DNA from: a virus
Taxonomy: Duplodnaviria; Caudoviricetes
Direction: 5' to 3' (one strand)
DNA: 64,000 nucleotides
Virus record (IMG/VR): IMGVR_UViG_3300025021_000154
Location: 1-64,000 of that record
Shown here: positions 1 through 64,000 of the stretch, one piece after another
Layout of the letters: each line of letters begins with the position of its first letter
Numbering within the stretch: the first letter of the stretch is position 1
The notes under the pieces: model-generated
What the model saw: the letters and a program-made list of their open reading frames with translations, nothing else
The model's database searches: none
What the model was told of the DNA's origin: nothing
Program-made: the position numbers and the translations under genes

Positions 1-14
1 CGCCGCCTCCACCA
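1..14 (+). ncRNA. ssrA: 3' end of tmRNA (ssrA), or a duplicated att fragment of it
   Basis: CGCCGCCTCCACCA = end of T-stem + acceptor strand CGCCTCC (G3-U70 Ala identity) + ACCA. tRNA-Ala normally ends TAGCTCCACCA. Only 14 nt visible. Confidence 0.6.
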
Positions 15-26
15 TTAACAAAAGAC

Positions 27-75
27 AAACCCGTCTCTCTGGGGTCATTCTCCGGGGTGACGGGTTTTCTTTTTC
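27..75 (+). terminator. Probable intrinsic terminator after ssrA
   Basis: AAACCCGTC (27-35) / GACGGGTTT (59-67) inverted repeat followed by a T-rich tract. Confidence 0.5.
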
Positions 76-378
76 CCCTTGTTTCTAAAGGGTTTGCGCC
101 CGTTTCACATCTTTCCAAAGCACCTCTCCGCACCATCGATTCTCCCCATCTTCCAGCCATTCTTTCTCTGTTTGCCCCCAGATTCTCTGTTTTCTCCGGA
201 CCAAGTCCGAAGCTCGTCCTGAAAGCTACATCCTTGATTGATATGGGTTTTCGGAATATTGCCGTTTTGGGCGGTTGTCTTAGGTCTTCGTTCGATGCCC
301 CAACCGGACGTATTTTTCGAAATAGCCTTCCTCGGCGATGAAAAGAAGTGTGGTCAACTCCGGCTTCCTGTCTCAGCC

Positions 379-407
379 AAAAGAAAAGCCGACGCTGGTG
401 GTCGGCT
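379..407 (-). terminator. Intrinsic terminator of the leftward recombinase operon
   Basis: Minus strand AGCCGAC-caccagc-GTCGGCT followed by TTTCTTTT, about 25 nt past the stop of 433..855. Confidence 0.7.
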
Positions 408-432
408 GTGGGGGTTTGCTCCGGTCCGGTCG

Positions 433-855
433 TCAGTCGGTGACGAAGCCGAACTGGCGGCGTTGCTCGGCCCAGTCCTCGGGGAAGGTTTGGGTCAGCT
501 TGGCCAGCGAGAGTCCGTTGGGCTCCTCGCCGTTGACCAGGGCTTCGACGATATCCGGGGCCAGGGTCGTCAGCTTGAGGATGCGGGCCACATACGAGCC
601 GTCGACGTCGAGGGTACGGGCAAGCTCGCTGATGGACTTGATCTGGCCGGATTCGAGGATGTCGACCCAGGAAAAGGCCCTTGCCAGCGCCTGGAGGATG
701 GCGGACTGCACCGGCTCCTGCGCCCCGGCTATTTCTCCATCCAGCGCCTGGGGAGCAATAACCGTCTTGCGGCCGCGCATACGCCGGATGAGCATCGGGA
801 TATGGATCTGCAGGTTGCCGTTGTCAGCCACGGTAATGGTCGGTTTGATTTTCAT
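433..855 (-). CDS. Small HTH-like partner of serine recombinases
   Basis: ALARAFSW...LESG..SISELA...SYVARILKL..LAPDIVEA pattern typical of genes following DUF2924-linked recombinases; overlaps the recombinase stop. Confidence 0.7.
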   Translation of the reverse strand: MKIKPTITVADNGNLQIHIPMLIRRMRGRKTVIAPQALDGEIAGAQEPVQSAILQALARAFSWVDILESGQIKSISELARTLDVDGSYVARILKLTTLAPDIVEALVNGEEPNGLSLAKLTQTFPEDWAEQRRQFGFVTD

Positions 856-2438
856 CGGCTTGCCCTCCGCTCAGTGACTTCGCATGCCAGACCGGCCAGC
901 TCGGCGATGAGTGTCGTCAGTCCGTTGGTGCGCAGCTCCATGTCGATTCCGGTCTCGCGAATCTCGACTCTGTCTACCAGGAGGCGGATGAGCCGGTTCC
1001 GCTCTATCGGAAAAAGGTCCTCCCAGAAGCCCTCGACATTCTGGAATGCCTCCGAGACATCCAGCTCCGTGATGCTGTTCCCCTGGTAGGCTTTGCATCG
1101 CTCGCTCACATGCGTCAGTTGTTTCGAGAGCTCGACCGCCTGGCGGTTGACGGTCGTCAGCATCTCGGCCTTGCCCAGCTGGTCGTTACCGGGTTTCATC
1201 AGTTCGATGGCTTGTTCCCGAGCCTGTGACAGTTCCATTTCGAGTTGGGTTTTCTGCTTGAACAGCCGTTCCCGCTCTGCCTGCTCGATGTCACGGGCCG
1301 CGAAGTAGGTCTTGGCCACCAGCGTCGGCGTGCGAAACACCGCGCTCAACTGCTCGACCACGGCCTGCTCGATGTCCCCGGCGGGAATCCGTTTGAGCGG
1401 GCAGCGGCTCACAGTCCGTTTGCTGTCTTTCTCGCAGATGTAATAGGTGTAGTGGCGACCGTTTTTGCGGGTGTAGGTCGGCCCCATCGAGCATCCGCAG
1501 TGGCCGCAGCGGATGACGCCTTTCAGAGGGGCGACCATTTTGGTTCTGGCCATGGAAATCTTGACCGGTTTGTTGTCTGCCAGGCTGGCCTGCACCTTGT
1601 CCCAGGTCGCCCGGTCGATGATCCCATCCTGCTCACCGGGGTAACTGCGGTCCTTATGGGCGATCTCGCCGATATAGATCCGGTTGTTCAGCAGCCGGTA
1701 AATATGGGCGGTATTCCACTCGGAGCCTTCGCGCACCTTGCCTTTCTTGGTGGTCCAGGCCTTGGTGCGGTATCCCTGCTCGTTCAGTTCCTGCCCCAAC
1801 TTCTTGGCCGAGCCGATCTGGATGAACCGGCGGAAGATGTACTGCACCGTCTTGGCTTCATCCGGGTTGACCAGCAGTTTCTTGTTTTCTCGGTCGACGT
1901 CGTAACCGAGGATTGGCACACCGCCGCAGTATTTCCCCCGGCGCTTGGCGGCCGCCACCTTGTCCCGGATACGCTCTGCGATGACCTCCCGCTCGTACTG
2001 GGCAAAGGTGATCAGGATACCGAGAAACATCCGGCCGGTTGGATCGGTGGTGCTGAAGTGCTGGGTGACCGAGACAAAGCTGACACCCTTTTCGTTGAAC
2101 ACCTCAATCATCTTCATGAAGTCGAGCAGCGAGCGCGAAAGCCTGTCGATCTTATAGACCACGATTACGTCGATCTTCCCGGCGTCGATATCCGCCAGCA
2201 GACGGCGCAGCGCCGGGCGCTCCATGGTGCCGCCGGAAAATCCGCCATCGTCGTAGCGGTCCGGCAATGCTATCCAGCCCTGCATCCTCTGGCTTTCGAT
2301 GTAAGCCTCAGCCGACTCCCGTTGCGCATCCAACGAGTTGAATTCCTGTTCGAGTCCTTCTTCGTGGCTCTTGCGCGTATAGATGGCGCAGCGAAGAGTC
2401 TTGTTTCTGCCCGGCACGACATTGGCGTTATCGAGCAT
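852..2438 (-). CDS. Large serine recombinase (integrase)
   Basis: AIYTRKS catalytic motif, KIDRLSRS, recombinase domain, zinc ribbon CGHCG...YYIC..C, coiled coil. Confidence 0.95.
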   Translation of the reverse strand: MLDNANVVPGRNKTLRCAIYTRKSHEEGLEQEFNSLDAQRESAEAYIESQRMQGWIALPDRYDDGGFSGGTMERPALRRLLADIDAGKIDVIVVYKIDRLSRSLLDFMKMIEVFNEKGVSFVSVTQHFSTTDPTGRMFLGILITFAQYEREVIAERIRDKVAAAKRRGKYCGGVPILGYDVDRENKKLLVNPDEAKTVQYIFRRFIQIGSAKKLGQELNEQGYRTKAWTTKKGKVREGSEWNTAHIYRLLNNRIYIGEIAHKDRSYPGEQDGIIDRATWDKVQASLADNKPVKISMARTKMVAPLKGVIRCGHCGCSMGPTYTRKNGRHYTYYICEKDSKRTVSRCPLKRIPAGDIEQAVVEQLSAVFRTPTLVAKTYFAARDIEQAERERLFKQKTQLEMELSQAREQAIELMKPGNDQLGKAEMLTTVNRQAVELSKQLTHVSERCKAYQGNSITELDVSEAFQNVEGFWEDLFPIERNRLIRLLVDRVEIRETGIDMELRTNGLTTLIAELAGLACEVTERRASR

Positions 2439-2955
2439 TGGCTCCTCCTTCGGCTTTCTTGCCGTAAACCTTTTTCAACCCGAAAAAAACCTTCCCATTC
2501 CACCGCGTGCCGGTGATCTCTCTTGCCACCGCACTGAGCGACCGGAACGTGCGTCCGTCGAACTCATATCCCTCCGCTTGGACGGTCACCTCGTAGCGCT
2601 GGTCATTCCAAATCCTCACCAGCCTGGTCCCCGGGAGGATGGTCTCATTCGCTTTTCGCTCTTCGGGAATGCGTCGGTTGACGGTCGCCACCAGATCGCC
2701 CTTGGCCACCTGACCGAGGTGTGTCTTGGCCCGCTCGGAAAGCCCTCCGTAGAAAAGCTCCTGGATGCGATAGCCCAGCCGTTTGACCAGGAATTGCTTC
2801 TTGTATTGGGGCGGTTCGCCTCCGTAGAGGTCGAACCACTTTTCGCGAAGCTGATCCAGGCTCATGGATTGTAGCAGCGCCATCTGCCGCAAGACCGAGT
2901 TTCTGGTTCGGTCCTGGGTTTTGCCGCCCGGGGCGGCTGTCTGTAACTCATTCAT
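2428..2955 (-). CDS. DUF2924 domain protein
   Basis: LPGTRLVRIWND...FDGRTFRSLSAVAREITGTRWNG..FFGL signature; ATG 2955 is 6 nt from AAGGAG (track starts at TTG 2961). Confidence 0.9.
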   Translation of the reverse strand: MNELQTAAPGGKTQDRTRNSVLRQMALLQSMSLDQLREKWFDLYGGEPPQYKKQFLVKRLGYRIQELFYGGLSERAKTHLGQVAKGDLVATVNRRIPEERKANETILPGTRLVRIWNDQRYEVTVQAEGYEFDGRTFRSLSAVAREITGTRWNGKVFFGLKKVYGKKAEGGANAR

Positions 2956-2989
2956 TTTCAACTCCTTATTTTAGGTTCCGGACGAGTTG

Positions 2990-3232
2990 TCATGAATGAA
3001 CGCTCTGTTCGCGCAACGAATCAAGTCCTTCTCTGGTCGCGGTCGAAGAAACTTGGAAAATTTGTAACTCACTGCCGCCACATGACTTTTTCGCCTTTCT
3101 ACGAAGGACTGCCGTTGCCAGTATCGAAACAGCAGCCTGGAGCCTGGCATCGCTCGAAAGCCGTTCCGGATTTTCATCTTTGCCGTGGATTTCCGCCCCC
3201 GGCTCATCTCTCAGCTCCTGTACATCCAACAT
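2990..3232 (-). CDS. Small hypothetical protein of DUF2924/recombinase modules
   Basis: 80 aa; RLQAAVSILATAVLRR...LDSLREQSVH; first gene of the leftward operon. Confidence 0.6.
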   Translation of the reverse strand: MLDVQELRDEPGAEIHGKDENPERLSSDARLQAAVSILATAVLRRKAKKSCGGSELQIFQVSSTATREGLDSLREQSVHS

Positions 3233-3381
3233 CGAACACCTCCGGTTAGACCCGGGGGCTGGGCGTGGATGCCAGAAAACGTCGGCGGTCGGGATGCGCG
3301 TTTGATGGCACCCACAACCGCCTCAGCTCCGCTTCTGGTCGGCTATCTGGTTACGTCCGGCTCTATCCGGACTTGCGTTGG

Positions 3382-3413
3382 TTACTTACCGGAGATCTTT
3401 GCAAGGTGACGGA
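3382..3413 (-). promoter_or_regulatory. Phage-sigma promoter motif copy 1 (leftward)
   Basis: Minus strand TCCGTC-N14-TCCGGTAAGTAA. Confidence 0.7.
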
Positions 3414-3439
3414 ATCAGACGAAAAGTCCTGCTTTTTTA

Positions 3440-3468
3440 TTGACCTGATATTCATCAGGTCGTATATT
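3440..3468 (+). promoter_or_regulatory. Sigma70 promoter with palindromic operator
   Basis: TTGACC-N17-TATATT; perfect inverted repeat GACCTGAT-attc-ATCAGGTC at 3442-3461. Confidence 0.75.
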
Positions 3469-3523
3469 CTTGATCATAAACTGGGCTTAATCCGCTCAGT
3501 TGCTACGACACGGAGCAATCGTC

Positions 3524-3757
3524 ATGGGAAAGAAAAAGACCTCAGGAATAACGGACCCTCAAGCGAACACGCTCAGGGTCATTTGCGAAATCATCAATGA
3601 GAAGGGGTTGCCACCAACAGTGAAGGAGTTATCGGAAGCCCTGGGTATCAGCCATGCGAGCGCTCACGAGCAGATCGCTCAATTGGTCCAGAAAGGCTAT
3701 TTAAAGAAAGAGGCTCGAAAGGCCCGGAGCATCGTCGTTATCAGAAGGCCCGAATAA
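3524..3757 (+). CDS. LexA-type N-terminal winged-helix protein without peptidase domain
   Basis: ITDPQANTLRVI...GLPPTVKELSEALGISHASAHEQIAQLVQKGYL..EARKARSI; ATG 3524 preceded by GGAG. Confidence 0.8.
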   Translation: MGKKKTSGITDPQANTLRVICEIINEKGLPPTVKELSEALGISHASAHEQIAQLVQKGYLKKEARKARSIVVIRRPE

Positions 3758-3790
3758 CGATGCCGGGCAACGAAAAATAAGGAGAACGCC

Positions 3791-4582
3791 ATGGGGCACG
3801 TCAGACTTGGAACTCTTCCAAGATCGAGGGCATGGAAAGAGGTGGTAGGCCTGATCACGGCCGGTGCCGACGTGTCCCAAATCGCCAATGCCACTATCAG
3901 AGCAGCCGATAAGGCCTTTTCCTTTGTGCTCAACGATGAAGGTTACACCGAGGCCGTTTGGCTGATGACTCAGCTCGCCATTGCAGCGAAGAAGGATAAC
4001 TTCAGTGAACATCTGCAGTCCGTCGGTATCAACCTGCCTCAAGATACATCTCTCCCTGACGTTGCCGCCGCCGTCACGGAAGCGTTGGACCGAAAACTAG
4101 AGTCAAATGGTGGCCGTTCTTCCGACTTGGCTGAAATATCTCAGCGAGCATTGGTCGGAGCTTTGGTGGAGCACATCTCCCCCAAGCTGCCGTCTCTGTT
4201 TACGCCAGGGCCAGATGATGTCCGGGGCGCACTGGGGGCCCTCGGGAAGAAGCGGGAATTTGGAGAGCTGTCTCAGACATTTTTTTCAAAGCTTACCAAC
4301 GAGAGTATGAACTACTTCTTGTCAAAAACGCTGGCTACCCATCTGGGTGAGGGCCAGCGTTTTGCCACTATGAATGAAATGAATCAATTCGAGAAAGCCT
4401 TGGAGACGCACTGCAGAGAGGCATCCCTGATCGTGAAACAGTTTTCGGCAGACTGGTTTTCGAAGCACAGATACGAAGAAGGCGACGACATTTCCAGGGA
4501 GTCGTCTAACGGCTTCGCCTCCTACGCGCTGAAGAAAATGAAGGACGAATTGAAAGAAGGAGCGCGAGCCGATGCAAGATAA
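3791..4582 (+). CDS. QatB-like partner of the QueC-family enzyme
   Basis: 263 aa, mostly helical, begins MGHVRLG, overlaps the QueC-family gene start. Relation to QatB inferred only from position and the N-terminal Gly. Confidence 0.55.
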   Translation: MGHVRLGTLPRSRAWKEVVGLITAGADVSQIANATIRAADKAFSFVLNDEGYTEAVWLMTQLAIAAKKDNFSEHLQSVGINLPQDTSLPDVAAAVTEALDRKLESNGGRSSDLAEISQRALVGALVEHISPKLPSLFTPGPDDVRGALGALGKKREFGELSQTFFSKLTNESMNYFLSKTLATHLGEGQRFATMNEMNQFEKALETHCREASLIVKQFSADWFSKHRYEEGDDISRESSNGFASYALKKMKDELKEGARADAR

Positions 4583-6674
4583 GCGATACGTCATCTGTGG
4601 AAACGCTCCGGCGGATGGATTTGAGGAAAATCCTGACCGCGATCTGCGTCTGCGACTTTGGGGCAACGACGGTCCAGACAAGATTACCCTCCGAATCGAG
4701 GACATCCATAAAAAGATGTGCAAGGACGTGCCGGACGCCTTTCAGGACCTGCTAGAAATTGCCACCTACATTTACAGCGCCGATCAGGCCACCCGCCGAG
4801 GAGCCGATGACGTTGATTCTTTTGGTCATGGCTGGCGCAGGGATTTGCACTTCATCATCCCGGTGCGAAATCCAGGCTTTTGGAATGGAGCCGAAATCCA
4901 GCAGGCACTGCGATCCACACTGGGCTTCCTGTCAGACGACAACTACCACTTCGAATTCGTTAAATCGCAGGAGGCTCATTCATTCCAGAGCTACCTCGAT
5001 TTCAATGATGACGGAAGGCTCTTTGGTTACCCTGAGCAGGTTGTGATGTTCTCCGGAGGTTTGGATTCATTGGCGGGAGCCATCGACGAGGTTCTCAATG
5101 AGAAACACAAGGTCGTCCTGGTCACCCACAAGTCGACCCCGAAACTCAACAAGCGCCACCGCCGACTGGAAAAGATGATTGCCGACAAGGCCGGTGAAAA
5201 CGCCCCACTACACATCGGCGTCCGCGTCAACAAGAACAAGGAGCTGAACCACGATTATACCCAACGCAGTCGCTCCTTCCTCTATGCATCCATCGGGGCA
5301 ACTATCGCAAGCATGTTGAACTTGAAAAGCGTCCGTTTTTACGAAAACGGCGTCATCAGTCTGAATCTTCCGGTCTGCGCCCAGGTGGTTGGCGGGCGGG
5401 CCACGCGTACCACACATCCCAAGGTGATCCGAGGATTTCAGCAAATCATCAGCCTAGTTGCTGGCGAACCTTTCACGATTGAGACCCCCTACATCTGGAA
5501 AACCAAGGCCGATGTCATCGAGGTGATTACCAAGGCCGGATGCCAGGACATGATCGCGGTGTCGACCACCTGTACCCACACCTGGGAGATGACCAACCAC
5601 CATACGCATTGCGGAACATGTTCCCAGTGCATCGATAGGCGTTTTGCCATGCTTGCGGCCAAGGCCGATCAATTCGATCCAGTCGAAGCCTATAAGGCCG
5701 ATATCTTCACCCAAAGCAGAAGCAAGGATGAAGACAAGATCATGGCTGCCGCCTATCTGGAACGAGCCAATCAGGTTCGGGATCAGGATGACATCACCCA
5801 GTTCATTGCTCGCTACAGTGAGGTGAGCCGGGTTTTTCGCCATCTGAATGGAAATCCTGGTAGCGTGGCCCAAAGGGTATATGACCTTTATAAGCGCCAT
5901 GCCAAGGAGGTCTGCGAAGCGATGGACACCATGGTCGCCCGAAACATCACGGCCATTCGCCAACGGACACTGCCCGGAGACTGCCTGTTGAGAACGGTGT
6001 ACGAATCCGGTTCGGTGATCTCAGTCCCTGCTATTCCGGTTGAGGAGAAGCAGCCGGACAACTACTTCAGGAAGCGCGGCGGCGTGTGGGCTGCCCGCTT
6101 TAATGGCAACGCCGAAGTGCTCGTCACTGGTGTCGACAAAGGGGCCGAGTACATCAACTTTCTCTTGGGGAGACCCAACAAGGAAACTTCGGTCTATGAG
6201 ATCGTCTGCGGCTTTGCCATCGATAGCTGCAACACGTTTTTGAACTCCGACGAAACCGAAGATGGCTTCCAGGTTACCCAAGGAGTTCCGCTGGGCGATA
6301 CTGGTTTTGTTGCCGACCGCAAGGCCGTCGAGCAATACCGGGAGACTGCTCACGAACTCTTTCGAGAGATTGAAGACGCCCGGGCAGAAAACAACGATGC
6401 CGAGATTCAGCGGCTTGAAGAAGAAATGGCAAAGGTGACCACAGCGATCAACGAGGCTGTTGGCTTGGGTGGCAAACTCCGGAAATCCAACGACAAGCGA
6501 AAGAACGTCCGTGACGCCTTCCGGAACGCCGTAAACCGGGCCATCAAGTATCTGGAGAAGTACGACAAGCCGCTGGCTGCCCACCTGAAGGAATCCATTA
6601 AGTGTGGCAACGAACCGGTCTACCGGACCGAAGAGGAGATCGTTTGGGAGGTCCGCCCCATAGTCAACGAATGA
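4572..6674 (+). CDS. QatC-like QueC (7-cyano-7-deazaguanine synthase) family protein with extra C-terminal domain
   Basis: FSGGLDS PP-loop, RSRSFLY, ENGVISLNLP..TRTTHP, KTK, C..HCGTCSQC zinc site, N-terminal DLLEIA..YSADQ..WRR domain; about 210 extra residues at the C-terminus. Confidence 0.85.
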   Translation: MQDKRYVICGNAPADGFEENPDRDLRLRLWGNDGPDKITLRIEDIHKKMCKDVPDAFQDLLEIATYIYSADQATRRGADDVDSFGHGWRRDLHFIIPVRNPGFWNGAEIQQALRSTLGFLSDDNYHFEFVKSQEAHSFQSYLDFNDDGRLFGYPEQVVMFSGGLDSLAGAIDEVLNEKHKVVLVTHKSTPKLNKRHRRLEKMIADKAGENAPLHIGVRVNKNKELNHDYTQRSRSFLYASIGATIASMLNLKSVRFYENGVISLNLPVCAQVVGGRATRTTHPKVIRGFQQIISLVAGEPFTIETPYIWKTKADVIEVITKAGCQDMIAVSTTCTHTWEMTNHHTHCGTCSQCIDRRFAMLAAKADQFDPVEAYKADIFTQSRSKDEDKIMAAAYLERANQVRDQDDITQFIARYSEVSRVFRHLNGNPGSVAQRVYDLYKRHAKEVCEAMDTMVARNITAIRQRTLPGDCLLRTVYESGSVISVPAIPVEEKQPDNYFRKRGGVWAARFNGNAEVLVTGVDKGAEYINFLLGRPNKETSVYEIVCGFAIDSCNTFLNSDETEDGFQVTQGVPLGDTGFVADRKAVEQYRETAHELFREIEDARAENNDAEIQRLEEEMAKVTTAINEAVGLGGKLRKSNDKRKNVRDAFRNAVNRAIKYLEKYDKPLAAHLKESIKCGNEPVYRTEEEIVWEVRPIVNE

Positions 6675-6714
6675 CCCTGGGCCTTTCAGGAAGAAAAAAC
6701 TAAAAAAAATTTCC

Positions 6715-6752
6715 GCTACGCCAAATGTAGCTCTTGCGACGCCGGATGTAGC
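6715..6752. repeat. Two tandem 17-bp imperfect palindromes (candidate operators)
   Basis: GCTACGCCAAATGTAGC (6715-6731) and GCGACGCCGGATGTAGC (6736-6752). Confidence 0.6.
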
Positions 6753-6788
6753 GCCTTCCCCAATGAAGGCGCGATCCGGCGTTTTTTA
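6741..6788 (+). terminator. Intrinsic terminator/attenuator hairpin
   Basis: GCCGGAT..GCGCCTTC-cccaat-GAAGGCGC.ATCCGGC followed by a T run. Confidence 0.65.
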
Positions 6789-6847
6789 TTGGTCAACAGA
6801 GTGTTGGCCACCGGGCGTGCCAGAACTTCCGAACAAGGAGACTGGCA

Positions 6848-7174
6848 ATGGCACAAGTCAACAAAGCAACCCTCACCCCACCAAAGCGGCGACTCATCGA
6901 ATTGATGCAAGACATCAACTTCGGCCGCATCACCAACATTCCGGTTCACGACGGTGAACCGGAACTCACCCCTGACACGGTCATCGAGCGCGAAATCAAG
7001 CTGGGCGGACAGATCGGTCCCAGGCCTGAGCGCGACCAGGCTGACTTCACTCTCAAGCAAGAGGTCGTGATGCTGCTGGAGCAGCTCTCACAGATGGGCA
7101 GCGGAAAAGTCTGCGTAATCGAGATCAAGCATGGCCTGCCTTTCCTGATGCGCATCGAGGAACGGGCAGCCTGA
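6848..7174 (+). CDS. Hypothetical protein with an internal duplication (possibly DUF2292-like)
   Basis: LIELMQDINFGRITNIPVHDGEP vs LLEQLSQMGSGKVCVIEIKHGLP. Confidence 0.65.
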   Translation: MAQVNKATLTPPKRRLIELMQDINFGRITNIPVHDGEPELTPDTVIEREIKLGGQIGPRPERDQADFTLKQEVVMLLEQLSQMGSGKVCVIEIKHGLPFLMRIEERAA

Positions 7175-7226
7175 ACACGTAACGACCTTAACCCTTAGAC
7201 ACTGGACAACAAGCTGGACGCATGGC

Positions 7227-7364
7227 GGAGGCTGTTGTGGGTGTCGCCGAGCCGAATACGGCAATTGGCGGCGTACCTACGACCCCTTCGCCCACGCGAC
7301 AGCTTTGTCCTGTGATCTGGCCCGTGCCGACACCCACGCGGACCTCCTCCTCGCTCCGAGGAGG
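7227..7364 (+). ncRNA. Candidate structured 5' leader of the sigma gene
   Basis: 10-bp pairing 7237-7246/7328-7337, inner hairpins GCCG-aata-CGGC and GACA-gctt-TGTC, and an 8-bp hairpin occluding the SD. Confidence 0.45.
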
Positions 7365-7369
7365 CTCCG

Positions 7370-7954
7370 ATGGTTTCACACAATTCTTACGATGGCATCG
7401 ACAAGTATGCCGCCGATCTTATTCGGCACAAAGCACGTCAACTGGTCGGCAAGGCCGGATTTACCGAACACGACCGACCTGATCTCGAACAGGAACTGAT
7501 GATCGATCTGCTGCAACGGATGCGGCATTTCAACCCAGCCAAGGCCAAGAAGACCACCTTCATGGCGCGGATCGTCGAGCGTCACATCTCGACCATTCTT
7601 GAAGCCAGGTTCGCCCAATGCCGGGACTGGCGACTCTGCCAAACCTCACTCAACGAACCCCTGGACAACGGCGAAGGCGACACCACCGAGCGCATTGAGT
7701 TTCTTGATAGCGATGGCTCACTGGGAAGCCACCCAAGGATGACCAGGGAACGGGTCGCCAATGAAATCCGCATGGATCTCGACCGGGCGATTGCCTCATT
7801 GCCGGATGAGCTACGGGATCTGTGCGAACGCCTGCGCGACGACACCATGGCAGAAATCGCCCGGGAGATGGGCGTTCCCCGCACCACCCTCTACGACCGG
7901 CTGAGCAAACTCCGTGACGCGTTCCGCGAGGCCGGACTTGAGGACTACCTGTGA
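7370..7954 (+). CDS. Phage sigma70/ECF-like RNA polymerase sigma factor
   Basis: Region 2 (DLEQEL...FNPAKAKKTTFMARIV) and region 4 HTH (AIASLP...TMAEIAREMGVPRTTL). Confidence 0.85.
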   Translation: MVSHNSYDGIDKYAADLIRHKARQLVGKAGFTEHDRPDLEQELMIDLLQRMRHFNPAKAKKTTFMARIVERHISTILEARFAQCRDWRLCQTSLNEPLDNGEGDTTERIEFLDSDGSLGSHPRMTRERVANEIRMDLDRAIASLPDELRDLCERLRDDTMAEIAREMGVPRTTLYDRLSKLRDAFREAGLEDYL

Positions 7955-7956
7955 TC

Positions 7957-7988
7957 TCCGACGCATCAGCCCCGGCTCCGGTAAGTAA
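7957..7988 (+). promoter_or_regulatory. Phage-sigma promoter motif copy 2 (replication/recombination operon)
   Basis: TCCGAC-N14-TCCGGTAAGTAA directly after the sigma stop codon. Confidence 0.75.
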
Positions 7989-8057
7989 GCACCGTGCCGC
8001 ATGGTGCGGCCATCCGGGGCCTCGGAAACCAGAACCTGAATCAAGAGGAGATCAACC

Positions 8058-8396
8058 ATGACTCACGACACTTATAAATACCGTTTTGACGAATCGGTCC
8101 CGGCGCAAGAACTGGAAGACACCTTCATGCTGGCGATGCTTGCCGTCGAAAGTCTGCATGGACGTTCCCGGGTGCGTATGGAGAGCCGCTTCAACCTGGA
8201 TAAATCCAGTCGTACCTGCGTGATCGACGCATCATCCGACGTCGGTAGCGACCTGGCTCGCATCTTCACCGGCTTCGCCACCAAGGAATACGGTGAGCGT
8301 TCGGTAATGATCGAACGTTCCCAGCCCTCGGGCTGCGCCTGTGCCTCCAAACGTCACGCCGCGCCCGCTGCCGCTGCCACGGGGGTGGCGGTATGA
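8058..8396 (+). CDS. Hypothetical phage protein
   Basis: 112 aa, GAGGAG RBS, coupled to the next gene. Confidence 0.7.
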   Translation: MTHDTYKYRFDESVPAQELEDTFMLAMLAVESLHGRSRVRMESRFNLDKSSRTCVIDASSDVGSDLARIFTGFATKEYGERSVMIERSQPSGCACASKRHAAPAAAATGVAV

Positions 8397-9409
8397 GCGA
8401 ATTGATGACCACCACCTATTCTATGTGGCGGCTGTTCCGCAACTGTCGTATGGCCTGCAAGTGGCGCTACATCGACGAGCTGGTGCCACTCGAGCGCGAT
8501 CCCAACCTGGCCTTCGGCGCAGTCATCCACGACTGTCTGGAATGCTGGCACGGTGAACGGGATCTGGCCAATGTCCTCGACCACATCGACAGGACCTATC
8601 CGAACCGGGCGCAGGACGATCATCAGCAAGCGGACTGGCACCTGGCTAGAGCCATGATGAGCGCCTATGCGGAACGCTACCCAGCCGAAGATTTCGAGGT
8701 CATTGCCCTCGAGAAAACATTTGAAGGCCACATCGTCAATCCGGCGACCGGTGCCATGTCTCGCAGTTTCATCCTTGCCGGAAAGGTGGACGGTATTGTC
8801 CGTCAAGACGGCCAGTATTTCTTGCTCGAACACAAAACCGCCGCGCAGATCGACGCCAGTTATCTGGAGCGGTTGTGGACCGACTTCCAGATCATTCTCT
8901 ACGCCTGGTACCTGGAGCAGACCCTCGGCATCACGGTCAGCGGCATCATCTATAACGTCCTGGTCAAAGCCCGACTGCGTCAGGGGAAAGGTGAAACCGA
9001 AGCTGAATACGAAGCCCGCCGAGACGAGCTGATCGCCAAGTCGAAAACCGGCAAGAGCAGCGCCAAACGCAAACTCCCGGAGGAGGACGACGCCTTTCAG
9101 CAGCGGCTCCAGGAAAAGTACCTCGAGCCAGGCATGTTCCACCGCGAGATGCTCTACATCTCCCGCGATCAGTTCGAAGAGCTGCGGGCCGAGCTGTGGG
9201 AACTCTCCAAGGCCATGCTCGATGCCCGTCGACGCAATGTCTTCTACCGCAATACCGGTTTCTGTTTTCAGTACGGAAGACCCTGCGCCTACTTCCAGCT
9301 CTGCCGTTCGGGCGGAAACCCCAACGTTATCGAGAACCATTTCCAACGAATCGCCCCGCACGAAGAATTGCGGGACGGAGCCGGTGAAGACGCCGCTCCG
9401 GTGTTTTGA
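8393..9409 (+). CDS. PD-(D/E)XK exonuclease (RecB/Cas4-like)
   Basis: AGKVDGIV..LLEHKT, QIILY; N-terminal Cys plus C-terminal CFQYGRPCAYFQLC cluster. Confidence 0.85.
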   Translation: MSELMTTTYSMWRLFRNCRMACKWRYIDELVPLERDPNLAFGAVIHDCLECWHGERDLANVLDHIDRTYPNRAQDDHQQADWHLARAMMSAYAERYPAEDFEVIALEKTFEGHIVNPATGAMSRSFILAGKVDGIVRQDGQYFLLEHKTAAQIDASYLERLWTDFQIILYAWYLEQTLGITVSGIIYNVLVKARLRQGKGETEAEYEARRDELIAKSKTGKSSAKRKLPEEDDAFQQRLQEKYLEPGMFHREMLYISRDQFEELRAELWELSKAMLDARRRNVFYRNTGFCFQYGRPCAYFQLCRSGGNPNVIENHFQRIAPHEELRDGAGEDAAPVF

Positions 9410-9435
9410 AATCCCAACCATAAGGAGACGAAGCC

Positions 9436-10206
9436 ATGCTTCCCAAGACTAGAACCAAACCCAAACACACACTCTCGGACCTCACCGCCTTAGTGTATGG
9501 CCCGAGCAAAATCGGCAAAAGCACCTGGTGCTCCAGAGCCGAGGATGCCTTGTTCCTGGCGACCGAGCCGGGGCTGAACGCCCTTGAAGTGTTCCAGACG
9601 CCGATTACCTGCTGGGATGACCTGCTGCAGGCCTGTGCGGAGATCGCTGAAGGCAAGCATGAGTTCAAAACCATCGTCCTCGATACGGTGGATAACGCTT
9701 ATAAGATGTGTTCGGACTACGTCTGCAAAAAGTTCAAGATCGAGCACGAGTCCGACCTCGGCTACGGCAAGGGTTATGCGCTGATCAACAACGAGTTTCA
9801 GCGGGTAATCAACAAACTCGCCTTCCTGCCCTACGGGCTGATCCTGATTTCGCACTCACAGGAGCGGGATATCGAAACCCGAACCGGCAAGCACACCCGC
9901 ATTGTTCCAACGCTGCCGGATAAAGCGCGAAAGCTGGTCACCGGACTGGTCGATTTGATCCTCTTTTGCGACCTTGACATGAAACCCGGTGAGGATGGCA
10001 AGCCTGTCTGGCAACGGGTGATGCGCACCAAGCCCAGTCCCAACTACGACGCCGGTGACCGCACCGGCCGACTCCCCGAAGTCATCCCCCTTGATTTTAT
10101 GAGCTTCATAAAAGCGTTCAACAGCACGGCAACCGTAGCTGCGGCGAGTGCCGCACGGTCGAAGCCGGAGCCGACCGCGAGTGCGGCGGCGAAACCTCAA
10201 CAGTAA
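9436..10206 (+). CDS. AAA_24/Sak4-like ATPase (recombination)
   Basis: Walker A YGPSKIGKST, TIVLDTVD, LISH. Confidence 0.85.
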   Translation: MLPKTRTKPKHTLSDLTALVYGPSKIGKSTWCSRAEDALFLATEPGLNALEVFQTPITCWDDLLQACAEIAEGKHEFKTIVLDTVDNAYKMCSDYVCKKFKIEHESDLGYGKGYALINNEFQRVINKLAFLPYGLILISHSQERDIETRTGKHTRIVPTLPDKARKLVTGLVDLILFCDLDMKPGEDGKPVWQRVMRTKPSPNYDAGDRTGRLPEVIPLDFMSFIKAFNSTATVAAASAARSKPEPTASAAAKPQQ

Positions 10207-10218
10207 GGAGATCCGACC

Positions 10219-10692
10219 ATGGAACAGTACGAAAACCAATCCAACAGCAACCTCGACCTGGCGCAGTTCGATGACGCCTTCGAAACTGCTGAAGTCGAGG
10301 AACGTGAGTTCGAGGCCGTACCCGACGGCAAGTACCAGGTCAATGTCGACCGGGTCGAACTGACCCGCGCCCAGACCTCGGGTAACCCCATGCTCAAATG
10401 GACGCTGCGCATTCTCGCACCGACCCACAAGGGACGTCTGCTCTGGCGCAACAACGTCATGGCCAGCAGCGAGAACATCAAGTGGCTCAAGCAGGATCTT
10501 TACACCTGCGGGCTGCAGCTCCAGAAGCTCTCCGACCTGCCGGGCAGCCTCGAGCAGCTTCTCAACGTCAAGCTGGAGGTGACCAAGCGCACTCGCGGTG
10601 AAAACGAAAACATCTACTTCAACCGTCGCATTGTCATTGCCGACGATGCCGGGGCTCCCGGCGCGGCGATGGACGATATGATCCCGTTCTGA
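10219..10692 (+). CDS. DUF669 SSB-like protein
   Basis: PDGKYQVNV...SGNPMLKW; acidic C-terminus ending DDMIPF; follows Sak4. Confidence 0.8.
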   Translation: MEQYENQSNSNLDLAQFDDAFETAEVEEREFEAVPDGKYQVNVDRVELTRAQTSGNPMLKWTLRILAPTHKGRLLWRNNVMASSENIKWLKQDLYTCGLQLQKLSDLPGSLEQLLNVKLEVTKRTRGENENIYFNRRIVIADDAGAPGAAMDDMIPF

Positions 10693-11174
10693 TGATGGAC
10701 CGGATCACCGTTGTCGTCGACACCCGCGAACAGGAGCCCTACAGCTTCGACGCCGACAAGGTTGCGGCGGTTCGCAAGGCGCTGCCAGCCGGTGATTACT
10801 CGCTGGTCGGCCTCGAGGACCGGGTGGCGGTGGAGCGCAAATCCCTGACGGATTTCGTCTCCACCGTCATCCGGGGGCGCAAGCGGTTCCACCGCGAGCT
10901 GGACAAGCTCTCCGCCTATGAAGCCGCCTGCGTGGTTGTAGAGTGCAACTTTCGCGATCTGGTCGATGGCCGCTACCGCAGCGATGCCCACCCGCACGCG
11001 CTGATCGGAACGGTCGCCTCCATCGTCGTCGACTTCGGTGTCCCCGTCTACTTCTGCTCGGACCGGCAGGCCGCCTGCCGTTTTGTCGAGGAGTTCCTGA
11101 CACGTTTTCACCGGAGGATCGCGAGATGCCAAAAAGATGTGAAAGTACCCCGGCGCGACTCCGGGGAAGAATAG
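10692..11174 (+). CDS. ERCC4/XPF-domain nuclease
   Basis: VDTREQ, GDYS, VERKS motifs. Confidence 0.9.
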   Translation: MMDRITVVVDTREQEPYSFDADKVAAVRKALPAGDYSLVGLEDRVAVERKSLTDFVSTVIRGRKRFHRELDKLSAYEAACVVVECNFRDLVDGRYRSDAHPHALIGTVASIVVDFGVPVYFCSDRQAACRFVEEFLTRFHRRIARCQKDVKVPRRDSGEE

Positions 11175-13330
11175 AGCGCGTTTATTATGCCGGACCCAAG
11201 TTCTCCGCAGGCCGACTGCTCGCCCCGACCGGTGAGGAAGTCCAGTTCGCGGGCAATTTGTTCGCCCGTGAGAATCAGCCTGTGGTCCTGCTCGGGTCGT
11301 GGGCCACCCATCCCAAATACGGCCGTCAGTTCAAGGTCGACGGGATGGAGCACGACCTCGAACTCGATCCGGAGGGGCTGATCCACTATCTGGCCAACCA
11401 TCCGGAGATCAAGGGCATTGGTCCGGCCAAGGCCAGATTGATCGTCGAGAGTTTCGGCGACGCCTTTGAAGAAACCCTTCTGAATGACCCCGAGCGCATC
11501 GCGCTCAAAGCCCGGCTGCCCTTGGATGCTGCCCGGCGGCTGCGTGACGAATGGTTGAAGAACCGCAGCGTCAACGCCGTCATGGCCTGGTTGTCGGCAT
11601 TCGGACTGACCCATCATCAGGTCACCACTCTGGTCGAAAGACTCGGCGGCAACTGCCTCGATATTCTGAAGGAAGACCCGTACATCCTCATTCGGGAGAT
11701 CCGGGGATTCGGCTTCAAGAAGGTCGACAAGATCGCCCGCAAGCTGGGCACCCCCAAGGACCACACCCCACGTATCCGGGCCGGGTTGAATTTCTGCGTC
11801 CGTGAAGCCCTGGACAATGGCCACTGCTGGATCGAATACGAGGATCTCGTCGACCAGGCCAATTTGCTGCTGGTCATGGATGCCCTGGACAGCCGGGTCC
11901 GTGTCGAGAGCGCCCTCGATGCGCTTATCGACGAACACGCGCTTGCCTGTGACTCGCACGGCGGGCGCTTCGTGGTCGCTCTGCCGGAGATCGTCCGCAT
12001 GGAGCGGGAGCTGGCTTCTCTGTTCGGCCAGGCCGAAACACCCAATCTTCATTTCCAGTCCGTCAAGAAACTCGACGCCCTGATTCGGCGCTGCGCTGCG
12101 ACGCTAAACGAGAAGCAGCTCGATGCGGTCCGCTCGGCCCTCAAGCACAGCATCAGCCTGATTTCGGGTGGAGCCGGTTCGGGCAAGAGCTACACCATTT
12201 CGGTCATCAACACCATCTGCGAGGAGAGCGATCTGGAGGTCGTGCTCGCCGCGCCGACCGGCAAGGCGGCCAAGCGCCTGGAGGAAGTCAGCGGTCGCAG
12301 CGGCACCACCATTCACCGCCTGCTTGGCTATGACGGCAAGGGTTTTTCCCGCAACAAGGAGAACCCCATCGATACCGACGTCCTAGTGGTCGACGAGTTT
12401 TCGATGGTCGACGTGCCGCTGGCGTGGCACCTGTTCGAAGCGGTTGACCTGTCGCGGACCACGTTGCTGCTGGTCGGTGACCACAACCAGCTTCCGCCGG
12501 TGGGACCCGGAAACATCCTGCGCGATCTCATCCAGACACACGCCATTCCCACGGTCATCCTCGACAAGGTCGTGCGCCAAGCTGGCGTCTTGAAGGAAAA
12601 CTGTACCGCCATCCTCAAAGGCGAGGTGCGAAAAACCAGCGAGATTTCCGTATCCGGATGCCGGGACTGGTATCTGGTGGACCAGTTCACCGATCCGATG
12701 GCGGCACGCTCTTTCCTGCTGGAGCTGTTCCAGCAGCGACTCGACGCCCTGGGTTTCGACATCATCAAGGACGTGCAGGTACTGACGCCCACCCACAAGG
12801 GACCGCTCGGCACCAAGGAGCTCAACGAGGAACTGCAGCGGCTCATCCAGCGCAAGCTCTGGAACACCGAAGTGCCGCCCATCGCCACGGGCCGCCGCGC
12901 TCCGTTTCTCAAGCACGACAAGGTCATCCAGACCCGGAACAACTACGACCTGAACGTGATGAACGGTGCCATCGGTTATGTGGTCGATGTCCTCGCGAAC
13001 GGCACCCTGGTTATCGACTTCGACGGTATGCCGGTGGAACTGGAGAAGGGTTCGCCCGACCTGCAGGATCTGCAGCTCGCCTATGTGCTCACGATCCACA
13101 AAACCCAGGGTTCCGAGTTCCTCTGCGCCGTGGTGGTGGTCCACAAGGTTCATTCCTTCATGCACCACCGCAATCTGCTCTACACCGGGGTGACCCGCGC
13201 CCGGCGCACTGCCATTGTCCTGGGAGACCATTGGGGCATCCAGAACTGCGCCAAGCGTTGCCAGGTGGATGACCGCCGGACCTTTCTGCCCCTGTTTCTG
13301 GACGCCGCCAAGCACGCGGAGGCCGAATGA
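11126..13330 (+). CDS. recD2: ATP-dependent RecD2-like SF1B helicase
   Basis: OB fold, GIGPAKA HhH, GGAGSGKS, VVDEFSM, GDHNQLPPVG, TIHKTQGSE, YTGVTRA; ATG 11126 with GGAGG. Confidence 0.92.
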   Translation: MPKRCESTPARLRGRIERVYYAGPKFSAGRLLAPTGEEVQFAGNLFARENQPVVLLGSWATHPKYGRQFKVDGMEHDLELDPEGLIHYLANHPEIKGIGPAKARLIVESFGDAFEETLLNDPERIALKARLPLDAARRLRDEWLKNRSVNAVMAWLSAFGLTHHQVTTLVERLGGNCLDILKEDPYILIREIRGFGFKKVDKIARKLGTPKDHTPRIRAGLNFCVREALDNGHCWIEYEDLVDQANLLLVMDALDSRVRVESALDALIDEHALACDSHGGRFVVALPEIVRMERELASLFGQAETPNLHFQSVKKLDALIRRCAATLNEKQLDAVRSALKHSISLISGGAGSGKSYTISVINTICEESDLEVVLAAPTGKAAKRLEEVSGRSGTTIHRLLGYDGKGFSRNKENPIDTDVLVVDEFSMVDVPLAWHLFEAVDLSRTTLLLVGDHNQLPPVGPGNILRDLIQTHAIPTVILDKVVRQAGVLKENCTAILKGEVRKTSEISVSGCRDWYLVDQFTDPMAARSFLLELFQQRLDALGFDIIKDVQVLTPTHKGPLGTKELNEELQRLIQRKLWNTEVPPIATGRRAPFLKHDKVIQTRNNYDLNVMNGAIGYVVDVLANGTLVIDFDGMPVELEKGSPDLQDLQLAYVLTIHKTQGSEFLCAVVVVHKVHSFMHHRNLLYTGVTRARRTAIVLGDHWGIQNCAKRCQVDDRRTFLPLFLDAAKHAEAE

Positions 13331-16300
13331 GTATGGGCGGAACGGATAACGTCAAGGAGTATTACCGGCTCGTCACCGAGATGGATATCGGTGACGTGGC
13401 CCGGGAACTCCTGCCGGGACGGATCACCCAGGAGACCGGCCAGCGATTGATGTGCGACTGCCCCAACCATCAGAGCCAGTCGCGCCTTTCGCTGCAGGTG
13501 ATGCTCGACAAGCAGGGCTGGTACTGCTTCGGCTGCGGGGTCGGCGGCGATGTGCTACAGCTCGTGGAGTTCATTCAGACAGGCTCGGTCACCGCCGGGC
13601 AATCCGGTCCGATGCCTGACAGCCACCGCCAGGCCAGGGACTATCTCGCCAAGAAGGCGGGCTTGCCGCCGCTGTCGCGCTATGGCCTCAGCCAGGAGCG
13701 TCTGGCCCAGACGGAGGCCGACCGCGCCTTCGAGCTGCGGGTCAAGGACGCGCTGACCGCGCTGGCCAGGCTTTACCACGCCAGGCTCAAGGAGTCGCGG
13801 GAAGTCCTAGACTGGCTGAAATCCAAATACGCCCTGAGCGAGGAGACCATCGACGATCTCCTGATCGGCTATGCGGACAATGCGTCCGGCGCGGTCGCCC
13901 AACTGACCGGGGACGAAAACGGATTCTCCAAGCGGGAGCTCGCCGCCACCGGCGCGTTCCGCCCCACCAGCCAGGACGGCCTGACGCCATTTTTCGAGCG
14001 CCGGATCGTCTTTCCGTACTGGAGCCGTGGCCGGGTGGTGTTCATGATCGGCCGCAAGACGCCGTGGACTCCGGACGTGGGCTGGGAGCAAGGGAAGTAC
14101 AAGAAGCTGCCGGTTCACGACGAACACCAGCGGCCTTACGTTGCCGACTTCATCAACAACGCGCTGTTGTTCAACGAGGACTGCCTGCTGGCCAGGCCCG
14201 GCAAAGTGATCATCACCGAGGGGGTGACCGATTGCCTGGCGCTGATGCAACTGGGCCTGCCCACCGTATCGCCGGTCACCGTCCGCATCCGGGCCGCCGA
14301 CTGGGAGCGCCTGATCCCCAAGCTGCGCGGCGTCGAAACCGTCTACATCTGCCAGGACAACGAACTCTCCCAGGCCGGTCTCAAGGGGGCGCTGCAAACC
14401 GCTCGCACCCTGGCCGAACACAAGATCGATACCCGCCTGGTGACGCTGCCGTTGTCGGAGACACAGATTTCGGCAAGGCAGGAGCTGACCGAACGGTTCG
14501 GCCTGACGGCGAGCGTGGGGCCGAAGGAGCTGGCCAAGCTGCTGGCGGGACGACCCGCCGATGAAATTCAGGCGGCCGAGGCTCTTCTCAACACCGCCAA
14601 GATCGACGTCAACGATTACATCGCGGCCGGACATACCCGGGAGGATTTCGAGCGCCTTCTTGTGGAGGCCAGCACGCCCATCGAGTTTGGCGTGCGCTCA
14701 TTACCAGCAGACATCCCGGAGGAGGATCGCAATCGCCTGCTTGAACCGATCCTGGGGGAGATTTCCGAGCAGTCGCCGCTGGAACAGGTCCGCCTGCTGA
14801 AGCTGGTGCAGGAGCGTATCGGCGGTGGCGTCTCCATGGCTACCCTGAAGGAACAGATCCGCGCCATCCAGAAGGACCGCAAGGTCGAGTTCCGCAACGA
14901 AAAGAAAAAGGCCAAGCGGATGTCCGGCGCGATGCCCGGATCATGCCGCGCCCGGGTCGACGAGGTACTGATCGACACGGAACTGGAGAACGGCGCTCCC
15001 GACTACACCCTGGCGGCCGAAGCCGCCTACGAATGGTTCAACGCCAATGGTGCCCAGTTCTTTCACACCCTGCAGGGCGAGCCGTTCATGTATTTCGACA
15101 ACGCCATCTACTGGATGGATTCGCCGGACCGAGGCCGCAAGCGCCATTACGCGGCCATGCTCTACAAGCACACGGGCATGGTGCCGACCACGGGTGGCGG
15201 CCGGACATTTTTCGAGGTGCTGCCCAGCCTGGCGATGATCCGTGGACAGGTGCGCGACCATTTCTCCTGGCTGCACACCGATGTGGCTTCCTACACCGTC
15301 TATTTCAACCTGAACAATCCGGAACACGAGATCGCCAAGATCACCCCGGACGAAATCCGGATCATGAAGAATGGCGGGAACGAAGACGGCATCATCCTGG
15401 ACGGCTCGCGGAAGATGAAGCCGCTGAAGTTTCTGCCCGACGCCGACCTCGAAGAGGCGGACCGGCTCCTGGTCGATCTGCTGGTGGGCAACATGACCTG
15501 CCCGCAAGGGGATCGGTTTCTGATCCTTTCCTGGCTCTCCTGTTTCCTGCTGATCGACTTTGCCGGAACGCGGCCCATGACCCGCTTCGAGGGCTCAGCC
15601 GGTTCGGGCAAGACCACCGCCAGCAAGATCACTTCGGCTTTGCTCTACGGTGAACCCCAGCACAAAAAAGCCACCGACGCGGCGAACTACACTGACGGTT
15701 CCCAAAACCCGCTCATCGTCCTCGACAACATCGAGGTCAAGCAGATGACCGAGGATCTGACCACCTTCATGCTAACAAGCATCACCGGTATCGCCAAGGA
15801 GAAGCGCAAGAGCGGTACCGACAGTGAGACCATCACCGAGCGGACCAAATGCCTGCTGAATACCACCGGCATCGAGCCGCTGTGCGGGGAGCTTTCGGAG
15901 ATCCTGTCGAGGTCCTTCGTTATCAACTTCGACCTCGCCAACCAGGCCAGCGATTGCTTCCTGGAATCGGAGGTCATCTCCGCCATTCAGCAGAACCGGG
16001 ACCTGATCCTTTCGGCCATCATGAAGCGCACCAGCCATGTGCTGGCAATGATCCAGAAGGGAGCTCAGAAACAGGTCATGCGCCTGCTGCACCGAACCAT
16101 GCCGACCCATGGCAAGCGCCGGTGCAACGACTATCTGAGTCTGATGTACCTGATGATGCTGGCCGGTTCCGAGGAGCACGAGGTAACCACCGGGCTTGAT
16201 GAGTTGAGCCCGCTGTTTATCAAGCAGATCCATTCCATCAATGACATCAGCCAGGAGATGGCGCGGGAGTCGAACCCCATCGCGACGGCACTGGGGTCGC

Positions 16301-16638
16301 TCTTCCACGCCTACCAAAATGCGGTGGAGCTCGACGAGAAGGCCCGCTACGGTGAGGACGACCGGGCGAACCACGTGGCCGGGTTCATCGAGCGCTACCA
16401 GGTCCGGTTCGAGAACGAGAACACATTGGAGCCGGTGTCGGCGGGACGGCTGCTCGTGGCGCTGCGCAGGGTCGGCCGGGAGTTCAACCTCGAGTTCGAA
16501 TACAAGAAACCCGCCCAGCTCGGTCGGCGCATCAGCAACGACCTGGATGTCATCCGGGACGCCGGGTTCATCATCGATCCTCGGCGCAACGCCCACACCA
16601 AGAACTTCGAGTATCGGATTAGCCGCAAAGGTGTTTAA
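13327..16638 (+). CDS. DNA primase-helicase fusion (CHC2 zinc finger + TOPRIM + P-loop ATPase)
   Basis: CPNH..WYCFGC, ITEGVTD..YICQDN, EGSAGSGKT Walker A, IVLDN Walker B. Confidence 0.88.
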   Translation: MSMGGTDNVKEYYRLVTEMDIGDVARELLPGRITQETGQRLMCDCPNHQSQSRLSLQVMLDKQGWYCFGCGVGGDVLQLVEFIQTGSVTAGQSGPMPDSHRQARDYLAKKAGLPPLSRYGLSQERLAQTEADRAFELRVKDALTALARLYHARLKESREVLDWLKSKYALSEETIDDLLIGYADNASGAVAQLTGDENGFSKRELAATGAFRPTSQDGLTPFFERRIVFPYWSRGRVVFMIGRKTPWTPDVGWEQGKYKKLPVHDEHQRPYVADFINNALLFNEDCLLARPGKVIITEGVTDCLALMQLGLPTVSPVTVRIRAADWERLIPKLRGVETVYICQDNELSQAGLKGALQTARTLAEHKIDTRLVTLPLSETQISARQELTERFGLTASVGPKELAKLLAGRPADEIQAAEALLNTAKIDVNDYIAAGHTREDFERLLVEASTPIEFGVRSLPADIPEEDRNRLLEPILGEISEQSPLEQVRLLKLVQERIGGGVSMATLKEQIRAIQKDRKVEFRNEKKKAKRMSGAMPGSCRARVDEVLIDTELENGAPDYTLAAEAAYEWFNANGAQFFHTLQGEPFMYFDNAIYWMDSPDRGRKRHYAAMLYKHTGMVPTTGGGRTFFEVLPSLAMIRGQVRDHFSWLHTDVASYTVYFNLNNPEHEIAKITPDEIRIMKNGGNEDGIILDGSRKMKPLKFLPDADLEEADRLLVDLLVGNMTCPQGDRFLILSWLSCFLLIDFAGTRPMTRFEGSAGSGKTTASKITSALLYGEPQHKKATDAANYTDGSQNPLIVLDNIEVKQMTEDLTTFMLTSITGIAKEKRKSGTDSETITERTKCLLNTTGIEPLCGELSEILSRSFVINFDLANQASDCFLESEVISAIQQNRDLILSAIMKRTSHVLAMIQKGAQKQVMRLLHRTMPTHGKRRCNDYLSLMYLMMLAGSEEHEVTTGLDELSPLFIKQIHSINDISQEMARESNPIATALGSLFHAYQNAVELDEKARYGEDDRANHVAGFIERYQVRFENENTLEPVSAGRLLVALRRVGREFNLEFEYKKPAQLGRRISNDLDVIRDAGFIIDPRRNAHTKNFEYRISRKGV

Positions 16639-16659
16639 CGAGATATTTTCTCTTTTAAA

Positions 16660-16688
16660 TTGACTTTCAGGCCACTGTCGCCTATATT
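16660..16688 (+). promoter_or_regulatory. Sigma70 promoter of the rloAB cassette
   Basis: TTGACT-N17-TATATT, followed by AGGAGG RBS. Confidence 0.7.
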
Positions 16689-16731
16689 AAAGGCATGATA
16701 AAGCGAATATTTCACTTTAGGAGGCGGTAAG

Positions 16732-18078
16732 ATGATAGTCAGTTTCTCACTCGAAAACTGGATGTCCTTCCGCAGCCGGGTCACTTTTTCGATGGTCGCC
16801 AGTAGGGAGCGCCAGCACGGAGACAGGGTTCCCAAGCTCGGCAAGTACCAGACGAGAGTTCTTCCGGTTGCGGCAATTTACGGCGGCAACGCGTCGGGCA
16901 AGACCAATTTCTTCAAGGCCCTGAGCTTTGCAAAGGCGCTGGTCGTCAAGGGCACACAGCCCGACAGCCTGATCCCTGTCGAGCCGTTCCGGCTGGACGC
17001 CAAGGGGGCCGGACAGCCGTCGCGGTTTGGCTTCGAGCTGCTGATCGACGAGATCATTTACGAGTTCAGCTTCGCGGTAACCCGCAAGGCTATCCTGGAA
17101 GAAAAGCTGGTGGTGATCACGAGCACCAGCGAGAAGGTGCTCTATGACCGCCGCGAAGGAATGCCCAATTTTGACGATTCGTTGACCAAAGACCAATTCC
17201 TTCAGTTCGCCTTCAAGGGGACCCGGGACAACCAACTTTTCCTGACCAATTCCGTTTCTCAAAAGGTCGACAATTTTCGGCCGGTCTACGACTGGTTCAA
17301 GGACACGCTTGAGCTGGTTGCGCCCGACTCGCGTTTCGAGCCTTTCGAGCAGTTCCTCGATGAGGGGCATCCCCTCTATACCACCATGAACGAGATGCTG
17401 CCGCAGCTCGACACGGGGATTGCCCACCTGGGCGGCGAAGAGATCCCGTTCGAAAACATCCCTCTGCCGGAGCCATTGAAGACCAAACTCCAGGAAGATG
17501 TGAAAGAAGGCATGACTGTCCGGTTGATGACGGAACCTATCAACGAGCGGTTCATTGTCACCCGTAAGGGCGGTGAATTGATTGCGAAGAAGCTGGTGAC
17601 CTTCCATCCGAAGTCGGACGGAACAGAGGCCAAATTCGAGATCCGCCAAGAGTCGGACGGTTCACAGCGGGTCATAGACCTTCTGCCTGCTTTCCTTGAG
17701 CTTTCGGCGCAAACCTCAAAGAAAGTCTATGTCATCGATGAAGTTGACCGCAGTCTGCATACCTTGCTGACTCGACGACTGCTCGATGCATACTTGTCCA
17801 ACTGCTCCACGGAAACAAGGTCGCAGTTGCTGCTGACGACCCATGACGTTCTGCTCATGGATCAGCAGCTGTTGCGTCGAGACGAGATGTGGGTGGCGGA
17901 AAGAGACGCTTCAGGAGCATCGAATCTGCTTTCCTTCAGCGAGTACAAGGATGTCCGCTACGACAAGGATATCCGAAAAAGCTACCTACAGGGTCGGCTT
18001 GGAGGAATCCCTCGCATCTTGCTGGGAGGGACACTGACAAATCCCTGCCTCATGGAGGAAAGCGAGGGGGATGAGTGA
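16732..18078 (+). CDS. rloA: AAA_21 ABC-type ATPase (RloA/AbiLi-like)
   Basis: [34 protein letters not shown]. Confidence 0.85.
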
Positions 18079-18674
18079 TGCCGCCGAAAAGACGTAAATT
18101 TCAGAGACCACTCGGCGAACGGCGCTATCGAAAACTGTTCGTCCTCGCGGTTGAAGGCGTCAAGACCGAGCCACAGTATTTCGCCATTTTCAACGATCAA
18201 CATTCGGTGATCCGAGTGAATTGCTTGAAAGGCAATCATGACAGCTCGCCGCTACAGGTCTTGAAGCGCATGGAAGACCACCTCAAGCAGGAAGCACTGA
18301 GAGCCTCGGATGAGGCATGGCTGGTGGTGGACAAGGACCAGTGGACCGATGAGCAGTTGGCCCAGCTTCACGCATGGTCGCTGGGGCATGACAATTACGG
18401 ATTTGCCCTCAGTAATCCCAAATTCGAGTATTGGCTGCTACTCCACTTTGAAGACGGCACAGCTATCGGTTCGTCACGTGAGTGTTCCGACCGATTAAAG
18501 CGACATCTACCCGATTACGACAAGGGCATCGATGTTCGCAAAATAACGCGGGACAGGATCGACGACGCTATCCGCCGCGCCAGAGTTCGAAACAATCCTC
18601 CCTGCGTCGACTGGCCACGTGCCCTTGGTGGCACGACGGTCTACAATTTGGTCGAAAACATCCTCCAAGCCTGA
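18075..18674 (+). CDS. rloB: RloB family protein (AbiLii-like)
   Basis: [32 protein letters not shown]. Confidence 0.88.
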
Positions 18675-18702
18675 GCTGAAACTAGCTCAACATCGAATTA
18701 TC

Positions 18703-18730
18703 AAGGACGCTCTCGGGCGTCCTTTTCTGT
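18703..18730 (+). terminator. Intrinsic terminator after rloB
   Basis: AAGGACGC-tctcgg-GCGTCCTT followed by TTCTGT. Confidence 0.75.
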
Positions 18731-18733
18731 TTC

Positions 18734-19085
18734 TGCGGTGGTGCGGTGGCAGGCTGAAGCCTTTGCGGTGGATGACCACCGCACGCCAAACCCTTGCCAG
18801 ATAAGGCTTTCATGCCATTTGCGGTGGTTGCGGTGGTAATTCCAGAGGTCTTACCCCCTATGGGCAAAAAATATTACCAAGTCACCCCTCCGACAACAGG
18901 GCAACGTAAAAAAACGATGCCAGCGCGAGAGACATTCCCAGAATACCACCGCAACCACCGCACTCTCTCTTCTCTTTCTTTATAACTATCTAAAAACAAA
19001 GAACTAAAAACCTTAAATAACCTGCGGTTGGAGGGCGAAATTTACCACCGCACGACAACCGCAACCACCGCAGATATCCACCGCA
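18734..19085. repeat. Candidate replication origin with (C/A)ACCGCA iterons
   Basis: 13 copies (6 minus, 7 plus) around an AT-rich core at ~18962-19022; two more at 19250 and 19259. Confidence 0.7.
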
Positions 19086-19095
19086 GCAGGTGGTC

Positions 19096-19127
19096 ACCGA
19101 CGGTTTCAGGCCCGATCCGGTAAGTAA
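19096..19127 (+). promoter_or_regulatory. Phage-sigma promoter motif copy 3
   Basis: ACCGAC-N14-TCCGGTAAGTAA. Confidence 0.75.
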
Positions 19128-19167
19128 CGGGAAAAGCGATTAACCCGTATTTCTGGAGCCTGAAGCC

Positions 19168-19941
19168 ATGAGCCTTCTAAAAACCATGATCAAACACACC
19201 GGCGGTGGGCAGGAAGCCACGGCTGGAGGTGAGCCCGCACCGTCTTTACCACCGCAACCACCGCAGCCCGCCATCTATATCTCCACCGGCCTCGACGTCC
19301 ACGAGATCGAGAACGCCCGCGACTGGTCCGAGGACAGGGAGATCGACGGCACGCTGTGTCGCCGACTGTCGCCTGAATACTTTGCATGGCTACGTTCCCG
19401 CATGGTCACCGCCCAAGCCGCGCACAAGGCCGGAAAGCTCCCCGAGGATGCCTGGAACACGCTGCGGCAGCGATTCAACACCTTGCAGGAGCTGGCCATC
19501 CGGGAGTTCGGCAAGGAAAGCCTGCAGGAGGTTCTGCATTCCTTTTCCCCGAAGAACTACCGGCCACCCGCGCTTCGTCCCGAGCTCCAGGAGAAACCCG
19601 TCGAAGTTCCCAGAAAGGACTGGATTTATCCCGGGAACCAAGCTTGGAAATGTAAGCAGCCGGTGACTTCCCAGGCTGTCGCCAAGGTCGACGCCATCCG
19701 TGAGGTGGCCATGGCCAAGGGCTGGTCCGAGGCACGCCTCTATCAGAACCAGGGCCGGTTTCGGTTTCCCTGCGGCGAGGACTACGGCCTGGTCTGTTTC
19801 GTCGATGGCGACCAGGAGATTGACGAAGTCACCGAGCATTTTATCGAAATTATCCACGGACCAAACTCCGGACGTCCCAGCACGCTGCGCTTCTTCAACC
19901 CGGACGTGCCCCAGCCGTGGATGAAGAAAATGGAGGATTGA
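19168..19941 (+). CDS. Hypothetical phage protein
   Basis: 257 aa ORF with GGAG RBS downstream of the motif; no family recognised. Confidence 0.7.
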   Translation: MSLLKTMIKHTGGGQEATAGGEPAPSLPPQPPQPAIYISTGLDVHEIENARDWSEDREIDGTLCRRLSPEYFAWLRSRMVTAQAAHKAGKLPEDAWNTLRQRFNTLQELAIREFGKESLQEVLHSFSPKNYRPPALRPELQEKPVEVPRKDWIYPGNQAWKCKQPVTSQAVAKVDAIREVAMAKGWSEARLYQNQGRFRFPCGEDYGLVCFVDGDQEIDEVTEHFIEIIHGPNSGRPSTLRFFNPDVPQPWMKKMED

Positions 19942-19944
19942 GCT

Positions 19945-20223
19945 GTGAAGAAAAAGAAACGCTACGCCAACGCCAAGGATGTCTTGCCCGAGGAACTCTT
20001 TGAGCAGATCCAGAAGCACTACACCGGGATTCTCTGGATTCCCGCGCCCAGCCGTTTTTACCAGGAGCGCCGCGCTCTGGTGCTGGCCCTTCATCTGCAA
20101 GGCATTAGCAGTCAGGAGATTTCCAACCTCGCGGGAGTGACCACCCGCCGGGTCAATCAGATTATCGCGGCCGAGCGAAAACAGGATCAGACCCGACAGA
20201 TGGACGCCGTTTCCGGTATGTAA
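19945..20223 (+). CDS. CD3324-like / Mor-type HTH regulator
   Basis: YANAKDVLPEELFEQIQKHY.G.LWIP...GISSQEISNLAGVTTRRVNQII. Confidence 0.6.
   Translation: MKKKKRYANAKDVLPEELFEQIQKHYTGILWIPAPSRFYQERRALVLALHLQGISSQEISNLAGVTTRRVNQIIAAERKQDQTRQMDAVSGM
20192..20223 (+). promoter_or_regulatory. Phage-sigma promoter motif copy 4 (variant, upstream of terS)
   Basis: CCCGAC-N14-TCCGGTATGTAA; the final TAA is also the upstream stop codon. Confidence 0.65.
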
Positions 20224-20314
20224 CCGCAGAACCGGCTGGAGCGTGTTTGGAGGCTAAATCGGTCTCCCGCCCGCCATCCCGGCATAAAAGAACAAACATT
20301 GGCAGGAAATTGAT

Positions 20315-20815
20315 GTGACTTTGAGCAAACCTGACAAAGAGACAATGGACCGCTGGCACCGCAACGAGGGCAAGACAGAACCGCCCCGGCGCGGCCCTGG
20401 TGCGCCTGAAGGCAACCAAAACCGCCTGCGTCACGGCATCTTTGCCGACCGCTGCCTGACCCCGGAAGAGAAGGTCATGTTCGATGTGATCATCGAGCGT
20501 CTCAACCAAGACTTTGTGTTCAACAAGTCCAGCGACTTCCTGCAGGTCGAGCTGGTGGGCGTCTACTCGGTGAAGCTGGTCCGCGCCCAGATCGAAGGGA
20601 ATACCCAGGCGGCTGAAAGTCTCGACCGCATGATCCGCTGTCACATGAAGGATCTCAAGACCACCAAGATCGCCCGCGAGGGTGAGGAGCCGCAAGGTCC
20701 ACAGACCTCTCCGGCGGAATGGGCGGCGGCGCTGCTCGAGAAGGTGGCCGAGGCCGCCAACACCACGGCCGCGAAGACCTCCAGCCGCAAGAAACGCGGA
20801 AAGAATTGCGGATAA
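20315..20815 (+). CDS. Probable terminase small subunit
   Basis: GAPEGNQNRLRHG motif typical of small-subunit N-termini; helical; lies upstream of terL. Confidence 0.6.
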   Translation: MTLSKPDKETMDRWHRNEGKTEPPRRGPGAPEGNQNRLRHGIFADRCLTPEEKVMFDVIIERLNQDFVFNKSSDFLQVELVGVYSVKLVRAQIEGNTQAAESLDRMIRCHMKDLKTTKIAREGEEPQGPQTSPAEWAAALLEKVAEAANTTAAKTSSRKKRGKNCG

Positions 20816-20981
20816 CACCATGGAGGGCTTTTCCGATGACCACGGCACACGGCGACTTGCGGCAGACAGCTTCACCAGGAATTGCGGATAAGACGTGTTC
20901 CTTGCACTTTCAGAATCGGCGTTCCCCAGCCGCCGATCATCATTACCACTTCTCACTATCCTCCAGCAGCTATCAATATCC

Positions 20982-21227
20982 GCTTGGCATGTGTGCGCAT
21001 AAGCCGAGCCGCATAAGCCAAGCAGATATTACCATGTGTGTTCCGCGCCCGGAGCGCACAAGCCAAGCAGTTATTGGCATACGCAGCCGACAGACGCCGA
21101 AGGAGAAATTCCGGTCAATCGAAATTTCCCGACCCGCATGGCAGGATGCACCCCACTGTCATGATCATTCATCATCGGCGGATGTGTTCTTCTGCGGACA
21201 CTGTCATTCACTGTCTTCGACACTGTC
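20982..21227. repeat. Short repeat cluster in the non-coding gap beside the tyrosine recombinase
   Basis: GCAyAAGCCrAGC at 20997, 21011, 21056 plus an inverted partial at 20982; CACTGTC at 21154, 21199, 21209, 21221. Confidence 0.5.
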
Positions 21228-21283
21228 TCGCCCAACGAAAACAGGAGCAGCCAAGGCCGCTCCCATCATCGATTGCGAAAAGA

Positions 21284-22198
21284 TCAGAGGCGTTCGAGGG
21301 CTTCCTCGAGCTGGCCGTCCACGAGGTGGGTGTAGATCTGGGTGGTTGACACGTCCCGGTGCCCCAAGGCCCGCTGCACCACGAGCAGGTCGTTGGTCGC
21401 GCTGTAGAGGTGGGTGGCGAAAGTGTGCCGCATGCCGTGCGGCGTCAGTTCCTTTTCGATCCCGGCTTTCAGCAGCCAGTGGGCGAGCCGGTTGGCGATC
21501 TGCCGCTGGCAGAGTCTGCTGTCCCGGTTCGACAGGAACAGGGCTTCCATTTCCGGGCGGCCGCGTCGACGGCGCTCGGACAGGTAGCGGCGCAGCAACG
21601 TGCGGAGGTCGGTCTTGATGAACTTGACCTGCGGCACATTCCCCTTGGCCCGCACCCGCAGATGCTTGGCGTCAAGGTCGATGTCATCCATGTCGAGCGC
21701 GGCCAGCTCGCCAAGCCTGATCCCTGTGCCAAGGAGCACCTCGATCATAGCGCGGTCGCGCAGCGTGGAGAAGTCGGTCCACCCCTTGAGCTCCTTGAGC
21801 AGACGTTTCTTTTCGGCGGCGGTCAGGAACACCGGCAGCTTTCTCGGCAGCCGATGCATGCGGATGGACCGGGCCGGATTGTCATCGACTACGCCCGCTT
21901 CGACGGCCCAGGCGAAGAAGGACCGCACGGCCGCCTTCATGCGATGGAGCGACGCGGCTGAGCGCGGACCTCTTTCACTGTCAGCCACCGCCTCGGAGGA
22001 GAACACCTGGTCGAGGAGCCCGGGCGTAATCTCCCTGCAGATAATCCCGGGAGCCAGCTTCTCCGCCACACGGGCCAACAGGGCAAGATCCCTGCGGTAT
22101 GCGGCTATGGTCGCTGGGGAGCGTCCTTCGGCCGACAGGCGGGCACAGAACGCCTCTGTCGCGCCCGCCAGATCGAGGTCAGCCGTTCGATTGCTCAT
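21284..22198 (-). CDS. XerC/D-like tyrosine recombinase
   Basis: GTGIRLGEL (R), AKG (K), TPHGMRHTFAT (HxxR), LGH..STTQIYTH (H, Y); SAM-like N-terminal domain. Confidence 0.92.
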   Translation of the reverse strand: MSNRTADLDLAGATEAFCARLSAEGRSPATIAAYRRDLALLARVAEKLAPGIICREITPGLLDQVFSSEAVADSERGPRSAASLHRMKAAVRSFFAWAVEAGVVDDNPARSIRMHRLPRKLPVFLTAAEKKRLLKELKGWTDFSTLRDRAMIEVLLGTGIRLGELAALDMDDIDLDAKHLRVRAKGNVPQVKFIKTDLRTLLRRYLSERRRRGRPEMEALFLSNRDSRLCQRQIANRLAHWLLKAGIEKELTPHGMRHTFATHLYSATNDLLVVQRALGHRDVSTTQIYTHLVDGQLEEALERL

Positions 22199-22553
22199 CG
22201 CTGGACTCCTTCACCCGGCTGTGGCCCATGGGCGTGCTTTTGGGCAGCGGCAACTCCTCGATGCGACCCGACTCCTTGGCCCAGACCATCATCATGCGGA
22301 ACACCCGGACAGTCTTGGCGACGGTGCGCTCGGCCCGCTCCTTGCCGTCGGGGAGTTTGAGCAGCAGGTCGGACTTGTAGAACTTGCCGACCTGGGGAAG
22401 CCGGATCTCGGCGAGCTGGCGATCCGCGCCGAAGAAGGCCTCAACCACGTCGAGGTCCTTCCGGTAGGTGTAGAGGGTCCGCTCTTTCTTTCCGGATTCC
22501 CGCAAGTGGCCGATGAAGGCCTCGGCGGTCTGATGAACGGTGCAGTCACTCAT
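22179..22553 (-). CDS. Stand-alone integrase SAM-like (core-binding) domain protein
   Basis: AFIGHLRESGKKERTLYTYRKDL...AERTVAKTVRVFRMMMVWA; no catalytic domain. Confidence 0.7.
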   Translation of the reverse strand: MSDCTVHQTAEAFIGHLRESGKKERTLYTYRKDLDVVEAFFGADRQLAEIRLPQVGKFYKSDLLLKLPDGKERAERTVAKTVRVFRMMMVWAKESGRIEELPLPKSTPMGHSRVKESSDEQSNG

Positions 22554-22586
22554 GTCTATGTCTCCTTTCAGGGTGGCCCGGCGTGT

Positions 22587-22781
22587 TCAGGACAGGAACT
22601 CGTCCAGCTCCCGCAGCAGCTCCTCGACGTGGCCGAGGGAGCCGACGCTCGCCCAGGTGATGTCCGGCTGCTTCGCGTCCGCTTCGAGCTTGCCGCGAAT
22701 GCCGTCGATCAGCCGGGCGATGCTCTCCTGTTTTTCTCGGTACGCCTTGAGTGCCTGCTGGCGGTTTCTGTCGTAGGTCAT
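22587..22781 (-). CDS. Small helical hypothetical protein (64 aa)
   Basis: MTYDRNRQQAL...TWASVGSLGHVEELLREL; ATG 22781 preferred over the upstream track start. Confidence 0.6.
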   Translation of the reverse strand: MTYDRNRQQALKAYREKQESIARLIDGIRGKLEADAKQPDITWASVGSLGHVEELLRELDEFLS

Positions 22782-22830
22782 GGCCTGCCTCCGGTTCCGG
22801 TTTTCGTGGATGCGGGACCATCCCGCGTCA

Positions 22831-22866
22831 CATCCAATGACGCTTCTATTTCGTTGGAAATCAAGT
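22831..22866 (-). promoter_or_regulatory. Shared sigma70-like motif B, copy 1
   Basis: Minus strand ACTTGATTT-N10-AGAAGCgTCATT; matches 61119-61153. Confidence 0.5.
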
Positions 22867-22997
22867 GTTTGCAGAGATCTTTCTGCATATGCCCCAAACC
22901 CATAACCCAAAGGAGATCAACATGTTGAAGAAGTTTCTCGAATGGACCATCCCGCTGGTCGCATCCTCGGCAATGCCTTGAGGATGGGATTGCACTG

Positions 22998-24521
22998 ATG
23001 GCAGTAACCGACAAGGAGCGCAAACTCGCGGCGACCCTGAGCGATCCCGTGTTGTGGGGGCAAGCCTACCTCTACAACCGGGATGGCTCAGGCCGCGACT
23101 ACTGGCCGCATCAGGTGGAGGACCTGCGCTGTCTGGCCAGGAACATCATTCACCTCGACGGCCGGGACGTGGGCAAGTCCATTGTGCTCTCGACCGACGC
23201 GCTCCATTACGCCTTCACCACCCGGGGTGGCCAGGGCCTGATAGCGGCCCCGCACCAGGGGCACCTCGACAGCATTATCGAGGAGATCGAGTACCAGCTC
23301 GACACCAACCCGGATCTGATGAACAGCATCGCCCTGACCAAGTACGGCAAGCCCAAGATCAACCGCAAACCCTACTTCCGGCTGGAGTTCACCAATGGCT
23401 CGGTGCTCTATTTCCGTCCGGCTGGGGCCTATGGTGATTCCTTTCGGTCTCTGCATGTGGGCCGCGTCTGGGTCGATGAGGGAGCTTGGCTGACGGAGCG
23501 GGCCTGGAAGGCGCTGCGCCAGTGCCTCAAGACGGGGGGAATTCTGCGCATCTACTCCACGCCCAACGGCCTGCGCGACACCACCTACTACCGGCTCACC
23601 TCGTCCGACCAGTTCCATGTGTTCCGCTGGCCGTCCTGGCTCAATCCGCTCTGGACCGAGGACCGCGAGTCTGAACTGCTGGAATTCTATGGCGGCCGGG
23701 ACAGCTCCGGCTGGCAGCACGAGGTGGCCGGTGAACACGGCAAGCCCTCCTATGGGGCCTTCAATGTCGAGCAGTTCAACCTCTGTCGGCAGGATCTGCT
23801 GGAGTATCAGAAGATCGTCATCACCGATTCCGAGCTGCGCGATTGCGACACCGAGGAAGCGGCCCACGACCGGCTGGAGATGCTGCTCAACCTCACGCCC
23901 CGCAGCGGGCAGTTCTGGGTTGGCGGCGACCTGGGCTACACCAACGATCCTACCGAGATCATTGTTTTCCAGGAAATGGAGGTCGGCGAGCGGACCCTGC
24001 TGAAGATGATCCTGCGCGTGCATCTGGAACACGTTTCCTATCCGCACATCGCCCAGATCTTCGCCCTGCTGGAGCGGTACTACACCCCGGCAGGCATCGG
24101 CGTGGACAACGGCGGTAATGGACTGGCCGTGGTGCAGGAACTGCTCACTCTGGACAAATACAGGGGGCTGGAGCTGGAAGGCAGGCTCAAGGGATACGAC
24201 TTCGGCGGCATGACCCGACTGGCGGTGCGGGACGGCAAGGAAATCAAGAAACGGACCAAGGAGCTGATGACCAGCCTCATCAACGGGGCACTGCAACGCA
24301 AGCAGCTCATTTTCCCCTCCGACGACCTGGAGGTGGAAGACCAGTTCACCACCCACACCTACACCCTGCGGGACGGCAAGATCATCTATTCCAAGGGCAA
24401 CGACCACATCATCGACGCGGTGCGCTGCGCCATGCTGATCCGGGAGGAAGGCAACCTCGACCCGGTCGGTGAAGAGGTGGTCTCGCTCAACCCCGTGCTC
24501 ACCAACCCGATTTTTATCTGA
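22998..24521 (+). CDS. Terminase large subunit
   Basis: GRDVGKS Walker A, VWVDEG Walker B, STPNG, GGDLG and DHIIDA nuclease motifs. Confidence 0.92.
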   Translation: MAVTDKERKLAATLSDPVLWGQAYLYNRDGSGRDYWPHQVEDLRCLARNIIHLDGRDVGKSIVLSTDALHYAFTTRGGQGLIAAPHQGHLDSIIEEIEYQLDTNPDLMNSIALTKYGKPKINRKPYFRLEFTNGSVLYFRPAGAYGDSFRSLHVGRVWVDEGAWLTERAWKALRQCLKTGGILRIYSTPNGLRDTTYYRLTSSDQFHVFRWPSWLNPLWTEDRESELLEFYGGRDSSGWQHEVAGEHGKPSYGAFNVEQFNLCRQDLLEYQKIVITDSELRDCDTEEAAHDRLEMLLNLTPRSGQFWVGGDLGYTNDPTEIIVFQEMEVGERTLLKMILRVHLEHVSYPHIAQIFALLERYYTPAGIGVDNGGNGLAVVQELLTLDKYRGLELEGRLKGYDFGGMTRLAVRDGKEIKKRTKELMTSLINGALQRKQLIFPSDDLEVEDQFTTHTYTLRDGKIIYSKGNDHIIDAVRCAMLIREEGNLDPVGEEVVSLNPVLTNPIFI

Positions 24522-24578
24522 ACCAGACAAATCATTATCCGTTGTGAGGAAGTGGCAACGCTTTGTCTGGAGGCATCC

Positions 24579-24610
24579 TCCGACGCTTTCCACCCCTCTC
24601 CGGTAAGTAA
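24579..24610 (+). promoter_or_regulatory. Phage-sigma promoter motif copy 5 (portal)
   Basis: TCCGAC-N14-TCCGGTAAGTAA. Confidence 0.75.
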
Positions 24611-24684
24611 CCGGCATCAAGCCGGGTTCGGCCCATACGGGCCGGATGTGCGGCTGTCATTGCCGAAACTACCGAGAGGATCAC

Positions 24685-26193
24685 GTGGAAAGCACCGCCC
24701 ATCAGGACGAACAATCGGAAAGCCTGGACACCACCGGCTTTGTCATCGCGCCACTGGCAGCAGCGGCCGCCCTCGATTCAGCCGCCTTCAGTAAGGTCAA
24801 CGCCGCCGAGGCGATTCCGGCCACCTGGGAGGAACGCGCCCGCAAGGCCTGGGAATACTACGTCGAGGAGCCGCTGGTGAAGAACTGCGTCAACTCCTGG
24901 CGCACCTTCGCCGTGGGCGACGAAATCAAGATCACCAGCGATGACGAGAACCTCAAGGAGCAGGCCTTGGAGGCCGCCTGGCGGCTGAACATCTCGCAAT
25001 TCATCAAGGACATGGTCCTTCAGCTCCTGGTGAAAGGAGACGCCATCGGCTTCAAGCGTTTCACCCAGTCCGGCCAGGACATCGAGGAGCTGGTCTGCGT
25101 CAACCCGGTTTCGGTCAAGGTCAAATACGCCCAGGGCGAGCTGATCGAGGCCCGGCAATTTCCCGAGGACACACCCGGCGGCGGCGACTCCATCCCGCTG
25201 CCCGTCGAGCAGGTGGTCCACCTCAAATGGGACGCTCCGGCCTTTTCGCCCCGGGGCAATTCTCTCGTGCTTCCCGCCTTTCAGGCCATCGAACTGCTAC
25301 GCGACTACCGCCGGGCCGAACAGGCCATCGCCAAGCGCTGGGCCACGCCGTTCCGCCTGCTCAAGGTGGGCGGCGCGTTCGGGCAAAAGATGGTGATGCC
25401 GGACCAGCGGATGCTCGAACAGGTTCGCGACATGGTCAACAAGATGGACATGAAAAGTGGCCTGGTGGTGCCGTTCTACGTCAATGTCGAAACTCATGGC
25501 ACCGACGGCCAGGTTCTCAATGTCGAGGACAAGGTCAAGGAGGTGAAGGAAGACGTCGTGGTGGCCCTGGGACTGTCGCGCTCGCTGGTGACCGGTGATG
25601 GCCCGAATTTCGCCACCGCCTCGGTAAGCATGCAGAAGATGATGGTCATGATCCGCGAGATCAAACAGGCCGCACGCAAGCTCCTCGACTGGGTGTTCGA
25701 CGACTGGATGGAGCTGCGCGGCCAGGGCGACAAAACTCTCCAGTTCATCTTCAACGACCTCGACCCCAGCGACGCGGTCGATTTCAAGAAACTCCTCATC
25801 GAACTCTACGACCGCAAGCTCATCAGCCGTTCCAGCCTCCAGCTCAAGATGGACTTGGACCCGGACATCGAGACCGCCAATCGCGAAACCGAGAGTAAGA
25901 AGATCGACCTGATGGACGAAAAGCAGGTGAAGCCCGTGGTGGATATGGTTGTCTCGGGCATCCTGAGTGTGCCTCGCGCCAGAAAGATGCTCGGGATTCC
26001 TGCCGAGGACAACGAGACTTCAGCAGAGGCCGCGCTCGTCTGGTCAGGAGATCTGGAATCCACCGGCGATGCGGCCGTGTGCGACGAGTGCAGCCATTTC
26101 GACACGGCCACCAACCACTGCCGGGTCCACAACAGCGAGCGCACCTTCGACGCCCCGGCCTGTCGTTTCATCGACCGCCGGGAGCCCCGCTGA
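24685..26193 (+). CDS. Portal protein
   Basis: Follows terL; VVHLKW...PRGNSLVLPA..., LGLS..L; GTG start at 24685 with GAGGA; C-terminal 4-Cys motif. Confidence 0.85.
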   Translation: MESTAHQDEQSESLDTTGFVIAPLAAAAALDSAAFSKVNAAEAIPATWEERARKAWEYYVEEPLVKNCVNSWRTFAVGDEIKITSDDENLKEQALEAAWRLNISQFIKDMVLQLLVKGDAIGFKRFTQSGQDIEELVCVNPVSVKVKYAQGELIEARQFPEDTPGGGDSIPLPVEQVVHLKWDAPAFSPRGNSLVLPAFQAIELLRDYRRAEQAIAKRWATPFRLLKVGGAFGQKMVMPDQRMLEQVRDMVNKMDMKSGLVVPFYVNVETHGTDGQVLNVEDKVKEVKEDVVVALGLSRSLVTGDGPNFATASVSMQKMMVMIREIKQAARKLLDWVFDDWMELRGQGDKTLQFIFNDLDPSDAVDFKKLLIELYDRKLISRSSLQLKMDLDPDIETANRETESKKIDLMDEKQVKPVVDMVVSGILSVPRARKMLGIPAEDNETSAEAALVWSGDLESTGDAAVCDECSHFDTATNHCRVHNSERTFDAPACRFIDRREPR

Positions 26194-29100
26194 TGTCATC
26201 GGACCTCAAGCAGCGCATCCAGGCGGCTACTCTGAAGAGCCTGACGGCCCGCAACCTCTACAACGACCAGATCACGGCCCAGCTCACCCAGGCGCTGAAA
26301 CAGGCTGAGGACGAGGTCGCCCGCGCCATCCTCCAGTACCGCTCCCTCGGCTCGCTGCCGGACAACAAGCTCGCCGCCCTCAAGGGGCTGGAAAAGCTCC
26401 AGCTCGAACTCGACGACACCATGAAGCGGCTCAAGCGGGAGCAGACCCTGGTTTATCGCAAGACGACCAAGGACTCCTTCAAGCTCGGCATCCAACAGGG
26501 AATCGGAGAGTTCGCCGACGCGGCGCTGCCGTTCTATGCCGACTTGAAACCCGAAGGCATCGATAAGCTGGCCACCAAGGTCTTCACCATCGTCGACACC
26601 AGTGCCCTCGACTTCATGGCGCAATACAACCTCACGCTCGCCGGTGACGTCCATCGCGAGCTCTCAGACGGCATCAAGCGCACCATCCTGAACGGCATCG
26701 CCACGGGCAAGGGAGCCGACGATATCGTCCGGGACATGGGCAAGGTGATCATCGACAAGGATTCCTTCCGCCAGGCCGGAAGCCGGGTGTTCAGCAAGGC
26801 CCAGTACCGCATGGAGATGATCGCCCGCACCGAGGTCCTCCGCGCCCACAACATGGGCAGGCTCAAGTTCCACGAGCGGGTCGGCATCCAGAAGCTGGAA
26901 TGGCTGGCTATGGAAGACGAGCGCATGTGCCCGGTCTGTGGCGGCCTGGACGGCAAGACCTTTCCCATCGACAAGTTCCCCCAGCAACCCGCGCATCCGC
27001 ATTGCCGCTGCACCAACGTCGTGGCCTGGCCGATGACCGTCTGCGGCAGCGAGATGGTTGCCAAGGCCGCCGCCCAGGCATCGCAGGGGGACGCCTGCAT
27101 TCTCCCGCCCCACGTGCTGGAAGGCATGGCCGATGCCCAGGCCAAGGAGAACGCCAAGCTCAAGAGCGCCTTTGAAAATGGCGACATCACCGAGCTCGGC
27201 TCGTTGACGGTCAAACAGCTCCAGACCCTGGCGAAACAGAACGGCGTGGCCATCGCCCGGACCAAGGCCGATTTCATCAAGCTGCTCGATCTGGCCGAGC
27301 CGGGAATCGATCATGGTGACCTGGCCGGAGCGGCGCTCAGCGCCAAGCTCAAGGAACACAAGATCGGCCTGCTGCGGAGCAAGGACGAACTGATCGAGTT
27401 GCTCGGACTGAAGCAGGCGGAACTCAAACAGGCCAAGTTGCTCGCCGCTCAGATGGCGAAGATTCCGCCCGCCGAGGGGCTGGAGGGCATGACCGCCCAG
27501 CAGCTCAAGGAGATGGCGAAGGAGAACAGCATCTCCCTCAACATGACCAAGCAGGAGACCATCGAGCTGCTCGACAAGCTGGAGCCCGGCGTGGACCACA
27601 GCGGACTGATGGGCAAGGAACTCGCGGCAGCCAAGCAGAAGCACGGTATCGGCATTCTCAAGAACAAACAGCAGCTCGTCGAGGCGCTGCAGAAGAAGGC
27701 CGGTACCGACATGGCCGAGTCCGTCAAGCAAAAGGCGGTCTCTGACGCCAAGCAGAAGCTGATCCAGAAACAGAAAACGGCCCTCGAAGACGCCGCAAAG
27801 GCAGTGGTCGTTCCCGACTCGCCGACAGGCTACAAGGATTTCCTCGACACGATTGCCAAGGCGGAACAGGCGGTTTCCGTCGGCACCGATCTGCCCCAGG
27901 AGATGCTTGCGGCCCACAGCAAGGAAATCGCCTTCAAGAAACAGCTCTTCCAGGACCAGATCGGCAAGCTGAAATCGACCGAGCTCAAGACACTCGCTAA
28001 GGAGACCAAGGTCCAGTATTGGCAATGGGCCAACAAAGACGAGCTGACCACGCTCTTTACAGAGACCGACCCGGGGAAAATCAAGGCGGTTCAGGCGAGC
28101 ATCGACGCCAAGCATGCCGCCTGGGCCGAAAAACATGGCGGCAAGAAGAAAGCAGCGCAAGCCAAGCCCATCACTCCGAAAAAGGAGCCGCCGAGTCCGG
28201 TAAAGCCGTCCGAGGCCAAGATCGGCAAGAAAGGTGCGGAGTTCTCAGACGCCGATTCTGCATGGCAGCAAAAGGGACTGCCGTCAAAATTCAAGAAATC
28301 CGGCAAGGCCGCTGTCGGCGGCGCACATGAAAAGGAGTTCTGGACCGACGAGAACGGCGACAAATGGCTGTTCAAACCCAATGGCCGCAAGGACGATGAG
28401 TTCATCGCCTTTGGAGAGGAGGCCGCCTACAAGATCGGCCGTCTGATCGATCCCCACGCCATCGAGGTCCGGACCATCCAGTTGAACGGCCGCATCGGTT
28501 CCATCCAGAAATGGCGCACCGATCTGCGGGACGACTTCGATTTCCGCAACATCCTGCCTCAGGATCTGACCACCATCGAACTGGAACAGATCCAGCGCGA
28601 GCACGTGGTCGACTGGCTGATCGCCAACCACGACGGGCATTCCAAGCAGTTCATCCGTGCCAGGGACGGTCGCGTCCACGGCATCGACAAAGGCCAGGCT
28701 TTCAAGTTCCTGGGACAGGACAAACTCTCGCTCGATTACCACCCCAACGGGGCGTGCGGTGAGGAAGAGCCGTTTTACAACAAGGTCTTCCGGGCGGCCA
28801 AGGAAGGGAAGGTGCGGGTCGATCCGAACGCGACGCTTCGCTACATCCACGAAGTCGAAAAGATCGCCGACGAGGATTATCTCGGTCTGCTGCGGCCCTA
28901 CGCCGAGGGCCGGTTCGCCAAGGACCCGGCCGGGCTGAGGCATTTTTACGATCTGGCCCTGGAACGAAAGCACAATCTCCGGCGGGACTTCGAGGCTTAT
29001 TACGCCGATGTGCTGGGGGATCGTGGATTCCGTTTCGACAAGCTGACCGCCGCCACCGGCAAGAAAAAGCTGCTCTCCTCCGCCGAGGAAGCCCTGGTCG

Positions 29101-30764
29101 AGGAAGCCCGCAAACTCGGCTGGCAAGGCAAGACATTGCCCTTCGACAGCGGCGACGTGGAGGATCAGAACGCGCTGATTTTCACCGAAACCTTCAAAGG
29201 GAAAAAGCGCACCGTGGTCAAGATGAAGATCCGGCCGGACACCGACCGCCGCATCGACGAGCTGCTGCGCAAGTACGTGCAGACCACTGCCGGAGAAAAG
29301 GGGCAACCGCTAAACGAAGACAACTTTTTCGAGACCGTTCTGGACGCCGTCAAGAACGTCAATTTCCACGTCGGTGACGGCAAGTACAACCGGACCAAGA
29401 TCGACAAGGCCCTGCGCCTGCGCAAGAAACTCGAGGCCCTGCAAAAAAGCGCCGATCCCAAGGTCAAAGAAATGGCGGACCACTATCTGAAATGGGTCAA
29501 GGAGATCGAGGAGTCCGTCGATTGGGACCGGGCCACCAACGGTGTTTTCGAGCAGTACCTGCCCAAGCTCGACGCACAGAAACCCAAGGAGAAACCGCCG
29601 TTCAAGGTGGAACGCGGCAAGGTGACCCACGCCAAGCGTAAGATCGGTTCCGGCACCATCAGCGTCGAGGCCGACGACGTCGACAACCGGACCCTGTTCA
29701 ATCACAACTCCCGCATGCAGGACGGGCATCAGTACACCGTGACTTTCGAGGACGGCACCCGAGTCCGCTATCGGCCTTGGACTGACACCAACCTTTACGC
29801 CCAGCGCGGCGAGCTGGAAATGATCCTGGATGGCGACACCACCCCCGGACGGGTCGAGGCCATGTTGGAAAAGCTCGAACAGCTCGGGATCGATACCCGG
29901 GTGGCCACGGCGGAAAACGCCGAACAGATGTATCTGGAGAAGCTCGCCTACATCCGCAAGACCGACAAGAGCGCCGACTACAAACGGCTGCAGAAATCCC
30001 TCGACGACCGCAACGCCACCACCCCCGAGCGGGTCCAGGCCCTGCGCGGCTATTGGCAAAAGGAATTTGGCGTCCAGGACATAACCCAGCTTTCCGGATA
30101 CAACCCGCTGGGCGAATACCAGGCAGGTTTTCTGGACCGCGACGCCAAGGGCGGGTACCGGCACCAGTTCCGATTCGATATCACCGAGGAAGATCTTGAA
30201 AAACAGATGAAAGGCTATTCGCTGGTCCACGACTTGACCAACGGCGAGAGCATGTCCGGCTTCATCGACTCGATCATGGAGAACAACGGAGCCATGGTCA
30301 GCACGGTCGAGAAGATGCGCATGGGTGTGGCTCCGGGTGGAATGTCCCCGGTGGCCGACATGCAGACCGGCGGCGCGAGCTATTTTTTCACCCGGATCAA
30401 GAAACAACCGGTCAGCGATGCTTCACCGGCGCTCTACTTCAAGAAACAGATGCTGCGGCGCATGGACGCCATCAGCTACGACCATGACGCCTACGGCAAG
30501 GTGATAGACGACTACGTGCAGCGCAACCGGGGGGCCAGCATCGACGACTGGAAGCGGTTCTCGCAACGCCATGGCAACGAGACCATCTTCAAATACTCGG
30601 TGACGCTGTTGGACAACATCGAGTTCGTCGTGGCCCGCAGCGACAACGAACGCCGGGAGATCATCCAGACTTTCACCCGGCGCGGCATCAAGAAACTATC
30701 TGACGGGCGCAAGGTGGAGGACATCGTCCATACCCCGCAAAGCTGGAGCAAACGCAAACAATGA
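26193..30764 (+). CDS. MuF/gp7-like minor head protein with large C-terminal extension (HeH repeats, PI3/4K-HipA-like kinase, possible ART)
   Basis: IARTE..RAHN..G, W..DERMCPVC...PAHPHCRC; 1523 aa from ATG 26193 overlapping the portal stop. Confidence 0.88.
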   Translation: MSSDLKQRIQAATLKSLTARNLYNDQITAQLTQALKQAEDEVARAILQYRSLGSLPDNKLAALKGLEKLQLELDDTMKRLKREQTLVYRKTTKDSFKLGIQQGIGEFADAALPFYADLKPEGIDKLATKVFTIVDTSALDFMAQYNLTLAGDVHRELSDGIKRTILNGIATGKGADDIVRDMGKVIIDKDSFRQAGSRVFSKAQYRMEMIARTEVLRAHNMGRLKFHERVGIQKLEWLAMEDERMCPVCGGLDGKTFPIDKFPQQPAHPHCRCTNVVAWPMTVCGSEMVAKAAAQASQGDACILPPHVLEGMADAQAKENAKLKSAFENGDITELGSLTVKQLQTLAKQNGVAIARTKADFIKLLDLAEPGIDHGDLAGAALSAKLKEHKIGLLRSKDELIELLGLKQAELKQAKLLAAQMAKIPPAEGLEGMTAQQLKEMAKENSISLNMTKQETIELLDKLEPGVDHSGLMGKELAAAKQKHGIGILKNKQQLVEALQKKAGTDMAESVKQKAVSDAKQKLIQKQKTALEDAAKAVVVPDSPTGYKDFLDTIAKAEQAVSVGTDLPQEMLAAHSKEIAFKKQLFQDQIGKLKSTELKTLAKETKVQYWQWANKDELTTLFTETDPGKIKAVQASIDAKHAAWAEKHGGKKKAAQAKPITPKKEPPSPVKPSEAKIGKKGAEFSDADSAWQQKGLPSKFKKSGKAAVGGAHEKEFWTDENGDKWLFKPNGRKDDEFIAFGEEAAYKIGRLIDPHAIEVRTIQLNGRIGSIQKWRTDLRDDFDFRNILPQDLTTIELEQIQREHVVDWLIANHDGHSKQFIRARDGRVHGIDKGQAFKFLGQDKLSLDYHPNGACGEEEPFYNKVFRAAKEGKVRVDPNATLRYIHEVEKIADEDYLGLLRPYAEGRFAKDPAGLRHFYDLALERKHNLRRDFEAYYADVLGDRGFRFDKLTAATGKKKLLSSAEEALVEEARKLGWQGKTLPFDSGDVEDQNALIFTETFKGKKRTVVKMKIRPDTDRRIDELLRKYVQTTAGEKGQPLNEDNFFETVLDAVKNVNFHVGDGKYNRTKIDKALRLRKKLEALQKSADPKVKEMADHYLKWVKEIEESVDWDRATNGVFEQYLPKLDAQKPKEKPPFKVERGKVTHAKRKIGSGTISVEADDVDNRTLFNHNSRMQDGHQYTVTFEDGTRVRYRPWTDTNLYAQRGELEMILDGDTTPGRVEAMLEKLEQLGIDTRVATAENAEQMYLEKLAYIRKTDKSADYKRLQKSLDDRNATTPERVQALRGYWQKEFGVQDITQLSGYNPLGEYQAGFLDRDAKGGYRHQFRFDITEEDLEKQMKGYSLVHDLTNGESMSGFIDSIMENNGAMVSTVEKMRMGVAPGGMSPVADMQTGGASYFFTRIKKQPVSDASPALYFKKQMLRRMDAISYDHDAYGKVIDDYVQRNRGASIDDWKRFSQRHGNETIFKYSVTLLDNIEFVVARSDNERREIIQTFTRRGIKKLSDGRKVEDIVHTPQSWSKRKQ

Positions 30765-31273
30765 CCATGAAGGACTTTATCGAACAGGAGAAAGGGCGGC
30801 TGCAGGAAGCGCTGCACTGGTTCAACAGCCGGGGCAGCCGCATGACTGTCAGGGAATCCGGGGATCTCTTTCTGGATACCCTGGTGGGCAGCTTCACCGT
30901 CACCCGGATCGGCCCCCATTTCGATTCCGCTGGCAACCACCTGCGCACCGATTTCTGGCTGTTGTGGAAGGCGCTGGGCTACGACGAGGGCTTTCAGCAC
31001 GCCCACACCGTCAAGGTCGTCGATGTCAGGATCGAAGACACCCTGACGGCCGAACATGACGGCAAGGAGGTCGAAGGCTGGCTGATTGTCGATCTGACCG
31101 ACGACCTGGGCCGGGTTCACCATGTCGAAATGATCGAGCCCGTTTCCGAACCCGAACTCGCGGCGGACTGGCAAAGATGGATCGCCTACCGGCAGAAAAA
31201 CGCCGAGAGATTCCGCCGGATCGACGACCAGCTTCTGGCCGAGCATCTCAGAATTGCGGAGGATTGGTCATGA
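30761..31273 (+). CDS. Hypothetical protein, candidate MuF immunity
   Basis: 170 aa, translationally coupled to MuF. Confidence 0.6.
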   Translation: MTMKDFIEQEKGRLQEALHWFNSRGSRMTVRESGDLFLDTLVGSFTVTRIGPHFDSAGNHLRTDFWLLWKALGYDEGFQHAHTVKVVDVRIEDTLTAEHDGKEVEGWLIVDLTDDLGRVHHVEMIEPVSEPELAADWQRWIAYRQKNAERFRRIDDQLLAEHLRIAEDWS

Positions 31274-31623
31274 AACTGCGCTACATGATCGACTCGATAT
31301 TGGTCGACCGGCGAGCCTCCGTTCCAGAATACGTGCCCGTGGGTGTATGGGTTCAGGGGCCGGGTCCCGGCCTGGATGTGGAGATGTACTACCTCGACCG
31401 GGGACCGGATGGGCTGGTCGACCGCAAGGACGAGGCCGCCTGGGTGGTCAACCGTCTGGTCGAGGCCGGGGCCACTTCGCTTCCGGCGGATTTTCTCGAA
31501 TACCACCGGCTGTCCCGCTCTCCCTACGACGGGGTCTTTTCGGAGATTGCCGAGATCGACGAATACCCCTCCCTCGACGCCTGCGGCAAAGCCGTTCTGG
31601 CCCGGCTGAACAACGCCATCTGA
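31270..31623 (+). CDS. Hypothetical protein, candidate MuF immunity
   Basis: 117 aa from ATG 31270 (ATGA overlap), acidic. Confidence 0.6.
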   Translation: MKLRYMIDSILVDRRASVPEYVPVGVWVQGPGPGLDVEMYYLDRGPDGLVDRKDEAAWVVNRLVEAGATSLPADFLEYHRLSRSPYDGVFSEIAEIDEYPSLDACGKAVLARLNNAI

Positions 31624-31638
31624 AATTCGCCGTCACCC

Positions 31639-31670
31639 TCCGACACATCGCCGACGCTTCCGGTAAGTAA
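31639..31670 (+). promoter_or_regulatory. Phage-sigma promoter motif copy 6 (head operon)
   Basis: TCCGAC-N14-TCCGGTAAGTAA. Confidence 0.78.
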
Positions 31671-31723
31671 CCGCTGAACGCTCCCCGCAGATCGCGGAGA
31701 GCCCAGCAAATTAACCGGAGACG

Positions 31724-34120
31724 TTGATGGAACTGTTCGCCACAGACCTGGAAAGGCTGGCGTTTCTACTGGAGGCCGATGCGGCGCTGACCTGCGATCC
31801 TGACGAGCTCGGGACGGAGGCCGCCGATCAGTCCGCTCCTGAAGAGCTTCCTCCCGAGAAGCGCCCCAAGTACATCACCAACTACATCGGTAGTAAGCAG
31901 AAACTCGTTGACTGGATCTGGAAGCATACCCCCGAGGGCGTTGGCACCGTGCTCGACGCCTTCTCGGGGTCTGCGGTCGTGGCCTACATGTACAAGACCA
32001 AGGGCCTCCAGGTCATCGCCAACGACCGGCTGCGCTACTGCCACCACGCCGCCAAGGCGATTATCGAGAACAACTCGGTTCGCCTGAGCGAGGACGAAAT
32101 CGAGGCGCTCCTGGCCGACAACGCCAAGGCTGGCAGCTTCGTTCAGGACAATTTCAAGGGGATCTTTTTTGCCAAGGGCGTCCATGCGCTGATCGATACG
32201 ATCCGCGCCAACTGCGACAAACTCTCCGGCATCAAAAAAGACATCGCCCTGTTTGGCCTGGGCAAGACCTGCATGAGCGGCAAAGGTGGTTTCGGTCATT
32301 TTTCATCCTCAACCGACTACGGTCGACGCAAGGACACGCCAGAGGAATTCAAAGACCGTTTGCGCAAGAACCTGCAACGCATCAATGCGCTGGTCTTCGA
32401 CAACGGCAAGGAGAACAAGGCCCACCGCCAAGACATCAACGATCTGCTGCCCAAGGCCAAGGCGGATCTGGCCTATTTCGACCCGCCTTACGCCACCGAA
32501 TTTTCCACCACCAATTACGAGCGAGCCTACCACTTCGTGGAGGGGCTCATGACCTATTGGGACGGCCTCGAGATCAAGGCCGACACCAAGGTCAAGTATT
32601 ACGAGACCGACCACAAGACGGTCACCAAGGGTAATGCCAGCGAGTTTTTCCAGACCTTTCTCGGCAATGCCAAGCACATCCGACACTGGCTGATCTCCTA
32701 CCGCGATCACGCTTATCCGAATGAGCAGGAGATGAAGAAAATCATCAGTTCATTCGGCAAGCAAAGCCAGATGAAATCGAAAGATCACCATTACGCGATC
32801 ACCTCCAGGCACGGAGATGCCTCCAACGCCAAGGAACGGCTGTTCGTCTGCATCCCTGGCTCAACAGCCAAAGCGGAGCAAGAGATGAAACCGGTGCCGC
32901 TGGCCGCTGCTGCGAATTTCCACACCAGCATCCCCGTGGACATCCGGCTGGGCGACAGCGAACGCCTCACTGCCGAAGCCATGGATGTCGGGGCACCGGG
33001 CGACCCCCAGTTCAGTTTCGTGCTCTGCCGTACCGGCACCAACAAGAACGGCGACCACTTCACCGCCGAGGAGTTGTCCGGTCGGCACATGACGGCCGTG
33101 AACAAGAAGGTCGATCTGCAGCACTCTCAGGAGTTCAACGACATCGTCGGTGGCGTCGTCGCCGCCGATTATCTGGAAGACGACAACGGCGGCCGGGTCG
33201 AATGCGTCGGCGAACTGTACGTCCACGACACACCGGCGGCTCGACTCGCCTACAAGCTGATGAAGCGCGGGATCATCTCCCAGGTTTCCATGGAATGTGA
33301 TTACCAGGAAGGCGAATGCTCGGTCTGCCACAAGCGCTTTCAAAACAAGGCCGACTACTGCACGCACCTGCGCAAGTTCAAGGGCCGTGATTTCAACGGC
33401 CAACCCGTCTTCGAAATACTGCAGGGTGTCACTTTCACGGGACTGGGCCTGCTCGACCGCAAGGGTGCGGACGAGAACGCCCGAATTCTGCAGGTGGCAT
33501 CGATTCAGAGCCAACCCGACCAATCCCAACCCGAAGGAGATTCCACGATGGAAGACAAAACCAAACCCAACGATGACCCGGCCGCCAAGACTGAATCAGA
33601 CGCGGCCAAGAAGAAACCGGCCCAGCAGGAAGGCGATCCTGCCCGTGTTTCCGACCTGGAAAAGGAAAACCGGCAGCTCAAGGCCCAGGTGGCCGAGTTG
33701 CAGAAACGCGTCCAGGAACTGGAAGCTGAGCAAAAAGCCGCAGCCTGCCGTTCCCGGGCGAAGAAGCTCCTGACCCGTCTGGAGAAGCAGGGACTCTCCT
33801 TTGCCTCCGAAGTGGACCGTGACGCCGAACTCAAACGCCTGGCGGAACTGTCCGACGAAGCCTTCACCGCCACCGAGGCGGCCTACGAGCGTCTGCCCAA
33901 ATCGGCCAAGGAAGAGAAACTCGCAGCCAATGACCAGGGGGACAAGCCCGCCGCCAAGGCATCGACGGAACAACCGCTGCGCAGCGACGCCGGTGTCCGA
34001 CCCCACGATGTGGACGACCGCAAGGTGTCGCTCGAAGACCGTCTGCGCGACGGGTTCATGGCCGCTTACCGCAACCGTGTCGGCGAGGACTCTCCCGAAC
34101 ACTCGGAAATCAACGCATAA
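31724..34120 (+). CDS. D12/Dam-class N6-adenine DNA methyltransferase fused to prohead protease and scaffold
   Basis: NYIGSKQKL, DAFSGSAVV, FDPPY; then NKNGD, DLQH, VSME, CSVC..CTH, FTGLGLL protease motifs; then coiled coil; occupies the protease slot before the capsid gene (start TTG 31724 or ATG 31727). Confidence 0.85.
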   Translation: MMELFATDLERLAFLLEADAALTCDPDELGTEAADQSAPEELPPEKRPKYITNYIGSKQKLVDWIWKHTPEGVGTVLDAFSGSAVVAYMYKTKGLQVIANDRLRYCHHAAKAIIENNSVRLSEDEIEALLADNAKAGSFVQDNFKGIFFAKGVHALIDTIRANCDKLSGIKKDIALFGLGKTCMSGKGGFGHFSSSTDYGRRKDTPEEFKDRLRKNLQRINALVFDNGKENKAHRQDINDLLPKAKADLAYFDPPYATEFSTTNYERAYHFVEGLMTYWDGLEIKADTKVKYYETDHKTVTKGNASEFFQTFLGNAKHIRHWLISYRDHAYPNEQEMKKIISSFGKQSQMKSKDHHYAITSRHGDASNAKERLFVCIPGSTAKAEQEMKPVPLAAAANFHTSIPVDIRLGDSERLTAEAMDVGAPGDPQFSFVLCRTGTNKNGDHFTAEELSGRHMTAVNKKVDLQHSQEFNDIVGGVVAADYLEDDNGGRVECVGELYVHDTPAARLAYKLMKRGIISQVSMECDYQEGECSVCHKRFQNKADYCTHLRKFKGRDFNGQPVFEILQGVTFTGLGLLDRKGADENARILQVASIQSQPDQSQPEGDSTMEDKTKPNDDPAAKTESDAAKKKPAQQEGDPARVSDLEKENRQLKAQVAELQKRVQELEAEQKAAACRSRAKKLLTRLEKQGLSFASEVDRDAELKRLAELSDEAFTATEAAYERLPKSAKEEKLAANDQGDKPAAKASTEQPLRSDAGVRPHDVDDRKVSLEDRLRDGFMAAYRNRVGEDSPEHSEINA

Positions 34121-34132
34121 GGAGGAAACACC

Positions 34133-34495
34133 ATGTCATTTATCAATCCGTGTCACCGCAGCCTCGCCTATGGCGACGGCCACATCCAGGGCGACGGCCA
34201 GCTCGGCCAGGTAGTCCGCGTGGTCGGCAACGACCTGTTCGCCGTCAACACTGACCCCACCAAACGCTCCTTCGGCATCCTGATCAAGGACTACGCCGGT
34301 GGCGAGATGCCCGGCATCTACTGCGACGGCGGCGTTTACGAGACCGATGTCTTCGAAGGGACTATCGTCGCAGGGGATGACCTGAAAGTCTCCGCCAACG
34401 GTCGACTGACCAACGGTATCGCTGCGGGAGAACGCCAGGTCGCCCATGCCATCTCCGTACAGAGCGGCATTCTCAAATTCCGCCTGTTCGTCTAA
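34133..34495 (+). CDS. Capsid decoration/cement protein
   Basis: Gly-rich 120 aa (GDDLKVSANGRL) between scaffold and capsid genes. Confidence 0.7.
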   Translation: MSFINPCHRSLAYGDGHIQGDGQLGQVVRVVGNDLFAVNTDPTKRSFGILIKDYAGGEMPGIYCDGGVYETDVFEGTIVAGDDLKVSANGRLTNGIAAGERQVAHAISVQSGILKFRLFV

Positions 34496-34513
34496 TCCAA
34501 GGAGCCAACGCAC

Positions 34514-35377
34514 ATGAAAACCAATCAGTTGAAGATTCATTCTCAGGAATACATGGAAACCATGGCGCGGCTCATGAGCGAGGCTCTCGAGTCGCCCGAA
34601 GGTATGCGGGCATTGGCCGCCGCCATTGCCGCGCCTATCGAACAGGAAATCAAGCGCAAGGAGATCTCCTCGCTGTTGCTCACCAAGCACACGCTGCCCA
34701 AGGGCGAACGCCCGGTCTACCAGAAAAAACCGACCGTCAAGGCCCACTGGATCAGCAAGGATGGCGACGCCCAGGAACAGGAGGTGGGCAAGGACGAGGT
34801 CGAGTTCCCCACCAACCGCATCCACTCCAATCCGATGGTGGATGTTTCCGTCCTCAAAAATGGCAACATCGGCACGCTGATGGACATCCAGACCAGCGCC
34901 GCCGACGCCATTCGTAAGGAGATGGATCGGCGCACCATTTCGGTGCTGTCCTCGGCCATCCCGGCGTCCAACATCATCGAGGTCGCCGGTGACGTGCTCA
35001 CCGAAGAGGCGCTAAACGAGGCCATCTCGATCATCGAGGACCTGGAGCTGTCGGTGAAGTACATCGTCATGCGCGGCCGCCGGTTCAACGACATGCGCGG
35101 TTGGAACCTCGATCCCCAGACCAAGCTCGAGCTGCGCCAGAAGGGTGTCATCAAGAACTACGGCACCGGCGGCATTCTGCTGACCGCCTCCATGCCGTTG
35201 GACGAGATCATCATCGTCCCGGATGAAGAGGTCGGCAAGATGCCGGTTCGCGAGAACCTGAAGACGGAGTCCATCGACCAGAAGACCCGCTTCAAAACCG
35301 GCTGGCTGGTGTGGTCCGAGATCGGCCAGGGCATTACCCGCCCCGACATCATGGCCAAAATCAAACTGGTTCCGTAA
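34514..35377 (+). CDS. Major capsid protein (HK97 fold)
   Basis: Position, 287 aa, ADAIRKEMDRR pattern, beta-rich C-terminus. Confidence 0.8.
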   Translation: MKTNQLKIHSQEYMETMARLMSEALESPEGMRALAAAIAAPIEQEIKRKEISSLLLTKHTLPKGERPVYQKKPTVKAHWISKDGDAQEQEVGKDEVEFPTNRIHSNPMVDVSVLKNGNIGTLMDIQTSAADAIRKEMDRRTISVLSSAIPASNIIEVAGDVLTEEALNEAISIIEDLELSVKYIVMRGRRFNDMRGWNLDPQTKLELRQKGVIKNYGTGGILLTASMPLDEIIIVPDEEVGKMPVRENLKTESIDQKTRFKTGWLVWSEIGQGITRPDIMAKIKLVP

Positions 35378-35395
35378 TCCGGGAGGTAACGTGAC

Positions 35396-35755
35396 ATGAA
35401 TCGAATCAAGAACATCCGACCCGGTATCCTGGTCATTCCTGATGCCGGGCTGAAACTCAAGCCCGGACAGGTCGTCGAGGTGGAACATTTTACCAAACAA
35501 ATCCAGGCTGCCCTGAAAAACGGACGCCTGGCCATGGCCGACAAACCGAAGCAGGAACCTGTCGTGAGTTCCGAGCCCAACCAGGACGCGGAACCGGTGG
35601 ATCTGAGCAAGCTCTCCGCCACCGACGCCATCTCCAAGGTCAACGAGGAGGCCAATCCCGAGACCCTCAAGGGCTACATGGAAACCGAAAAACGCCGCAC
35701 GGTGATCGACGCGCTCAAGAGCCGTCTGGAGGGCATGCAAGGTGCTGCTGAGTGA
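35396..35755 (+). CDS. Hypothetical head-associated protein
   Basis: Follows the capsid gene; C-terminal LSATDAI...ETEKRRTVIDAL helical motif. Confidence 0.6.
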   Translation: MNRIKNIRPGILVIPDAGLKLKPGQVVEVEHFTKQIQAALKNGRLAMADKPKQEPVVSSEPNQDAEPVDLSKLSATDAISKVNEEANPETLKGYMETEKRRTVIDALKSRLEGMQGAAE

Positions 35756-36206
35756 TCTGATCGCCGACCTGCGGCTCGATCTTTCCGATCCGGGCGCATC
35801 TCTCTTCGAGGACCAGACTCTGGATAGATGCGTCCGGAAGGCCGTTTTTCGAGTCGGCCGCGATCTTGACCAAACGCTGACGGTAACGGCCGGAGAGATC
35901 ATCCCCGATCCCTCCGGAGAGGTTCGGGAGCTCTTGGTGATCATGGCACAGATCCACGCCTGCCAGGTCATGCGGTCGGCCACCGCCAACGCCTTTTCTT
36001 TTTCCAGCGGCGACAAGCGGGTGGACAAAACCGGCCAGCCTGGCCATTGGGCCAAGCTCGAGGCCGATCTGCTCGCGGACTACCGCCAGCGGCTCACCGA
36101 GTTGCGCCCGGCCACCCAGCTCGACCGGGAAGCCTACATCCTGACTCCGGGCGGCCTCACGCCGGTCATCTACGAACAAGGGATCGACCTCGATGTTGTT
36201 GAATGA
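35742..36206 (+). CDS. Head-tail adaptor
   Basis: DLIADLRLDLSD start, FSFSSGDKRVD; position. Confidence 0.65.
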   Translation: MLLSDLIADLRLDLSDPGASLFEDQTLDRCVRKAVFRVGRDLDQTLTVTAGEIIPDPSGEVRELLVIMAQIHACQVMRSATANAFSFSSGDKRVDKTGQPGHWAKLEADLLADYRQRLTELRPATQLDREAYILTPGGLTPVIYEQGIDLDVVE

Positions 36207-36552
36207 CCGGGAACGCGCAGAAGCCGTGGCCGACGTCGCCCGGCTGATCCTCTCCTCGGGTCAGACCGCACGCATCCTGCGCGTAGTCCCCGGCGAGCGG
36301 CTCTACGGTACCGACGATGCCGATTACGCGGAAGTCTCTGTCATCCCCCTCGAACTGAACGAAACCCCGCCGGAGGAGCTGAGCGACAAGATCGACGCGC
36401 TCGCCTGTGTCCTTCCGGATGCCGACGTTCATGGTGAAGACCGCCTGGCCGCAGACAGGGAAACCTATCGCATACAGAGCGTGGAAGAAGAACACTTCTT
36501 CGGGACCGTCACTCACAAGAACCTGCAACTGGTGAAGCTCAATGGGCGTTAG
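36193..36552 (+). CDS. Head closure protein
   Basis: Position, size, beta-rich YRIQSVE. Confidence 0.55.
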   Translation: MLLNDRERAEAVADVARLILSSGQTARILRVVPGERLYGTDDADYAEVSVIPLELNETPPEELSDKIDALACVLPDADVHGEDRLAADRETYRIQSVEEEHFFGTVTHKNLQLVKLNGR

Positions 36553-37027
36553 GCGGACCGGTGATTGGGACAAGGCCCGCACCAAGCTGACCACCGGCAT
36601 GGGGCCGCGCCTGGCCACGGCTCTGCGTCAAGCCACGATCCGCAACGCCCTTTTTCTGGTGCGTGAGATCCAGCGGGGGATTCGCTCCCAGGCCCCGGGA
36701 GGACAGGCTTTCGTGAAACTCGCCGAAAGCACCATCGAGCGCAAAGGCTCCAGCAAGGCGCTCATCGACACCGGCTTTCTCGTCAACGCCATCACCCAGA
36801 AGATCATGGCCGACAAGGCGTTCGTCGGCCTGCTGCGCGGCACCGTCAACAAGGACGGGGAAGACATGGTGAACATCGGTGCCGTCATGGAGTACGGGGC
36901 CACCATCAAACATCCGAACGGCGCGACCATCATCATCCCCGCCAGACCCTTTCTGCATCCGGTGATGGAGAAGTACCGCGAGCAGATCCTCCAGAACTAT
37001 CGCGAGGCGATCCGCTCCGCGCTTTGA
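36542..37027 (+). CDS. Neck/tail completion protein (Mu gpG-like)
   Basis: LAESTIERKG..ALIDTGFL, EYGA, IPARPFL. Confidence 0.8.
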   Translation: MGVRRTGDWDKARTKLTTGMGPRLATALRQATIRNALFLVREIQRGIRSQAPGGQAFVKLAESTIERKGSSKALIDTGFLVNAITQKIMADKAFVGLLRGTVNKDGEDMVNIGAVMEYGATIKHPNGATIIIPARPFLHPVMEKYREQILQNYREAIRSAL

Positions 37028-37030
37028 GCC

Positions 37031-37062
37031 TCCGACACATCGCCAGCGCTTCCGGTAAGTAA
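37031..37062 (+). promoter_or_regulatory. Phage-sigma promoter motif copy 7 (tail operon)
   Basis: TCCGAC-N14-TCCGGTAAGTAA. Confidence 0.78.
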
Positions 37063-37086
37063 CCAGGCAGAAAACGGAGGCGTCCC

Positions 37087-37635
37087 TTGAGCACGATACA
37101 GACCGTCACAGAAACACTGATCCGCCTGGCCAAGCAGGTCATCCACCCGGACACCGTGCTGGTGTTCCCGGATGACCTGTTCGAGGTCCAGCGCACCCCC
37201 AGCGTCATCCTCCAGGGGCCGAAGCTGACGGAAGACCGTTTTCGCCGCAGCCAGAGCCGCCTGTTCGAGAAGAATGTCGCGGAGCTGAGTTTCGAGGAGT
37301 GTCGATTTCCCCGGCTCTATCACCTCGATTTCGATCTGGTGGTGACCGTGGGCCGGGAGTCTGAGCTGCTGGAGTTTCACGAGTCGGTGTCGCGGTTTAT
37401 CCAACTCCACCCGGTGATCGTCATCGCCGACCAGGGCAGCCTGAACCTCACGGAACTGGTTCCTCTGGGCGGTCTGGCCCGGGTGAACCTCTCCAATCTC
37501 CGGCAGAGCTCCGGACGCATCCGCATCGAATCCTGCCCGGTGTACGACGGCGACCTGCGCGACGGTCAGCTGATCCGGGATCGGACCTTCCAGTTTCACG
37601 GCGACGTGACAGAACAACGAACCATTCAACCGTAA
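37087..37635 (+). CDS. Tail terminator-like protein
   Basis: Position upstream of the sheath gene; TTG start with GGAGG. Confidence 0.6.
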   Translation: MSTIQTVTETLIRLAKQVIHPDTVLVFPDDLFEVQRTPSVILQGPKLTEDRFRRSQSRLFEKNVAELSFEECRFPRLYHLDFDLVVTVGRESELLEFHESVSRFIQLHPVIVIADQGSLNLTELVPLGGLARVNLSNLRQSSGRIRIESCPVYDGDLRDGQLIRDRTFQFHGDVTEQRTIQP

Positions 37636-37647
37636 AGGAGAACAACC

Positions 37648-37905
37648 GTGATCGAAATCAGAAATCTGCAGTTTCAACCCCTGACGTTCAACCTCTCTGG
37701 CCAGGGAACCGTCCACCTCGGACCGCGAGAGCGCAAGAGCATCGCCCGCAAGGACCTCTCCGCCGAGATCCGGACAGCCGGAAAACGCGGCCTGGTGCGT
37801 CTCACCGACCTGACCGGCGGCGCAACCCTGGAACCGGAAACGCTCACGGCGACCGAGGACGCCGGAACCGATGAGGCCAAGACCACCAGCAAGCGGAGGA
37901 AATAA
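37648..37905 (+). CDS. Hypothetical tail-region protein
   Basis: 85 aa, AAGGAG RBS. Confidence 0.6.
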   Translation: MIEIRNLQFQPLTFNLSGQGTVHLGPRERKSIARKDLSAEIRTAGKRGLVRLTDLTGGATLEPETLTATEDAGTDEAKTTSKRRK

Positions 37906-37907
37906 CC

Positions 37908-39437
37908 ATGCCGACCTATCTATCGCCCGGGATTTACACCCGGGAAACGGACTTCAGTTTCTATGTGAAGCAGATCTCTACCTCGTCGGCCGCCATGGTC
38001 GGTGTGCCCGAGAAAGGCCCCATCAACAAGCCCGTGCTGGTGACGAGCTGGGAGCAGTTCATCAACCGTTTCGGCTCCTACATCAACGAAAGCTATCTGG
38101 CCTACGCCGCCCGGGCGTTTTTCGATAACGGCGGCTCGGTTCTCTATGTCAACCGCATCGCCCATCTCACCGATCCCACCGACCGGGACACGCTGACGGC
38201 GCTCAAGTCTTCCATCGTCCTGCAGAATCGGGAGGCGACGCCCGCCGACGCTCTGCGGATCGAAGCCGTGAACGAAGGCGTCTGGGGCGACCGGCTCTCC
38301 GTCTCCATCGAGGACGGCTCCCTTAATCCGGCCAACCATTTCAACCTGGTGGTCCGGCACAAAGGTGATGTGGTCGAGGTGTTCAAGGATCTGAGCATGG
38401 ACGAAACCCAGCCCAACCATGTGGAGCTGGCGATCAACGACCGCTCGGATTTCATCCTGGTGCAGGATCTGGCCGCCACGTCGGGAACGCCCGGCGACCG
38501 TCCGGCATTGGGCGTGTTCACGCTCACCGGCGGCGACAACGGGCTGACCGATCTGACCGATGCAGACTTCATCGGCGATCCCTCGCAGCATACCGGCCTC
38601 TATGGCTTTGACGAGATCGACGCCCTGAACCTGCTGATGGTCCCCGGCGTCACTACGGTGCCGGTGATCAACGCCGGAATCGCCTATGCCGAGGGGCGCA
38701 AGGATCTGCTGTTCATCGCCGACACGCCCATGCACCTGGAGCCGCTCGAAGCGGTCGACTTTCGCAAGGGCCAAGGGATGTACAGCCACGCGGCCTTCAA
38801 CTCCTCCTACGCGGCGCTCTACTACCCATGGCTGGAGATCAGCGATCCGGTCAACTCGCGCAAGAAGCTGGTGCCGCCCTGCGGCGCGGTGGCGGGATGC
38901 ATCGCCCGCAGCGACCAGAAGACCAACGTCTGGAACGCGCCCGCCGGTATCGAGCGGGGCCGCATCTTCAACACGCTCTCCCTGGCCTACAAGACCAGCC
39001 GTGGCGAGCGCGATGTGCTCTATCCGGAAGGGGTTAACGTCATCGCCGTGTTCCCCGACACTGGCATCAACATCTGGGGGCAGAAGACACTGCAAAGCCA
39101 GCCCTCGGCCGTGGACCGCATCAATGTCCGCCGCCTGATGATGTTCATGGAGGAAGCGATCTCGGAATCATCCCGCTTCGTGGTGTTCGAACCGAACCAT
39201 CCCCAGACCTGGCGTGCCCTCGGCCGCCTGATCAACCCCTTCCTGCAGGACATCAAGGACAAAGGCGGTCTCTACGACTTTGCCTTCCAGTGCGACGAGG
39301 AGACCAACACCCCGGCAGTCATCGACCGCAACGAAATGGTGGCCCGCGTGTTCGTCAAGCCGACCAAGACGGCGGAGTTCATCGAGCTGAACTTCATCCT
39401 GACCAGCACCGGCGCTGACTTCAAAGAAATCATCTAA
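37908..39437 (+). CDS. Contractile tail sheath protein
   Basis: YLSPGIYTRE, YYPW, PPCG.VAG, APAG, WGQKTL, INVRRL, FEPN, KTAEFI. Confidence 0.96.
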   Translation: MPTYLSPGIYTRETDFSFYVKQISTSSAAMVGVPEKGPINKPVLVTSWEQFINRFGSYINESYLAYAARAFFDNGGSVLYVNRIAHLTDPTDRDTLTALKSSIVLQNREATPADALRIEAVNEGVWGDRLSVSIEDGSLNPANHFNLVVRHKGDVVEVFKDLSMDETQPNHVELAINDRSDFILVQDLAATSGTPGDRPALGVFTLTGGDNGLTDLTDADFIGDPSQHTGLYGFDEIDALNLLMVPGVTTVPVINAGIAYAEGRKDLLFIADTPMHLEPLEAVDFRKGQGMYSHAAFNSSYAALYYPWLEISDPVNSRKKLVPPCGAVAGCIARSDQKTNVWNAPAGIERGRIFNTLSLAYKTSRGERDVLYPEGVNVIAVFPDTGINIWGQKTLQSQPSAVDRINVRRLMMFMEEAISESSRFVVFEPNHPQTWRALGRLINPFLQDIKDKGGLYDFAFQCDEETNTPAVIDRNEMVARVFVKPTKTAEFIELNFILTSTGADFKEII

Positions 39438-39452
39438 CGGGAGAACACGGCT

Positions 39453-39914
39453 ATGAGAAGCGGAAACATGCCCAAGAGCCTTTACCAGAACTGGCAGTTC
39501 GCCATCGAGGTAAACGGCTTCGACGTGGCCCTGTTCCACAAGGGACAGGAGCCTAAAACCGAATTCGAGGAAGTTGCCTTCGCCCCGGCTGGTTCGATGT
39601 TCGACCAGAAGGTGGCGGGGCGGGTGAAGTTCGAGGACATAACCCTCGAAAAAGGAAACCTGCAGGACGGCTCTGATGAGGCGGCCCGCGAGTGGATCAA
39701 GAAACAGGTGGACGTGAACGCTGTCACCGGTGGTCTTCCGGCCGACTACATGCGAGACATCGACGTTGTCCGTTACGACCGCACCGGTAATGAGACCCGC
39801 CGCTGGACCCTGCACGGTGCCTGGGTCAAGGCGCTCGAATACGACGAGCTCGAAGGCGGCAACACCGAAAACACCATCGAGAAGCTGACCATCTGCTTCC
39901 AATACTGGACCTAA
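39453..39914 (+). CDS. Tail tube protein (T4 gp19-like)
   Basis: FAIEVNG, GRVKFEDITLEKG, RRWTLHGAW. Confidence 0.93.
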   Translation: MRSGNMPKSLYQNWQFAIEVNGFDVALFHKGQEPKTEFEEVAFAPAGSMFDQKVAGRVKFEDITLEKGNLQDGSDEAAREWIKKQVDVNAVTGGLPADYMRDIDVVRYDRTGNETRRWTLHGAWVKALEYDELEGGNTENTIEKLTICFQYWT

Positions 39915-39929
39915 CCCGGAGGATCGACC

Positions 39930-40607
39930 ATGTACACCTTTGAACTACCAGGCGGCATCGAACTCGAGCTCCGGGAGATGACCGGTGCCGAAGAAGAATT
40001 GCTCACCAACCAGCGCCTGATCCGCTCCGGAGAGGCGATAAACCAGGTGCTTCGCAACTGCTTCGTGAAGCTGGGCGACAAGACCGACCCGGATATCGGC
40101 GAGGTGATGAACCTGCTCTCTGGAGACCGGCTGTTCGCCCTCGTCCGTCTGCGCCAGATTTCCCTCGGTGACGAGGTGGAGCTGGAGCTGAGCTGCCCCA
40201 ACACCGCCTGCCGCATGACCAACTACGTGACCGTCAACCTCGAAGAGCTGAAGGTCACGCCTTACGGGGAACAGCGGGAGTTCGAATTCAAACTACCCGG
40301 CTCGAAGAAAGCCGTTCGTTTCGGCTATCTCGACGGCAACAAGGAAAAACGCCTGGCCAGCTTGCGTGAGCCGAATATCACTTCGGCCATGCTGATCCGG
40401 ATTATCGACATCGACGGTAAGGCACCCACCAAGAAAAGCCTGGCGGAAATGTCGATGCGCGACCGCAGTGCCCTGCGCCAGGAGATGTCGCGGGTGGACG
40501 CCGGAATCGACACCTCGGTCGAGATGGAATGCGACGGCTGCGCTACAAAAATCCGCACCCGGTTGGAGGCGGAACCGGCTTTTTTGTTCCCCGGAGTTCG
40601 CTTGTAA
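39930..40607 (+). CDS. Tail assembly chaperone G (T4 gp26/baseplate-hub-like)
   Basis: Between tube and tape measure; REMTGAEEE, GDRLF, CPNTAC; slippery T TTT TTG near the 3' end. Confidence 0.8.
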   Translation: MYTFELPGGIELELREMTGAEEELLTNQRLIRSGEAINQVLRNCFVKLGDKTDPDIGEVMNLLSGDRLFALVRLRQISLGDEVELELSCPNTACRMTNYVTVNLEELKVTPYGEQREFEFKLPGSKKAVRFGYLDGNKEKRLASLREPNITSAMLIRIIDIDGKAPTKKSLAEMSMRDRSALRQEMSRVDAGIDTSVEMECDGCATKIRTRLEAEPAFLFPGVRL

Positions 40608-40753
40608 GCGACGTCTTCTTTCTCGCTTACGGCGGACTGCACTGGGGCTATTCGGAAACCCGCTCACTGACGCTCAGAGTCAGGCGACAGTTCGTCGAGG
40701 CTCTTGAGCGGCAGCTTGATTTCGAACGAGAGCAAACGGAACGGCATAAATGA
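40580..40753 (+). CDS. -1 frameshift extension giving the GT chaperone
   Basis: T TTT TTG at 40580-40586; the -1 frame is open to 40753 and abuts the tape measure start. Confidence 0.75.
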   Translation, partial: FFVPRSSLVSDVFFLAYGGLHWGYSETRSLTLRVRRQFVEALERQLDFEREQTERHK

Positions 40754-43700
40754 ACGGTGATCTCGGACTGGGCATAGTGGTATCGATGAAGGATGCGTTT
40801 TCGCAGAACGCGCAACGCATCCGTGGCTCCATGATGGATCTGGACTCCACCGTGGCCGATGCCAGCGAGCGGATGACCCGCAACATGGACCGCATCCAGC
40901 AAGGCACCATGATGCTGGGGGCGGGTTTGGCCCTGATGGCCGCGCCCGCAGTTCTAGTCGCCTCCACCGCAGCGACCCAAAAGGCCCTTGGCGAGCTGGC
41001 GTCCCTCGGCGTGCAGGACCTCCGGGCCATCGAGGACGCCGCCGAATCCTTCACCAACCAGTGGTCCGGTGCCGACAAGGCCGCTTTCATCACCGCCACC
41101 TATGACGTGAAATCGGCACTGTCCAACCTCAGCGACGAGGCGGTGGGCGTCTTCACCTCCATGGCCGCCATGACCGCCAAGGCGACCAAGGCCACCACCC
41201 AGGAGATGGTCGGCACCTTCACCACGGCCTACGGGATTTTCAAACCCATCATGGCCGACATGAACGACATGGAATGGGCGACCGCTTTTTCTGGAGCCAT
41301 GGCGCAGACCGTGGCCTCGTTCAAGACCAACGGCACCCAGATGGCCGACGCCATCAAGAACATCGGCGCGGTCGCGGCGGCGAGCAACATCCCGCTAAAC
41401 GAGCAGCTCGCCGTGCTCGGTCAGCTTCAAACCACCATGCCGGGCTCCGAGGCGGGCACGCTGTACAAGGCGTTTATCATGAAGGCGGCCGAGGCCGGTG
41501 ACGAGCTTGGCCTGTCGTTCATCGACACCAGCGGCCGCCTCAAGGGCGTGGTTCCCATTCTGCAGGAGATCAAGCGCCAGTTCCCCGATCTCTCCAATGC
41601 CGCCGCCCAGGTGAAGCTGAAGAAGGCCTTCGGTTCCGACGAGGCGGTCAAGTTCCTGCTGCAGATGTCGGCGGGAGTGGATTCCCTCGAGGGCAATATC
41701 CAGTCGGTCGGTCGCGCCATGAAGACCGGCACGGTGGTCACCGAACAGATGGCAGACGCCATGAACCAGGACATCGGAGCCCGGTTCGTGCTCGTGCGCC
41801 AGCAGATGGCCAACCTCAGCGAAATTCTGGGACGCACCTTGCTGCCGGTGGTGACACCGGTCATCAACGGTGTCTCCCGCGTTATTCTCTTCCTGCAGCG
41901 CATGGCCAAATCGATGCCGGGCGTGACCCGGGCGATCCTGGGACTATCCATGGCCCTCGGCACCATTCTGGTCGTGGCCGGAGCCGTCACCGCCGCCGTG
42001 GGGATGGTGGGACTCATGCTTCCCGCCATCAAGGCCGGGTTCGTGGCCATCAGCGCCGCGCTGGCCGGGGTGGGTTCGGCGGTCGCGACCTATTTTCTGC
42101 CCGTCATCGCGATCATCGCGGGCGTGATCCTCTCGGTGTATCTGCTCAAACGCGCCTGGGAAACCAACTTCGGCGGTATCCAGGACGTCATCACCGGAGC
42201 CTGGAACAAGGTCTCACTGGCGTTCCGGGGGATCAGAGAGCTGGTGGATTCGCTCAGCGGCGGCGTGGGTCAGATGTCGGCCGAACTGGCACAGAAGCTC
42301 GAATCCGCCGGGCTGCTGGGCTTCGTGGTCACCGTCTTCAAGGCCTATTACCGGGTTCGTGAGGCCATGGCCGGATTGTGGGGCGCGTTCTCTCATGCCT
42401 TTGGGCGCATCCGAGCCATCCTTGAGCCGACCGTCCGCACCCTGATGAGCGCCTATGCGGCACTGGCCAGCGCGGTCTTTTCGGTGGTGGAGATTTTCGG
42501 CGTGGCCGCCAGCGCCACCGACGGTTCGTCCTGGCGAACGTTCGGCACAGTCATCGGCACTGTCGCCGGTGTGCTTCTTCAGGGGTTGGCCTTCGCCCTG
42601 AAGATCGTGGCCTGGAACCTGTCGCTCATCGTGCGAGCCCTGGCGGTGGTAGTGCGCAGCGTGGTCTGGGTCGGCAAGATCATCGTCGGCACCTTGGTCG
42701 GTGCCGCCAAGTTCATCTACAAGTTCCTGTTGCCCGTGCGGATGATCGGCGAGGCCTTCGTGGCCGCCGGGAAGATCGTCTATGCGGTCTGGCAGGTGCT
42801 GAGCGGCGACATCTCCCTGCTCGACGGCCTCAAGGCCATTGGCGGCGCGGTCTACGATTTTCTGGCCACCCCGTTTCGCTGGGCGCGGGATGTGGTGGTC
42901 GGCGTCTGGAATTTCATTTCCGGCATCTTCACCTCCATCGGCCGCCTGGTGACCGACGCCGCCGGACAGATCGGCCAGGCGATTCTGAACCTGCCGATCA
43001 TCAGCACTCTGCGCGATCTGTTTGCCACCGTGCGCTCCTTCTTCGCCGGGGACACGACCTTTTTCGAGGCGGGCAAGAAGCTGCTGATCACCCTGGGTGA
43101 GGGGATCTGGTCGGCGGTGACCTATCCCTTCACCATGCTCAAGAACGCCCTGGGCAAGCTGCGCAATCTGCTGCCGTTCTCCGACGCCCGGGAAGGACCG
43201 CTCTCCAGCCTGACCGCTTCCGGTTCCGCGCTGCTCAAGACCCTCGCCGAGGGCATGAGCCTTACTCAGTCACTGCCCGCAAAAGTGTTCGGCTTCGCCG
43301 CTCGCGGGATTCTCTCGGCTGCTGCGGGAGCCTGGCAGCAGATCAAAACGGCGGGCGGCAACCTCATGGACGCCGCCTCGGTTCCCTTCCGCATGGCTGG
43401 AAAACTCTGGGATGGGTTGACCTCCGGGGCTCAAACCGTCGCGGCCAAGGCCGGTGCCATCTTCGGCGGTCTCAAACAATCCCTGTTTAGCTATACACCC
43501 GAGCTGGCGCTCAAGCCGTCCCAGGTCAACGCCTGGGACGCTCTGTCCACGGGAGCCGTCAATCTCCGCAACCGGATCGTTGCCACACTGTCGGCCGTCC
43601 CCGGGGCTGTCGGTCGAATCTTTACCAACGCCGGTGCCGAGGGGCAAACCCTCTGGCAGAGGCTTTCCACTGGCGCGAGCGCGGGCATTCAGGCGATCAA

Positions 43701-44385
43701 GGATAGAAGCGCTGGGATCGCCAACGGTTTGCTCTCCTCCGCTCGTGCCATGCTGGGAGTCCAGACCCCGATTCCGCAGGTGGCCGAGCAGAAGCAAACA
43801 CTCGGAGCTGCGCAGCCCGCCGAATCGATTGGGCAACGCATCATCGAAAGCGTGCTGAGTCTCGTGCCGCGTCTGGACGAGCGCCTGGTGCCCAAGGCCC
43901 TGAGCGCCATGCTGATGCTCCAGCCGGTCATGGCCACTGCCGCGCCGCCTCCGCAACCGATGAACGGCATCGTGCAGACCGTCGCAGCGGCCGTCGAGCC
44001 GGTAAGTAAGAGCTATATCCAGCCGTTCGCGGTGGAACCGCCACTGGAAAACGGAGATGCCTCTCTGGCTCCGGCCGGGATCGAGCGGCCCAAGACAACC
44101 GCGCCGACTCCGATAGCGAAGCCCCTGCAATCCGGACTCACCGAGACGGTGCCTTCCGAACGGTTGATCGCTCCGGCCCGCACCGCTCCCGCGACACCCA
44201 TGCGCGGAGAGGAAGCCGGTCCGGGAGTGCGCGAACTGCTGGAATCCCTGCTCTCGCGCCTCGATGGCCTGGCCGACCGCCCGGTGGAATTGAGCGTGAC
44301 CACCAACATCGATGGTCGGAAGGTGGCCGAGGCGGTCTACAAGGACCTGCGGGAGCGGAAGATCAGAAACTACGAAACCCTGTGA
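40750..44385 (+). CDS. Tape measure protein (TP901-like)
   Basis: 1211 aa, Ala-rich helical, LGIVVSMKDAFS start, hydrophobic repeats. Confidence 0.93.
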   Translation: MNGDLGLGIVVSMKDAFSQNAQRIRGSMMDLDSTVADASERMTRNMDRIQQGTMMLGAGLALMAAPAVLVASTAATQKALGELASLGVQDLRAIEDAAESFTNQWSGADKAAFITATYDVKSALSNLSDEAVGVFTSMAAMTAKATKATTQEMVGTFTTAYGIFKPIMADMNDMEWATAFSGAMAQTVASFKTNGTQMADAIKNIGAVAAASNIPLNEQLAVLGQLQTTMPGSEAGTLYKAFIMKAAEAGDELGLSFIDTSGRLKGVVPILQEIKRQFPDLSNAAAQVKLKKAFGSDEAVKFLLQMSAGVDSLEGNIQSVGRAMKTGTVVTEQMADAMNQDIGARFVLVRQQMANLSEILGRTLLPVVTPVINGVSRVILFLQRMAKSMPGVTRAILGLSMALGTILVVAGAVTAAVGMVGLMLPAIKAGFVAISAALAGVGSAVATYFLPVIAIIAGVILSVYLLKRAWETNFGGIQDVITGAWNKVSLAFRGIRELVDSLSGGVGQMSAELAQKLESAGLLGFVVTVFKAYYRVREAMAGLWGAFSHAFGRIRAILEPTVRTLMSAYAALASAVFSVVEIFGVAASATDGSSWRTFGTVIGTVAGVLLQGLAFALKIVAWNLSLIVRALAVVVRSVVWVGKIIVGTLVGAAKFIYKFLLPVRMIGEAFVAAGKIVYAVWQVLSGDISLLDGLKAIGGAVYDFLATPFRWARDVVVGVWNFISGIFTSIGRLVTDAAGQIGQAILNLPIISTLRDLFATVRSFFAGDTTFFEAGKKLLITLGEGIWSAVTYPFTMLKNALGKLRNLLPFSDAREGPLSSLTASGSALLKTLAEGMSLTQSLPAKVFGFAARGILSAAAGAWQQIKTAGGNLMDAASVPFRMAGKLWDGLTSGAQTVAAKAGAIFGGLKQSLFSYTPELALKPSQVNAWDALSTGAVNLRNRIVATLSAVPGAVGRIFTNAGAEGQTLWQRLSTGASAGIQAIKDRSAGIANGLLSSARAMLGVQTPIPQVAEQKQTLGAAQPAESIGQRIIESVLSLVPRLDERLVPKALSAMLMLQPVMATAAPPPQPMNGIVQTVAAAVEPVSKSYIQPFAVEPPLENGDASLAPAGIERPKTTAPTPIAKPLQSGLTETVPSERLIAPARTAPATPMRGEEAGPGVRELLESLLSRLDGLADRPVELSVTTNIDGRKVAEAVYKDLRERKIRNYETL
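43978..44009 (+). promoter_or_regulatory. Phage-sigma promoter motif copy 8 (variant, inside tape measure gene)
   Basis: ACCGTC-N14-GCCGGTAAGTAA. Confidence 0.5.
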
Positions 44386-44393
44386 GAGGACCG

Positions 44394-44705
44394 ATGAAAC
44401 GCATCTTTGTCTGCAGCCCGTTCGCGGGCGACATAACCCGAAACGTCAAGGTCGCCGAGGCACTTTGCCGCCAGGTCATGAGAAGCGGCCACGCGCCGTT
44501 CGCGCCGCACTTGCTGTATCCGACCTTCACCGACGACAGCGTTCCCGAGCAGCGGGAGACGGGTATCGCCTGCGGCCTGGCCTTTATGGAGTGCTGCGAC
44601 GAGGTGTGGGCGTTCACCGGCAATGGTATTTCCAGCGGCATGCGGCGGGAACTCGACCGGGCTGGACAACTGGGCAAGCCAATCATCAAGATTGTCGAGG
44701 TGTAA
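44394..44705 (+). CDS. DUF4406/DUF7768-like (nucleoside deoxyribosyltransferase-like fold) protein
   Basis: IFVCSPFAG, APHLLY, CDEVW, SSGMRRE; ATG 44394. Confidence 0.75.
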   Translation: MKRIFVCSPFAGDITRNVKVAEALCRQVMRSGHAPFAPHLLYPTFTDDSVPEQRETGIACGLAFMECCDEVWAFTGNGISSGMRRELDRAGQLGKPIIKIVEV

Positions 44706-44707
44706 GG

Positions 44708-45178
44708 ATGGCCTGGGATCAACAGCCCATCAAGGGATATCTGGTGGATGCCGACACGGGGGAGCGGCTCGAATTCCAGTACAACCCCAACTCCATCAGC
44801 GACGAGAAGTCGACCGACTACGCGACGATCAAGATCCCCGGCATGAGCCATCCGCGTTACCAGTACGTCGCTGGGGAACCACGCCGGATCGCCTTCAAGG
44901 TCGAGCTGTTCAAAGGGCCGGTAAAGCAGAAGGTCGACTGGCTCCGCTCGTTGCAATACCCGGAGCACGCCGGAACCATGCTCAAGAATGCGCCGCACCG
45001 CGTGCTGCTCATCTTCGGCGATCTCTATCCCGGCGTGACCTGCATCGTCCGGCAGGTGAAGGCGCGGTTCTTCGGCCTGTTCGATCGGGACAACCTGCTG
45101 CCGCAACGGGCCGAGGTGGATATTGTCCTCGAGGAATACGTGGACCGTTCCATCAACTGGTCGGAGGTGCGCTCATGA
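44708..45178 (+). CDS. Tube initiator / CIS tube-like protein
   Basis: EFQYNPNSIS..K, PRYQYVAGEPR, FGDL; ATG 44708. Confidence 0.8.
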   Translation: MAWDQQPIKGYLVDADTGERLEFQYNPNSISDEKSTDYATIKIPGMSHPRYQYVAGEPRRIAFKVELFKGPVKQKVDWLRSLQYPEHAGTMLKNAPHRVLLIFGDLYPGVTCIVRQVKARFFGLFDRDNLLPQRAEVDIVLEEYVDRSINWSEVRS

Positions 45179-45465
45179 TCGGCCGTGATTCCCGATACGC
45201 CCGCTGCGTTCTCTACCGGGACAGCGACGGCACCTCCCTCGGCATGCGCCAGCGCATCGACACCACCCCCAGATACGACGACCGCCTGCACACCGTGGTC
45301 GAAGGCGACCGCCTGGATCTGCTCGCGCACCGCTATCTGGGCGATGTCCGGCTCTGGTGGATCATCTGCGACTACAACGACATCTTCTTTCCGCTGGAAC
45401 TCGAGCCGGGCCTGGCGCTGCGCATTCCCTCCCGCGAACATGTTCAAATGCGCCTGCTCGACTGA
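45175..45465 (+). CDS. LysM-type tail protein X
   Basis: HTVVEGDRLDLLAHRYLGD..LWW.I.D.N..G.ALRIP. Confidence 0.85.
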   Translation: MIGRDSRYARCVLYRDSDGTSLGMRQRIDTTPRYDDRLHTVVEGDRLDLLAHRYLGDVRLWWIICDYNDIFFPLELEPGLALRIPSREHVQMRLLD

Positions 45466-45469
45466 GGTT

Positions 45470-45501
45470 TCCGACACCTCGCCATGCCTTCCGGTAAGTA
45501 A
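45470..45501 (+). promoter_or_regulatory. Phage-sigma promoter motif copy 9
   Basis: TCCGAC-N14-TCCGGTAAGTAA. Confidence 0.78.
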
Positions 45502-45531
45502 GCAGGGAACTGCGAACCGCCGGAGAGACGC

Positions 45532-46815
45532 ATGGATCTGGATACCTTCAAACCGACATTTCTGATTCAGATCGAGGGGCAAGCCCTCTCGAAGGACATC
45601 ACCCAGGAGATCACCTCGTTCGTCTTCACCGACAACGAGGAGGAGCTGGATATCCTCGAACTGTCGGTGACCGACCGCAACCTGCAGTTCGTCGATGACC
45701 CTCTGTTCCAGGAAGGCAATGAGATCGTGGCCCGCTTCGGCTACGTGGGGAACCTCTCTCCGCGTAAGAAGGCGGTCATCAAAGACATCGATTACGATTT
45801 TCCGGAAAACGGCGACCCGACCATCCGCATCAAGGCCTACGACAAGGGCTTTAAACTCGCGGGCAAGGAAAACCAGAAGGTCTGGCAGAAACCCGCTCCC
45901 GGCATCCTCTATTCGGAAATCGCCGAGCAGATCGCCGCCGCCAACGGCCTCACGCCGGTGGTTACGGCCACCAAAGGCAACCATCTCCGCGTCACTCAGA
46001 GCAACATCTCGGACGCTCAGTTCCTCAAGGAGCTGGCGGAAAAGGCCCGCGACCGCGATGGCGACGGTGTGAGCGGCTATGTCTTCTACGTCCAGGACGA
46101 CGAACTCCATTTCCATCCCCGCGAGCTCGACCAGACGCCGCTTCTGACCCTCGAATATTTCACCGACACCAAAGGCCTGTTGCGTTCGTTCCGTCCGAGC
46201 ACCCAGTCCCAGGGAGCCAAGGGCGCGGGTGTCGAGACCAAAACAGTCGGCATCGACCCGCGCAAGAAGGATGTGGTCGAGCACAAGGCCAACAACGCCA
46301 CCACGCCCGAGCGGACGGCCCTGGGCAAGCAAACCTATCTGGTCGACGGCAACACCGGCGAAGGCAGCTTCAAGGAACAGGAGACGGGGCAGATCGTGCC
46401 CAGCTTCGACCGTTCCGAAGGCTTTCACGAAGAGCCGCGCCAGGAGCCCGCCCAGGACAACGCCGAAGGCAAATTCCGCGAGGCCGAGCTGCGCCAGGTC
46501 GAGGCGGATGCGGCCACCATCGGCATTCCCCAGCTACGCGCCAAGAAGAACGTCGAGATCAAGGGCGTGGGACGGAAGTTTTCCGGCATCTATTACTGCC
46601 ACTCGGTGCGCCACAGCATCAGCGGCGCTGGCTATCTCTGCGAACTCAAACTCAAGAAGAACGCCCTCGGCAAGGGCGCGGGCGACAAGTCCGCCGAGTC
46701 CCAGGGCAAACCCAACGACAAGGAGGCCCCGCCCACGCCGCAAAACGAGCCGCCAGCCATGGTGACCATCGACGCGGATTCCGGCGCGGTCACACAAGGA
46801 GGCGGCAATGGGTGA
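45532..46815 (+). CDS. Baseplate hub (late control gpD-like)
   Basis: Q.NISDAQFL.ELA, GIPQLRA..KGVGRKFSGIYY..VRH. Confidence 0.88.
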   Translation: MDLDTFKPTFLIQIEGQALSKDITQEITSFVFTDNEEELDILELSVTDRNLQFVDDPLFQEGNEIVARFGYVGNLSPRKKAVIKDIDYDFPENGDPTIRIKAYDKGFKLAGKENQKVWQKPAPGILYSEIAEQIAAANGLTPVVTATKGNHLRVTQSNISDAQFLKELAEKARDRDGDGVSGYVFYVQDDELHFHPRELDQTPLLTLEYFTDTKGLLRSFRPSTQSQGAKGAGVETKTVGIDPRKKDVVEHKANNATTPERTALGKQTYLVDGNTGEGSFKEQETGQIVPSFDRSEGFHEEPRQEPAQDNAEGKFREAELRQVEADAATIGIPQLRAKKNVEIKGVGRKFSGIYYCHSVRHSISGAGYLCELKLKKNALGKGAGDKSAESQGKPNDKEAPPTPQNEPPAMVTIDADSGAVTQGGGNG

Positions 46816-47182
46816 TCTCAGCAAGAATTCCAACCGTTCGGAATTCGCCTGCAAGGGCAAGAACTGCTGCGGCCATTCGGCTGCGGTCCATCCCGACCTG
46901 GTCGACGCCCTGCAGGCGTTGCGCGACCGCATCGGCAAACCGCTGTCCATCACCAGCGGCTTCCGCTGTAACCGGCACAATAAGGCGGTGGGCGGCGCGG
47001 AGCAGAGTTTCCACACGCTGGGCATGGCGGCCGACGTGAGCTGTCCCGCAGGCGTTTCGCCCGAGGAACTGGCAGTCATCGCCGAGGAGATCCCGCTCTT
47101 CCGCGAGGGCGGCATCGGTGTCTATGCCTCTTGGGTGCATCTCGATGTGCGCCAGTCGGGCAAGGCGAGGTGGCGGTCATGA
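46808..47182 (+). CDS. Peptidase M15 endolysin
   Basis: SGFRC..HN..VGG..SFH..G.AAD..WVHLD zinc-peptidase motifs. Confidence 0.9.
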   Translation: MGDLSKNSNRSEFACKGKNCCGHSAAVHPDLVDALQALRDRIGKPLSITSGFRCNRHNKAVGGAEQSFHTLGMAADVSCPAGVSPEELAVIAEEIPLFREGGIGVYASWVHLDVRQSGKARWRS

Positions 47183-47598
47183 GCGCCGAAACCAAGAACC
47201 TGTTTTCGGGCACCGCGCTGGGTCTCTCCGGGCCGCTTCGGGTGGAGATACTTCCCAATGGAATGACCGCCAGGCTGACTCAGCCGTTCCGTGTCCGTAC
47301 CGGCGCTGGCCGCATCATCGAAGTGACCGCTGGGTTCGAGACCGACTTCGCCTCGGTGCCGCGCCTGTTCTGGCGCGTGGTGCCGCCCTGGGGGAGATAT
47401 TCCCCGGCGGCCGTCGTTCACGACTACCTCTACCACACCGGCAAGGTCTCGCGGCTTGCTGCCGACCGCGTCTTTCTCGAACTGATGGCGGCCCTGGGCG
47501 TGCCTCTATGGAAAAGGCAGGTCATGTATTGGGCGGTTCGCCTGGGCGGCTGGCTGGCCTGGGACACCAGTCGAAAACGGGAGACGGAGCATGCTTGA
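47179..47598 (+). CDS. DUF1353 protein
   Basis: GFETDFASVPR, AAVVHDYLY, AD.VFLE.M..LGV. Confidence 0.88.
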   Translation: MSAETKNLFSGTALGLSGPLRVEILPNGMTARLTQPFRVRTGAGRIIEVTAGFETDFASVPRLFWRVVPPWGRYSPAAVVHDYLYHTGKVSRLAADRVFLELMAALGVPLWKRQVMYWAVRLGGWLAWDTSRKRETEHA

Positions 47599-48640
47599 AA
47601 CCCGCGACCGTCAATCCGAGGAGCGCTACCGCAACCGCTGGTACGGCAAGTACCGGGCCTTCGTGCGCGACAACAACGACCCCGAACGCCTTGGCCGGGT
47701 CCGGCTGGAAATCCCCGCCGTGCTCGGCAGCGGGCGGGAGAACTGGTCCGAATGGGCCGCTCCCTGTTTCCCCTACGGCGGCAACGACGACACCGGCATG
47801 TTCCTGGTCCCCGAGGAAGGGGCCTCGGTCTGGGCCGAGTTCGAGGGCGGCGTCGTCCAGTATCCGATCTGGACCGGGGTCTGGTTGGCCAAGAGCAATC
47901 CCGGCGAGCAGCCCGAGGAATCCAAGCGCACCTGCGCGAATGCCTTCTGCCATGACTGCGAGGACAAGGTCGAGCATCAGGCCAACCGGCACGACGATCT
48001 CGAACACAAGAAGTACCACGGCCATCCGCCGTATTACTGTCCGCGCCTGAAGATCCTGCTCAAGACCGAAACCGGCCACACCATCCTGGCCGATGACCGC
48101 GACGGCGACGAGCTGCTGCGGATCATCGACCGCGCCGGACAGATCCTCACCATGGAAGGGAAGGTGAAGCCGGAGATACAGAGCGGCAACGCCCTGCGCC
48201 GAGGCACGAAGGACGCCGAGAAAGGCGACCAGCTCGACATCGCCTCGCAGATCGTCGGCTCCCGTGCCCGCATCCAGCTCACCGACCTCTGCCGCCAGCA
48301 GGTGATCCTCGAAGCCTGGCAGGACAAGGAGAAGGTCCACATCCTCTCGTGCGACAAGGGCCGCTCCCGCTGGCAGAAGATCCTCATCGATACCACCAAG
48401 GGTCGGGAGAAGGTTCACATCTGGGGACTCAACGGCACCCAGGAAATCCTCATCGATTCCACCGCCGCCGCCGAACAGATCCGGCTCACCGACAAGGCCG
48501 GTCAGGTGGTGCGCATGAACGCCGCGCCCGGCCAGGAGAGCATCAGCGCCACCGACAAGTCCGGCAGCCTCGTGTTCATGGATGGGGTGGCCGGAAACAT
48601 CATCATTCGCTCGACGAACACCGTCTTGATCAACACTTGA
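47591..48640 (+). CDS. Baseplate spike (gp5/VgrG/gpV-like)
   Basis: YGKYRA.V.DNNDPE.LGRV, VPEEGA.VW.EFEGG, C-terminal beta-helix repeats. Confidence 0.9.
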   Translation: MLETRDRQSEERYRNRWYGKYRAFVRDNNDPERLGRVRLEIPAVLGSGRENWSEWAAPCFPYGGNDDTGMFLVPEEGASVWAEFEGGVVQYPIWTGVWLAKSNPGEQPEESKRTCANAFCHDCEDKVEHQANRHDDLEHKKYHGHPPYYCPRLKILLKTETGHTILADDRDGDELLRIIDRAGQILTMEGKVKPEIQSGNALRRGTKDAEKGDQLDIASQIVGSRARIQLTDLCRQQVILEAWQDKEKVHILSCDKGRSRWQKILIDTTKGREKVHIWGLNGTQEILIDSTAAAEQIRLTDKAGQVVRMNAAPGQESISATDKSGSLVFMDGVAGNIIIRSTNTVLINT

Positions 48641-48653
48641 AGGGAAGCATTGC

Positions 48654-49028
48654 ATGGGAGAAAGAACAACAACGCCCTCCGGACTTTCGGCCAGCGAGGA
48701 ATTGCTGGCCCGGACCTTCGATCATTGGCGGGAGGAATTCCGCAGCATCCTCGAAAGCCACCGCCGGGAAATCCAGGACCGCCTCGAGAAGATCGAGCGT
48801 GAAATCGAGAAGAAATCGGACAAGGAAAACGTCGAGGTGCTGGTCCGCTCGATCTATTCCGATCTGCACCGGCACGCCGAGGAGATCGACCGGCTGCATG
48901 CCCGGGTCGGCTCCAAAATGGGGACCGAGACCATGTGGAAGATCGTCGGCTTGGTGTTGACCATCGGCAGCACCATCGGCGGACTCGTCGGCTTTCTGAT
49001 CCATCTGTTGCTGAAGGTGAACCCATGA
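48654..49028 (+). CDS. Coiled-coil protein with C-terminal TM helix (holin/XhlA-like candidate)
   Basis: Charged coiled coil followed by IVGLVLTIGSTIGGLVGFLIHLLL. Confidence 0.5.
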   Translation: MGERTTTPSGLSASEELLARTFDHWREEFRSILESHRREIQDRLEKIEREIEKKSDKENVEVLVRSIYSDLHRHAEEIDRLHARVGSKMGTETMWKIVGLVLTIGSTIGGLVGFLIHLLLKVNP

Positions 49029-49288
49029 GTTCCCAGGCTCGACTCGGCGACATCAGCAGTCACGGCGGCGTCATTATCACCGGGGCGAGCCGGACGCTGG
49101 ACAACGGCATGCCGGTGGCCCGCATGGGGGATCTGCACGTCTGTCCCATCCCGGGGCATGGCGTGACGCCCATCGTGACCGGCAGCTTCGACACCATCAC
49201 CGAAGGATTGCCCAACGCCCGCATCGGCGACATCACCGCCTGCGGAGCCATCATCGTCACCGGCAGTCCCGACACCATCGACAACTGA
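49025..49288 (+). CDS. PAAR spike-tip protein
   Basis: ARLGD..SHGG, PVARMGD.HVCP..GH, PNARIGD..ACGA. Confidence 0.92.
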   Translation: MSSQARLGDISSHGGVIITGASRTLDNGMPVARMGDLHVCPIPGHGVTPIVTGSFDTITEGLPNARIGDITACGAIIVTGSPDTIDN

Positions 49289-49298
49289 GGGGGACGCC

Positions 49299-49607
49299 AT
49301 GAACAATCTCGAACAGCCGCAGGAACCGCACTACTGGGATGTCTTCCCGAAACTGATCCGGGTCTCGCGGTCCCCATTCGTCCAGCGCATTCCGCTCTCG
49401 ATCCGTGGTCTACCCGAAGCGCCGGTGTTCGAATCGTCCAATCCCGACGTGGCCAGTGTCGATGAGGACGGCAATGTCGAGTGCGGCTTCGTTCCCGGGG
49501 CGGCCATGATCCTGGTCTGGGATTCGCCCGAGCGGCTCAGCCTCCGTCACGTCCAGGTCGAGGTCTATGGCGGCGGCGTCTCCGCACCGGTGGATGTCCC
49601 TTCATGA
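49299..49607 (+). CDS. Ig-like (Big_2) domain protein
   Basis: FESSNPDVASVDEDGNV. Confidence 0.75.
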   Translation: MNNLEQPQEPHYWDVFPKLIRVSRSPFVQRIPLSIRGLPEAPVFESSNPDVASVDEDGNVECGFVPGAAMILVWDSPERLSLRHVQVEVYGGGVSAPVDVPS

Positions 49608-50614
49608 CCGATACCCCGCCAGCCTTTAGCCACTGGGAGGTTCAGCCTCGCTCCATCCGCCTCTCCGCTGGCGAGTTCGAGCAACGGGTTCCGCTCTCCC
49701 TGCGCGGCGACGTGGACGCCCCGGTCTTTGCCTCCAGCAACCCGGAGGTCGCGGAGATCGGGCCGGATGGCGTCATTCGCTGCGGCTGGACCATCGGCAA
49801 CGCCGTGCTCATGGTCTGGCGATCCTCGGTCCGGGACAGCCTCCGCCATGTTCTGGTGGAGGTCCGCGATCCGTCCTGGTTCGCCGACCACCCGGACTTT
49901 GCCAGCGGAGCCACGGTCTTCCTCAGCGGCATGGTGGTCAACGCCCTCAACACCAGCGGCGTCGGCAACGCGCTGATCGAATTCCGCCGCTCGGAAACCG
50001 GCCCGGCTGCATACCAGACCTTTGCCAACGCCTATGGCGGGTTCGAGCTGACCGTGCCCGAGGGGTTCTATTACGTGGAGGTCACCGCGTCTGGATACAT
50101 CGCCTGGCATGGCTGGGTGAACGCCGACCCCAACACCTCCGGCGACATCCAGATCGTTCTCTCGCCCGAACTCGACGGCCAGGTCGCCCGCATCGTGTTG
50201 CAGTGCGGACTCAACCCCAGGGATCTCGATTCCCATCTCACCGGACCGACGCCATCGGGCGGCCGCTTCCATGTGTTCTATTCCCACACCATCGAAAACG
50301 AGGCGGCGGAATTGGACGTGGATGACACCAGCTCCTACGGGCCGGAGACCATCACCATCCATCGGCTCATCCCCGGCGTCTACCGCTACGCGGTCCACGA
50401 CTACACCAACCGCAACGCCAATCCGAGCACCGGCCTGGCGCAGTCCGGAGCATCGGTGAAAGTGTTCCTGAGCGATGGCCGTGAGCAGACCTTCACCGTT
50501 CCCAACTCCCCGGGCACGGTCTGGACCGTGTTCGAAATCGACGGTGCGACCGGGACAGTGACGCCGGTCAACGCCATGAGCTATCAATCCCAACCCGCCA
50601 ATGTCGGCATGTAA
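49604..50614 (+). CDS. Big_2 + carboxypeptidase-regulatory-like + YfaP/DUF2135-like protein
   Basis: SSNPEVAEIGPDG; LSGMVVNA..G.F.LTVPEG.Y.VEV..GY; DLDSHL..LDVDD..GPETITI..PGVYRYAVH. Confidence 0.75.
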   Translation: MTDTPPAFSHWEVQPRSIRLSAGEFEQRVPLSLRGDVDAPVFASSNPEVAEIGPDGVIRCGWTIGNAVLMVWRSSVRDSLRHVLVEVRDPSWFADHPDFASGATVFLSGMVVNALNTSGVGNALIEFRRSETGPAAYQTFANAYGGFELTVPEGFYYVEVTASGYIAWHGWVNADPNTSGDIQIVLSPELDGQVARIVLQCGLNPRDLDSHLTGPTPSGGRFHVFYSHTIENEAAELDVDDTSSYGPETITIHRLIPGVYRYAVHDYTNRNANPSTGLAQSGASVKVFLSDGREQTFTVPNSPGTVWTVFEIDGATGTVTPVNAMSYQSQPANVGM

Positions 50615-50626
50615 TGGAGGTTGTCC

Positions 50627-51517
50627 ATGATTTCCGAAGAACCCGCCGACTTGCAGGCCACCATCGAACAAACCGATTCCGGCGAACAGCAGTATGTTTT
50701 ACGGGCGCTCTGCGATCACCTGTCCGGCATCCGTGAAGAACTTTCCGGCATCCGCACGCTGCTGGAGGCCAGTCACGCCGCCTCGGAGGCGATGCGCGGC
50801 CAGGCCCAGGCCTATCTGGAGGCCCAGCAGGCCAGGACGCAGGAGTATCTGGATCAGGTACAGGTCGAGCCGGAGCCCGATTTCTATCCCTTCGTCGAGC
50901 TGCCAGCGGGCACCGAGCCCCGGGATCTGCCGGACGGCAACCGGCTCTTTACCTTGCCCGACGGCATGATCCTGCGGACCACTGACGACCAGCGAATCTG
51001 CGTCATCGACGCCGGGGAACAGCAGGTCGTCACTCCCGGACCCGGCACGGCCATCGAGGTCGCCCCGGGACGCCTTTACACCCTGGTCGAGTCCTATCTG
51101 CGTTCGACCCAGGAAGCGGCCGGTATCAGCGGACTGCCTGCCGGGACCGAGCCGACCGCCATGGGCGCGGAACGCATCGCGGTGGATCTGCCCGAGGGCA
51201 TCCGTCTTGACGTCGATCACCGGGAGCGGTTCATCACCCTGATCAATCCGGCCGGACCTATCGACATCATCGGCATCGGCCGCATCGAGGGCATCGGCGA
51301 AACCATCGCCATTCGTCTGCTCTCCGGCGGGGCCAAGGGATTCCAATGCGGCCTGTCCGGCCACGGCGGGCTGATCGAGGCGGACGGCACCATTCATCTG
51401 GGACTCAAGAGCGGTCTGGATCTGGTGATTCGGTTCCCGGGAGAAGCTATCGACGACGACACTTCGGAAAATGGCTGCTCGGGACAGTGCGGCATCGACT
51501 GCGAGGAGCGTATCTGA
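50627..51517 (+). CDS. Hypothetical protein (coiled coil + repeated beta domain)
   Basis: ATG 50627 with GGAGG; LPAGTEP repeated twice. Confidence 0.65.
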   Translation: MISEEPADLQATIEQTDSGEQQYVLRALCDHLSGIREELSGIRTLLEASHAASEAMRGQAQAYLEAQQARTQEYLDQVQVEPEPDFYPFVELPAGTEPRDLPDGNRLFTLPDGMILRTTDDQRICVIDAGEQQVVTPGPGTAIEVAPGRLYTLVESYLRSTQEAAGISGLPAGTEPTAMGAERIAVDLPEGIRLDVDHRERFITLINPAGPIDIIGIGRIEGIGETIAIRLLSGGAKGFQCGLSGHGGLIEADGTIHLGLKSGLDLVIRFPGEAIDDDTSENGCSGQCGIDCEERI

Positions 51518-52434
51518 TGAGCTACGATTTCCTCGGCAAGGGATTGCGCTACCCGTTCCGGTTTCAGTCGGTATCCGGCGGCACCCAGATCTCGACCGCC
51601 ACCTCGCGGGAGCACGAGCATATCCGCGAAAGCATCCTGCAGATCCTCGGCACCAGGATCGGCGAACGGTTCATGAATCCGGAGTTTGGCTCCCGGCTGA
51701 AGGATCTGGTGTTCGAACAGAACGACGAGGTCCTCAAGGGCCTGCTGCGCCATTACGTGATCGACGCTATCAAACGCTGGGAAAAGCGGGTGATCATCAC
51801 GGAGGTGCGCTTCGACGACCGGCCGTTGAACATCGACGGCAACCTGCTGCTGGTGCATATCGCCTACCGGGTGATCCAGAGCCAGGTGGACGGCAACCTG
51901 GTCTATCCCTTCTACAGAGAAGACCCGAACAATCCCGCGCCCAGCTATCCCCAACCGGAACCCGAGCCTGAACCGCCGCCGGTGCGCAGCGTGCGCCTAT
52001 CGCCAGACGTGCGCTCGCTGTTCAATCTGCTCTGGTTCGACGCGGCCGAGATGAGCCCCGATCCGGCGGATTCCTTCCTCTGGCCAGCCGGGGAATACGA
52101 AGTCGCCTACATCGAGGGAGCCTTTCAGGACCGCAACGGCAAGTGGATCGTCAGCGATCCGGGTGACAACCACGGCCATTACCTGGTGTTTGAGGGAGCG
52201 CCCGAAACCGAAGCGCCCCAGGCCGAGCATGCCCTCTATCTGGCCGCGAGCGGTCTGGGTTTCGACACCCAGAGTCAGGCGGAAGACAACGCCGCTGGCA
52301 CCATTCACCGGATCACCACGCTGGAGCCGGGTCGCATCGGACTGTTCTATTTCGAAGGCAAGAAGGAATCCCACTACCTCAACAACACCTCCGGGCAGCC
52401 CAACCCCGTCTGGCAACTGCGCGGCCCGCTCTGA
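51517..52434 (+). CDS. gp25/gpW baseplate wedge protein with C-terminal extra domain
   Basis: IRESILQILGT.IGERFM.PEFGS, WEKRV; PQPEPEPEPPP linker then ~150 extra aa. Confidence 0.85.
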   Translation: MSYDFLGKGLRYPFRFQSVSGGTQISTATSREHEHIRESILQILGTRIGERFMNPEFGSRLKDLVFEQNDEVLKGLLRHYVIDAIKRWEKRVIITEVRFDDRPLNIDGNLLLVHIAYRVIQSQVDGNLVYPFYREDPNNPAPSYPQPEPEPEPPPVRSVRLSPDVRSLFNLLWFDAAEMSPDPADSFLWPAGEYEVAYIEGAFQDRNGKWIVSDPGDNHGHYLVFEGAPETEAPQAEHALYLAASGLGFDTQSQAEDNAAGTIHRITTLEPGRIGLFYFEGKKESHYLNNTSGQPNPVWQLRGPL

Positions 52435-52445
52435 GGCATCCCACC

Positions 52446-52477
52446 TCCGACACATCCAGGCCTCTTCCGGTAAGTAA
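52446..52477 (+). promoter_or_regulatory. Phage-sigma promoter motif copy 10
   Basis: TCCGAC-N14-TCCGGTAAGTAA. Confidence 0.78.
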
Positions 52478-52533
52478 CCGGCGTGGCGAGAGCATCAGGC
52501 GCTCTCGCATAACCGCCGAAAACCGGAGAGACC

Positions 52534-53943
52534 ATGGGCCGCGCAAGCATCGGATACATCAACAAGGATTACGAATCGATCCGTCAGGAGCTGCTGGCGA
52601 AGATCCCGCAGCTCACCGACCGCTGGACCGATTTCAACCACTCCGATCTCGGCGTCGTCATGCTCGATCTGTTTTGCGGCGTGGGCGACATGCTGGCCTA
52701 CTACCTGGATGCCCAGGCGGCGGAGGCCTTCCTACCCACGGCCCGCCAGCGCCAGAACGTCATCAACCTCTGCAAACTCATCGGCTACCGGCTAGACTCG
52801 CCGGTGGCCTCCACCACCACGCTGCGCTTCCGGCTTTCCGCCCCGCTCGGCAAGGATCTGACCATTCCGGCGGGGACGGCCTGCCGCGCCTTGCTGAGTG
52901 ACGGCGAAGCGGATTTCGAGACGGTCGAGGACGGCCTGATCCCGCGAGGCGTGCTCTCGGTAGACATCCCGGCCCGGCAAGGCGTGCGCCGCACCGAGAC
53001 CTTCACGTCGTCGGGCTTGCCATTCCAGCGCTTCCGCCTGACCGGCGACCTCATCGCTCAGGGCACCATCACCGTTTCGGTGGGGGACGACGCCTGGAGC
53101 GAGGTCGATCACTTCCAGGACAGCCTGGCCGACAGCCGTCATTTCATGGCCGACCTGGACGCCCTCGACATCTCCACCCTGATTTTCGGCGACGGGCAAA
53201 GCGGCGCTGTACCGGCTCAGGGAAGCGCCATCACCGTCAGCTATCTGCAGACCATCGGAGACCAGGGCAATCTCGGTCCGAACCGGATCACCCAACTGCT
53301 GAGCCCGGTCTACCTCGACGGCGGCCAGGTCTCCCTGACCGTCGCCAACCCGGTGCCCGCCACCGGCGGCGCTTCGCGGGAAGCCCTCGAACACGCCCGC
53401 CGACAGGCACCGGCGGAGCTGCGCAGTCTCTGGAAGGCCGTCACCCTGGAGGATTACCAGGCGCTCGCCGAAGGTTACCCCGGCGTCGCCAAGGCCAAGG
53501 TGCTCGACACGAATGCCTGTCAGAACATCCGCTATTACAACGTCCAACTGGCCATCGCCCCCAATGGCGGCGGGATGCCCTCGGCGCTGCTCAAGCGGGA
53601 CCTTGCCGAGTTTTTCGAACGCCGCAAGGTCATCACGGTCGAGATCAACCTGTGCGACCCGATCTACCGCCCCGTTTCCATCGACGCCGAGGTCTACATC
53701 TGGCCCGGCGAACCGCTGGAAAACGTGCGCAGCCGCATCGAAGCCGCACTTTCCGATTTCTTTTCTTTCGACCAGGTCTCCTTCGGCCAGACCATTCACT
53801 TCTCCGACCTGGTGGTCTTGATCGACGGCGTGCGCGGTGTCAGCCACATGCATCTGTACGCGCCGCAGCAGGACATCGAACTGCGCCACGGCGAAATTCC
53901 GGTTCTCGGCAGCGTCAACCTCGATCTGCGGAGGGCCGGTTGA
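52534..53943 (+). CDS. Baseplate J-like protein
   Basis: DYESIR..L, WTDFN.SD.G, FGDG..G..P, AVTLEDY. Confidence 0.92.
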   Translation: MGRASIGYINKDYESIRQELLAKIPQLTDRWTDFNHSDLGVVMLDLFCGVGDMLAYYLDAQAAEAFLPTARQRQNVINLCKLIGYRLDSPVASTTTLRFRLSAPLGKDLTIPAGTACRALLSDGEADFETVEDGLIPRGVLSVDIPARQGVRRTETFTSSGLPFQRFRLTGDLIAQGTITVSVGDDAWSEVDHFQDSLADSRHFMADLDALDISTLIFGDGQSGAVPAQGSAITVSYLQTIGDQGNLGPNRITQLLSPVYLDGGQVSLTVANPVPATGGASREALEHARRQAPAELRSLWKAVTLEDYQALAEGYPGVAKAKVLDTNACQNIRYYNVQLAIAPNGGGMPSALLKRDLAEFFERRKVITVEINLCDPIYRPVSIDAEVYIWPGEPLENVRSRIEAALSDFFSFDQVSFGQTIHFSDLVVLIDGVRGVSHMHLYAPQQDIELRHGEIPVLGSVNLDLRRAG

Positions 53944-55517
53944 TGTCGGATTGGTTCAAGGACAATCTGCTCGGCCTGCTGCCGCCGCTTTACGAGCACA
54001 ACGACGAGGCCGGTGACCTGCGCACCTTTCTGAGCCTTCCTTCCGGAACGCTGGACGATCTCAAGCAGGCTATCGACGACTTCCCGACTATCTTCGACGT
54101 CGATCACTGCGATGAACGCTTTCTGCCGTTGCTGGCGAGGCTCGTGGGCCTCGAAGTAGACGGCACCTGTTCGCCGGACTGCCAGCGCCGCCGCGTGCGG
54201 GAGGCGGTCGAAATCTATCGCCGCAAGGGGACCCTCCCGGCCATTGAGCGCGACTTTGACGCGCTCGGTTGGCAGGGGGAACTGCAGGAGACCTTCCGCT
54301 CGGCGCTGCGCCTCAATGCTCGCTCCAAACTCAGCAACGCCAAGCTGCCCGGGCTGGTGTTCAGCCTCGGCGTGTTTCGCGTGCTCTGTCTCAACCAGAC
54401 CGAGGGGCTGCGCGACGCCCTGGTGTTTCATCACCCGGCGGGCACCCGCTGTTTTTGGCTCCAGTTTCTGCTCGAATGGATCGAAGGCGGCGCAATGCTC
54501 GACTTCGGGCACGCCAACGCCGTGCGCCGGATCGTGCTGGCGTTTCTCGACGAGACCTTCGTCCTTGGCCATTCCTCCCTCGGCTCCTGCCGTCACCTGA
54601 CCAACAAGCAAAAGGCCTGGGAGCTGCTGCAGCTCACCAGCACCACGGAGATGATTCCGGAGATCGACCGGGCCGCCGTTAAGGTCTCTCGTTTTCACGG
54701 CCGCCAGAATCGGATGCGTCTGAACCACCGGACCCTCAACGACTGGCGGCTTCCGTACACCCGTGTCGGCGAGGACCGGGTTTCCTTCTGCACGCCCATC
54801 TACACCGGCCGCGATTTCGTAGGAGATGTGCTGGAGAGCGGTTTCGGGCTCGGCGAAAGCCATCTCAACCGTAAATCACTGACCCATGGCGAGACCGCAC
54901 TGCGCTACTGCTTTCGGCAGAAGGATTTCTTTTTCAGCAACCAGACGGAACCGGCCGAGCGGGCGGAGGCCAAGTACGACCTGCATCTGCCGCTGGAATC
55001 CCGTCACCGCCTCTGCTTTCAGCTTGGTCGGGCCAGGTTGAACGAGGGTCTCGACCTTACCGCCAACCAGGGCGGTATCAGCAATCTGCTGCTCGCCGCC
55101 ACTGCTGGCTGCGATGCGGACGTCACTCTGGCCGTCGACCGGATCGACCGATGGCGGCGGAGAGGGCCTGTGTTCCGGCTCAACGCGAACACCCTGAACA
55201 CCCGGTATCTGAGCAATGCGAATCTGACCGGCGAACGGGCCTCGCTTGAAGTCTATGTGGACACGGGCTCTCTCCAGCGTCATCGGGTCGAAACCATGAA
55301 GCTGGGCGCAAGTCCGCTCAACACCACCGGTCTGCGCCTCTCCGTGGACCGGACCCGACCCATGCGCATCAGCCGCATGCGCCTCAACCAGGCCGGATTC
55401 CGCTGGTCGCGGCCTTCCTACCGCTGGCTGTTCCGTCAGCAGGATCTGCACGCACCGGCGCAGGCCGGGTTCGAGGCCGCCACCAACAACTATCGCGCCA
55501 CCCAGTGGCCCACCTGA
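53943..55517 (+). CDS. Baseplate wedge/tail protein (P2 gpI-like) with (F/M)xLxxxxLN repeats
   Basis: LLP..Y, FLPLLA..VG, YRRKGT..AI, HPAG; repeated LN motifs. Confidence 0.8.
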   Translation: MSDWFKDNLLGLLPPLYEHNDEAGDLRTFLSLPSGTLDDLKQAIDDFPTIFDVDHCDERFLPLLARLVGLEVDGTCSPDCQRRRVREAVEIYRRKGTLPAIERDFDALGWQGELQETFRSALRLNARSKLSNAKLPGLVFSLGVFRVLCLNQTEGLRDALVFHHPAGTRCFWLQFLLEWIEGGAMLDFGHANAVRRIVLAFLDETFVLGHSSLGSCRHLTNKQKAWELLQLTSTTEMIPEIDRAAVKVSRFHGRQNRMRLNHRTLNDWRLPYTRVGEDRVSFCTPIYTGRDFVGDVLESGFGLGESHLNRKSLTHGETALRYCFRQKDFFFSNQTEPAERAEAKYDLHLPLESRHRLCFQLGRARLNEGLDLTANQGGISNLLLAATAGCDADVTLAVDRIDRWRRRGPVFRLNANTLNTRYLSNANLTGERASLEVYVDTGSLQRHRVETMKLGASPLNTTGLRLSVDRTRPMRISRMRLNQAGFRWSRPSYRWLFRQQDLHAPAQAGFEAATNNYRATQWPT

Positions 55518-55527
55518 AGGAGAACCC

Positions 55528-56121
55528 ATGGCGATTCATCTCTATCTTGACGAAGCGTTGACCCAGCAGATTTCAGAGGGGGATTTCAGCCGTCCCGAGG
55601 CCGAGAGCTACAACGGTACTGACGGCGACATCAAGGATCGGCAACTCCACGTCGCCAACGAGCAGACGAGCCTCGCCTCGGCCATCGACCTGGCGCAGAC
55701 CAGCATCGCGCTGGTCGAACCGCGCTTTGCCGACGGCGAACTCATCATCATCGACGGCGAGCAGATGCTCATTGAAAGCGGCGGCGGAACCGCCAATCTC
55801 ACCGTGCAACGGGGCGTGGCCAACACCGCTCCGGCCGCGCACAACGCCGGGGCGACTTTCTATTCCGGTTACGACTACACCGGGCTGGTGCTCGATCCCA
55901 TCGACGAGACCGGCACCGACGAATCGGTGTGGTACCGCCTGGCTCTGACCCAGGTGGATCTCGACACCGCCATCCAGGGCGGACCGCTCAATCTCGGCGA
56001 CAAGACCTTCCAGCAGACGTTGTCCTTCTGGCGACGCTGCACGGTGCTCCCGGGCACGCCGGTGCAAAACAAACTCGACATCAAGCTGCGCCTGACCGGC
56101 ACGGAAAACCCGATCCTCTAA
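55528..56121 (+). CDS. Hypothetical virion protein
   Basis: TSLASAI..., EQMLI..., LTVQRGVANTAPAAH motif seen in phage structural proteins. Confidence 0.6.
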   Translation: MAIHLYLDEALTQQISEGDFSRPEAESYNGTDGDIKDRQLHVANEQTSLASAIDLAQTSIALVEPRFADGELIIIDGEQMLIESGGGTANLTVQRGVANTAPAAHNAGATFYSGYDYTGLVLDPIDETGTDESVWYRLALTQVDLDTAIQGGPLNLGDKTFQQTLSFWRRCTVLPGTPVQNKLDIKLRLTGTENPIL

Positions 56122-56130
56122 GGAGCTCCG

Positions 56131-56592
56131 ATGGCAGCTATTACGATAGACATCGATATTTCCGCGAGGGTGACCCGATCACGGGTGAGCGAAATGGACA
56201 CCCGTCAGGTGCTCCTGCGCGGGATCTTAGCGGAGATGGATCTCGCCTGTCGCATTCAGCGTTCCATTGAAGTTGCCGCGCAGGCTCAAGTGGGTGTTCT
56301 CGCTGAAATCGCAAGGATCGTCAGGACCGGCCAAGTGATCCACAACCGCCTGAACCGGAACACCGACCTGTGGCTCGTCATCCATGGACGTCTGGGTGTC
56401 GATGCCGACACGGCGCTGCGGATGACGCGCCTCTGGCAGCGGAGCATCGACACCAGCGTCCGGACGTCGGGCGCACATATCAGCCGATCCGACACCGTTC
56501 AGCGCATCGCGATTCCGGCCGGGCTGCTGACAGACACGCGGCAGATCCTGTTCGCGGTGCTCATCGATCAAGACCACGTAATTCAGACCTAA
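56131..56592 (+). CDS. Hypothetical protein with DT/RV beta repeats
   Basis: 153 aa with AAGGAG RBS. Confidence 0.55.
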   Translation: MAAITIDIDISARVTRSRVSEMDTRQVLLRGILAEMDLACRIQRSIEVAAQAQVGVLAEIARIVRTGQVIHNRLNRNTDLWLVIHGRLGVDADTALRMTRLWQRSIDTSVRTSGAHISRSDTVQRIAIPAGLLTDTRQILFAVLIDQDHVIQT

Positions 56593-56604
56593 AGGAGAAC
56601 AGCA

Positions 56605-57138
56605 ATGGCACTGGGACTTATCGTTAAAACCGGCCGGATACTGACGGCCAAACTCCTCCTCGGCCAGGCCGTGGACGGCATCACCCACTGCGCCATCGGC
56701 GACGGGGATGCCAGCTTCGCCGACCCGCAGAATCCACCCGCGCCGGAGATCGGCCAGGCCGGACTCAGAAACGAACGCGCCCGCAAGCGCTACTACAAGC
56801 GGACCTTCCTCAAGGAGGATGCCGAGGGGGCGCTGCTGGTCAACGGCGTGCGTTACCTCGAAACCGGCGAGGAGACCAACACCATCGGCGTCTTCTTTCG
56901 CTTCGACGAGGCCGAGGCCAACGGCATCACCATCCGCGAATACGGCTTCTTCGGCGGCGACGTGCAGTACGTGGCTAGCACCAACGGGGATCTCGCCATG
57001 GGCGGCATCTTCCATCAGGACACCAATCCGACCGGGGAGGTGCAGCATCCCGGTTACCTCTACGAGGTGAAGAACATTCCCGACTTCAACAAGATTTCCG
57101 ACACCCGCGTGGAGCTGGTCGGGATCATCAAGATCTAA
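56605..57138 (+). CDS. Tail fibre N-terminal/collar-like protein
   Basis: CAIGDG, TIREYGFFGG. Confidence 0.7.
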   Translation: MALGLIVKTGRILTAKLLLGQAVDGITHCAIGDGDASFADPQNPPAPEIGQAGLRNERARKRYYKRTFLKEDAEGALLVNGVRYLETGEETNTIGVFFRFDEAEANGITIREYGFFGGDVQYVASTNGDLAMGGIFHQDTNPTGEVQHPGYLYEVKNIPDFNKISDTRVELVGIIKI

Positions 57139-57153
57139 CTGGAGGATTCAATC

Positions 57154-60100
57154 ATGAGCATCTCACGCGAGACATTCGACCTGACCAAGAACTACAAGCG
57201 CATCCGCTACCACCAGGACCGCGACCTGCTGGATTCCGAACTCAACGAGCAACAGGATCTCATCAACCAGGAGCGGCGCAAGATCGCCGACATCCTGTTC
57301 AACGAAGGCTCGATCCTGGCCGGGCTGGAAGTGAGCGCGGTCGCCAATGTCCTGACCCTGGCTCCCGGCGTGGTCTACATCGACGGTCATATCGAACAGG
57401 TGAATGGCGCAACGCTGACCTATGACCCGGCCACCACCGGTGGAGCGGAATACGTTTATGTCGAACTGCTGAAATACAGTTACGGTTACACCCAGGACCC
57501 CAGCCTGATCAACCCGGCCACCGGCGAGCCCACCGCCGAACGGGAAAAATGGGTTCTCTCTCTCAAGGCGACGGATACCAGCGGCCAGACGCTGCCTAAT
57601 AACGTCACCGAGCGCCGAGTCATCCCCATCTACAAATTCGACCGCGAGAACGGCGATGTCACCCCGACGGTGCAAGAGAAGTCCAATCTCTACCTGCGGG
57701 ATCTGCTGGGCACACTTCCCGGCAGCCGGATCACGGTTTCTTCAATTACGGAAGACCAGCTCTCCTTCGCCGCCGCCGAGGGGCTCAATTCGCTGATCCA
57801 GAACCTGGCCGAGCGAACCTTCGACCAGGCCGGAAGCTACCTGGTGAAAGGTTTCGACACGTTCATCGGCGGCACCGACGACGATAGCATCGAGGCAATC
57901 ACCAACGCCGGACGCGCCTACATCCAGGGCTTCCGGCATCAACGCGATCTGCCCACCTCGACCCAGGTGCCCAAATCGGTTGCCACCAAATCGGTGCGCG
58001 GCGAGCAGAAGACCTTCGACATCAACAAGCGCCGTTACCCGGTCAACTCCACGCCGCTCAAGGAGACGACCCAGGTGGAAGCTATCGTCGAGATTACCCG
58101 CAACGTCACTCGCGGTTCGGTCGGCGGCGGTGAAGATCTGCTCGATCCCAATCCGGTGGTCGACATTCTCGAGGTCAGCCAAGGGGCGTCCATCTTCCAG
58201 GAGGGGGTGGACTGGCAGCAGTCCGGCAACCATGTGGATTGGCTCGGCTCGGGCAACGAACCGGCCATCGGCACCACCTACACGGTGCGTTGGACCTACA
58301 CCAAGCAGATGCTCAAAGGCACCGATTACGCGGACAGCGGCTGGTTCGGTCAACCCAATCATCCGGCTGCCGGAAACTACTTCTATCTGGTGACCGCCTA
58401 CAACGCCACCGGCGAAACAGCTTTCAACGCCGCTGCGGTCATCGCCCGGGCCACCGTTGCCGGGGAACTCAACAAGCTCTCCTGGCTGCCGGTCAGCGGC
58501 GCGACCGGCTATCGTGTCTACCGGGCCGCCACCAACGGAGCACGCACCGACTACAAGCGCCTGATGGAGCTGGGCAGCGAGGCGATCTCCTACGTCGACG
58601 ACGGCGTCGAGGAAACCACTACCGCTTCGCCTCCGGCCACCAACACGGCCGGGCTCACCATGTCGCCGGTCCAGCTCGAGCTGGGCAACCTCAACGTGAT
58701 CAACTTCGGGCGCGGCAGCCTCGGCGACCAGCCGGTGAACGGCTCCAACTGCAGCCTGGATTACGACTATTACCTTGGCCGCCGCGACATCGTTTACGCC
58801 ACCACCACCGAGATCAAGCGCCTCGAAGGGGCTCCGGCGGATTTTCCGAAGCTGCCCATCGTGCCGGAAAACGCCCTGGGGCTGTGCAGTATCGATTGCC
58901 CGCCCAACTCCACCGACATGGAGATCCGCAACTTCGGCCTGACCCGCATCACCATGGACCAGATCCACGACATCATTCAGGACGTCGAGGACCTGAAGTA
59001 CAACGATGCCCAGTACCAGATGAACAACGAGCTACAGAACCGGGACGCCCAGACCAAGAAAGGCATCTACTCGGACGACTTTTCGAACACCGCTCAGTCG
59101 GACATCTACCACGCCGAATGGGACGCCCGGGTCAACGAGATCGCCCGGTTCGTCGCGCCGGACCGTATTCCGCACTCCACGGTGCTCTCGGTCGATCAGG
59201 CGGGCAGCAACGCGAGCTTCTTCGGCAGCCTGGCACTGTTGCCGGGCAACGAGACCGTGCTGGTGGAGCAGAACGATTGGTCCGAGGAGCGCAACATCAA
59301 CCCTTACGCCGTGTTCGACAAGCCTCCGGCCATGCTGCAGAGTACGCCCAACCTCGGGCGGCGCGGGCAGACCGGCATTGCCGTCACCGGCATCAACTTC
59401 ACCCCAAGCAAATCCGGCATCGTGCTGCGCTGTGACGGCCAGGTAATGGCCAGCAACCTGATCAGCGACGAAGCCGGTCGGGTCAGCGCCTCCTTCACCA
59501 TTCCGACCAACGCCCGCAACGGCAACCGGATCGTGGAGATGAACGACGGCGTTTACTCGGCTCGGACCAGCCTGCAGATCAACGATCCGCTGGTTATCAC
59601 CCGCATCGAGCGCATCATCGAGAACCGCATTATCCGCGTGCCGGTGGTGCAGGTGGTCTGGCGCACCCAGACCATCTTCGTGCCTCGCGATCCACTGGCC
59701 CAGACCTTCAGCTTCACCCAGAACCAGGTGGTCACCAGCGTCGGGCTCAATTTCACCGCCAAAGACCCATCCATTCCGGTCACTGTTCAGATCCGGGGCG
59801 TCACCACCGGTCTGCCCAACGGTGTGGTCTTTGCTGAAAAGGTGCTGGCTCCCAGTGAGATCAGCCTGAGCGGCGAGACCCGGATTCGCTTCAACGACCC
59901 GTTTTATGCCGAAGCCAACAGCAGCTATGCGGTGGTGCTGCTGACCAACAGCACAAACTACAAGGTGCGCACCGCCACCCTTGGCAAGATGGGCCGCTGG
60001 GGCATCATCACCCGGCAGGCCTACATGGAGGGCGTGCTGCTGGAGAGCTCCAACGCCGAGACCTGGACGCCGCTCAACGGCTCCGATTTGGCGATCAAGA

Positions 60101-60702
60101 TCTACGGTTACAACTTCCAGTCCGAGGGGATGATCCGCTTCCAGCCGATTACCAGCGTGCAGTTCTCCGACATCAACCTCGACGAATACTCCGCCATCCC
60201 CCAGAGCACCGCCCTCGATTGGGAATACTCCACCGACGGCGGCGTGACCTGGGATGCCCTGGTTCCCGCCGAGGAGGAACGGCTGCCCAATCTGGCCACT
60301 CGGGTTCAGGTGCGTGTGCGTCTGAACAGCTCGCTTTCCAACGACACCCCGGCCATCAACTTCCGCGACGTCAACCTGGTGGGCTACCTGAACAAGTCCA
60401 CCGGGGCCTACCTGACCCGTGAAAACGAACTGACCCAGGGGGTGGACTCAACCAAGGCCTATGTGCAGATGGGCATCCCCAGCGGCACCACCCTGCAATG
60501 GTTCGCCAGCAACGACGGCGGCCTGACCTGGGAGGCGATGACCATTCAGGACACCCGGCCCATCGACGAGAACTGGACCGAGTACACACTGGTGCGCACC
60601 TTCACCGACAACACCGGCAACAAGGTCCGCTACAAGGCCGAGATGACTGGAACGCCGCTGAGCTACCCGCGCATCCATTCGCTGGGCGCGACCCTGAGCT
60701 AA
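57154..60702 (+). CDS. DUF4815-like tail fibre/baseplate protein
   Basis: LDSELNEQQ, ERTFDQAGSY, GRAYIQGF, DPLAQTFSF; FnIII-like insert. Confidence 0.8.
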   Translation: MSISRETFDLTKNYKRIRYHQDRDLLDSELNEQQDLINQERRKIADILFNEGSILAGLEVSAVANVLTLAPGVVYIDGHIEQVNGATLTYDPATTGGAEYVYVELLKYSYGYTQDPSLINPATGEPTAEREKWVLSLKATDTSGQTLPNNVTERRVIPIYKFDRENGDVTPTVQEKSNLYLRDLLGTLPGSRITVSSITEDQLSFAAAEGLNSLIQNLAERTFDQAGSYLVKGFDTFIGGTDDDSIEAITNAGRAYIQGFRHQRDLPTSTQVPKSVATKSVRGEQKTFDINKRRYPVNSTPLKETTQVEAIVEITRNVTRGSVGGGEDLLDPNPVVDILEVSQGASIFQEGVDWQQSGNHVDWLGSGNEPAIGTTYTVRWTYTKQMLKGTDYADSGWFGQPNHPAAGNYFYLVTAYNATGETAFNAAAVIARATVAGELNKLSWLPVSGATGYRVYRAATNGARTDYKRLMELGSEAISYVDDGVEETTTASPPATNTAGLTMSPVQLELGNLNVINFGRGSLGDQPVNGSNCSLDYDYYLGRRDIVYATTTEIKRLEGAPADFPKLPIVPENALGLCSIDCPPNSTDMEIRNFGLTRITMDQIHDIIQDVEDLKYNDAQYQMNNELQNRDAQTKKGIYSDDFSNTAQSDIYHAEWDARVNEIARFVAPDRIPHSTVLSVDQAGSNASFFGSLALLPGNETVLVEQNDWSEERNINPYAVFDKPPAMLQSTPNLGRRGQTGIAVTGINFTPSKSGIVLRCDGQVMASNLISDEAGRVSASFTIPTNARNGNRIVEMNDGVYSARTSLQINDPLVITRIERIIENRIIRVPVVQVVWRTQTIFVPRDPLAQTFSFTQNQVVTSVGLNFTAKDPSIPVTVQIRGVTTGLPNGVVFAEKVLAPSEISLSGETRIRFNDPFYAEANSSYAVVLLTNSTNYKVRTATLGKMGRWGIITRQAYMEGVLLESSNAETWTPLNGSDLAIKIYGYNFQSEGMIRFQPITSVQFSDINLDEYSAIPQSTALDWEYSTDGGVTWDALVPAEEERLPNLATRVQVRVRLNSSLSNDTPAINFRDVNLVGYLNKSTGAYLTRENELTQGVDSTKAYVQMGIPSGTTLQWFASNDGGLTWEAMTIQDTRPIDENWTEYTLVRTFTDNTGNKVRYKAEMTGTPLSYPRIHSLGATLS

Positions 60703-60714
60703 GGAGGCATGCCC

Positions 60715-60972
60715 ATGATCGTTCGACGCACTGGCGGCATGACCGAATTTATCCCTTCGCCGCAGGAGAAGCGCGATGGCCTGATCCGCGACCATGCCCT
60801 GGGCCTGCTCGAAAATCTGCACCAGCGCCTGGTACGACTGGAGCGGGCCTCGGGTCTGCCGCCCGACGAGGCTAAGGCCTTTACTGCGTTGCTAAGGCGC
60901 ATGAGGGCTGACGAGTCGCGTAATCTGGAACTGCATACCAGCTTGATTACCGGAGAAACCGCCCTCGGCTGA
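60715..60972 (+). CDS. Hypothetical protein
   Basis: AAGGAGG RBS; last gene before the terminator. Confidence 0.6.
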   Translation: MIVRRTGGMTEFIPSPQEKRDGLIRDHALGLLENLHQRLVRLERASGLPPDEAKAFTALLRRMRADESRNLELHTSLITGETALG

Positions 60973-60999
60973 ACCGGTTCAACCGTTTACCACCCCAAC

Positions 61000-61035
61000 A
61001 AAACCCCGGATACGGCAAGCCCTGTCCGGGGTTTT
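61000..61035. terminator. Bidirectional intrinsic terminator of the late operon
   Basis: AAAACCCCGGA-N14-TCCGGGGTTTT. Confidence 0.75.
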
Positions 61036-61118
61036 CCCGTCCTTGCGTCATGAGGACCGGCTCGAATTGCAAGTCATTGAAAATAAACGTGTTAAATGTC
61101 GGCTTCGGCTGTTCTTCT

Positions 61119-61153
61119 ACTTGATTTGTGTCCGGAAAGAAGCATTCATTCAT
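61119..61153 (+). promoter_or_regulatory. Shared sigma70-like motif B, copy 2
   Basis: ACTTGATTT-N10-AGAAGCatTCATT; matches 22831-22866 on the minus strand. Confidence 0.5.
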
Positions 61154-61222
61154 GGTGTAAGCAGAGGCTAAAAAGCCCTGCCAGGCAACGACTTAGAAGC
61201 GCCATGAACGACGGAGGCACGC

Positions 61223-62185
61223 ATGAACCTGAATGAGATCCAGTACGGCATCGAGATCGAGACCGTAAAACGCACCCGGGAACAGATCGCCTGGGCCATC
61301 CACTCGGTGGTGGGCGGCACGGTCCGCCATGTCGGCATCCCGAGCAACTACGACCCCTGGGAGGTCGAGGACCTGCGCGGCCGCGTCTGGAAGGTGGTGG
61401 GGGACGCCTCCCTGACCAGCGTCCCGGCCCATCTGCGAGCAGAGATGGTCAGCCCGGTGCTCGGCTACGACGACATCCCGCAACTGCAGGAGGTGGTCCG
61501 GGCCATCCGCCGCGCCGGGGGCAAGATCAACAGCCAGTGCGGCATCCACATCCATATCGACGCCGCGCCCTTCGACGGCAGGCACCTGGGTAACCTGGCC
61601 AAGATCATTTACAAGCAGGAACCGCTGATCCTCCATGCCCTCGGCATCAGCCGCGACCGCCTCAATCGCTACACCCGGCCGGTCAGCGACGAGCTGATCC
61701 AGCGTATCGAACAGCATCGCCCCCGCACCAAGGATCAGCTCAACCGCATCTGGTACGGCTACCACAACCGCCAGCCCCAGCGCTACGACAACAGCCGCTA
61801 CCACGGGGTCAACCTGCACAACGTCTGGTATCGGGGCACGGTGGAGTTTCGCTGGTTCGAGGCGACCCTCCACGCAGGGCGGATCAAGGCCTACCTGCAG
61901 TTCTGCCTCGCGGTCGCCGCCAAGGCCCTCAACGGCCGGGCCGCCTCCAGCCGCAAGCGGGATTTTGATCCCCAGAGTGCCAAGTATGACTTCAGGGTCT
62001 TCCTGCTCCACCTCGGCCTGATCGGCGACGAGTTCAAGACCGCCCGCAAGCATCTGATGGCCAACATGCCCGGCGATGCCGCCTTCAAGAACGGGCGGCC
62101 CAAACCGGAGGACGGCCTCCCGATTGAGACCGAAACCACCACTCTCACCAACGAGGCCGGGCATGTTCCCGGCCTCACTGTTTAA
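61223..62185 (+). CDS. Amidoligase family (COOH-NH2 ligase) protein
   Basis: YGIEIE, EMVSPVL, CGIHIH, RYHGVNL, GTVEFR. Confidence 0.9.
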
Positions 62186-62196
62186 GGAGGTGCCCC

Positions 62197-62718
62197 ATGA
62201 AGATTCTGATCCGCTCCACCACGCTGGATGGTGAACCGATCCCCGGCAGCGGGGAAACCCTGCAGGCCGCAGACTGCCTCGAAGTTGTCGAGCTGATGCG
62301 CGGCCAGACGCCGTTTACCGCCAGCCGAGCGCCCCGGGACTACATGACCGAGGTGCTCTCCGGCATAGAAGGCGGGCCGACCCAGCCGTTGCCAAAGGAC
62401 GCCGCCGCTGCGGCCGCCGAGTTTCTCACCCGTCTGGCCCGGCACGGCCTGATCGAGTTTCTGCCCGACGACAAGGCCAGCGATCCCTGGCCGGACCGCT
62501 TCCTCGAAGCCCTGGAGACGGTACGGCTCTCCGGGCGCACCAACATGCTCGACCACCCGGAGGTGACCCGGCTGACCGCCGAGATGGGTTACCCGGAGGT
62601 GGCCGAGTGGCTGGCGGACCACCGGCGTGAATACGCGGCCTTTGTTCTCGAGGGGACGAGGCCGCTCGGCAAGAACTTCGACGGCAAGGAGGACCCGGTT
62701 CCATGTGCGGACAAGTAG
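62197..62718 (+). CDS. DUF5049-like domain protein
   Basis: VRLSGRTNMLD..V..L..EMGY. Confidence 0.65.
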   Translation: MKILIRSTTLDGEPIPGSGETLQAADCLEVVELMRGQTPFTASRAPRDYMTEVLSGIEGGPTQPLPKDAAAAAAEFLTRLARHGLIEFLPDDKASDPWPDRFLEALETVRLSGRTNMLDHPEVTRLTAEMGYPEVAEWLADHRREYAAFVLEGTRPLGKNFDGKEDPVPCADK

Positions 62719-63500
62719 GCGTCATCTTCGGCCGCAAGCGCAGACGGCCCGACGAGCGGGATTACCTGCGCGAGGTCTTTATCCGCATGCTGCTGCACAG
62801 CGAGGAGCGCGGCCCGCATGCCTCCGGTCTGGCCTGGCTCAAGACCGACGGCAGCCACCGGATTTTCAAGCGGCCGATGCGGGCGCACGAGCTGGTGTAC
62901 GAAAAACCGTTCCAGGAGCTGCTCGGGCAGGTCGACAACGAGACCACCATCCTCATGGGCCACACCCGCTGGCGCACCCGGGGCAACGAGTTCAATAACC
63001 GCAACAACCATCCCATCCGGGCCGGGATCGTCATCGGCACCCACAACGGCACCATCTACAACGCCGATTATCTATTCCGCCGCCTTAGGCTGCCGCGCTA
63101 CGCCGAAGTGGACAGCGAGCTGATCTTCCGCCTGGCCGACCGCTTCGCGCCCGAAGGCCCCATCGACCAGAAGGACCTCAAGAAGGCGCTCGCCCTCTGT
63201 CGCGGCCAGATGAGCGCCGTGCTGGCATCAAAGCTCGACCCCGGCACCATCACCGTGCTCAAGGGCAACAAGCCGCTCTGCTTGCGCATCCACCGCCAGC
63301 ACCGGGTGGTGCTCTACGCCTCGGAGGCCGCCTTCATCGACTTTGCCGTGGACAACGAGAAGGGCTGGCGCGAACTGGAGGTGCCGCCCATGACCATGCT
63401 TACCATCCGCCATGAGGATGTGCGGGCCATCAGCAACAGCGAATTCCGCTTTATACCCCAGGAGCGCAAAGGGACACTGCCCGAAGGAGTGAATGCATGA
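62703..63500 (+). CDS. Class II (Ntn) glutamine amidotransferase
   Basis: N-terminal MCG, RG..ASG, GHTRW.T, NNHP, HNGTI.N, VDSE. Confidence 0.92.
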   Translation: MCGQVGVIFGRKRRRPDERDYLREVFIRMLLHSEERGPHASGLAWLKTDGSHRIFKRPMRAHELVYEKPFQELLGQVDNETTILMGHTRWRTRGNEFNNRNNHPIRAGIVIGTHNGTIYNADYLFRRLRLPRYAEVDSELIFRLADRFAPEGPIDQKDLKKALALCRGQMSAVLASKLDPGTITVLKGNKPLCLRIHRQHRVVLYASEAAFIDFAVDNEKGWRELEVPPMTMLTIRHEDVRAISNSEFRFIPQERKGTLPEGVNA

Positions 63501-64000
63501 ACATTGGAGACACCGTAAAGCTGAACACAAACCCGGAGGACAGTCCCGAGACCAACCTCCGGCTCTTCGTCTACGGCACCCTGAAGCGGGGCTACTGGAA
63601 CCATCAACGTTTCTGCGCCCAGGTCCGCAGTATCGAACCGGCCGTGGTCTGGGGCAGGCTCTACGACCTCCATGCCGGGTTCCCGGCGCTTGAGGTGCCG
63701 GAAGGTCTGATCTTGGCCCGGGGCACCGCCGATCCGCTGGCCGACGCCCGCAGGCAACAAGAGATCGGCACACCACGCTTCGGCCGACCCACCGGCGATT
63801 GGGATCTGATCCATGGGGAACTGGTGACCTTCACCGACCCGCAGCGCGACCTGCCGCCCATCGACCGGCTGGAAGGATTCCGGCCCGACGGGCAAAGCAT
63901 GTACCAGCGGGTGATGGTGGCGGTGCTGAGCGGGCGCACCTCGATTACGGCTTGGACCTACCGGATGCCGCGCATCGACACAGGGAGCAGGCTCGGATCA
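63497..64000 (+). CDS. Gamma-glutamylcyclotransferase family protein (partial, runs off the window)
   Basis: My translation from ATG 63497: LFVYGTLKRG, IHGELV, IDRLEGF; no stop before 64000. Confidence 0.88.
   Translation, partial: MNIGDTVKLNTNPEDSPETNLRLFVYGTLKRGYWNHQRFCAQVRSIEPAVVWGRLYDLHAGFPALEVPEGLILARGTADPLADARRQQEIGTPRFGRPTGDWDLIHGELVTFTDPQRDLPPIDRLEGFRPDGQSMYQRVMVAVLSGRTSITAWTYRMPRIDTGSRLGS

Follow-up and report, generated by a model that had tools for sequence, protein, structure and literature searches.

A rigid bipartite motif occurs ten times in the 64,000-nt stretch of DNA analysed here (the window, positions 1 to 64,000 of the 89,086-base IMG/VR virus record IMGVR_UViG_3300025021_000154), and its ten sites probably are promoters of one phage-specific class, read by host core RNA polymerase together with the ECF-type sigma factor that the phage encodes at 7370-7954. 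A preliminary description of this DNA had proposed that the two halves of the motif are -35 and -10 elements recognized by this sigma. The support that we found for this proposal is comparative in kind: the ECF type of the sole sigma gene of the phage, a rigid bipartite motif at syntenic positions, its near-confinement to prophage regions in five host genomes, its co-occurrence with the sigma, and a second box that varies with the sigma clade.

The motif and its ten sites

The pattern CCG(A/T)C-N14-(T/G)CCGGTA(A/T)GTAA, of which ten copies had been reported, has exactly 10 matches in the window, while 100 dinucleotide-preserving shuffles of the window gave 0.00 on average. The sites themselves had been located correctly, while the starts given for those on the + strand were 1 base too low (corrected positions are listed in Table 1). 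A search with the 11-mer CCGGTAWGTAA, with 1 mismatch allowed, returned the same 10 window sites and no others. When the full 89,086-base record was scanned with a weight matrix, the ten sites scored 32-58 bits and no other position more than 3.7 bits (a gap of ~28 bits below the weakest true site); there were no degenerate copies in the record and no copies in its cargo part (64-89 kb).

The two boxes read tCCGAC(A/G)nnT and ttCCGGTA(A/G)GTA(A/T), and the spacer between them is uninformative and of fixed length. In the information profile built on 47 non-redundant sites from nine elements the signal is limited to the boxes (spacer positions 10-18 and both flanks carry ~0 bits), the box spacing is invariant in all 47 aligned sites, and a faint preference for A is visible 7-8 nt past the motif. 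The conserved core narrows to CCGAC-N17-GGTAAGTAA, with the TCC that precedes GG being absent in the most distant relatives; set against ECF promoters, the boxes correspond to xxGAC-N16-CGG. The aligned sites exhibit no dyad or direct-repeat symmetry and no TATAAT-like hexamer (the -10 element of sigma-70), in agreement with the earlier remark that the motif does not resemble host-type TTGAC-N17-TATATT promoters.

Every copy is oriented toward its downstream genes, the leftward operon being served by a copy on the opposite strand, and the start codons downstream of the copies have Shine-Dalgarno sequences. Eight of the ten copies are found in short non-coding gaps, 24-149 nt 5' of a start codon. 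The placement given previously (nine copies just upstream of gene blocks, one intragenic) holds for these eight and for the intragenic P8, and has to be amended for P4, which overlaps the 3' end of a gene: it covers the last 31 nt of the conserved 92-aa gene orf92, and its final TAA is the orf92 stop codon. P8 sits in the tape-measure gene, the reading frame of which passes through the motif; it is the lowest-scoring copy (32 bits), is kept in the host genome G001 with one spacer change, and may be inactive as a promoter.

Comparison with homologues, suggested earlier as a check, found the motif to be bipartite and rigid in the relatives too, at matching gene junctions in phages whose proteins share only 40-85% identity. 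In G001 and G005b, too, a site at the position of P1 lies 5' of the orf80 homologue; the P2 site precedes the orf112 homologue in 6/6 related phages and is retained in the group with 41-44% sigma identity as well; P9 likewise has a counterpart in 6/6 relatives, P4 and P10 in 5/6 each. The block behind P2 encodes recombination and replication functions (PD-(D/E)XK, AAA_24, DUF669, ERCC4, RecD2-like helicase, primase), and the one behind P4 the terminase (candidate small subunit 20315-20815, large subunit 22998-24521).

Table 1. Positions of the motif copies (P1-P10), host-type promoters and associated genes in the window
Feature	Position	Strand	Context
Host tmRNA gene, 3' end	1..14	+	attachment core CCTCCACCA at 6-14
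P1	3382..3412	-	reads leftward into orf80 (2990-3232), DUF2924 (2428-2961) and serine recombinase (852-2438); 149 nt to orf80 start
Sigma-70-like promoter	3440..3468	+	ahead of LexA-N-terminal-domain-like repressor candidate (3500-3757) and QueC-like cargo
orf108, candidate partner or anti-sigma	6848..7174	+	always directly 5' of the sigma gene
ECF-type sigma factor, 194 aa, proposed reader	7370..7954	+	TIGR02937, phrog_1740, Foldseek
P2	7958..7988	+	begins 3 nt past sigma stop codon; ahead of orf112 and recombination/replication block
Sigma-70-like promoter	16660..16688	+	ahead of AAA_21/RloB gene pair (16732-18674), closed by terminator at 18703-18724
P3	19097..19127	+	upstream of orf257 (19168-19941) and orf92 (19945-20223)
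orf92, small HTH protein, 'late transcriptional activator' kind	19945..20223	+	phrog_836
P4	20193..20223	+	GGTATGTAA variant; overlaps orf92 3' end; ahead of terminase block
P5	24580..24610	+	upstream of portal gene (24646-26193) and MuF-fusion gene
P6	31640..31670	+	upstream of methyltransferase/protease-scaffold fusion (31724-34120) and major head gene (34514-35377)
P7	37032..37062	+	upstream of orf182, tail sheath (37908-39437), tube (39453-39914) and tape measure (40750-44385)
P8	43979..44009	+	within 3' part of tape-measure gene; ~370 nt 5' of following genes
P9	45471..45501	+	upstream of tail/hub protein gene (45532-46815) and baseplate genes
P10	52447..52477	+	upstream of baseplate wedge (J-like) gene (52534-53943) and tail fibre genes

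The host-type promoters previously mentioned for the same window do exist, as two TTGAC(C/T)-17-TATATT sites; both of these good sigma-70-like promoters precede non-lytic genes, and between 27.9 and 47.9 kb none was found, with 3.1 expected. Most gene blocks have no terminator between them, and terminator-like matches occur at chance level. The tmRNA attachment core CCTCCACCA is repeated, together with the next ~120 nt, at 88961-89086 of the record.

The phage sigma factor and its neighbours

The gene that had been called the phage sigma encodes a genuine two-domain ECF-type sigma factor. Its product matches TIGR02937 (51.3 bits, cut-off 42.9) over residues 16-187, region 4 included, phrog_1740 (3e-27) and Pfam Sigma70_r2 (24.2 bits, cut-off 24); the score for Sigma70_r4_2 alone is 17.2 bits, under the cut-off of 25.7. 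Profile alignments link it to SigE (structure 2q1z, sigma-2 domain) and to E. coli sigma-E and AlgU (region 4). The AF2 model exhibits two helical domains, with a disordered linker (87-124) followed by the C-terminal helical domain (126-187), and the top-ranked full-length alignments reported by Foldseek for this model are all to ECF sigmas. The group 4 (ECF-type) features, namely region 2 and the helix-turn-helix of region 4, are present, and regions 1.1 and 3 are absent from this arrangement of two domains and a linker. No other sigma gene was found in the 89-kb phage.

The region-4 helix-turn-helix is nearly unchanged across an alignment spanning 41-100% identity, in line with the invariant CCGAC box. 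A terminator and two paired palindromes precede orf108 and the sigma gene, and no motif copy that would indicate autoregulation lies 5' of the orf108-sigma operon in the clade of the window; in the ~70% clade (G004) a copy is found 3.8 kb upstream of the operon in the same orientation, because the recombinase operon is inverted there. A sigma-54-like reading of the sequence 5' of orf108 was rejected, with the spacing judged by eye to be 1 base too long.

The sigma gene is flanked in all relatives by orf108 and orf112, neither of which matches any family. orf108 is conserved in 6/6 relatives (37-89% identity) and gave no match in Pfam, PHROG or NCBIfam and only unnamed clusters in the protein atlas; with neither a family match nor an atlas lead, it is not recognisable as an anti-sigma and stands as a candidate partner or anti-sigma. 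orf92 is conserved in 6/6 relatives as well (48-91% identity) and matches phrog_836 (2.7e-6) over residues 3-88, with no Pfam family above threshold.

Host genomes, islands and alternative readings

Six of the 401 sampled genomes contain at least four copies of the motif, and all six carry the sigma at 62-91% identity; the remaining six sigma-positive genomes among the 401 (sigma 47-52%) have 0-1 strict copies. Two examined genomes of the ~50% sigma clade possess a different second box (CCGAC-N17-GGTAGGTAT), and G001 harbours two prophages, one per sigma clade, each with its own box-2 variant. The sigma of the ~50% clade diverges in region 2 and region 4 alike, and the tie between the change in the protein and the change in box 2 is only a correlation. 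Nor does co-occurrence with the motif single out the sigma: orf108, orf112 and above all orf92 always travel along.

Five host genomes (4-7.3 Mb) contain 43 copies, located on a single strand and within prophage-sized regions, and the reversed-pattern control gave no matches. The one exception is an opposite-strand copy ~52 kb away in G005, which belongs to an island; in the other four sigma-carrying genomes that were scanned, prophage regions account for every copy. Going by record titles, the hosts cover several phyla.

Islands of this kind (9-16 kb, with no recombinase among the ORFs scanned) adjoin the tmRNA attachment site of the phage and have the 9-bp tmRNA core of the phage at their boundaries; the motif copies in them are perfect and in many cases arranged in tandem, and most of the genomes concerned lack the sigma. 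Each island has one or two copies, 5' of a conserved 62-aa ORF that reads toward the attachment site, and the cargo is of defence type (type I restriction-modification, RadC, RhuM, Fic, reverse transcriptase, AAA_15). No homology of the 62-aa ORF to orf80 or any other window protein was found, and the idea that the tandem copies sense two sigma clades was dropped, with 26 of 31 upstream copies sharing the GGTAAGTAA type. We tentatively speculate that the promoter of the phage sigma has been copied by other mobile DNA, and that the islands could be silent until such a phage supplies the sigma, upon which the 62-aa protein might be made either for hitch-hiking (as in a satellite-like or cis-mobilisable element) or for interference (as an infection sensor, e.g. 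an anti-sigma). The island copies would then suggest that nearby mobile elements are able to eavesdrop on the phage sigma.

The islands are also what speaks for a widespread host alternative sigma or regulator as the reader of a motif borrowed by phage and islands alike: among the 401 sampled genomes, no fewer than 11 that lack any homologue of the phage's own sigma (E<=1e-15) have perfect copies beside their tmRNA gene, and the island motif likewise turned up in 53 species-level records, some of them isolates of other phyla. However, the sigma-less genomes carry one copy or a tandem pair only, hence no host regulon, and the single copy outside prophages in the five sigma-carrying genomes is an island copy. 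The range of host phyla makes one common host factor unlikely, and box 2 follows the phage sigma clade rather than the host, as the two prophages of G001 illustrate; we consider a host reader very improbable. Least probable of all is that the motif works at another level, as a signal for RNA processing or anti-termination or as a DNA site for replication, packaging or methylation. The location of the copies at gene-block boundaries would agree with such a function, and the few terminators between blocks make long read-through transcripts plausible, but the boxes are not mutually complementary and the spacer is free to vary, which leaves no conserved RNA structure, and the strict gene orientation, the fixed distance class to the starts and the opposite-strand copy for the leftward operon fit promoters better. 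With no Rfam family at any site and complementarity or covariation of the boxes impossible, the RNA-level reading was dropped. Promoters of a T7-like polymerase seem unlikely too: none of the ORFs scanned contained a polymerase domain, and PF00940 had no match in the 89-kb record, although the control genomes could give no signal for this family.

An activator of the phage itself is an unlikely reader, albeit one with a concrete candidate: the motif or its box 1 could be bound by the Mor/C-like orf92 (or else by orf108 or orf112), which would recruit RNA polymerase with a host sigma, while the phage sigma would act elsewhere or only jointly. The PHROG family matched by orf92 carries the annotation 'late transcriptional activator'; the gene is kept in all relatives examined and lies immediately 5' of the packaging and morphogenesis genes, with its stop codon within P4; moreover, box 2 exceeds the usual -10 length. 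On the other hand, orf92 itself lies downstream of P3 and is therefore unable to set off the cascade; the sigma operon, in contrast, is preceded by no copy, and the motif offers neither the dyad or direct-repeat symmetry used by dimeric activators of the Mor/C type nor anything like a sigma-70 -10 element. The case of phage WO, which has a sigma and an alignable bipartite motif with no detectable orf92 homologue, is a weak negative that points in the same direction.

The putative lytic switch and its counterparts

If the phage sigma is the reader, box 1 (tCCGAC, then purine-n-n-T) would serve as the -35 element, touched by the region-4 helix-turn-helix, and box 2 (ttCCGGTAAGTAA) a long -10 element, touched by region 2; their separation by 16 nt as GAC-N16-CGG would correspond to ECF geometry, and transcription would begin a few bases past GTAA. 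Because box 2 comprises 13 bp, more than the usual ECF -10, a second protein could bind there as well. The predicted targets of the sigma are the recombinase operon (P1), recombination and replication (P2), the small activator (P3) and packaging, head, tail and baseplate genes (P4-P10), and from the genes downstream of the ten sites we infer, like the preliminary description, that one sigma may drive excision, replication and morphogenesis. The lysogeny and defence genes would be left to ordinary sigma-70-like promoters; because of this division, and because the sigma gene has no site of its own, the orf108-sigma operon would presumably be released first, and the sigma would then activate all lytic genes at once or quickly in order.

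This amounts to a testable wiring diagram of a lytic switch (one sigma, one promoter code, ten transcription units) that leaves lysogeny and defence genes to host-type promoters, in a temperate, widespread and unstudied phage family with hosts among sulfate reducers, Geobacter relatives and sulfur-oxidising gammaproteobacteria. A self-contained pair of sigma and promoter may help to account for the near-identical phages (sigma ~90%) found under record titles of several bacterial families, and could serve as a ready-made orthogonal expression part.

A full-text search with the 11-mer consensus returned unrelated papers only, and we found no relevant literature on the motif, on promoters of the phage WO sigma or on prophage sigma factors in these hosts. 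ECF (group 4) sigmas are exemplified by E. coli sigma-E, B. subtilis sigma-W and M. tuberculosis SigH/SigL, and the consensus of their promoters comprises a -35 GGAAC, a spacer of 16-17 nt and a -10 CGT. Primary transcripts of such promoters begin 6-9 nt past the -10 box, and a cognate anti-sigma is commonly, though not always, encoded beside the sigma gene. The phage protein resembles them in size (~190 aa), in its two domains, in the TIGR02937 match and in structural matches to ECF sigmas only, and the motif resembles their promoters in being rigid, bipartite and asymmetric, with the GAC-N16-CGG geometry. The boxes themselves differ, with CCGAC instead of GGAAC and a 13-bp second box of the CCGGTAAGTAA type: with respect to the ECF box types AAC and CGT, the motif has GAC and CGG and its WO relative GAC and CGT, which is a resemblance and not a match to a curated model. 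Unlike in ECF systems, the sigma is phage-encoded, with no recognisable anti-sigma and, in this clade, no promoter copy before its own operon.

Control by a phage sigma is of a known kind, here unusually complete and clean. Phage-encoded sigma-like factors for late genes include Xpf of the Bacillus subtilis element PBSX and the ECF-like gp36 of coliphage phiEco32, in which, as proposed here, a small phage sigma steers the host polymerase to a class of promoters specific to the phage. In the present case, however, one class with ten near-identical copies spans excision, replication and all morphogenesis genes, and the phage is a temperate, myovirus-like one of Gram-negative hosts. With the Mor/C late activators of Mu the phage shares a small HTH protein of the same annotation class just 5' of the late genes (orf92), whereas its motif contains neither the dyad-symmetric activator site nor the sigma-70-type -10 of the Mu promoters.

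The only relative of the sigma in a phage record identified by tblastn is that of Wolbachia phage WO (KX522565, gwv_1123), with 25% identity over 95% of the query; homologues of orf92, orf108 and orf112 were not detectable in phage WO. It contains three copies of TGGACGAAT-N10/11-CCGTGTATATAT, one of them directly 3' of the WO sigma gene, which align with the window motif as the ECF-like xGAC-N15-CCGnGTA. The order of sigma gene, promoter-like site and AAA_24 replication module is the same in both phages, while the WO boxes (TGGACGAAT and CCGTGTATATAT) are AT-rich, the copies number three instead of ten and the spacer varies by 1 base. The trio of sites provides a concrete hypothesis for module activation in a genetically intractable phage.

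Motif copies in the phage record and their predicted reader

Judged from the sequence, the ten sites of the bipartite motif are quite probably promoters read by the phage's own predicted ECF-type sigma factor. The ten-copy pattern of the preliminary description was recovered: exactly 10 matches were found in the window (shuffle mean: 0.00), and a window search with the 11-mer CCGGTAWGTAA allowing up to one mismatch returned the same ten sites (P1-P10, left to right, with P1 on the minus strand) and nothing else. The sites themselves stand, while their plus-strand coordinates had to be raised by one base. A weight matrix made from the ten sites and scanned over the full 89,086-base record scored them at 32-58 bits and the next best position at 3.7 bits, therefore the motif is all-or-none; the same scan found no copy in the 64-89 kb cargo part. 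Eight of the ten copies occupy short gaps, 24-149 nt ahead of start codons bearing Shine-Dalgarno sequences. Thus, of the nine upstream copies and one intragenic copy described initially, these eight and the intragenic one (P8) are as stated, while the ninth (P4) overlaps the end of a gene (see the table).

A profile of 47 non-redundant sites from nine related elements concentrates the information in tCCGAC(A/G)nnT and ttCCGGTA(A/G)GTA(A/T) (boxes 1 and 2, the proposed -35 and -10), with ~0 bits at spacer positions 10-18 and in both flanks and with constant spacing; independent evidence of conservation comes only from positions 0, 6, 9, 19-22, 27 and 31, because the search pattern had fixed some of the columns beforehand. 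The 47 aligned sites revealed neither dyad symmetry in the boxes nor complementarity between them. Counted as GAC-N16-CGG, the motif has the geometry of ECF promoters as described in the literature.

The product of the gene at 7370-7954 (194 aa) passes the NCBIfam sigma70-ECF model (51.3 bits; cut-off: 42.9) and matches a PHROG sigma family (3e-27), and its profile aligns to solved ECF sigma structures. The predicted fold comprises two helical domains and a disordered linker, with the top Foldseek matches all being ECF sigmas. The record contains no second sigma-like gene, the sole other match being a faint region-4-like stretch in orf92 (genes of this type are named by product length in aa). 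The region-4 helix-turn-helix is nearly invariant over an alignment spanning 41-100% identity, which agrees with the constancy of the CCGAC box; the region-2 helices are joined by a loop that differs by sigma clade, and this only correlates with the box-2 change.

Sigma genes 90-99% identical to that of the window were found under titles from Geobacteraceae, Desulfosarcina, Desulfofustis, Desulforhopalus, Oleidesulfovibrio and Syntrophotalea (loci L051-L072), and also in bins labelled Verrucomicrobiota, Rhodospirillaceae and Sedimentisphaerales. This spread reflects either an unusually wide host range or mis-binned phage contigs. Cultured lysogens include Desulfosarcina alkanivorans PL12, Desulfofustis glycolicus DSM 9705 and Desulforhopalus sp. 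IMCC35007.

Features of the phage record, of the tmRNA-side islands and of phage WOVitA1
Feature	Position	Strand	Description
Window left end			last 14 nt of the tmRNA gene
Leftward operon		leftward	orf80, DUF2924, large serine recombinase
Next genes		rightward	LexA-N-terminal-domain-like HTH and QueC-like pair
Next genes			orf108, sigma gene, orf112; then recombination/replication block
After replication block			AAA_21/RloB pair
AAA_21/RloB insert	16660-18724		self-contained insert between replication block and P3
Insert, sigma-70-like promoter	16660-16688
Insert, genes	16732-18674		AAA_21 ATPase and RloB-like protein
Insert, terminator	18703-18724		strong terminator
P4 motif	20193	+	last 31 nt of orf92 (19945-20223, conserved 92-aa gene); motif TAA is the orf92 stop codon
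P8 motif	43979	+	inside the tape-measure gene
Right part of window			terminase, portal, MuF fusion, methyltransferase-protease, major head, sheath, tube, tape measure, baseplate, fibre genes
Island loci	L089-L094, L105-L157		example: L089:5987-6240, tmRNA at L089:6355-6710
WOVitA1 copy 1 (L158/L159)	KX522565.1 55752	-	ECF-like bipartite motif
WOVitA1 copy 2 (L158/L159)	KX522565.1 56601	+	ECF-like bipartite motif
WOVitA1 copy 3 (L158/L159)	KX522565.1 65192	+	ECF-like bipartite motif

Comparative analysis of the motif and the sigma factor

Six related phages, with orthologues at 40-98% protein identity to the window, were compared for synteny, and the motif site lies 55-140 nt ahead of the matching gene; P2 and P9 are kept in all six, P4 and P10 in five, P6 and P7 in four, and P3 and P5 in three. 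Five bacterial genomes (4-7.3 Mb) contain 43 copies of CCGAC-N17-GGTAAGTAA, located on one strand in prophage-sized regions with the single exception of an opposite-strand copy in the genome G005, ~52 kb from the nearest prophage site, which later turned out to be an island copy; the reversed pattern yielded zero matches in these genomes. Among 401 genomes sampled from the class of Desulfosarcina, six have at least four motif copies and all six carry the sigma gene (62-91% identity); in the remaining six sigma-positive genomes the sigma is a 47-52% relative, and strict copies number 0-1. In the two of the latter inspected for a box-2 variant (G261 and G137), as well as in the second prophage of Desulfosarcina alkanivorans (G001), CCGAC-N17-GGTAGGTAT or close variants occupy the same gene junctions. 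G001 harbors one prophage per sigma clade, each with its own box-2 type, which argues for a phage-encoded rather than a host-encoded reader. For the most distant sigma group (41-44% identity), CCGACAC.TCG and GGTAAGTAA are retained with unchanged distance in the site that directly follows the sigma stop codon, whereas the TCC is lost.

This comparative evidence (synteny, specificity, co-occurrence and clade-specific box 2) supports the initial proposal of a -35/-10 promoter class read by the sigma factor. The host-type promoters noted initially are present as well: the window has only two good sigma-70-like sites, both TTGAC(C/T)-17-TATATT, preceding the repressor-like/QueC cargo and the AAA_21/RloB pair (the latter with its own terminator), and zero such sites vs 3.1 expected fall between 27.9 and 47.9 kb (20 kb). 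The AAA_21/RloB insert looks like a lysogeny-expressed defence pair.

Motif-bearing islands and alternative readers

Perfect copies of the form CCGACAC(G/T)TTCTC(C/T)GT(C/T)TCTCCGGTAAGTAA, one or two per genome, were found in 11 of the 401 genomes, all 11 without the sigma gene. The scan of species-representative genomes revealed 53 species-level loci of such defence islands adjoining the tmRNA gene, most of them in sigma-less genomes and including isolates of Thiohalocapsa, Ectothiorhodospira, Prosthecochloris and Desulfurivibrio. The order is constant: defence-type cargo with an XRE-type HTH gene, the motif (31 of 52 loci have a tandem second copy, located ~70 nt further upstream), a conserved 62-63-aa ORF without a family match, a terminator and, ~335 nt past the motif, the tmRNA gene 3' end. 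Two complete islands (8.7 and 15.9 kb) have TGGTGGAGG repeats at both ends, and one of them shares cargo genes (60-70% identity) with the phage right arm; the scanned island ORFs did not include a recombinase. In the genome G017 the phage is placed exactly between the tmRNA body and this island. Such islands could represent hitch-hikers, sensors responding to the phage sigma, or remnants.

The island copies in sigma-less genomes raise the alternative that a host factor reads the motif, but this is weakened by the lack of a host regulon and by the clade-specific box-2 variants. The main rival is orf92, a small HTH protein that accompanies the sigma in every relative and matches a "late transcriptional activator" PHROG (2.7e-6); it could itself read the motif, although a role as cofactor at late sites is more plausible. 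However, its own gene sits behind a motif copy and the motif has no features of Mor/C-type sites. For action of the motif at the RNA level, with boxes that are non-complementary, we found no support.

Proposed control circuit and parallel in Wolbachia phage WO

The window makes up the left-hand 64 kb of a temperate phage with a contractile tail, whose serine recombinase has the final 9 nt of the tmRNA gene as its target. Within window 1-130, the core CCTCCACCA together with ~120 nt that follow it is repeated at record 88961-89086, therefore the record seems to represent a single complete phage unit (88,955 bp), either joined head-to-tail or with integrated and circular forms both caught. The sequence collection labels the same record as linear and 59% complete. 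Just after the tape-measure gene, the ORF 44382-44705 matches nucleoside 2-deoxyribosyltransferase (phrog_355, 9e-31) and is overlapped in a different frame by the ORF 44312-45178, for which related phages encode homologues. In the baseplate gene region, the marginal Rfam match at 49123-49194 to the Pseudomonas sRNA P10 (37.7 bits; gathering score: 37) is probably due to chance.

No motif copy precedes the orf108-sigma operon, which sits behind a terminator and two GCTAC-N7-GTAGC-type palindromes. The corresponding region (window 6700-6847), which also includes a long hairpin with a T run behind it, is conserved in three related elements (G001, G005b and G137) and replaced by other sequence in two (G004 and G261); it is probably the place where sigma expression is decided. 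After its expression, the sigma would guide the core polymerase to P1 (recombinase operon) and P2 (replication), and also to P3 (orf257 and orf92) and P4-P10 (packaging and virion genes), a scheme that we infer as a whole from position. Terminator-like matches between the gene blocks are at chance level, thus the copies may reinforce one long rightward transcription wave rather than delimit isolated operons. The DUF2924-recombinase operon has the opposite orientation to that of the window in the clade with ~70% sigma identity (G004; L073, ~6400-11150 of the joined phage), and therefore its motif copy faces orf108 and the sigma gene, an arrangement that would permit positive feedback there.

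It is well known that phages can encode sigma factors with promoter classes of their own, and the motif consensus was not found described in the literature searched. The putative promoter class would cover the whole lytic program, including excision, in a temperate phage family with wide host labels. We regard this main reading as solid but unsurprising, and the island copies and the parallel with phage WO as the parts worth following. Among phage records, tblastn with the sigma detected relatives in Wolbachia WO phages only (25% identity); no homologue of orf92, orf108 or orf112 was detected in WO, a weak negative at such distance. WOVitA1 resembles the window phage in having the sigma gene followed by a gap and then by an AAA_24 replication module. 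Of its exactly three copies of the ECF-like bipartite motif TGGACGAAT-N10/11-CCGTGTATATAT, one occupies this gap directly behind the sigma gene, one is ahead of the gwv_1121 leftward block, which continues into the tail genes, and one crosses the record end in the direction of the head module; with the longer spacer, the WOVitA1 motif aligns to the window motif as xGAC-N15-CCGnGTA.

What the first reader, a model, noticed from the sequence alone, without database searches (positions are those of the whole stretch)
3791..6674. Two-gene QatB/QatC-like deazaguanine module lacking QatA and QatD
Seen: a QueC-family enzyme with QatC-type motifs, coupled to a helical protein starting Met-Gly; no KAP ATPase, TatD, CD-NTase, TGT, queD or folE in the window. 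Known: QueC-like enzymes in qatABCD and type IV CBASS act in anti-phage defence and have been reported to attach a 7-deazaguanine to the N-terminal Gly of a partner protein. Inferred: a minimal prophage-borne protein-deazaguanylation system, with MGHVRLG as the acceptor tail, used for superinfection defence or for regulation.
Basis: partly seen in the sequence, partly recalled or inferred. Interest (0 to 1): 0.8.

Follow-up and report, generated by a model that had tools for sequence, protein, structure and literature searches.

The report
Prophage QatB/QatC-like protein-tagging cassette
A prophage carries a small repressor gene followed by remote relatives of the QatB-QatC anti-phage pair (a helical protein with a fixed Met-Gly-His start and a QueC-like enzyme with an extra tail domain), an undescribed natural minimal variant of a known defence system that lacks the QatA and QatD genes.

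Summary
Window 3791-4582 encodes a 263-aa all-helical protein starting MGH. Window 4572-6674, overlapping it by 11 nt, encodes a 700-aa QatC-family PP-loop enzyme.

The enzyme matches the QatC model at E 1e-59 but scores 202 bits, under the curated 280. Its model superposes on crystal QatC (Foldseek E 5e-16). It keeps SGGLDS, TRTTHP and the four zinc cysteines.

The partner matches no QatB sequence model. Its predicted structure nevertheless superposes on crystal QatB over 208 of 215 residues (Z 14.4, next hit 6.5). Gly2 is invariant across a family of about 1,500 clusters.

No QatA, QatD, CD-NTase, TGT, QueD or FolE lies in the 89-kb virus record. None of QatA, QatB or QatD lies in 1.1 Mb of flanks around 70 related loci.

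The unit is really three genes, because a 77-aa LexA-like winged-helix gene precedes the pair. It sits in the integration block of serine-integrase prophages. Residues ~460-700 of the enzyme are a conserved extension with no known relative.

Most likely it is a repressor-controlled, QatBC-like N-terminal-glycine tagging system used by lysogens against other phages. The chemistry and the target are inferred. I rate it a new variant of a known kind. This scan met the same cassette on three other genomes.

The parts
3440..3468 (+). Sigma-70-like promoter (TTGACC, 17 nt, TATATT) with a 9-bp-arm palindrome (3441-3462) between the hexamers; candidate autoregulated promoter of the cassette
   Evidence: 10 of 12 consensus matches; the only promoter-like site in 2900-7500; sequence. 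A consensus match only; function is inferred.
3524..3757 (+). 77-aa LexA-type winged-helix protein without a peptidase domain; first gene of the cassette
   Evidence: PHROGs phrog_3502 3.9e-20 and phrog_362 'transcriptional repressor' 1.3e-7. Found 36-50 nt upstream of the partner gene in 53 of 59 genome loci and in 41 of 49 virus contigs. Its residue 2 varies (MGKKK or MSKRK), so it does not look like a second substrate.
3791..4582 (+). 263-aa QatB-fold protein; invariant Gly2 in the motif MGHxRLGxLPxxxxW; proposed protein substrate
   Evidence: Z 14.4, rmsd 3.8 A, 208 of 215 residues against QatB chain 9y01_A. No QatB sequence model matches; hhalign probability 1-20%.
4572..5951 (+). QatC-family PP-loop ATP pyrophosphatase core (residues 1 to ~460) of the 700-aa protein
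   Evidence: Invariant in the family: SGGLDS 161-166, R232/R234, E258-N259-G260, T278-R279-T280, H282-P283 (T281 in at least 90%), K310-T311-K312, and C334/C347/C350/C353. Foldseek 9y01_B E 5.1e-16, TM 0.67 normalised by the target.
5949..6674 (+). C-terminal extension (residues ~460-700) absent from canonical QatC. The model shows three strands plus two helices (495-550), a disordered acidic linker (549-583) and helices (583-675) that include the invariant basic stretch DKRKNxRDxFRN
   Evidence: No Pfam or PDB-profile match beyond coiled-coil noise; nothing by ESM features. Kept down to 36% identity but replaced by an unrelated tail in a Leptospira plasmid pair.
6715..6752 (.). Two 17-bp palindromes (GCTAC-N7-GTAGC and GCGAC-N7-GTAGC) 21 nt apart, just after the enzyme's stop codon; probably the operator of the phage early operon rather than part of the cassette
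   Evidence: 88-95% nucleotide identity in most of the proteobacterial loci among the 47 cassette loci that have a site, where the proteins are about 66% identical. The same architecture also occurs in virus contigs with no cassette within 3-8 kb.

Best explanation
This is a three-gene cassette expressed from the prophage: a small LexA-like repressor, a QatB-fold protein and a QatC-family enzyme. It most likely works like the QatB-QatC core of qatABCD. After methionine removal the partner exposes Gly2. The enzyme uses ATP at its PP-loop to adenylate a carboxylate, and the alpha-amine of Gly2 attacks it, leaving an N-terminal adduct. The carboxylate would be 7-carboxy-7-deazaguanine if it follows Cap9 and the one report for QatB; its identity is open. 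The tagged complex then blocks an infecting phage, protecting the lysogen. The cassette stands where prophages keep exclusion genes, in the integration block beside the serine recombinase, under its own repressor. The extra C-terminal domain may take over sensing or output roles that QatA and QatD serve elsewhere. Shown here: gene structure, family and fold assignments, conserved motifs, synteny, and the absence of the other Qat genes. Inferred: complex formation, the modification and its chemistry, the defence phenotype, and the role of the tail domain.
For: Enzyme. QatC models match at 1e-59 and 9.3e-51. PDB QatC chains match by sequence and by fold. The QatC-specific motifs are invariant in the family.

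Partner. It has the QatB fold, Z 14.4 over 97% of the crystal chain with the next unrelated hit at 6.5. The weak hhalign alignment, E 1e-3, is co-linear with that superposition. An ESM-feature neighbour cluster carries the QatB Pfam family in 15% of its members. Gly2 is invariant and MGH starts 111 of 127 full-length representatives, plus 6 with GTG/TTG starts. The motif persists at 24% overall identity. The disordered tip of residues 1-11 followed by helix 1 matches the E. coli QatB description, where a loop of residues 2-10 inserts into QatC (PMC13376578).

Coupling. The short overlap and the gene order are kept in 58 genome loci and in 49 of 49 virus contigs, down to 36% identity.

Precedent. 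Truncated operons with only qatB and qatC fully protect against lambda-vir, and a G2D change or PP-loop mutations abolish defence (PMC13279940). [quoted passage not shown]

Place. In beta- and gammaproteobacterial loci the cassette is the last prophage gene before host gyrA, and many virus contigs end right after it. One Stenotrophomonas genome holds both this cassette and a full qatABCD, so the two are not redundant copies.
Against: There is no functional data for this subfamily. The QatC score is under the curated cut-off, and QatB sequence models do not see the partner. The Thr-x-Thr site argues that the acyl substrate may not be CDG, and QatC activity has not been reconstituted in vitro (PMC13279940). 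The partner lacks the 30-90-residue disordered tail typical of QatB. No complex model could be made with these tools, so whether Gly2 reaches the active site is untested. The deep linkage to the integrase block and the nearness to the early-operon operator would equally fit a role in the phage's own control. No cultured phage carries the cassette.
Confidence: 0.58

Rival explanations
1. The cassette is part of the prophage's own lysis-lysogeny or integration control. The enzyme's C-terminal domain binds DNA or a phage regulator, and tagging of the partner is a switch that feeds into early-gene or recombinase expression.
For: A serine recombinase with DUF2924 lies within about 3-4 kb in 44 of 67 genome loci and 43 of 49 virus contigs, down to 36% identity. 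The block of c3, recombinase, DUF2924, wHTH, partner and enzyme appears inverted as one unit between two prophage layouts. In this window the enzyme gene ends 40 nt before a strongly conserved pair of palindromes that heads the genes for a 108-aa protein, a sigma factor and replication proteins. The C-terminal extension has a strand-strand-helix-helix unit and an invariant basic helix. The cassette's repressor lacks a RecA-cleavable domain.
Against: In the proteobacterial layout the cassette lies 3.0-3.5 kb from the palindromes, on the far side of the recombinase and next to host DNA. Palindromes with the same or closely similar spacers occur in virus contigs with no cassette within 3-8 kb (L201, L185, L198, L208), so another protein probably binds them. 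No DNA-binding family matches the extension. The Leptospira pair has a different tail and no recombinase nearby. The characterised relatives are defence proteins.
Confidence: 0.22
2. The enzyme is an ordinary or phage-type QueC that makes preQ0 for tRNA or for deazaguanine DNA modification, and the upstream gene is unrelated.
For: Databases annotate the family as '7-cyano-7-deazaguanine synthase'. The Pfam QueC model matches residues 283-360. PHROGs files it under 'QueC-like queuosine biosynthesis'.
Against: The QueC equivalog TIGR00364 scores 33.8 bits against a cut-off of 150.3. The QueC substrate motifs are replaced by the QatC set (PMC13329287). E. coli QatC does not complement a queC deletion (PMC13329287). 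No QueD, FolE, TGT or DpdA-type gene is in the record. The partner is fixed next to the enzyme with an invariant Gly2.
Confidence: 0.03
3. The conserved Gly-His N-terminus serves another purpose, such as metal binding or recognition by a different host enzyme. Alternatively the pair acts as a phage counter-defence that tags a host protein rather than its own partner.
For: His3 is conserved in at least 90% of representatives whereas QatB has Thr-Ser there. N-terminal Gly-His peptides are known copper ligands (my own knowledge, not tested here). The module is phage-encoded.
Against: The fold match to QatB, the translational coupling to a QatC-type enzyme and the parallel with QatB Gly2 inserted in the QatC active site (PMC13376578, PMC13639016) explain the motif more simply. 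Nothing here points to a host target.
Confidence: 0.07

Closest known systems
QatB-QatC core of the qatABCD anti-phage system (Gao et al. 2020; structures 9y01/9y02, 9vlk, 9zee/9zef; PMC13279940, PMC13376578, PMC13639016)
   Same: The enzyme has the QatC fold with its N- and C-terminal elaborations, the PP-loop, the Thr-x-Thr-Thr-His-Pro loop and the Cys4 zinc site. The upstream, translationally coupled helical partner has the QatB fold, an exposed N-terminal Gly and a conserved Pro/Trp a few residues later. A two-protein core has been shown sufficient for defence in truncated operons.
   Different: qatA and qatD are never adjacent. The enzyme scores under the family cut-off and carries a conserved extension of about 240 residues. 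The partner is invisible to QatB sequence models, starts MGH rather than MGTS and has a tip of about 10 residues rather than a 30-90-residue disordered tail. A dedicated winged-helix gene precedes the pair. The cassette resides in prophage integration blocks.
Type IV CBASS Cap9-CD-NTase deazaguanylation (Wassarman et al., bioRxiv 10.1101/2025.04.06.647259; structure 9nto)
   Same: A QueC-family enzyme acts on the N-terminal Gly of a partner protein encoded beside it. The P0002 model still aligns to Cap9 (9nto_B, Foldseek E 9.7e-3).
   Different: There is no CD-NTase, no Cap10/TGT and no cyclic-nucleotide effector. Cap9 keeps the QueC Tyr/Asp site for CDG, which this enzyme lacks. Cap9 is about 185 aa, this enzyme 700 aa.
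Canonical QueC (7-cyano-7-deazaguanine synthase, TIGR00364; structure 3bl5)
   Same: Rossmann-like PP-loop ATP pyrophosphatase core and a zinc-binding Cys cluster.
   Different: The QueC catalytic signature is absent, the score is far below the cut-off, there are large extra domains, a fixed protein partner, and no queuosine or dpd genes nearby.
Prophage exclusion operons carried in the immunity/integration region (for example lambda cI-rexAB; my own knowledge)
   Same: The genes sit in the lysogeny block of a temperate phage, are transcribed with or under a small repressor, and are dispensable cargo that decays in some copies.
   Different: There is no sequence or mechanistic relation. The analogy concerns position and logic only.

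Membership tests
QatC (NCBIfam NF041925; QueC-family enzyme of qatABCD) | Scores above the curated equivalog cut-off of the QatC model | tested here: not met
   202.5 bits against a cut-off of 280, E 1e-59, model positions 10-358 of 398. Canonical QatC genes score 313-545 bits, the long form 224-230 bits.
QatC (NCBIfam NF041925; QueC-family enzyme of qatABCD) | SGGxDS pyrophosphate loop and a Cys4 zinc site | tested here: met
   S161-G-G-L-D-S166 and C334, C347, C350, C353 are invariant in 24 family members and aligned with canonical QatC.
QatC (NCBIfam NF041925; QueC-family enzyme of qatABCD) | QatC-specific motifs: Thr-x-Thr replacing the QueC Tyr/Asp, HP, RxRxxxF/Y, ExG, P(x)4TK, D(x)4R...WxR | tested here: met
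   T278-R-T280 and H282-P283 (T281 in at least 90%), R232-S-R234-S-F-L, E258-N-G260, P306...T311-K312, D71...R76...W88-R-R90 (with a 4-residue insertion) are invariant. The motif list is from PMC13329287 and PMC13279940.
QatC (NCBIfam NF041925; QueC-family enzyme of qatABCD) | QatC three-dimensional architecture (QueC core plus N- and C-terminal elaborations) | tested here: met
   AlphaFold2 model (pLDDT 72) against 9y01_B: Foldseek E 5.1e-16, TM 0.67 normalised by the target, 490 columns.
QatC (NCBIfam NF041925; QueC-family enzyme of qatABCD) | Encoded in an operon with qatA (KAP NTPase) and qatD (TatD nuclease) | tested here: not met
   No match in the 89-kb record. No tblastn match in 1.12 Mb comprising 70 loci and the window.
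QatC (NCBIfam NF041925; QueC-family enzyme of qatABCD) | ATP-dependent modification of the partner's N-terminal Gly | not testable with these tools
   Needs co-expression and mass spectrometry. No complex prediction tool was available.
QatB (Pfam PF28083, NCBIfam NF041924) | Matches the QatB sequence models | tested here: not met
   No NCBIfam, PADLOC or Pfam hit at E up to 1. NF041924 finds nothing in the record. It also misses the homologue in a genome where it finds the true QatB at 3e-76. hhalign probability is 1.3% and 20%.
QatB (Pfam PF28083, NCBIfam NF041924) | QatB fold: ten-helix globular domain | tested here: met
   VIA-align Z 14.4, rmsd 3.8 A, 208 of 215 residues, model 10-262 against chain 64-287 of 9y01_A; next unrelated hit Z 6.5. 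Foldseek ranking and the representative-set search did not surface the match.
QatB (Pfam PF28083, NCBIfam NF041924) | Conserved N-terminal Met-Gly with Gly2 exposed after Met removal | tested here: met
   G2 is invariant in 76 diverse members. MGH starts 111 of 127 representatives. Residues 3-4 are His-x rather than the Thr-Ser of QatB.
QatB (Pfam PF28083, NCBIfam NF041924) | Long (30-90 aa) disordered N-terminal tail | tested here: not met
   Only residues 1-11 are predicted disordered and helix 1 starts at residue 12. The shorter E. coli QatB inserts just residues 2-10 (PMC13376578), so a short tip may suffice.
Type IV CBASS (Cap9 / CD-NTase / Cap10) | A CD-NTase substrate and a TGT-like Cap10 next to the QueC-like gene | tested here: not met
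   No SMODS (PF18144) or TGT (PF01702) match in the record.
Canonical QueC (TIGR00364) | Scores above the equivalog cut-off and keeps the QueC catalytic signature | tested here: not met
   33.8 bits against 150.3. The Tyr/Asp substrate site is replaced by Thr/Thr.

The most novel reading that the evidence does not exclude
The long QatC-type enzyme and its QatB-fold partner form a prophage-encoded sensor-switch. N-terminal tagging of the partner, read out through the undescribed C-terminal domain, would control the prophage's own early genes or integration block. A protein-nucleobase (or other acyl) conjugation would then act as a gene-regulatory signal and not only as an immune effector.
Probability: 0.15. 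Interest if true: 0.85.

Novelty: new variant of a known kind. Interest (0 to 1): 0.62.

Why it matters
What QatC attaches, and how tagged QatB stops a phage, are open questions in three 2026 structural papers, where the reaction resisted reconstitution. This cassette is a natural minimal version. It is widespread: the partner family spans about 1,500 clusters at 50% identity across many phyla. In a sample of 400 gammaproteobacterial species it was about as frequent as canonical QatC (2 genomes against 3). It may account for part of the roughly two thirds of QatC-cluster genes that do not sit with qatA and qatD (PMC13329287).

Three things follow. The conserved core of the system is the QatB fold, Gly2 and the QatC core, while QatA and QatD are optional. 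The system has an added domain that may reveal the sensing or output step. And there is a second, very divergent enzyme-substrate pair with a short tail on which to try biochemistry and complex structures. Database names for the family ('7-cyano-7-deazaguanine synthase', 'hypothetical protein') are misleading and could be corrected.

Tried and rejected
Contexts came from the search for related loci instead.
- Foldseek against the PDB and the VIA search of 48,161 representative chains (best Z 6.8, dynamin stalks) did not show QatB for the partner. Only the VIA second look at Foldseek's top 1000 did. The PDB library does hold QatB-QatC (9y01/9y02).
- Sequence routes to QatB failed or stayed weak: HMM libraries, phmmer and a family profile against PDB sequences, hhalign.
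- A scan of virus contigs for canonical QatB found none. The diverse alignment A3 was too variable for a scan.
- The C-terminal extension gave no Pfam family beyond coiled-coil-type noise, no PDB profile hit and only unnamed ESM clusters under 0.9. Its resemblance to a winged helix is my reading of the model and the sequence pattern; it is not a match.
- I rejected the idea that the winged-helix protein, which starts MGKKK here, is a second Gly2 substrate. Most homologues start MSK.
- The idea that the enzyme's tail binds the tandem palindromes is weakened. The palindromes occur without the cassette and lie far from it in the proteobacterial layout.
- I rejected a canonical QueC or DNA-modification role.
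- No cultured phage carries the long enzyme. Only one plasmid, from Leptospira, carries a distant pair.
Full report
**Anatomy.** Window 3791-4582 (+) encodes a 263-aa protein, P0001, that starts MGHVRLG. Window 4572-6674 (+) encodes a 700-aa protein, P0002. The two frames overlap by 11 nt. Each start has an AAGGAG box 6-9 nt upstream. ATG 3791 is the first start codon after the preceding stop, so the Met-Gly start is not a matter of choice.

A further gene lies 33 nt upstream, at 3524-3757. It encodes a 77-aa LexA-type winged helix without a peptidase domain (PHROGs 3.9e-20; 'transcriptional repressor' 1.3e-7). It follows the only sigma-70-like promoter of the region, which has a palindrome between its hexamers.

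The window is part of an IMG/VR virus record of 89,086 nt, estimated 59% complete. Around the cassette lie a large serine recombinase and DUF2924 on the other strand (852-2961). Downstream lie a sigma factor, a PD-(D/E)XK nuclease, AAA_24, DUF669, a RecD2-type helicase and a primase.

**The enzyme.** P0002 residues 55-404 match QatC: PADLOC 9.3e-51 and NCBIfam NF041925 1e-59. The score of 202.5 bits is under the curated 280. Canonical QueC scores only 33.8 bits against a cut-off of 150.3. PDB sequences of QatC match at 2.6e-27 (9vlk_A) and 9.2e-20 (9zee_B).

An AlphaFold2 model built on 24 family members (pLDDT 72) aligns to QatC chain 9y01_B at Foldseek E 5.1e-16. Alignment with three canonical QatC proteins taken from full qatABCD loci shows the defining residues in place and invariant in the family. 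These are SGGLDS, RSRSF, ENG, TRTTHP, KTK and four cysteines. The motif lists come from PMC13329287 and PMC13279940.

The Thr-x-Thr is the QatC-specific replacement of the Tyr/Asp that recognises 7-carboxy-7-deazaguanine in QueC and Cap9. Canonical QatC ends near P0002 residue 460. The remaining ~240 residues are conserved within the family but match nothing known.

**The partner.** P0001 matches no Pfam, PADLOC, NCBIfam, PHROGs or PDB sequence. It belongs to a large family of uniform length: 324 close relatives and 1,499 clusters at 50% identity with E up to 1e-3. Gly2 and Trp222 are the only invariant residues among 76 diverse members. MGH starts 111 of 127 full-length representatives, and six more have GTG or TTG starts followed by Gly-His. 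A Leptospira plasmid homologue with 24% identity still begins MGHERLGILPKTRSW.

Profile-profile comparison with canonical QatB is weak: probability 1.3% with the shallow profile, and 20% (E 1e-3) with the deep one. The predicted structure has pLDDT 76, ten helices and a disordered tip at residues 1-11. It superposes on crystal QatB (9y01_A) with Z 14.4 and rmsd 3.8 A over 208 of 215 residues. The next unrelated chain scores 6.5, and the best of 48,161 representative chains scored 6.8. The weak hhalign alignment is co-linear with this superposition. I therefore read P0001 as a remote QatB homologue with a short tip. E. coli QatB likewise inserts only residues 2-10 into QatC (PMC13376578).

**Conservation of the unit.** Seventy loci in species-representative genomes carry a P0001 relative. 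They come from Desulfobacterota, Acidobacteriota, Planctomycetota, Verrucomicrobiota, and Alpha-, Beta- and Gammaproteobacteria. In 58 of them a 700-719 aa QatC-like gene follows with the same short overlap. Most of the others are cut by contig ends, and about eight are decayed copies.

All 49 virus contigs with a relative have the long enzyme directly downstream, down to 36% identity. Of these, 43 have the serine recombinase and 41 the winged-helix gene. The winged-helix gene is present in 53 of 59 genome loci with enough upstream sequence.

None of three diverse QatA, QatB or QatD proteins finds anything in the 1.12 Mb of flanks. One Stenotrophomonas genome has both this cassette and a complete qatABCD elsewhere, and three of five cassette-bearing genomes have no QatA-type match. 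In 400 sampled gammaproteobacterial species, three had canonical QatC and two had the long form.

**Position.** In the proteobacterial prophages the cassette is the last gene before host gyrA, and many provirus calls end right after it. In this window's layout the same block (recombinase, DUF2924, repressor, partner, enzyme) is turned round, so that the enzyme gene abuts the early region.

At that junction sit two 17-bp palindromes 21 nt apart (6715-6752). They are 88-95% identical in DNA in most of the proteobacterial loci, where the proteins are only about 66% identical. They always face the early genes. Palindromes of this kind, some with the same spacers, also occur in virus contigs that have no cassette within 3-8 kb. 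They are therefore probably the early operator of this phage group, bound by another protein, and not a part of the cassette.

**Mechanism.** The published facts are these. QatB-QatC alone protects against lambda-vir, and G2D and PP-loop mutants lose defence (PMC13279940). The QatB N-terminus lies in the QatC active site with Met1 removed (PMC13376578, PMC13639016). An NDG-modified QatB peptide was detected at low level (PMC13639016). The first substrate is still called unidentified (PMC13279940, PMC13376578).

By homology I propose the same two-step PP-loop reaction on Gly2 of P0001, and a defence role for the lysogen. The own repressor would keep expression in check. This is inference, and I give it about 0.58. 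The main rival is a role in the phage's own control through the unknown C-terminal domain. It keeps about 0.2 because of the deep linkage to the integration block. A plain QueC role is excluded for practical purposes.

**Novelty.** Full-text searches found no description of a QatC-like enzyme of this form. The QueC-family survey notes only that about one third of QatC-cluster genes sit with qatA and qatD (PMC13329287). This scan has met the same cassette on three other genomes, and those notes agree with what I found independently. One of them linked the enzyme's tail to the palindromes. My test shows that the palindromes also exist without the cassette.

Noticed in passing
window 6715-6752: Two 17-bp palindromes (GCTACGCCAAATGTAGC and GCGACGCCGGATGTAGC) lie 21 nt apart after an A/T run. 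They are far better conserved in DNA (88-95%) than the neighbouring proteins across phyla, and they always face the early/replication genes. The same architecture with other spacers is found in 105 virus contigs. They are a likely early operator of a large phage group; the binding protein is unknown.
   Followed up: partly
window 6848-7174 (+) versus 6716-7060 (-): The real gene after the cassette is the plus-strand 108-aa ORF. It has an AAGGAG box and is 43-49% identical over its full length in Planctomycetota loci. The longer minus-strand ORF is a shadow.
   Followed up: partly
window 16732-18674: An AAA_21 ATPase (448 aa, 3.8e-46) followed by an RloB-like protein (199 aa, 7.7e-36) sits inside the phage replication region. 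This is a second defence-type gene pair on the same prophage.
   Followed up: no
L244 5001-7645 (Leptospira noguchii plasmid NZ_CP091938.1): A distant pair: the partner has 24% identity with the same MGHERLG...W start, and a 621-aa QatC-like enzyme scores 187.6 bits. It sits next to an IS982 transposase. The enzyme's C-terminal ~170 residues are unrelated to the extension here, so the tail domain looks exchangeable.
   Followed up: partly
L136 (G027:C39) 1378-3914: Another QatC-like enzyme (455 aa, 129 bits) has a degenerate PP-loop (SGGMGS) and an upstream 180-aa protein that does not start Met-Gly. A 389-aa protein that by eye has an N-terminal helix-turn-helix and an HExxH-type peptidase motif follows it; no family search was run on it. 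Possibly a further variant.
   Followed up: no
L001-L020, L053 (genome loci): Copies about 90% identical to this cassette are reported from MAGs assigned to different phyla (Desulfobacterota, Verrucomicrobiota, Hydrogenedentales, Gammaproteobacteria, and a Fastidiosipila bin). A copy about 67% identical sits in a Bifidobacterium bin (L048). This means either very recent spread of one phage or mis-binned phage contigs.
   Followed up: no
L063, L068, L023, L061, L064, L067, L069: Decayed copies: an internal deletion joining partner residue 187 to enzyme residue 497 (Ralstonia), frameshifted enzymes, and partner fragments without an enzyme. The cassette is dispensable cargo in some lineages.
   Followed up: partly

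Follow-up and report, generated by a model that had tools for sequence, protein, structure and literature searches.

A predicted HipA/CtkA/PI4KII-like kinase domain paired with an ADP-ribosyltransferase in a polyvalent phage head protein

The window, the whole 64,000-nucleotide stretch of a tailed-phage genome that was analyzed (IMG/VR record IMGVR_UViG_3300025021_000154), encodes a MuF-type head protein that carries two putative enzymes. On the basis of its modeled fold, the segment at 28236-29015 (all features described here lie on the plus strand) is an atypical kinase within the protein-kinase-like fold, belonging to its HipA/CtkA/type-II-PI4K branch, with a catalytically intact-looking active site. 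Among the best 150 of 1461 related clusters, this kinase family is nearly constantly paired with a C-terminal ADP-ribosyltransferase (ART). We propose, with a probability of roughly 60%, that the kinase belongs to a polyvalent MuF head protein and, injected from the virion together with the transferase, modifies host targets.

Fold and active site of the kinase domain

The AF2 model of the kinase domain has a pLDDT of 91.3 and a pTM of 0.87. It has two lobes, with five strands in the N-lobe, an alpha-C helix, and a C-lobe made of helices (model helices 192-272). Structure comparison by VIA gave PI4KII-alpha as the best match (Z 16.0, 237 of ~260 residues aligned, rmsd 3.7), followed by CtkA (Z 13.8), Fam20 (13.2), the Legionella lipid kinase MavQ (12.4) and HipA (9.3-10.5). 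Foldseek, which had been suggested as a check with the original prediction, ranked CtkA at the top (E 3e-6) and then PI4KII-alpha and HipA; all 500 of the 500 rows at E<=1e-3 were kinases. The closest structures are a mixture of protein kinases (CtkA, HipA, Fam20) and lipid kinases (PI4KII, MavQ).

Pfam HipA_C (PF07804) matched the MuF protein with 19.2 bits (E 0.001), which is below the cut-off of 30.5 and covers the catalytic-loop stretch only, and TIGR03843 matched with an E-value of 0.003. Among 40 family members HipA_C was found in 11 (best 2.9e-8) and PI3_PI4_kinase in two (4.7e-8). A single-sequence phmmer search of the kinase domain against PDB sequences gave no match. The domain-only profile (A2) retrieved no kinase from the PDB either, with a spurious match of an iota-carbonic-anhydrase repeat at the WLFKP region, and the profile of the full alignment (A1) retrieved ARTs only (Vip2, 1qs2) because other domains of its long members dominated it. 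Since the PDB sequence searches returned no kinase, the assignment relies on the predicted fold and the motifs. The motifs were mapped through the secondary structure of the model and their sequence patterns.

The five kinase motifs that had been named in the original prediction, including a Gln replacing the usual Asn in the catalytic loop, were all recovered at their positions, in a single frame of the plus-strand open reading frame. Their conservation was counted over 215 copies of the domain, taken from the best 150 of the 1461 clusters, whose proteins are 31-69% identical to the query; residue numbers start from the Met encoded at 26193. The Gly-rich loop GGAHEK (28317-28334) lies between model strands 1 and 2, with G709, G710 and K714 retained in 153, 182 and 153 copies, respectively. 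The putative ATP-binding Lys728 in WLFKP (28365-28379, Lys codon 28374-28376) is located in strand 3 and is Lys in 194 copies, 19 of the rest being gaps. The weakest of the five motifs is the candidate alpha-C Glu in EEAAYKI (28416-28436), where position 742 is acidic in 127/215 and position 743 is Glu in 102/215 copies. The catalytic loop DWLIANHDGHSKQ (28611-28649; D814, H816, Q819) matches the D-x-H-x-x-N signature that PI3/4K and Hip kinases have, except that Gln takes the place of Asn. Here D807 is conserved in 199, W808 in 198, H813 in 189, D814 in 197 and H816 in 164 of the 215 copies, with Lys in 33 at the last position. Position 819 is split in the family between Gln (101 copies) and Asn (92); as a substitution, Gln for Asn is conservative. 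The predicted metal-binding or 'DFG-equivalent' motif IDKGQAF (28683-28703) has D832 in 197, K833 in 195 and Q835 in 192 copies.

At K728, D807, W808, H813, D814, H816, D832, K833 and Q835 the remaining copies are nearly all gaps, and Lys728, Asp814, His816 and Asp832 are almost invariant in the alignment of the 215 copies. For comparison, the catalytic residues of HipT are Asp210 and His212 (PMC10627512). Proteins with tandem kinase domains keep the catalytic residues in both copies. Chance motifs or a wrong reading frame were ruled out by the deep conservation. The proposed PI3/PI4K-HipA-like kinase domain was thus supported by the model, by VIA and Foldseek, by the Pfam matches of relatives and by the conserved catalytic residues. 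Its originally predicted span of 28300-28990 was correct in position and slightly short, the folded domain extending over about 28236-29015.

The head protein and its C-terminal transferase

The kinase is encoded within a large gene (26193-30764, 1523 amino acids plus stop) which directly follows the portal gene (24646-26193; phrog_2739 portal, E 3.7e-81; Pfam Portal_Mu, 27.1 bits versus a cut-off of 23.9). The portal stop codon and the ATG at 26193 overlap as TGATG, and terL, the portal gene and the MuF gene are consecutive. The predicted identity of the product as a MuF protein was borne out both by this position after terminase and portal and by an SPP1 gp7-like head-morphogenesis domain at 26670-27014 (PF04233, E 7.2e-16, 59.4 bits versus a curated cut-off of 29.6; phrog_115 minor head protein, 4.6e-26). 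Residues 39-1365 match phrog_6577, which is listed as 'unknown function'. The 90%-identity cluster of the protein has 647 members that are labeled solely as minor capsid or SPP1 gp7 family protein, and the protein aligns colinearly over its full length with its counterparts in about 70 IMG/VR contigs (57-98% identity).

The order of modules along the chain is the MuF capsid anchor, SAP/HeH repeats, the kinase, a module of 370 amino acids and the DarT-like ADP-ribosyltransferase. The three SAP/HeH/Rho-N-like helix repeats (27204-28010, starting at 27204, 27489 and 27969) were recognized by their repeat motif and by weak Pfam matches (Rho_N E 0.02, SAP E 0.19), with relatives scoring 5.6e-5 for SAP and 5.2e-5 for Rho_N; the repeats probably bind DNA. 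Behind the kinase, the middle module of ~370 residues (29064-30173) has a well-predicted model with alpha/beta parts and a three-helix bundle. A structure search with this module gave no convincing match, only helical-bundle and weak TBP-like rows with Z 6-8.5. The middle module was found in 52 of the 150 kinase-bearing relatives.

The C-terminal domain (30174-30758) is predicted to have a DarT-like ADP-ribosyltransferase fold by VIA, Foldseek and conservation. The best four VIA matches were all DarT, from E. coli (DarT1, Z 11.0, 164 residues aligned), Thermosipho (10.3), Thermus (10.0) and M. tuberculosis (9.6). Foldseek gave probabilities of 0.95-0.99 to the Thermus and Thermosipho enzymes, although at E-values of merely 0.03-0.06. 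The candidate H-Y-E residues H1346, Y1397 and E1463 are each kept in 39 of 40 aligned relatives. The domain had no Pfam match, its C-terminal 235 residues retrieved only unnamed clusters from the ESM Atlas, and a homologue search with it returned almost exclusively the orthologues of ~1520 amino acids.

A DarT-like module is present in 77 of the 150 best kinase relatives, always 3' of the last kinase (77/77) and at the C-terminus in 75; the order of kinase and then transferase has no exception among these 77 proteins. Many of the relatives that have no DarT-like module carry an R-S-E-type transferase instead. Pfam domains in a set of 36 other relatives comprised ADPrib_exo_Tox in 15, ART in six, ART-PolyVal in two, DRAT in one and NUDIX in 13. 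The type of C-terminal ART thus varies over the wider kinase family, whereas within the lineage of the query the protein is colinear and not variable.

Two small genes follow the MuF gene. The first (30761-31273, 170 amino acids) is coupled to the MuF stop and the second (31270-31623, 117 amino acids) to the first, both without a Pfam or PHROG match. They are syntenic in 129 and 124 of 152 related loci, respectively. The 170-residue product is ~44-57% identical between loci in which the portal is 70-83% identical, indicating faster divergence. The next head gene (31724-34120) encodes a fusion of a D12-class DNA adenine methyltransferase (PF02086, 5.6e-26), a prohead protease and a coiled-coil scaffold (weak Peptidase_S78 and Trimer_CC matches), which aligns end to end with phrog_27806. 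The MuF gene thus lies between the portal and protease-scaffold genes. With MuF, repeats, kinase and DarT-like ART in one polypeptide encoded at this location, the product has the properties by which polyvalent proteins are recognized.

Relatives of the MuF protein occur as prophages in bacterial genomes, including isolate genomes of Desulfarculus baarsii DSM 2075, Marinobacter sp. C1S70, Geobacter anodireducens and Syntrophobacter fumaroxidans. A near-identical prophage occurs in hosts of different classes.

Distribution and comparison with known systems

A phmmer search against 1.84 billion representatives returned 1461 clusters (50% identity) at E<=1e-3, a lower bound for the family, of which 349 matched at E<=1e-30. 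The domain is nearly always found within polyvalent phage proteins of 900-5800 residues, and it shifts among otherwise unrelated polyvalent architectures; one family member has pretoxin HINT domains. The hosts are prophages of Desulfobacterota, Gammaproteobacteria, Acidobacteriota and Armatimonadota, and actinophages. Pfam gives no significant match, PHROGs lists 'unknown function' and GenBank 'minor capsid protein'.

A kinase on a MuF protein had been described as less familiar in the original prediction. This agrees with the survey of MuF polymorphic toxins by Jamet et al. 2017, which mentions no kinase, but Iyer et al. 2017 (PMC5512222) described effector fusions to MuF, MuF proteins bearing zeta-toxin kinases, and a kinase family within polyvalent proteins. 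MuF effector fusions and a polyvalent kinase family are therefore already published; our literature searches turned up neither a HipA-, CtkA- or PI4KII-like kinase on phage head proteins nor its connection with a transferase. The present protein resembles the polyvalent proteins of Iyer et al. in several ways: more than one enzyme shares a single chain, the gene lies among virion genes, the anchor is MuF, an ART is the partner, and packaging and injection are predicted. Of the features given for their kinase clade, the Gln in the last N-lobe strand is seen here (Q772, 178/215 copies); the Glu before strand 2 is present as E713, yet in only 34/215 copies. Compared by description only, the published clade lacks the whole C-terminal subdomain and is nearer to Ser/Thr/Tyr kinases, whereas the MuF kinase has a helical C-lobe and is PI4KII/CtkA/HipA-like. 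The published clade also occurs mainly in Verrucomicrobia-Chlamydia and Bacteroidetes, different from the hosts listed above, and a link between kinase and ART is not stated for it.

With HipA and HipT the MuF kinase shares the catalytic loop N-x-D-x-H-x-K-N/Q and the Gly-rich loop G-G/A-x-x-x-K, and HipA_C is the most frequent Pfam match in the family, although below the cut-off in the query. HipA/HipT are encoded in toxin-antitoxin operons, in contrast to a kinase inside a head protein, and no Pfam match to the HipA N-terminal subdomains or to a HipB/HipS partner was found in the MuF protein or the two downstream genes. The conserved Ser before the Gly loop, which controls activity by autophosphorylation, is also missing; the corresponding positions are K/N/G and L/V/I. 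The closest solved folds, with identities of no more than 13-16%, are Helicobacter pylori CtkA (JHP0940), which is secreted and stands alone, and human PI4KII-alpha, which is a membrane lipid kinase. Fusions to virion or ART domains are absent from both.

The nearest annotated phage proteins are the MuF/VG15-ART fusions McProf gp54 and Onyinye gp16 of mycobacteriophages, which are annotated as 'minor capsid and ADP-ribosyltransferase'. They are likewise encoded after terminase and portal, contain the same kinase domain (34% identity and E 1e-36 for McProf gp54; BFVD match with a TM of 0.72) and end in an ART. Their ART is of the R-S-E type (PF03496), the anchor is VG15 instead of PF04233 and the kinase part is unannotated. 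We rejected the possibility that the transferase label refers to the kinase domain, as in McProf gp54 PF03496 covers 1007-1176 and the kinase-like match 472-731.

The H-Y-E motif defines the ARTD class and is present in DarT2 (PMC11543638). The C-terminal domain of the MuF protein resembles the DarT of DarTG in fold (Z 9.6-11.0 to four structures) and in its conserved candidate H, Y and E, but the identity is 8-12%, there is no Pfam match, and no DarG or NADAR partner was detected beside the MuF gene. Since it is fused to a head protein, the DarT-like domain would act for the phage and not against it.

Proposed role and its alternatives

The kinase and the transferase probably enter the host as cargo along with the phage DNA, by analogy with MuF fusions and polyvalent proteins that have been proposed to be head-packaged, injected effectors (PMC5512222, PMC9503650); the published basis for an ejected effector also includes PMC5576092. 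Through its MuF domain the protein would be incorporated into the capsid in a few copies, which would exit along with the DNA when the phage infects. Inside the newly infected cell, the kinase would draw on ATP and the transferase on NAD+ to modify host targets, thereby aiding takeover or blunting defence. Such action would resemble that of T4 Alt, a head-packaged and injected ART, and of the T7 gp0.7 kinase, which phosphorylates host proteins early in infection (PMC5512222). These precedents are functional and not based on sequence; they have the two activities on separate proteins, and the T7 kinase is made after entry and not carried by the virion. Several points count against the injected-effector proposal. 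A protein of ~170 kDa would need unfolding or cleavage to pass the tail, and it is uncommon to find Gln where the metal-binding Asn normally stands. The HipA_C score of the query is below the cut-off, and the PDB sequence searches returned no kinase. Within this phage lineage the whole protein is also colinear and does not swap its C-terminus, so that a fixed role in head structure or assembly would account for it just as well.

A protein is weakly favored as the substrate of the kinase. We consider it very unlikely that the domain is instead a lipid or small-molecule kinase acting, for example, on a lipid of the membrane or on a defence signal derived from a nucleotide. In its favor, the fold matches PI4KII-alpha best, MavQ is also among the matches, and IDKGQAF and NHDGHSKQ recall IDNG and DRGNDN, which we take to be the corresponding PI4KII motifs. 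The protein kinases CtkA, Fam20 and HipA are among the best matches as well, the sequence matches of relatives are mostly to HipA_C with few to PI3_PI4_kinase, and no membrane-binding element was noticed in a look that was not rigorous. Still less probable, to the point of being hardly credible, is that the domain has no enzymatic role in infection and serves in head structure or assembly, or is a pseudokinase that only binds nucleotide. The Gln in place of the canonical Asn would fit this, as would the fixed, colinear place of the whole protein in the head module of this lineage. However, the domain moves among unrelated architectures, and every phosphotransfer residue is kept over 150 diverged proteins and even in both tandem copies, a pattern unlike that of a pseudokinase or spacer. 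With all catalytic residues kept, a pseudokinase was rejected as the main reading.

Two further possibilities concern the purpose of the pair. The protein might be a MuF polymorphic toxin for interbacterial competition, as defined by Jamet et al. 2017, with the two small downstream genes encoding immunity proteins against the two enzymes. The MuF N-terminus with enzymatic C-terminal domains, the occurrence of relatives as prophages, the pretoxin HINT in one family member and the coupled, syntenic genes that evolve faster than their neighbors would all agree with this. We nevertheless judge it quite unlikely: the C-terminal region is not polymorphic in the lineage, the gene lies inside the head module, and the small genes show no recognizable immunity, macrodomain or NADAR signature in Pfam or PHROG and could be head-assembly genes. 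Also unlikely, in our view, is that kinase and transferase perform two steps of one chemistry on a shared target. For instance, the DarT-like domain might ADP-ribosylate DNA held on the SAP/HeH repeats and the kinase phosphorylate the adduct or prime the target, and the mark would resist host enzymes that undo such marks, among them macrodomains and NADAR. The kinase almost never occurs without a C-terminal ART, which belongs to two unrelated clades and always follows it; NUDIX, another ADP-ribose/NAD enzyme, is frequent, and repeats of a DNA-binding type are present on the same chain. This is drawn purely from co-occurrence in the best 150 of the 1461 clusters, and we know of no enzyme with a protein-kinase fold that phosphorylates an ADP-ribose adduct or DNA. 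Shared delivery alone may explain the co-occurrence, because polyvalent proteins mix domains promiscuously with ART as a hub domain (PMC5512222). The bolder version is a long shot. In it, an obligate two-enzyme machine writes a compound mark on one target, for instance an ADP-ribose adduct that is also phosphorylated, on DNA of the host or phage kept in position by the SAP/HeH repeats, and DarG, NADAR and macrodomain enzymes could not remove this mark.

Under the injected-effector proposal the finding bears on the start of infection. Enzymes are known to reach the host from phage heads, but only a small number of them have received study. The kinase family described here, with at least 1461 clusters in a very large and unstudied phage family, had been without a family assignment. 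That it goes together with two unrelated ART classes, and in many cases with NUDIX, suggests that phosphorylation and NAD+/ADP-ribose chemistry are connected in an unexplored way as infection begins. The same territory is occupied by DarT, Thoeris and further NAD+-based defences. Because the prophage is carried by named isolate genomes, the idea may be testable in culture, and its near-identical occurrence across host classes raises the question whether cargo of this kind helps to sustain a wide host range. If the compound mark were true, it would be a new nucleic-acid or protein modification introduced from the capsid, which could help the prophage lineage to settle in several bacterial classes.

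Gene context and host range

The window is contained in an 89-kb IMG/VR virus record, and the kinase domain (28236-29015) lies in a long forward-strand ORF (26193-30764) encoding a MuF protein of 1523 residues. The start codon, ATG 26193, shares one base with the portal stop (TGATG), and residues are numbered from this Met as 1. Upstream are the genes for the large terminase (22998-24521) and the portal (24646-26193), while downstream two small translationally coupled genes, orf170 (30761-31273, 170 aa) and orf117 (31270-31623, 117 aa), separate the MuF gene from a DNA-methyltransferase/prohead-protease/scaffold fusion (31724-34120). MuF/gp7 proteins are minor components of the head in portal-terminase phages. 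The MuF domain (PF04233) was matched significantly, with 59.4 bits at a cut-off of 29.6, and is followed by three SAP/HeH/Rho-N-like repeats that are weak in the window protein and significant in relatives. Public records label the protein merely 'minor capsid protein' or 'SPP1 gp7 family', its PHROGs category is unknown function, and no study of it was found in the literature searched.

The fusion is a single 798-aa ORF, aligned end to end with phrog_27806, with a D12-class DNA adenine methyltransferase part (PF02086, 5.6e-26) and weak signals for a prohead protease (S78) and a coiled-coil scaffold. It would be a second enzyme that apparently is routed into the capsid.

The head-gene block (25001-32200) recurs with 92-96% nucleotide identity and a constant GC content of about 0.61 (loci L075, L076, L081, L085, L086, L091, L145 and L148). 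It occurs in isolate genomes of Desulfosarcina alkanivorans, Desulfocarbo indianensis, Desulfobulbus rhabdoformis, Desulfofustis glycolicus and the gammaproteobacterium Ectothiorhodospira shaposhnikovii, which belong to different classes, as well as in MAGs assigned by their labels to Verrucomicrobiota and Hydrogenedentales. Marinobacter, Sessilibacter, Geobacter, Syntrophobacter and Desulfarculus also contribute members to the MuF protein's 90% cluster. Such a host spread is unusually broad for a single prophage lineage. The 9.1-Mb Bryobacterales MAG OZ252029.1 contains four or more copies of the gene that encodes the kinase, with 66-67% identity to the window (L132, L133, L147 and L126), and therefore several related prophages within one host.

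Fold and active site of the kinase domain

The original prediction of a PI3/PI4K-HipA-like kinase was built on five motifs, all of which are in frame on the forward strand of the MuF ORF: GGAHEK (28317-28334), WLFKP (28365-28379), EEAAYKI (28416-28436), DWLIANHDGHSKQ (28611-28649) and IDKGQAF (28683-28703). The alpha-C Glu proposed in EEAAYKI is less well conserved than the other residues, although the motif itself is in place.

An AlphaFold2 model of the domain, built on an alignment with 40 relatives, reached a pLDDT of 91.3 and a pTM of 0.87. In the N-lobe, three strands that frame the Gly loop and Lys728 are followed by a long alpha-C helix and two further strands ending in Q772. A helix bearing D807/W808 then leads into the catalytic loop, and five helices make up the C-lobe. 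The Foldseek comparison proposed earlier returned only kinases from the PDB, with H. pylori CtkA first, followed by PI4KII-alpha, RIO, HipA and MavQ. With an aligner independent of Foldseek, PI4KII-alpha scored Z 16.0 (237 residues aligned, rmsd 3.7), ahead of CtkA (13.8), Fam20 (13.2), MavQ (12.4), and ATM, PI4KIII, HipA and actin-fragmin kinase (about 10-11). The window protein matched HipA_C below the cut-off (E 0.001, 19.2 bits) and TIGR03843 with E 0.003; among the 40 relatives, HipA_C was matched by 11 (best 2.9e-8) and PI3_PI4_kinase by two (4.7e-8). The confident model, the PI4KII-alpha score and these family matches in relatives uphold the predicted fold. Since the closest folds comprise both protein and lipid kinases, the substrate may be of either class.

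Residues 670-969, searched exhaustively with phmmer, matched 1461 clusters at E<=1e-3. In nearly all of the best 150 the kinase is embedded in proteins of 900-5800 residues; a small number are shorter and appear to be fragments. Excision with a local HMM yielded 215 kinase copies from these 150 relatives. Conserved residues are K728 (194 of 215), Q772 (178), D807 (199), W808 (198), H813 (189), D814 (197), D832 (197), K833 (195) and Q835 (192), and copies without the consensus residue nearly all have gaps. Position 816 is His in 164 copies and Lys in 33. The pattern D814-x-H816-x-x-Q819 corresponds to D-x-H-x-x-N of the PI3/PI4K-HipA branch. Kinases normally carry a metal-binding Asn at the position equivalent to 819. 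The Gln noted there in the original prediction was found in 101 of the 215 copies and Asn in 92; because of this split, Q819 is a family trait and no lesion. Two kinase copies occur in 59 of the 150 relatives (e.g. P0015, P0023, P0033, P0045), in most of which the first has HD.K..N, the classical protein kinase form, and the second HD.H..N, the form of PI3K and HipA; the remaining catalytic residues are intact in both. In HipT the catalytic residues are Asp210 and His212 (PMC10627512). As far as computation can establish it, the modelled domain folds as a kinase, and its active site looks intact.

Pairing with ADP-ribosyltransferases

The last 580 residues of the MuF protein, aligned with 40 relatives, gave a model with a pLDDT of 89.4. 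By fold match, the final ~195 residues (30174-30758) form a DarT-like ADP-ribosyltransferase. The four best rows of a wide structural search were all DarT: E. coli C7 DarT1 (Z 11.0, 164 aligned), Thermosipho (10.3), Thermus (10.0) and M. tuberculosis (9.6). Foldseek gave probabilities of 0.95-0.99, yet E-values of just 0.03-0.06. H1346, Y1397 and E1463, each kept in 39 of 40 relatives, fit the H-Y-E motif, which is the hallmark of the ARTD class and is present in DarT2 (PMC11543638). The assignment is probable, but short of certain because no sequence-level match was found.

A 349-aa fragment (P0169) 96% identical to window 30174-30761 is named 'ribosomal protein S6' in its JGI record. The name looks like a mis-annotation, probably a spill-over from the weak Ribosomal_S6 match (E 0.04-0.07) that the window protein gives. 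For the well-predicted 370-aa module between kinase and transferase (29064-30173) the fold search listed nothing beyond helical bundles and weak TBP-like matches (Z about 6), and so no convincing structural relative. This module accompanies both domains in 51 of the 150 relatives.

The DarT-like module is present in 77 of the best 150 kinase-bearing representatives, after the last kinase in all 77 and as the very end of the protein in 75. A Pfam scan of 36 relatives outside this set, chosen for a tail beyond the kinase, identified ADPrib_exo_Tox (15), ART (6), ART-PolyVal (2), DRAT (1) and NUDIX (13). Within the C-terminal region, 90% or more of the rows in their alignment retain one Arg and one Glu. 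The kinase family is therefore tied to ADP-ribosyltransferases of two unrelated classes. An annotated example is McProf gp54, whose gene follows terminase and portal: it has a VG15/MuF-like N terminus, the kinase at residues 472-731 (34% identity to the window kinase, E 1e-36) and PF03496 at 1007-1176. The kinase also shares proteins with XkdF protease, SLT, 2H phosphoesterase, topoisomerase IB and ParB_N, a set that equals the polyvalent-protein repertoire.

Relation to known systems and possible function

The analysis shows the fold, catalytic residues, architecture, gene position and kinase-transferase pairing, and it supports the interpretation of the original prediction apart from the delivery step. 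Kinases are absent from the MuF toxins listed by Jamet et al. 2017, while zeta-toxin kinases on MuF were described by Iyer et al. 2017 (PMC5512222). The latter authors also described a polyvalent-protein kinase clade, mainly from Verrucomicrobia-Chlamydia and Bacteroidetes, whose final N-lobe strand carries a Gln and which has no C-terminal subdomain (PMC5512222). Compared by description only, this clade resembles the window family in Q772 but differs in taxonomic spread and in the helical C-lobe of the window family. The strategy of a head-carried effector is already known; for the HipA/PI4KII-like kinase family, and for how regularly it is coupled to ADP-ribosyltransferases, no description was found in the literature searched.

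The MuF protein could instead be a polymorphic toxin with orf170 and orf117 as immunity proteins. Both small genes diverge faster than their neighbours (44-68% identity, versus 70-89% for portal or methylase-protease at the same loci), and Pfam and PHROG searches found no family for either; they may therefore have an immunity role. The polymorphic-toxin reading is weaker here, as the MuF protein is colinear over its full length in about 70 viral contigs and more than 120 loci share the order portal/MuF/orf170/orf117/methylase-protease. The two small genes keep their place beside MuF in 124-129 of 152 related loci.

Packaging followed by injection has been proposed for MuF fusions and polyvalent proteins, and T4 Alt and the T7 kinase serve as precedents (PMC5512222; PMC9503650). 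On this model, the MuF protein would travel inside the capsid, and its kinase and transferase would modify host molecules once a new cell is infected. The tight link between the two enzymes suggests that they may act in sequence on a single target.
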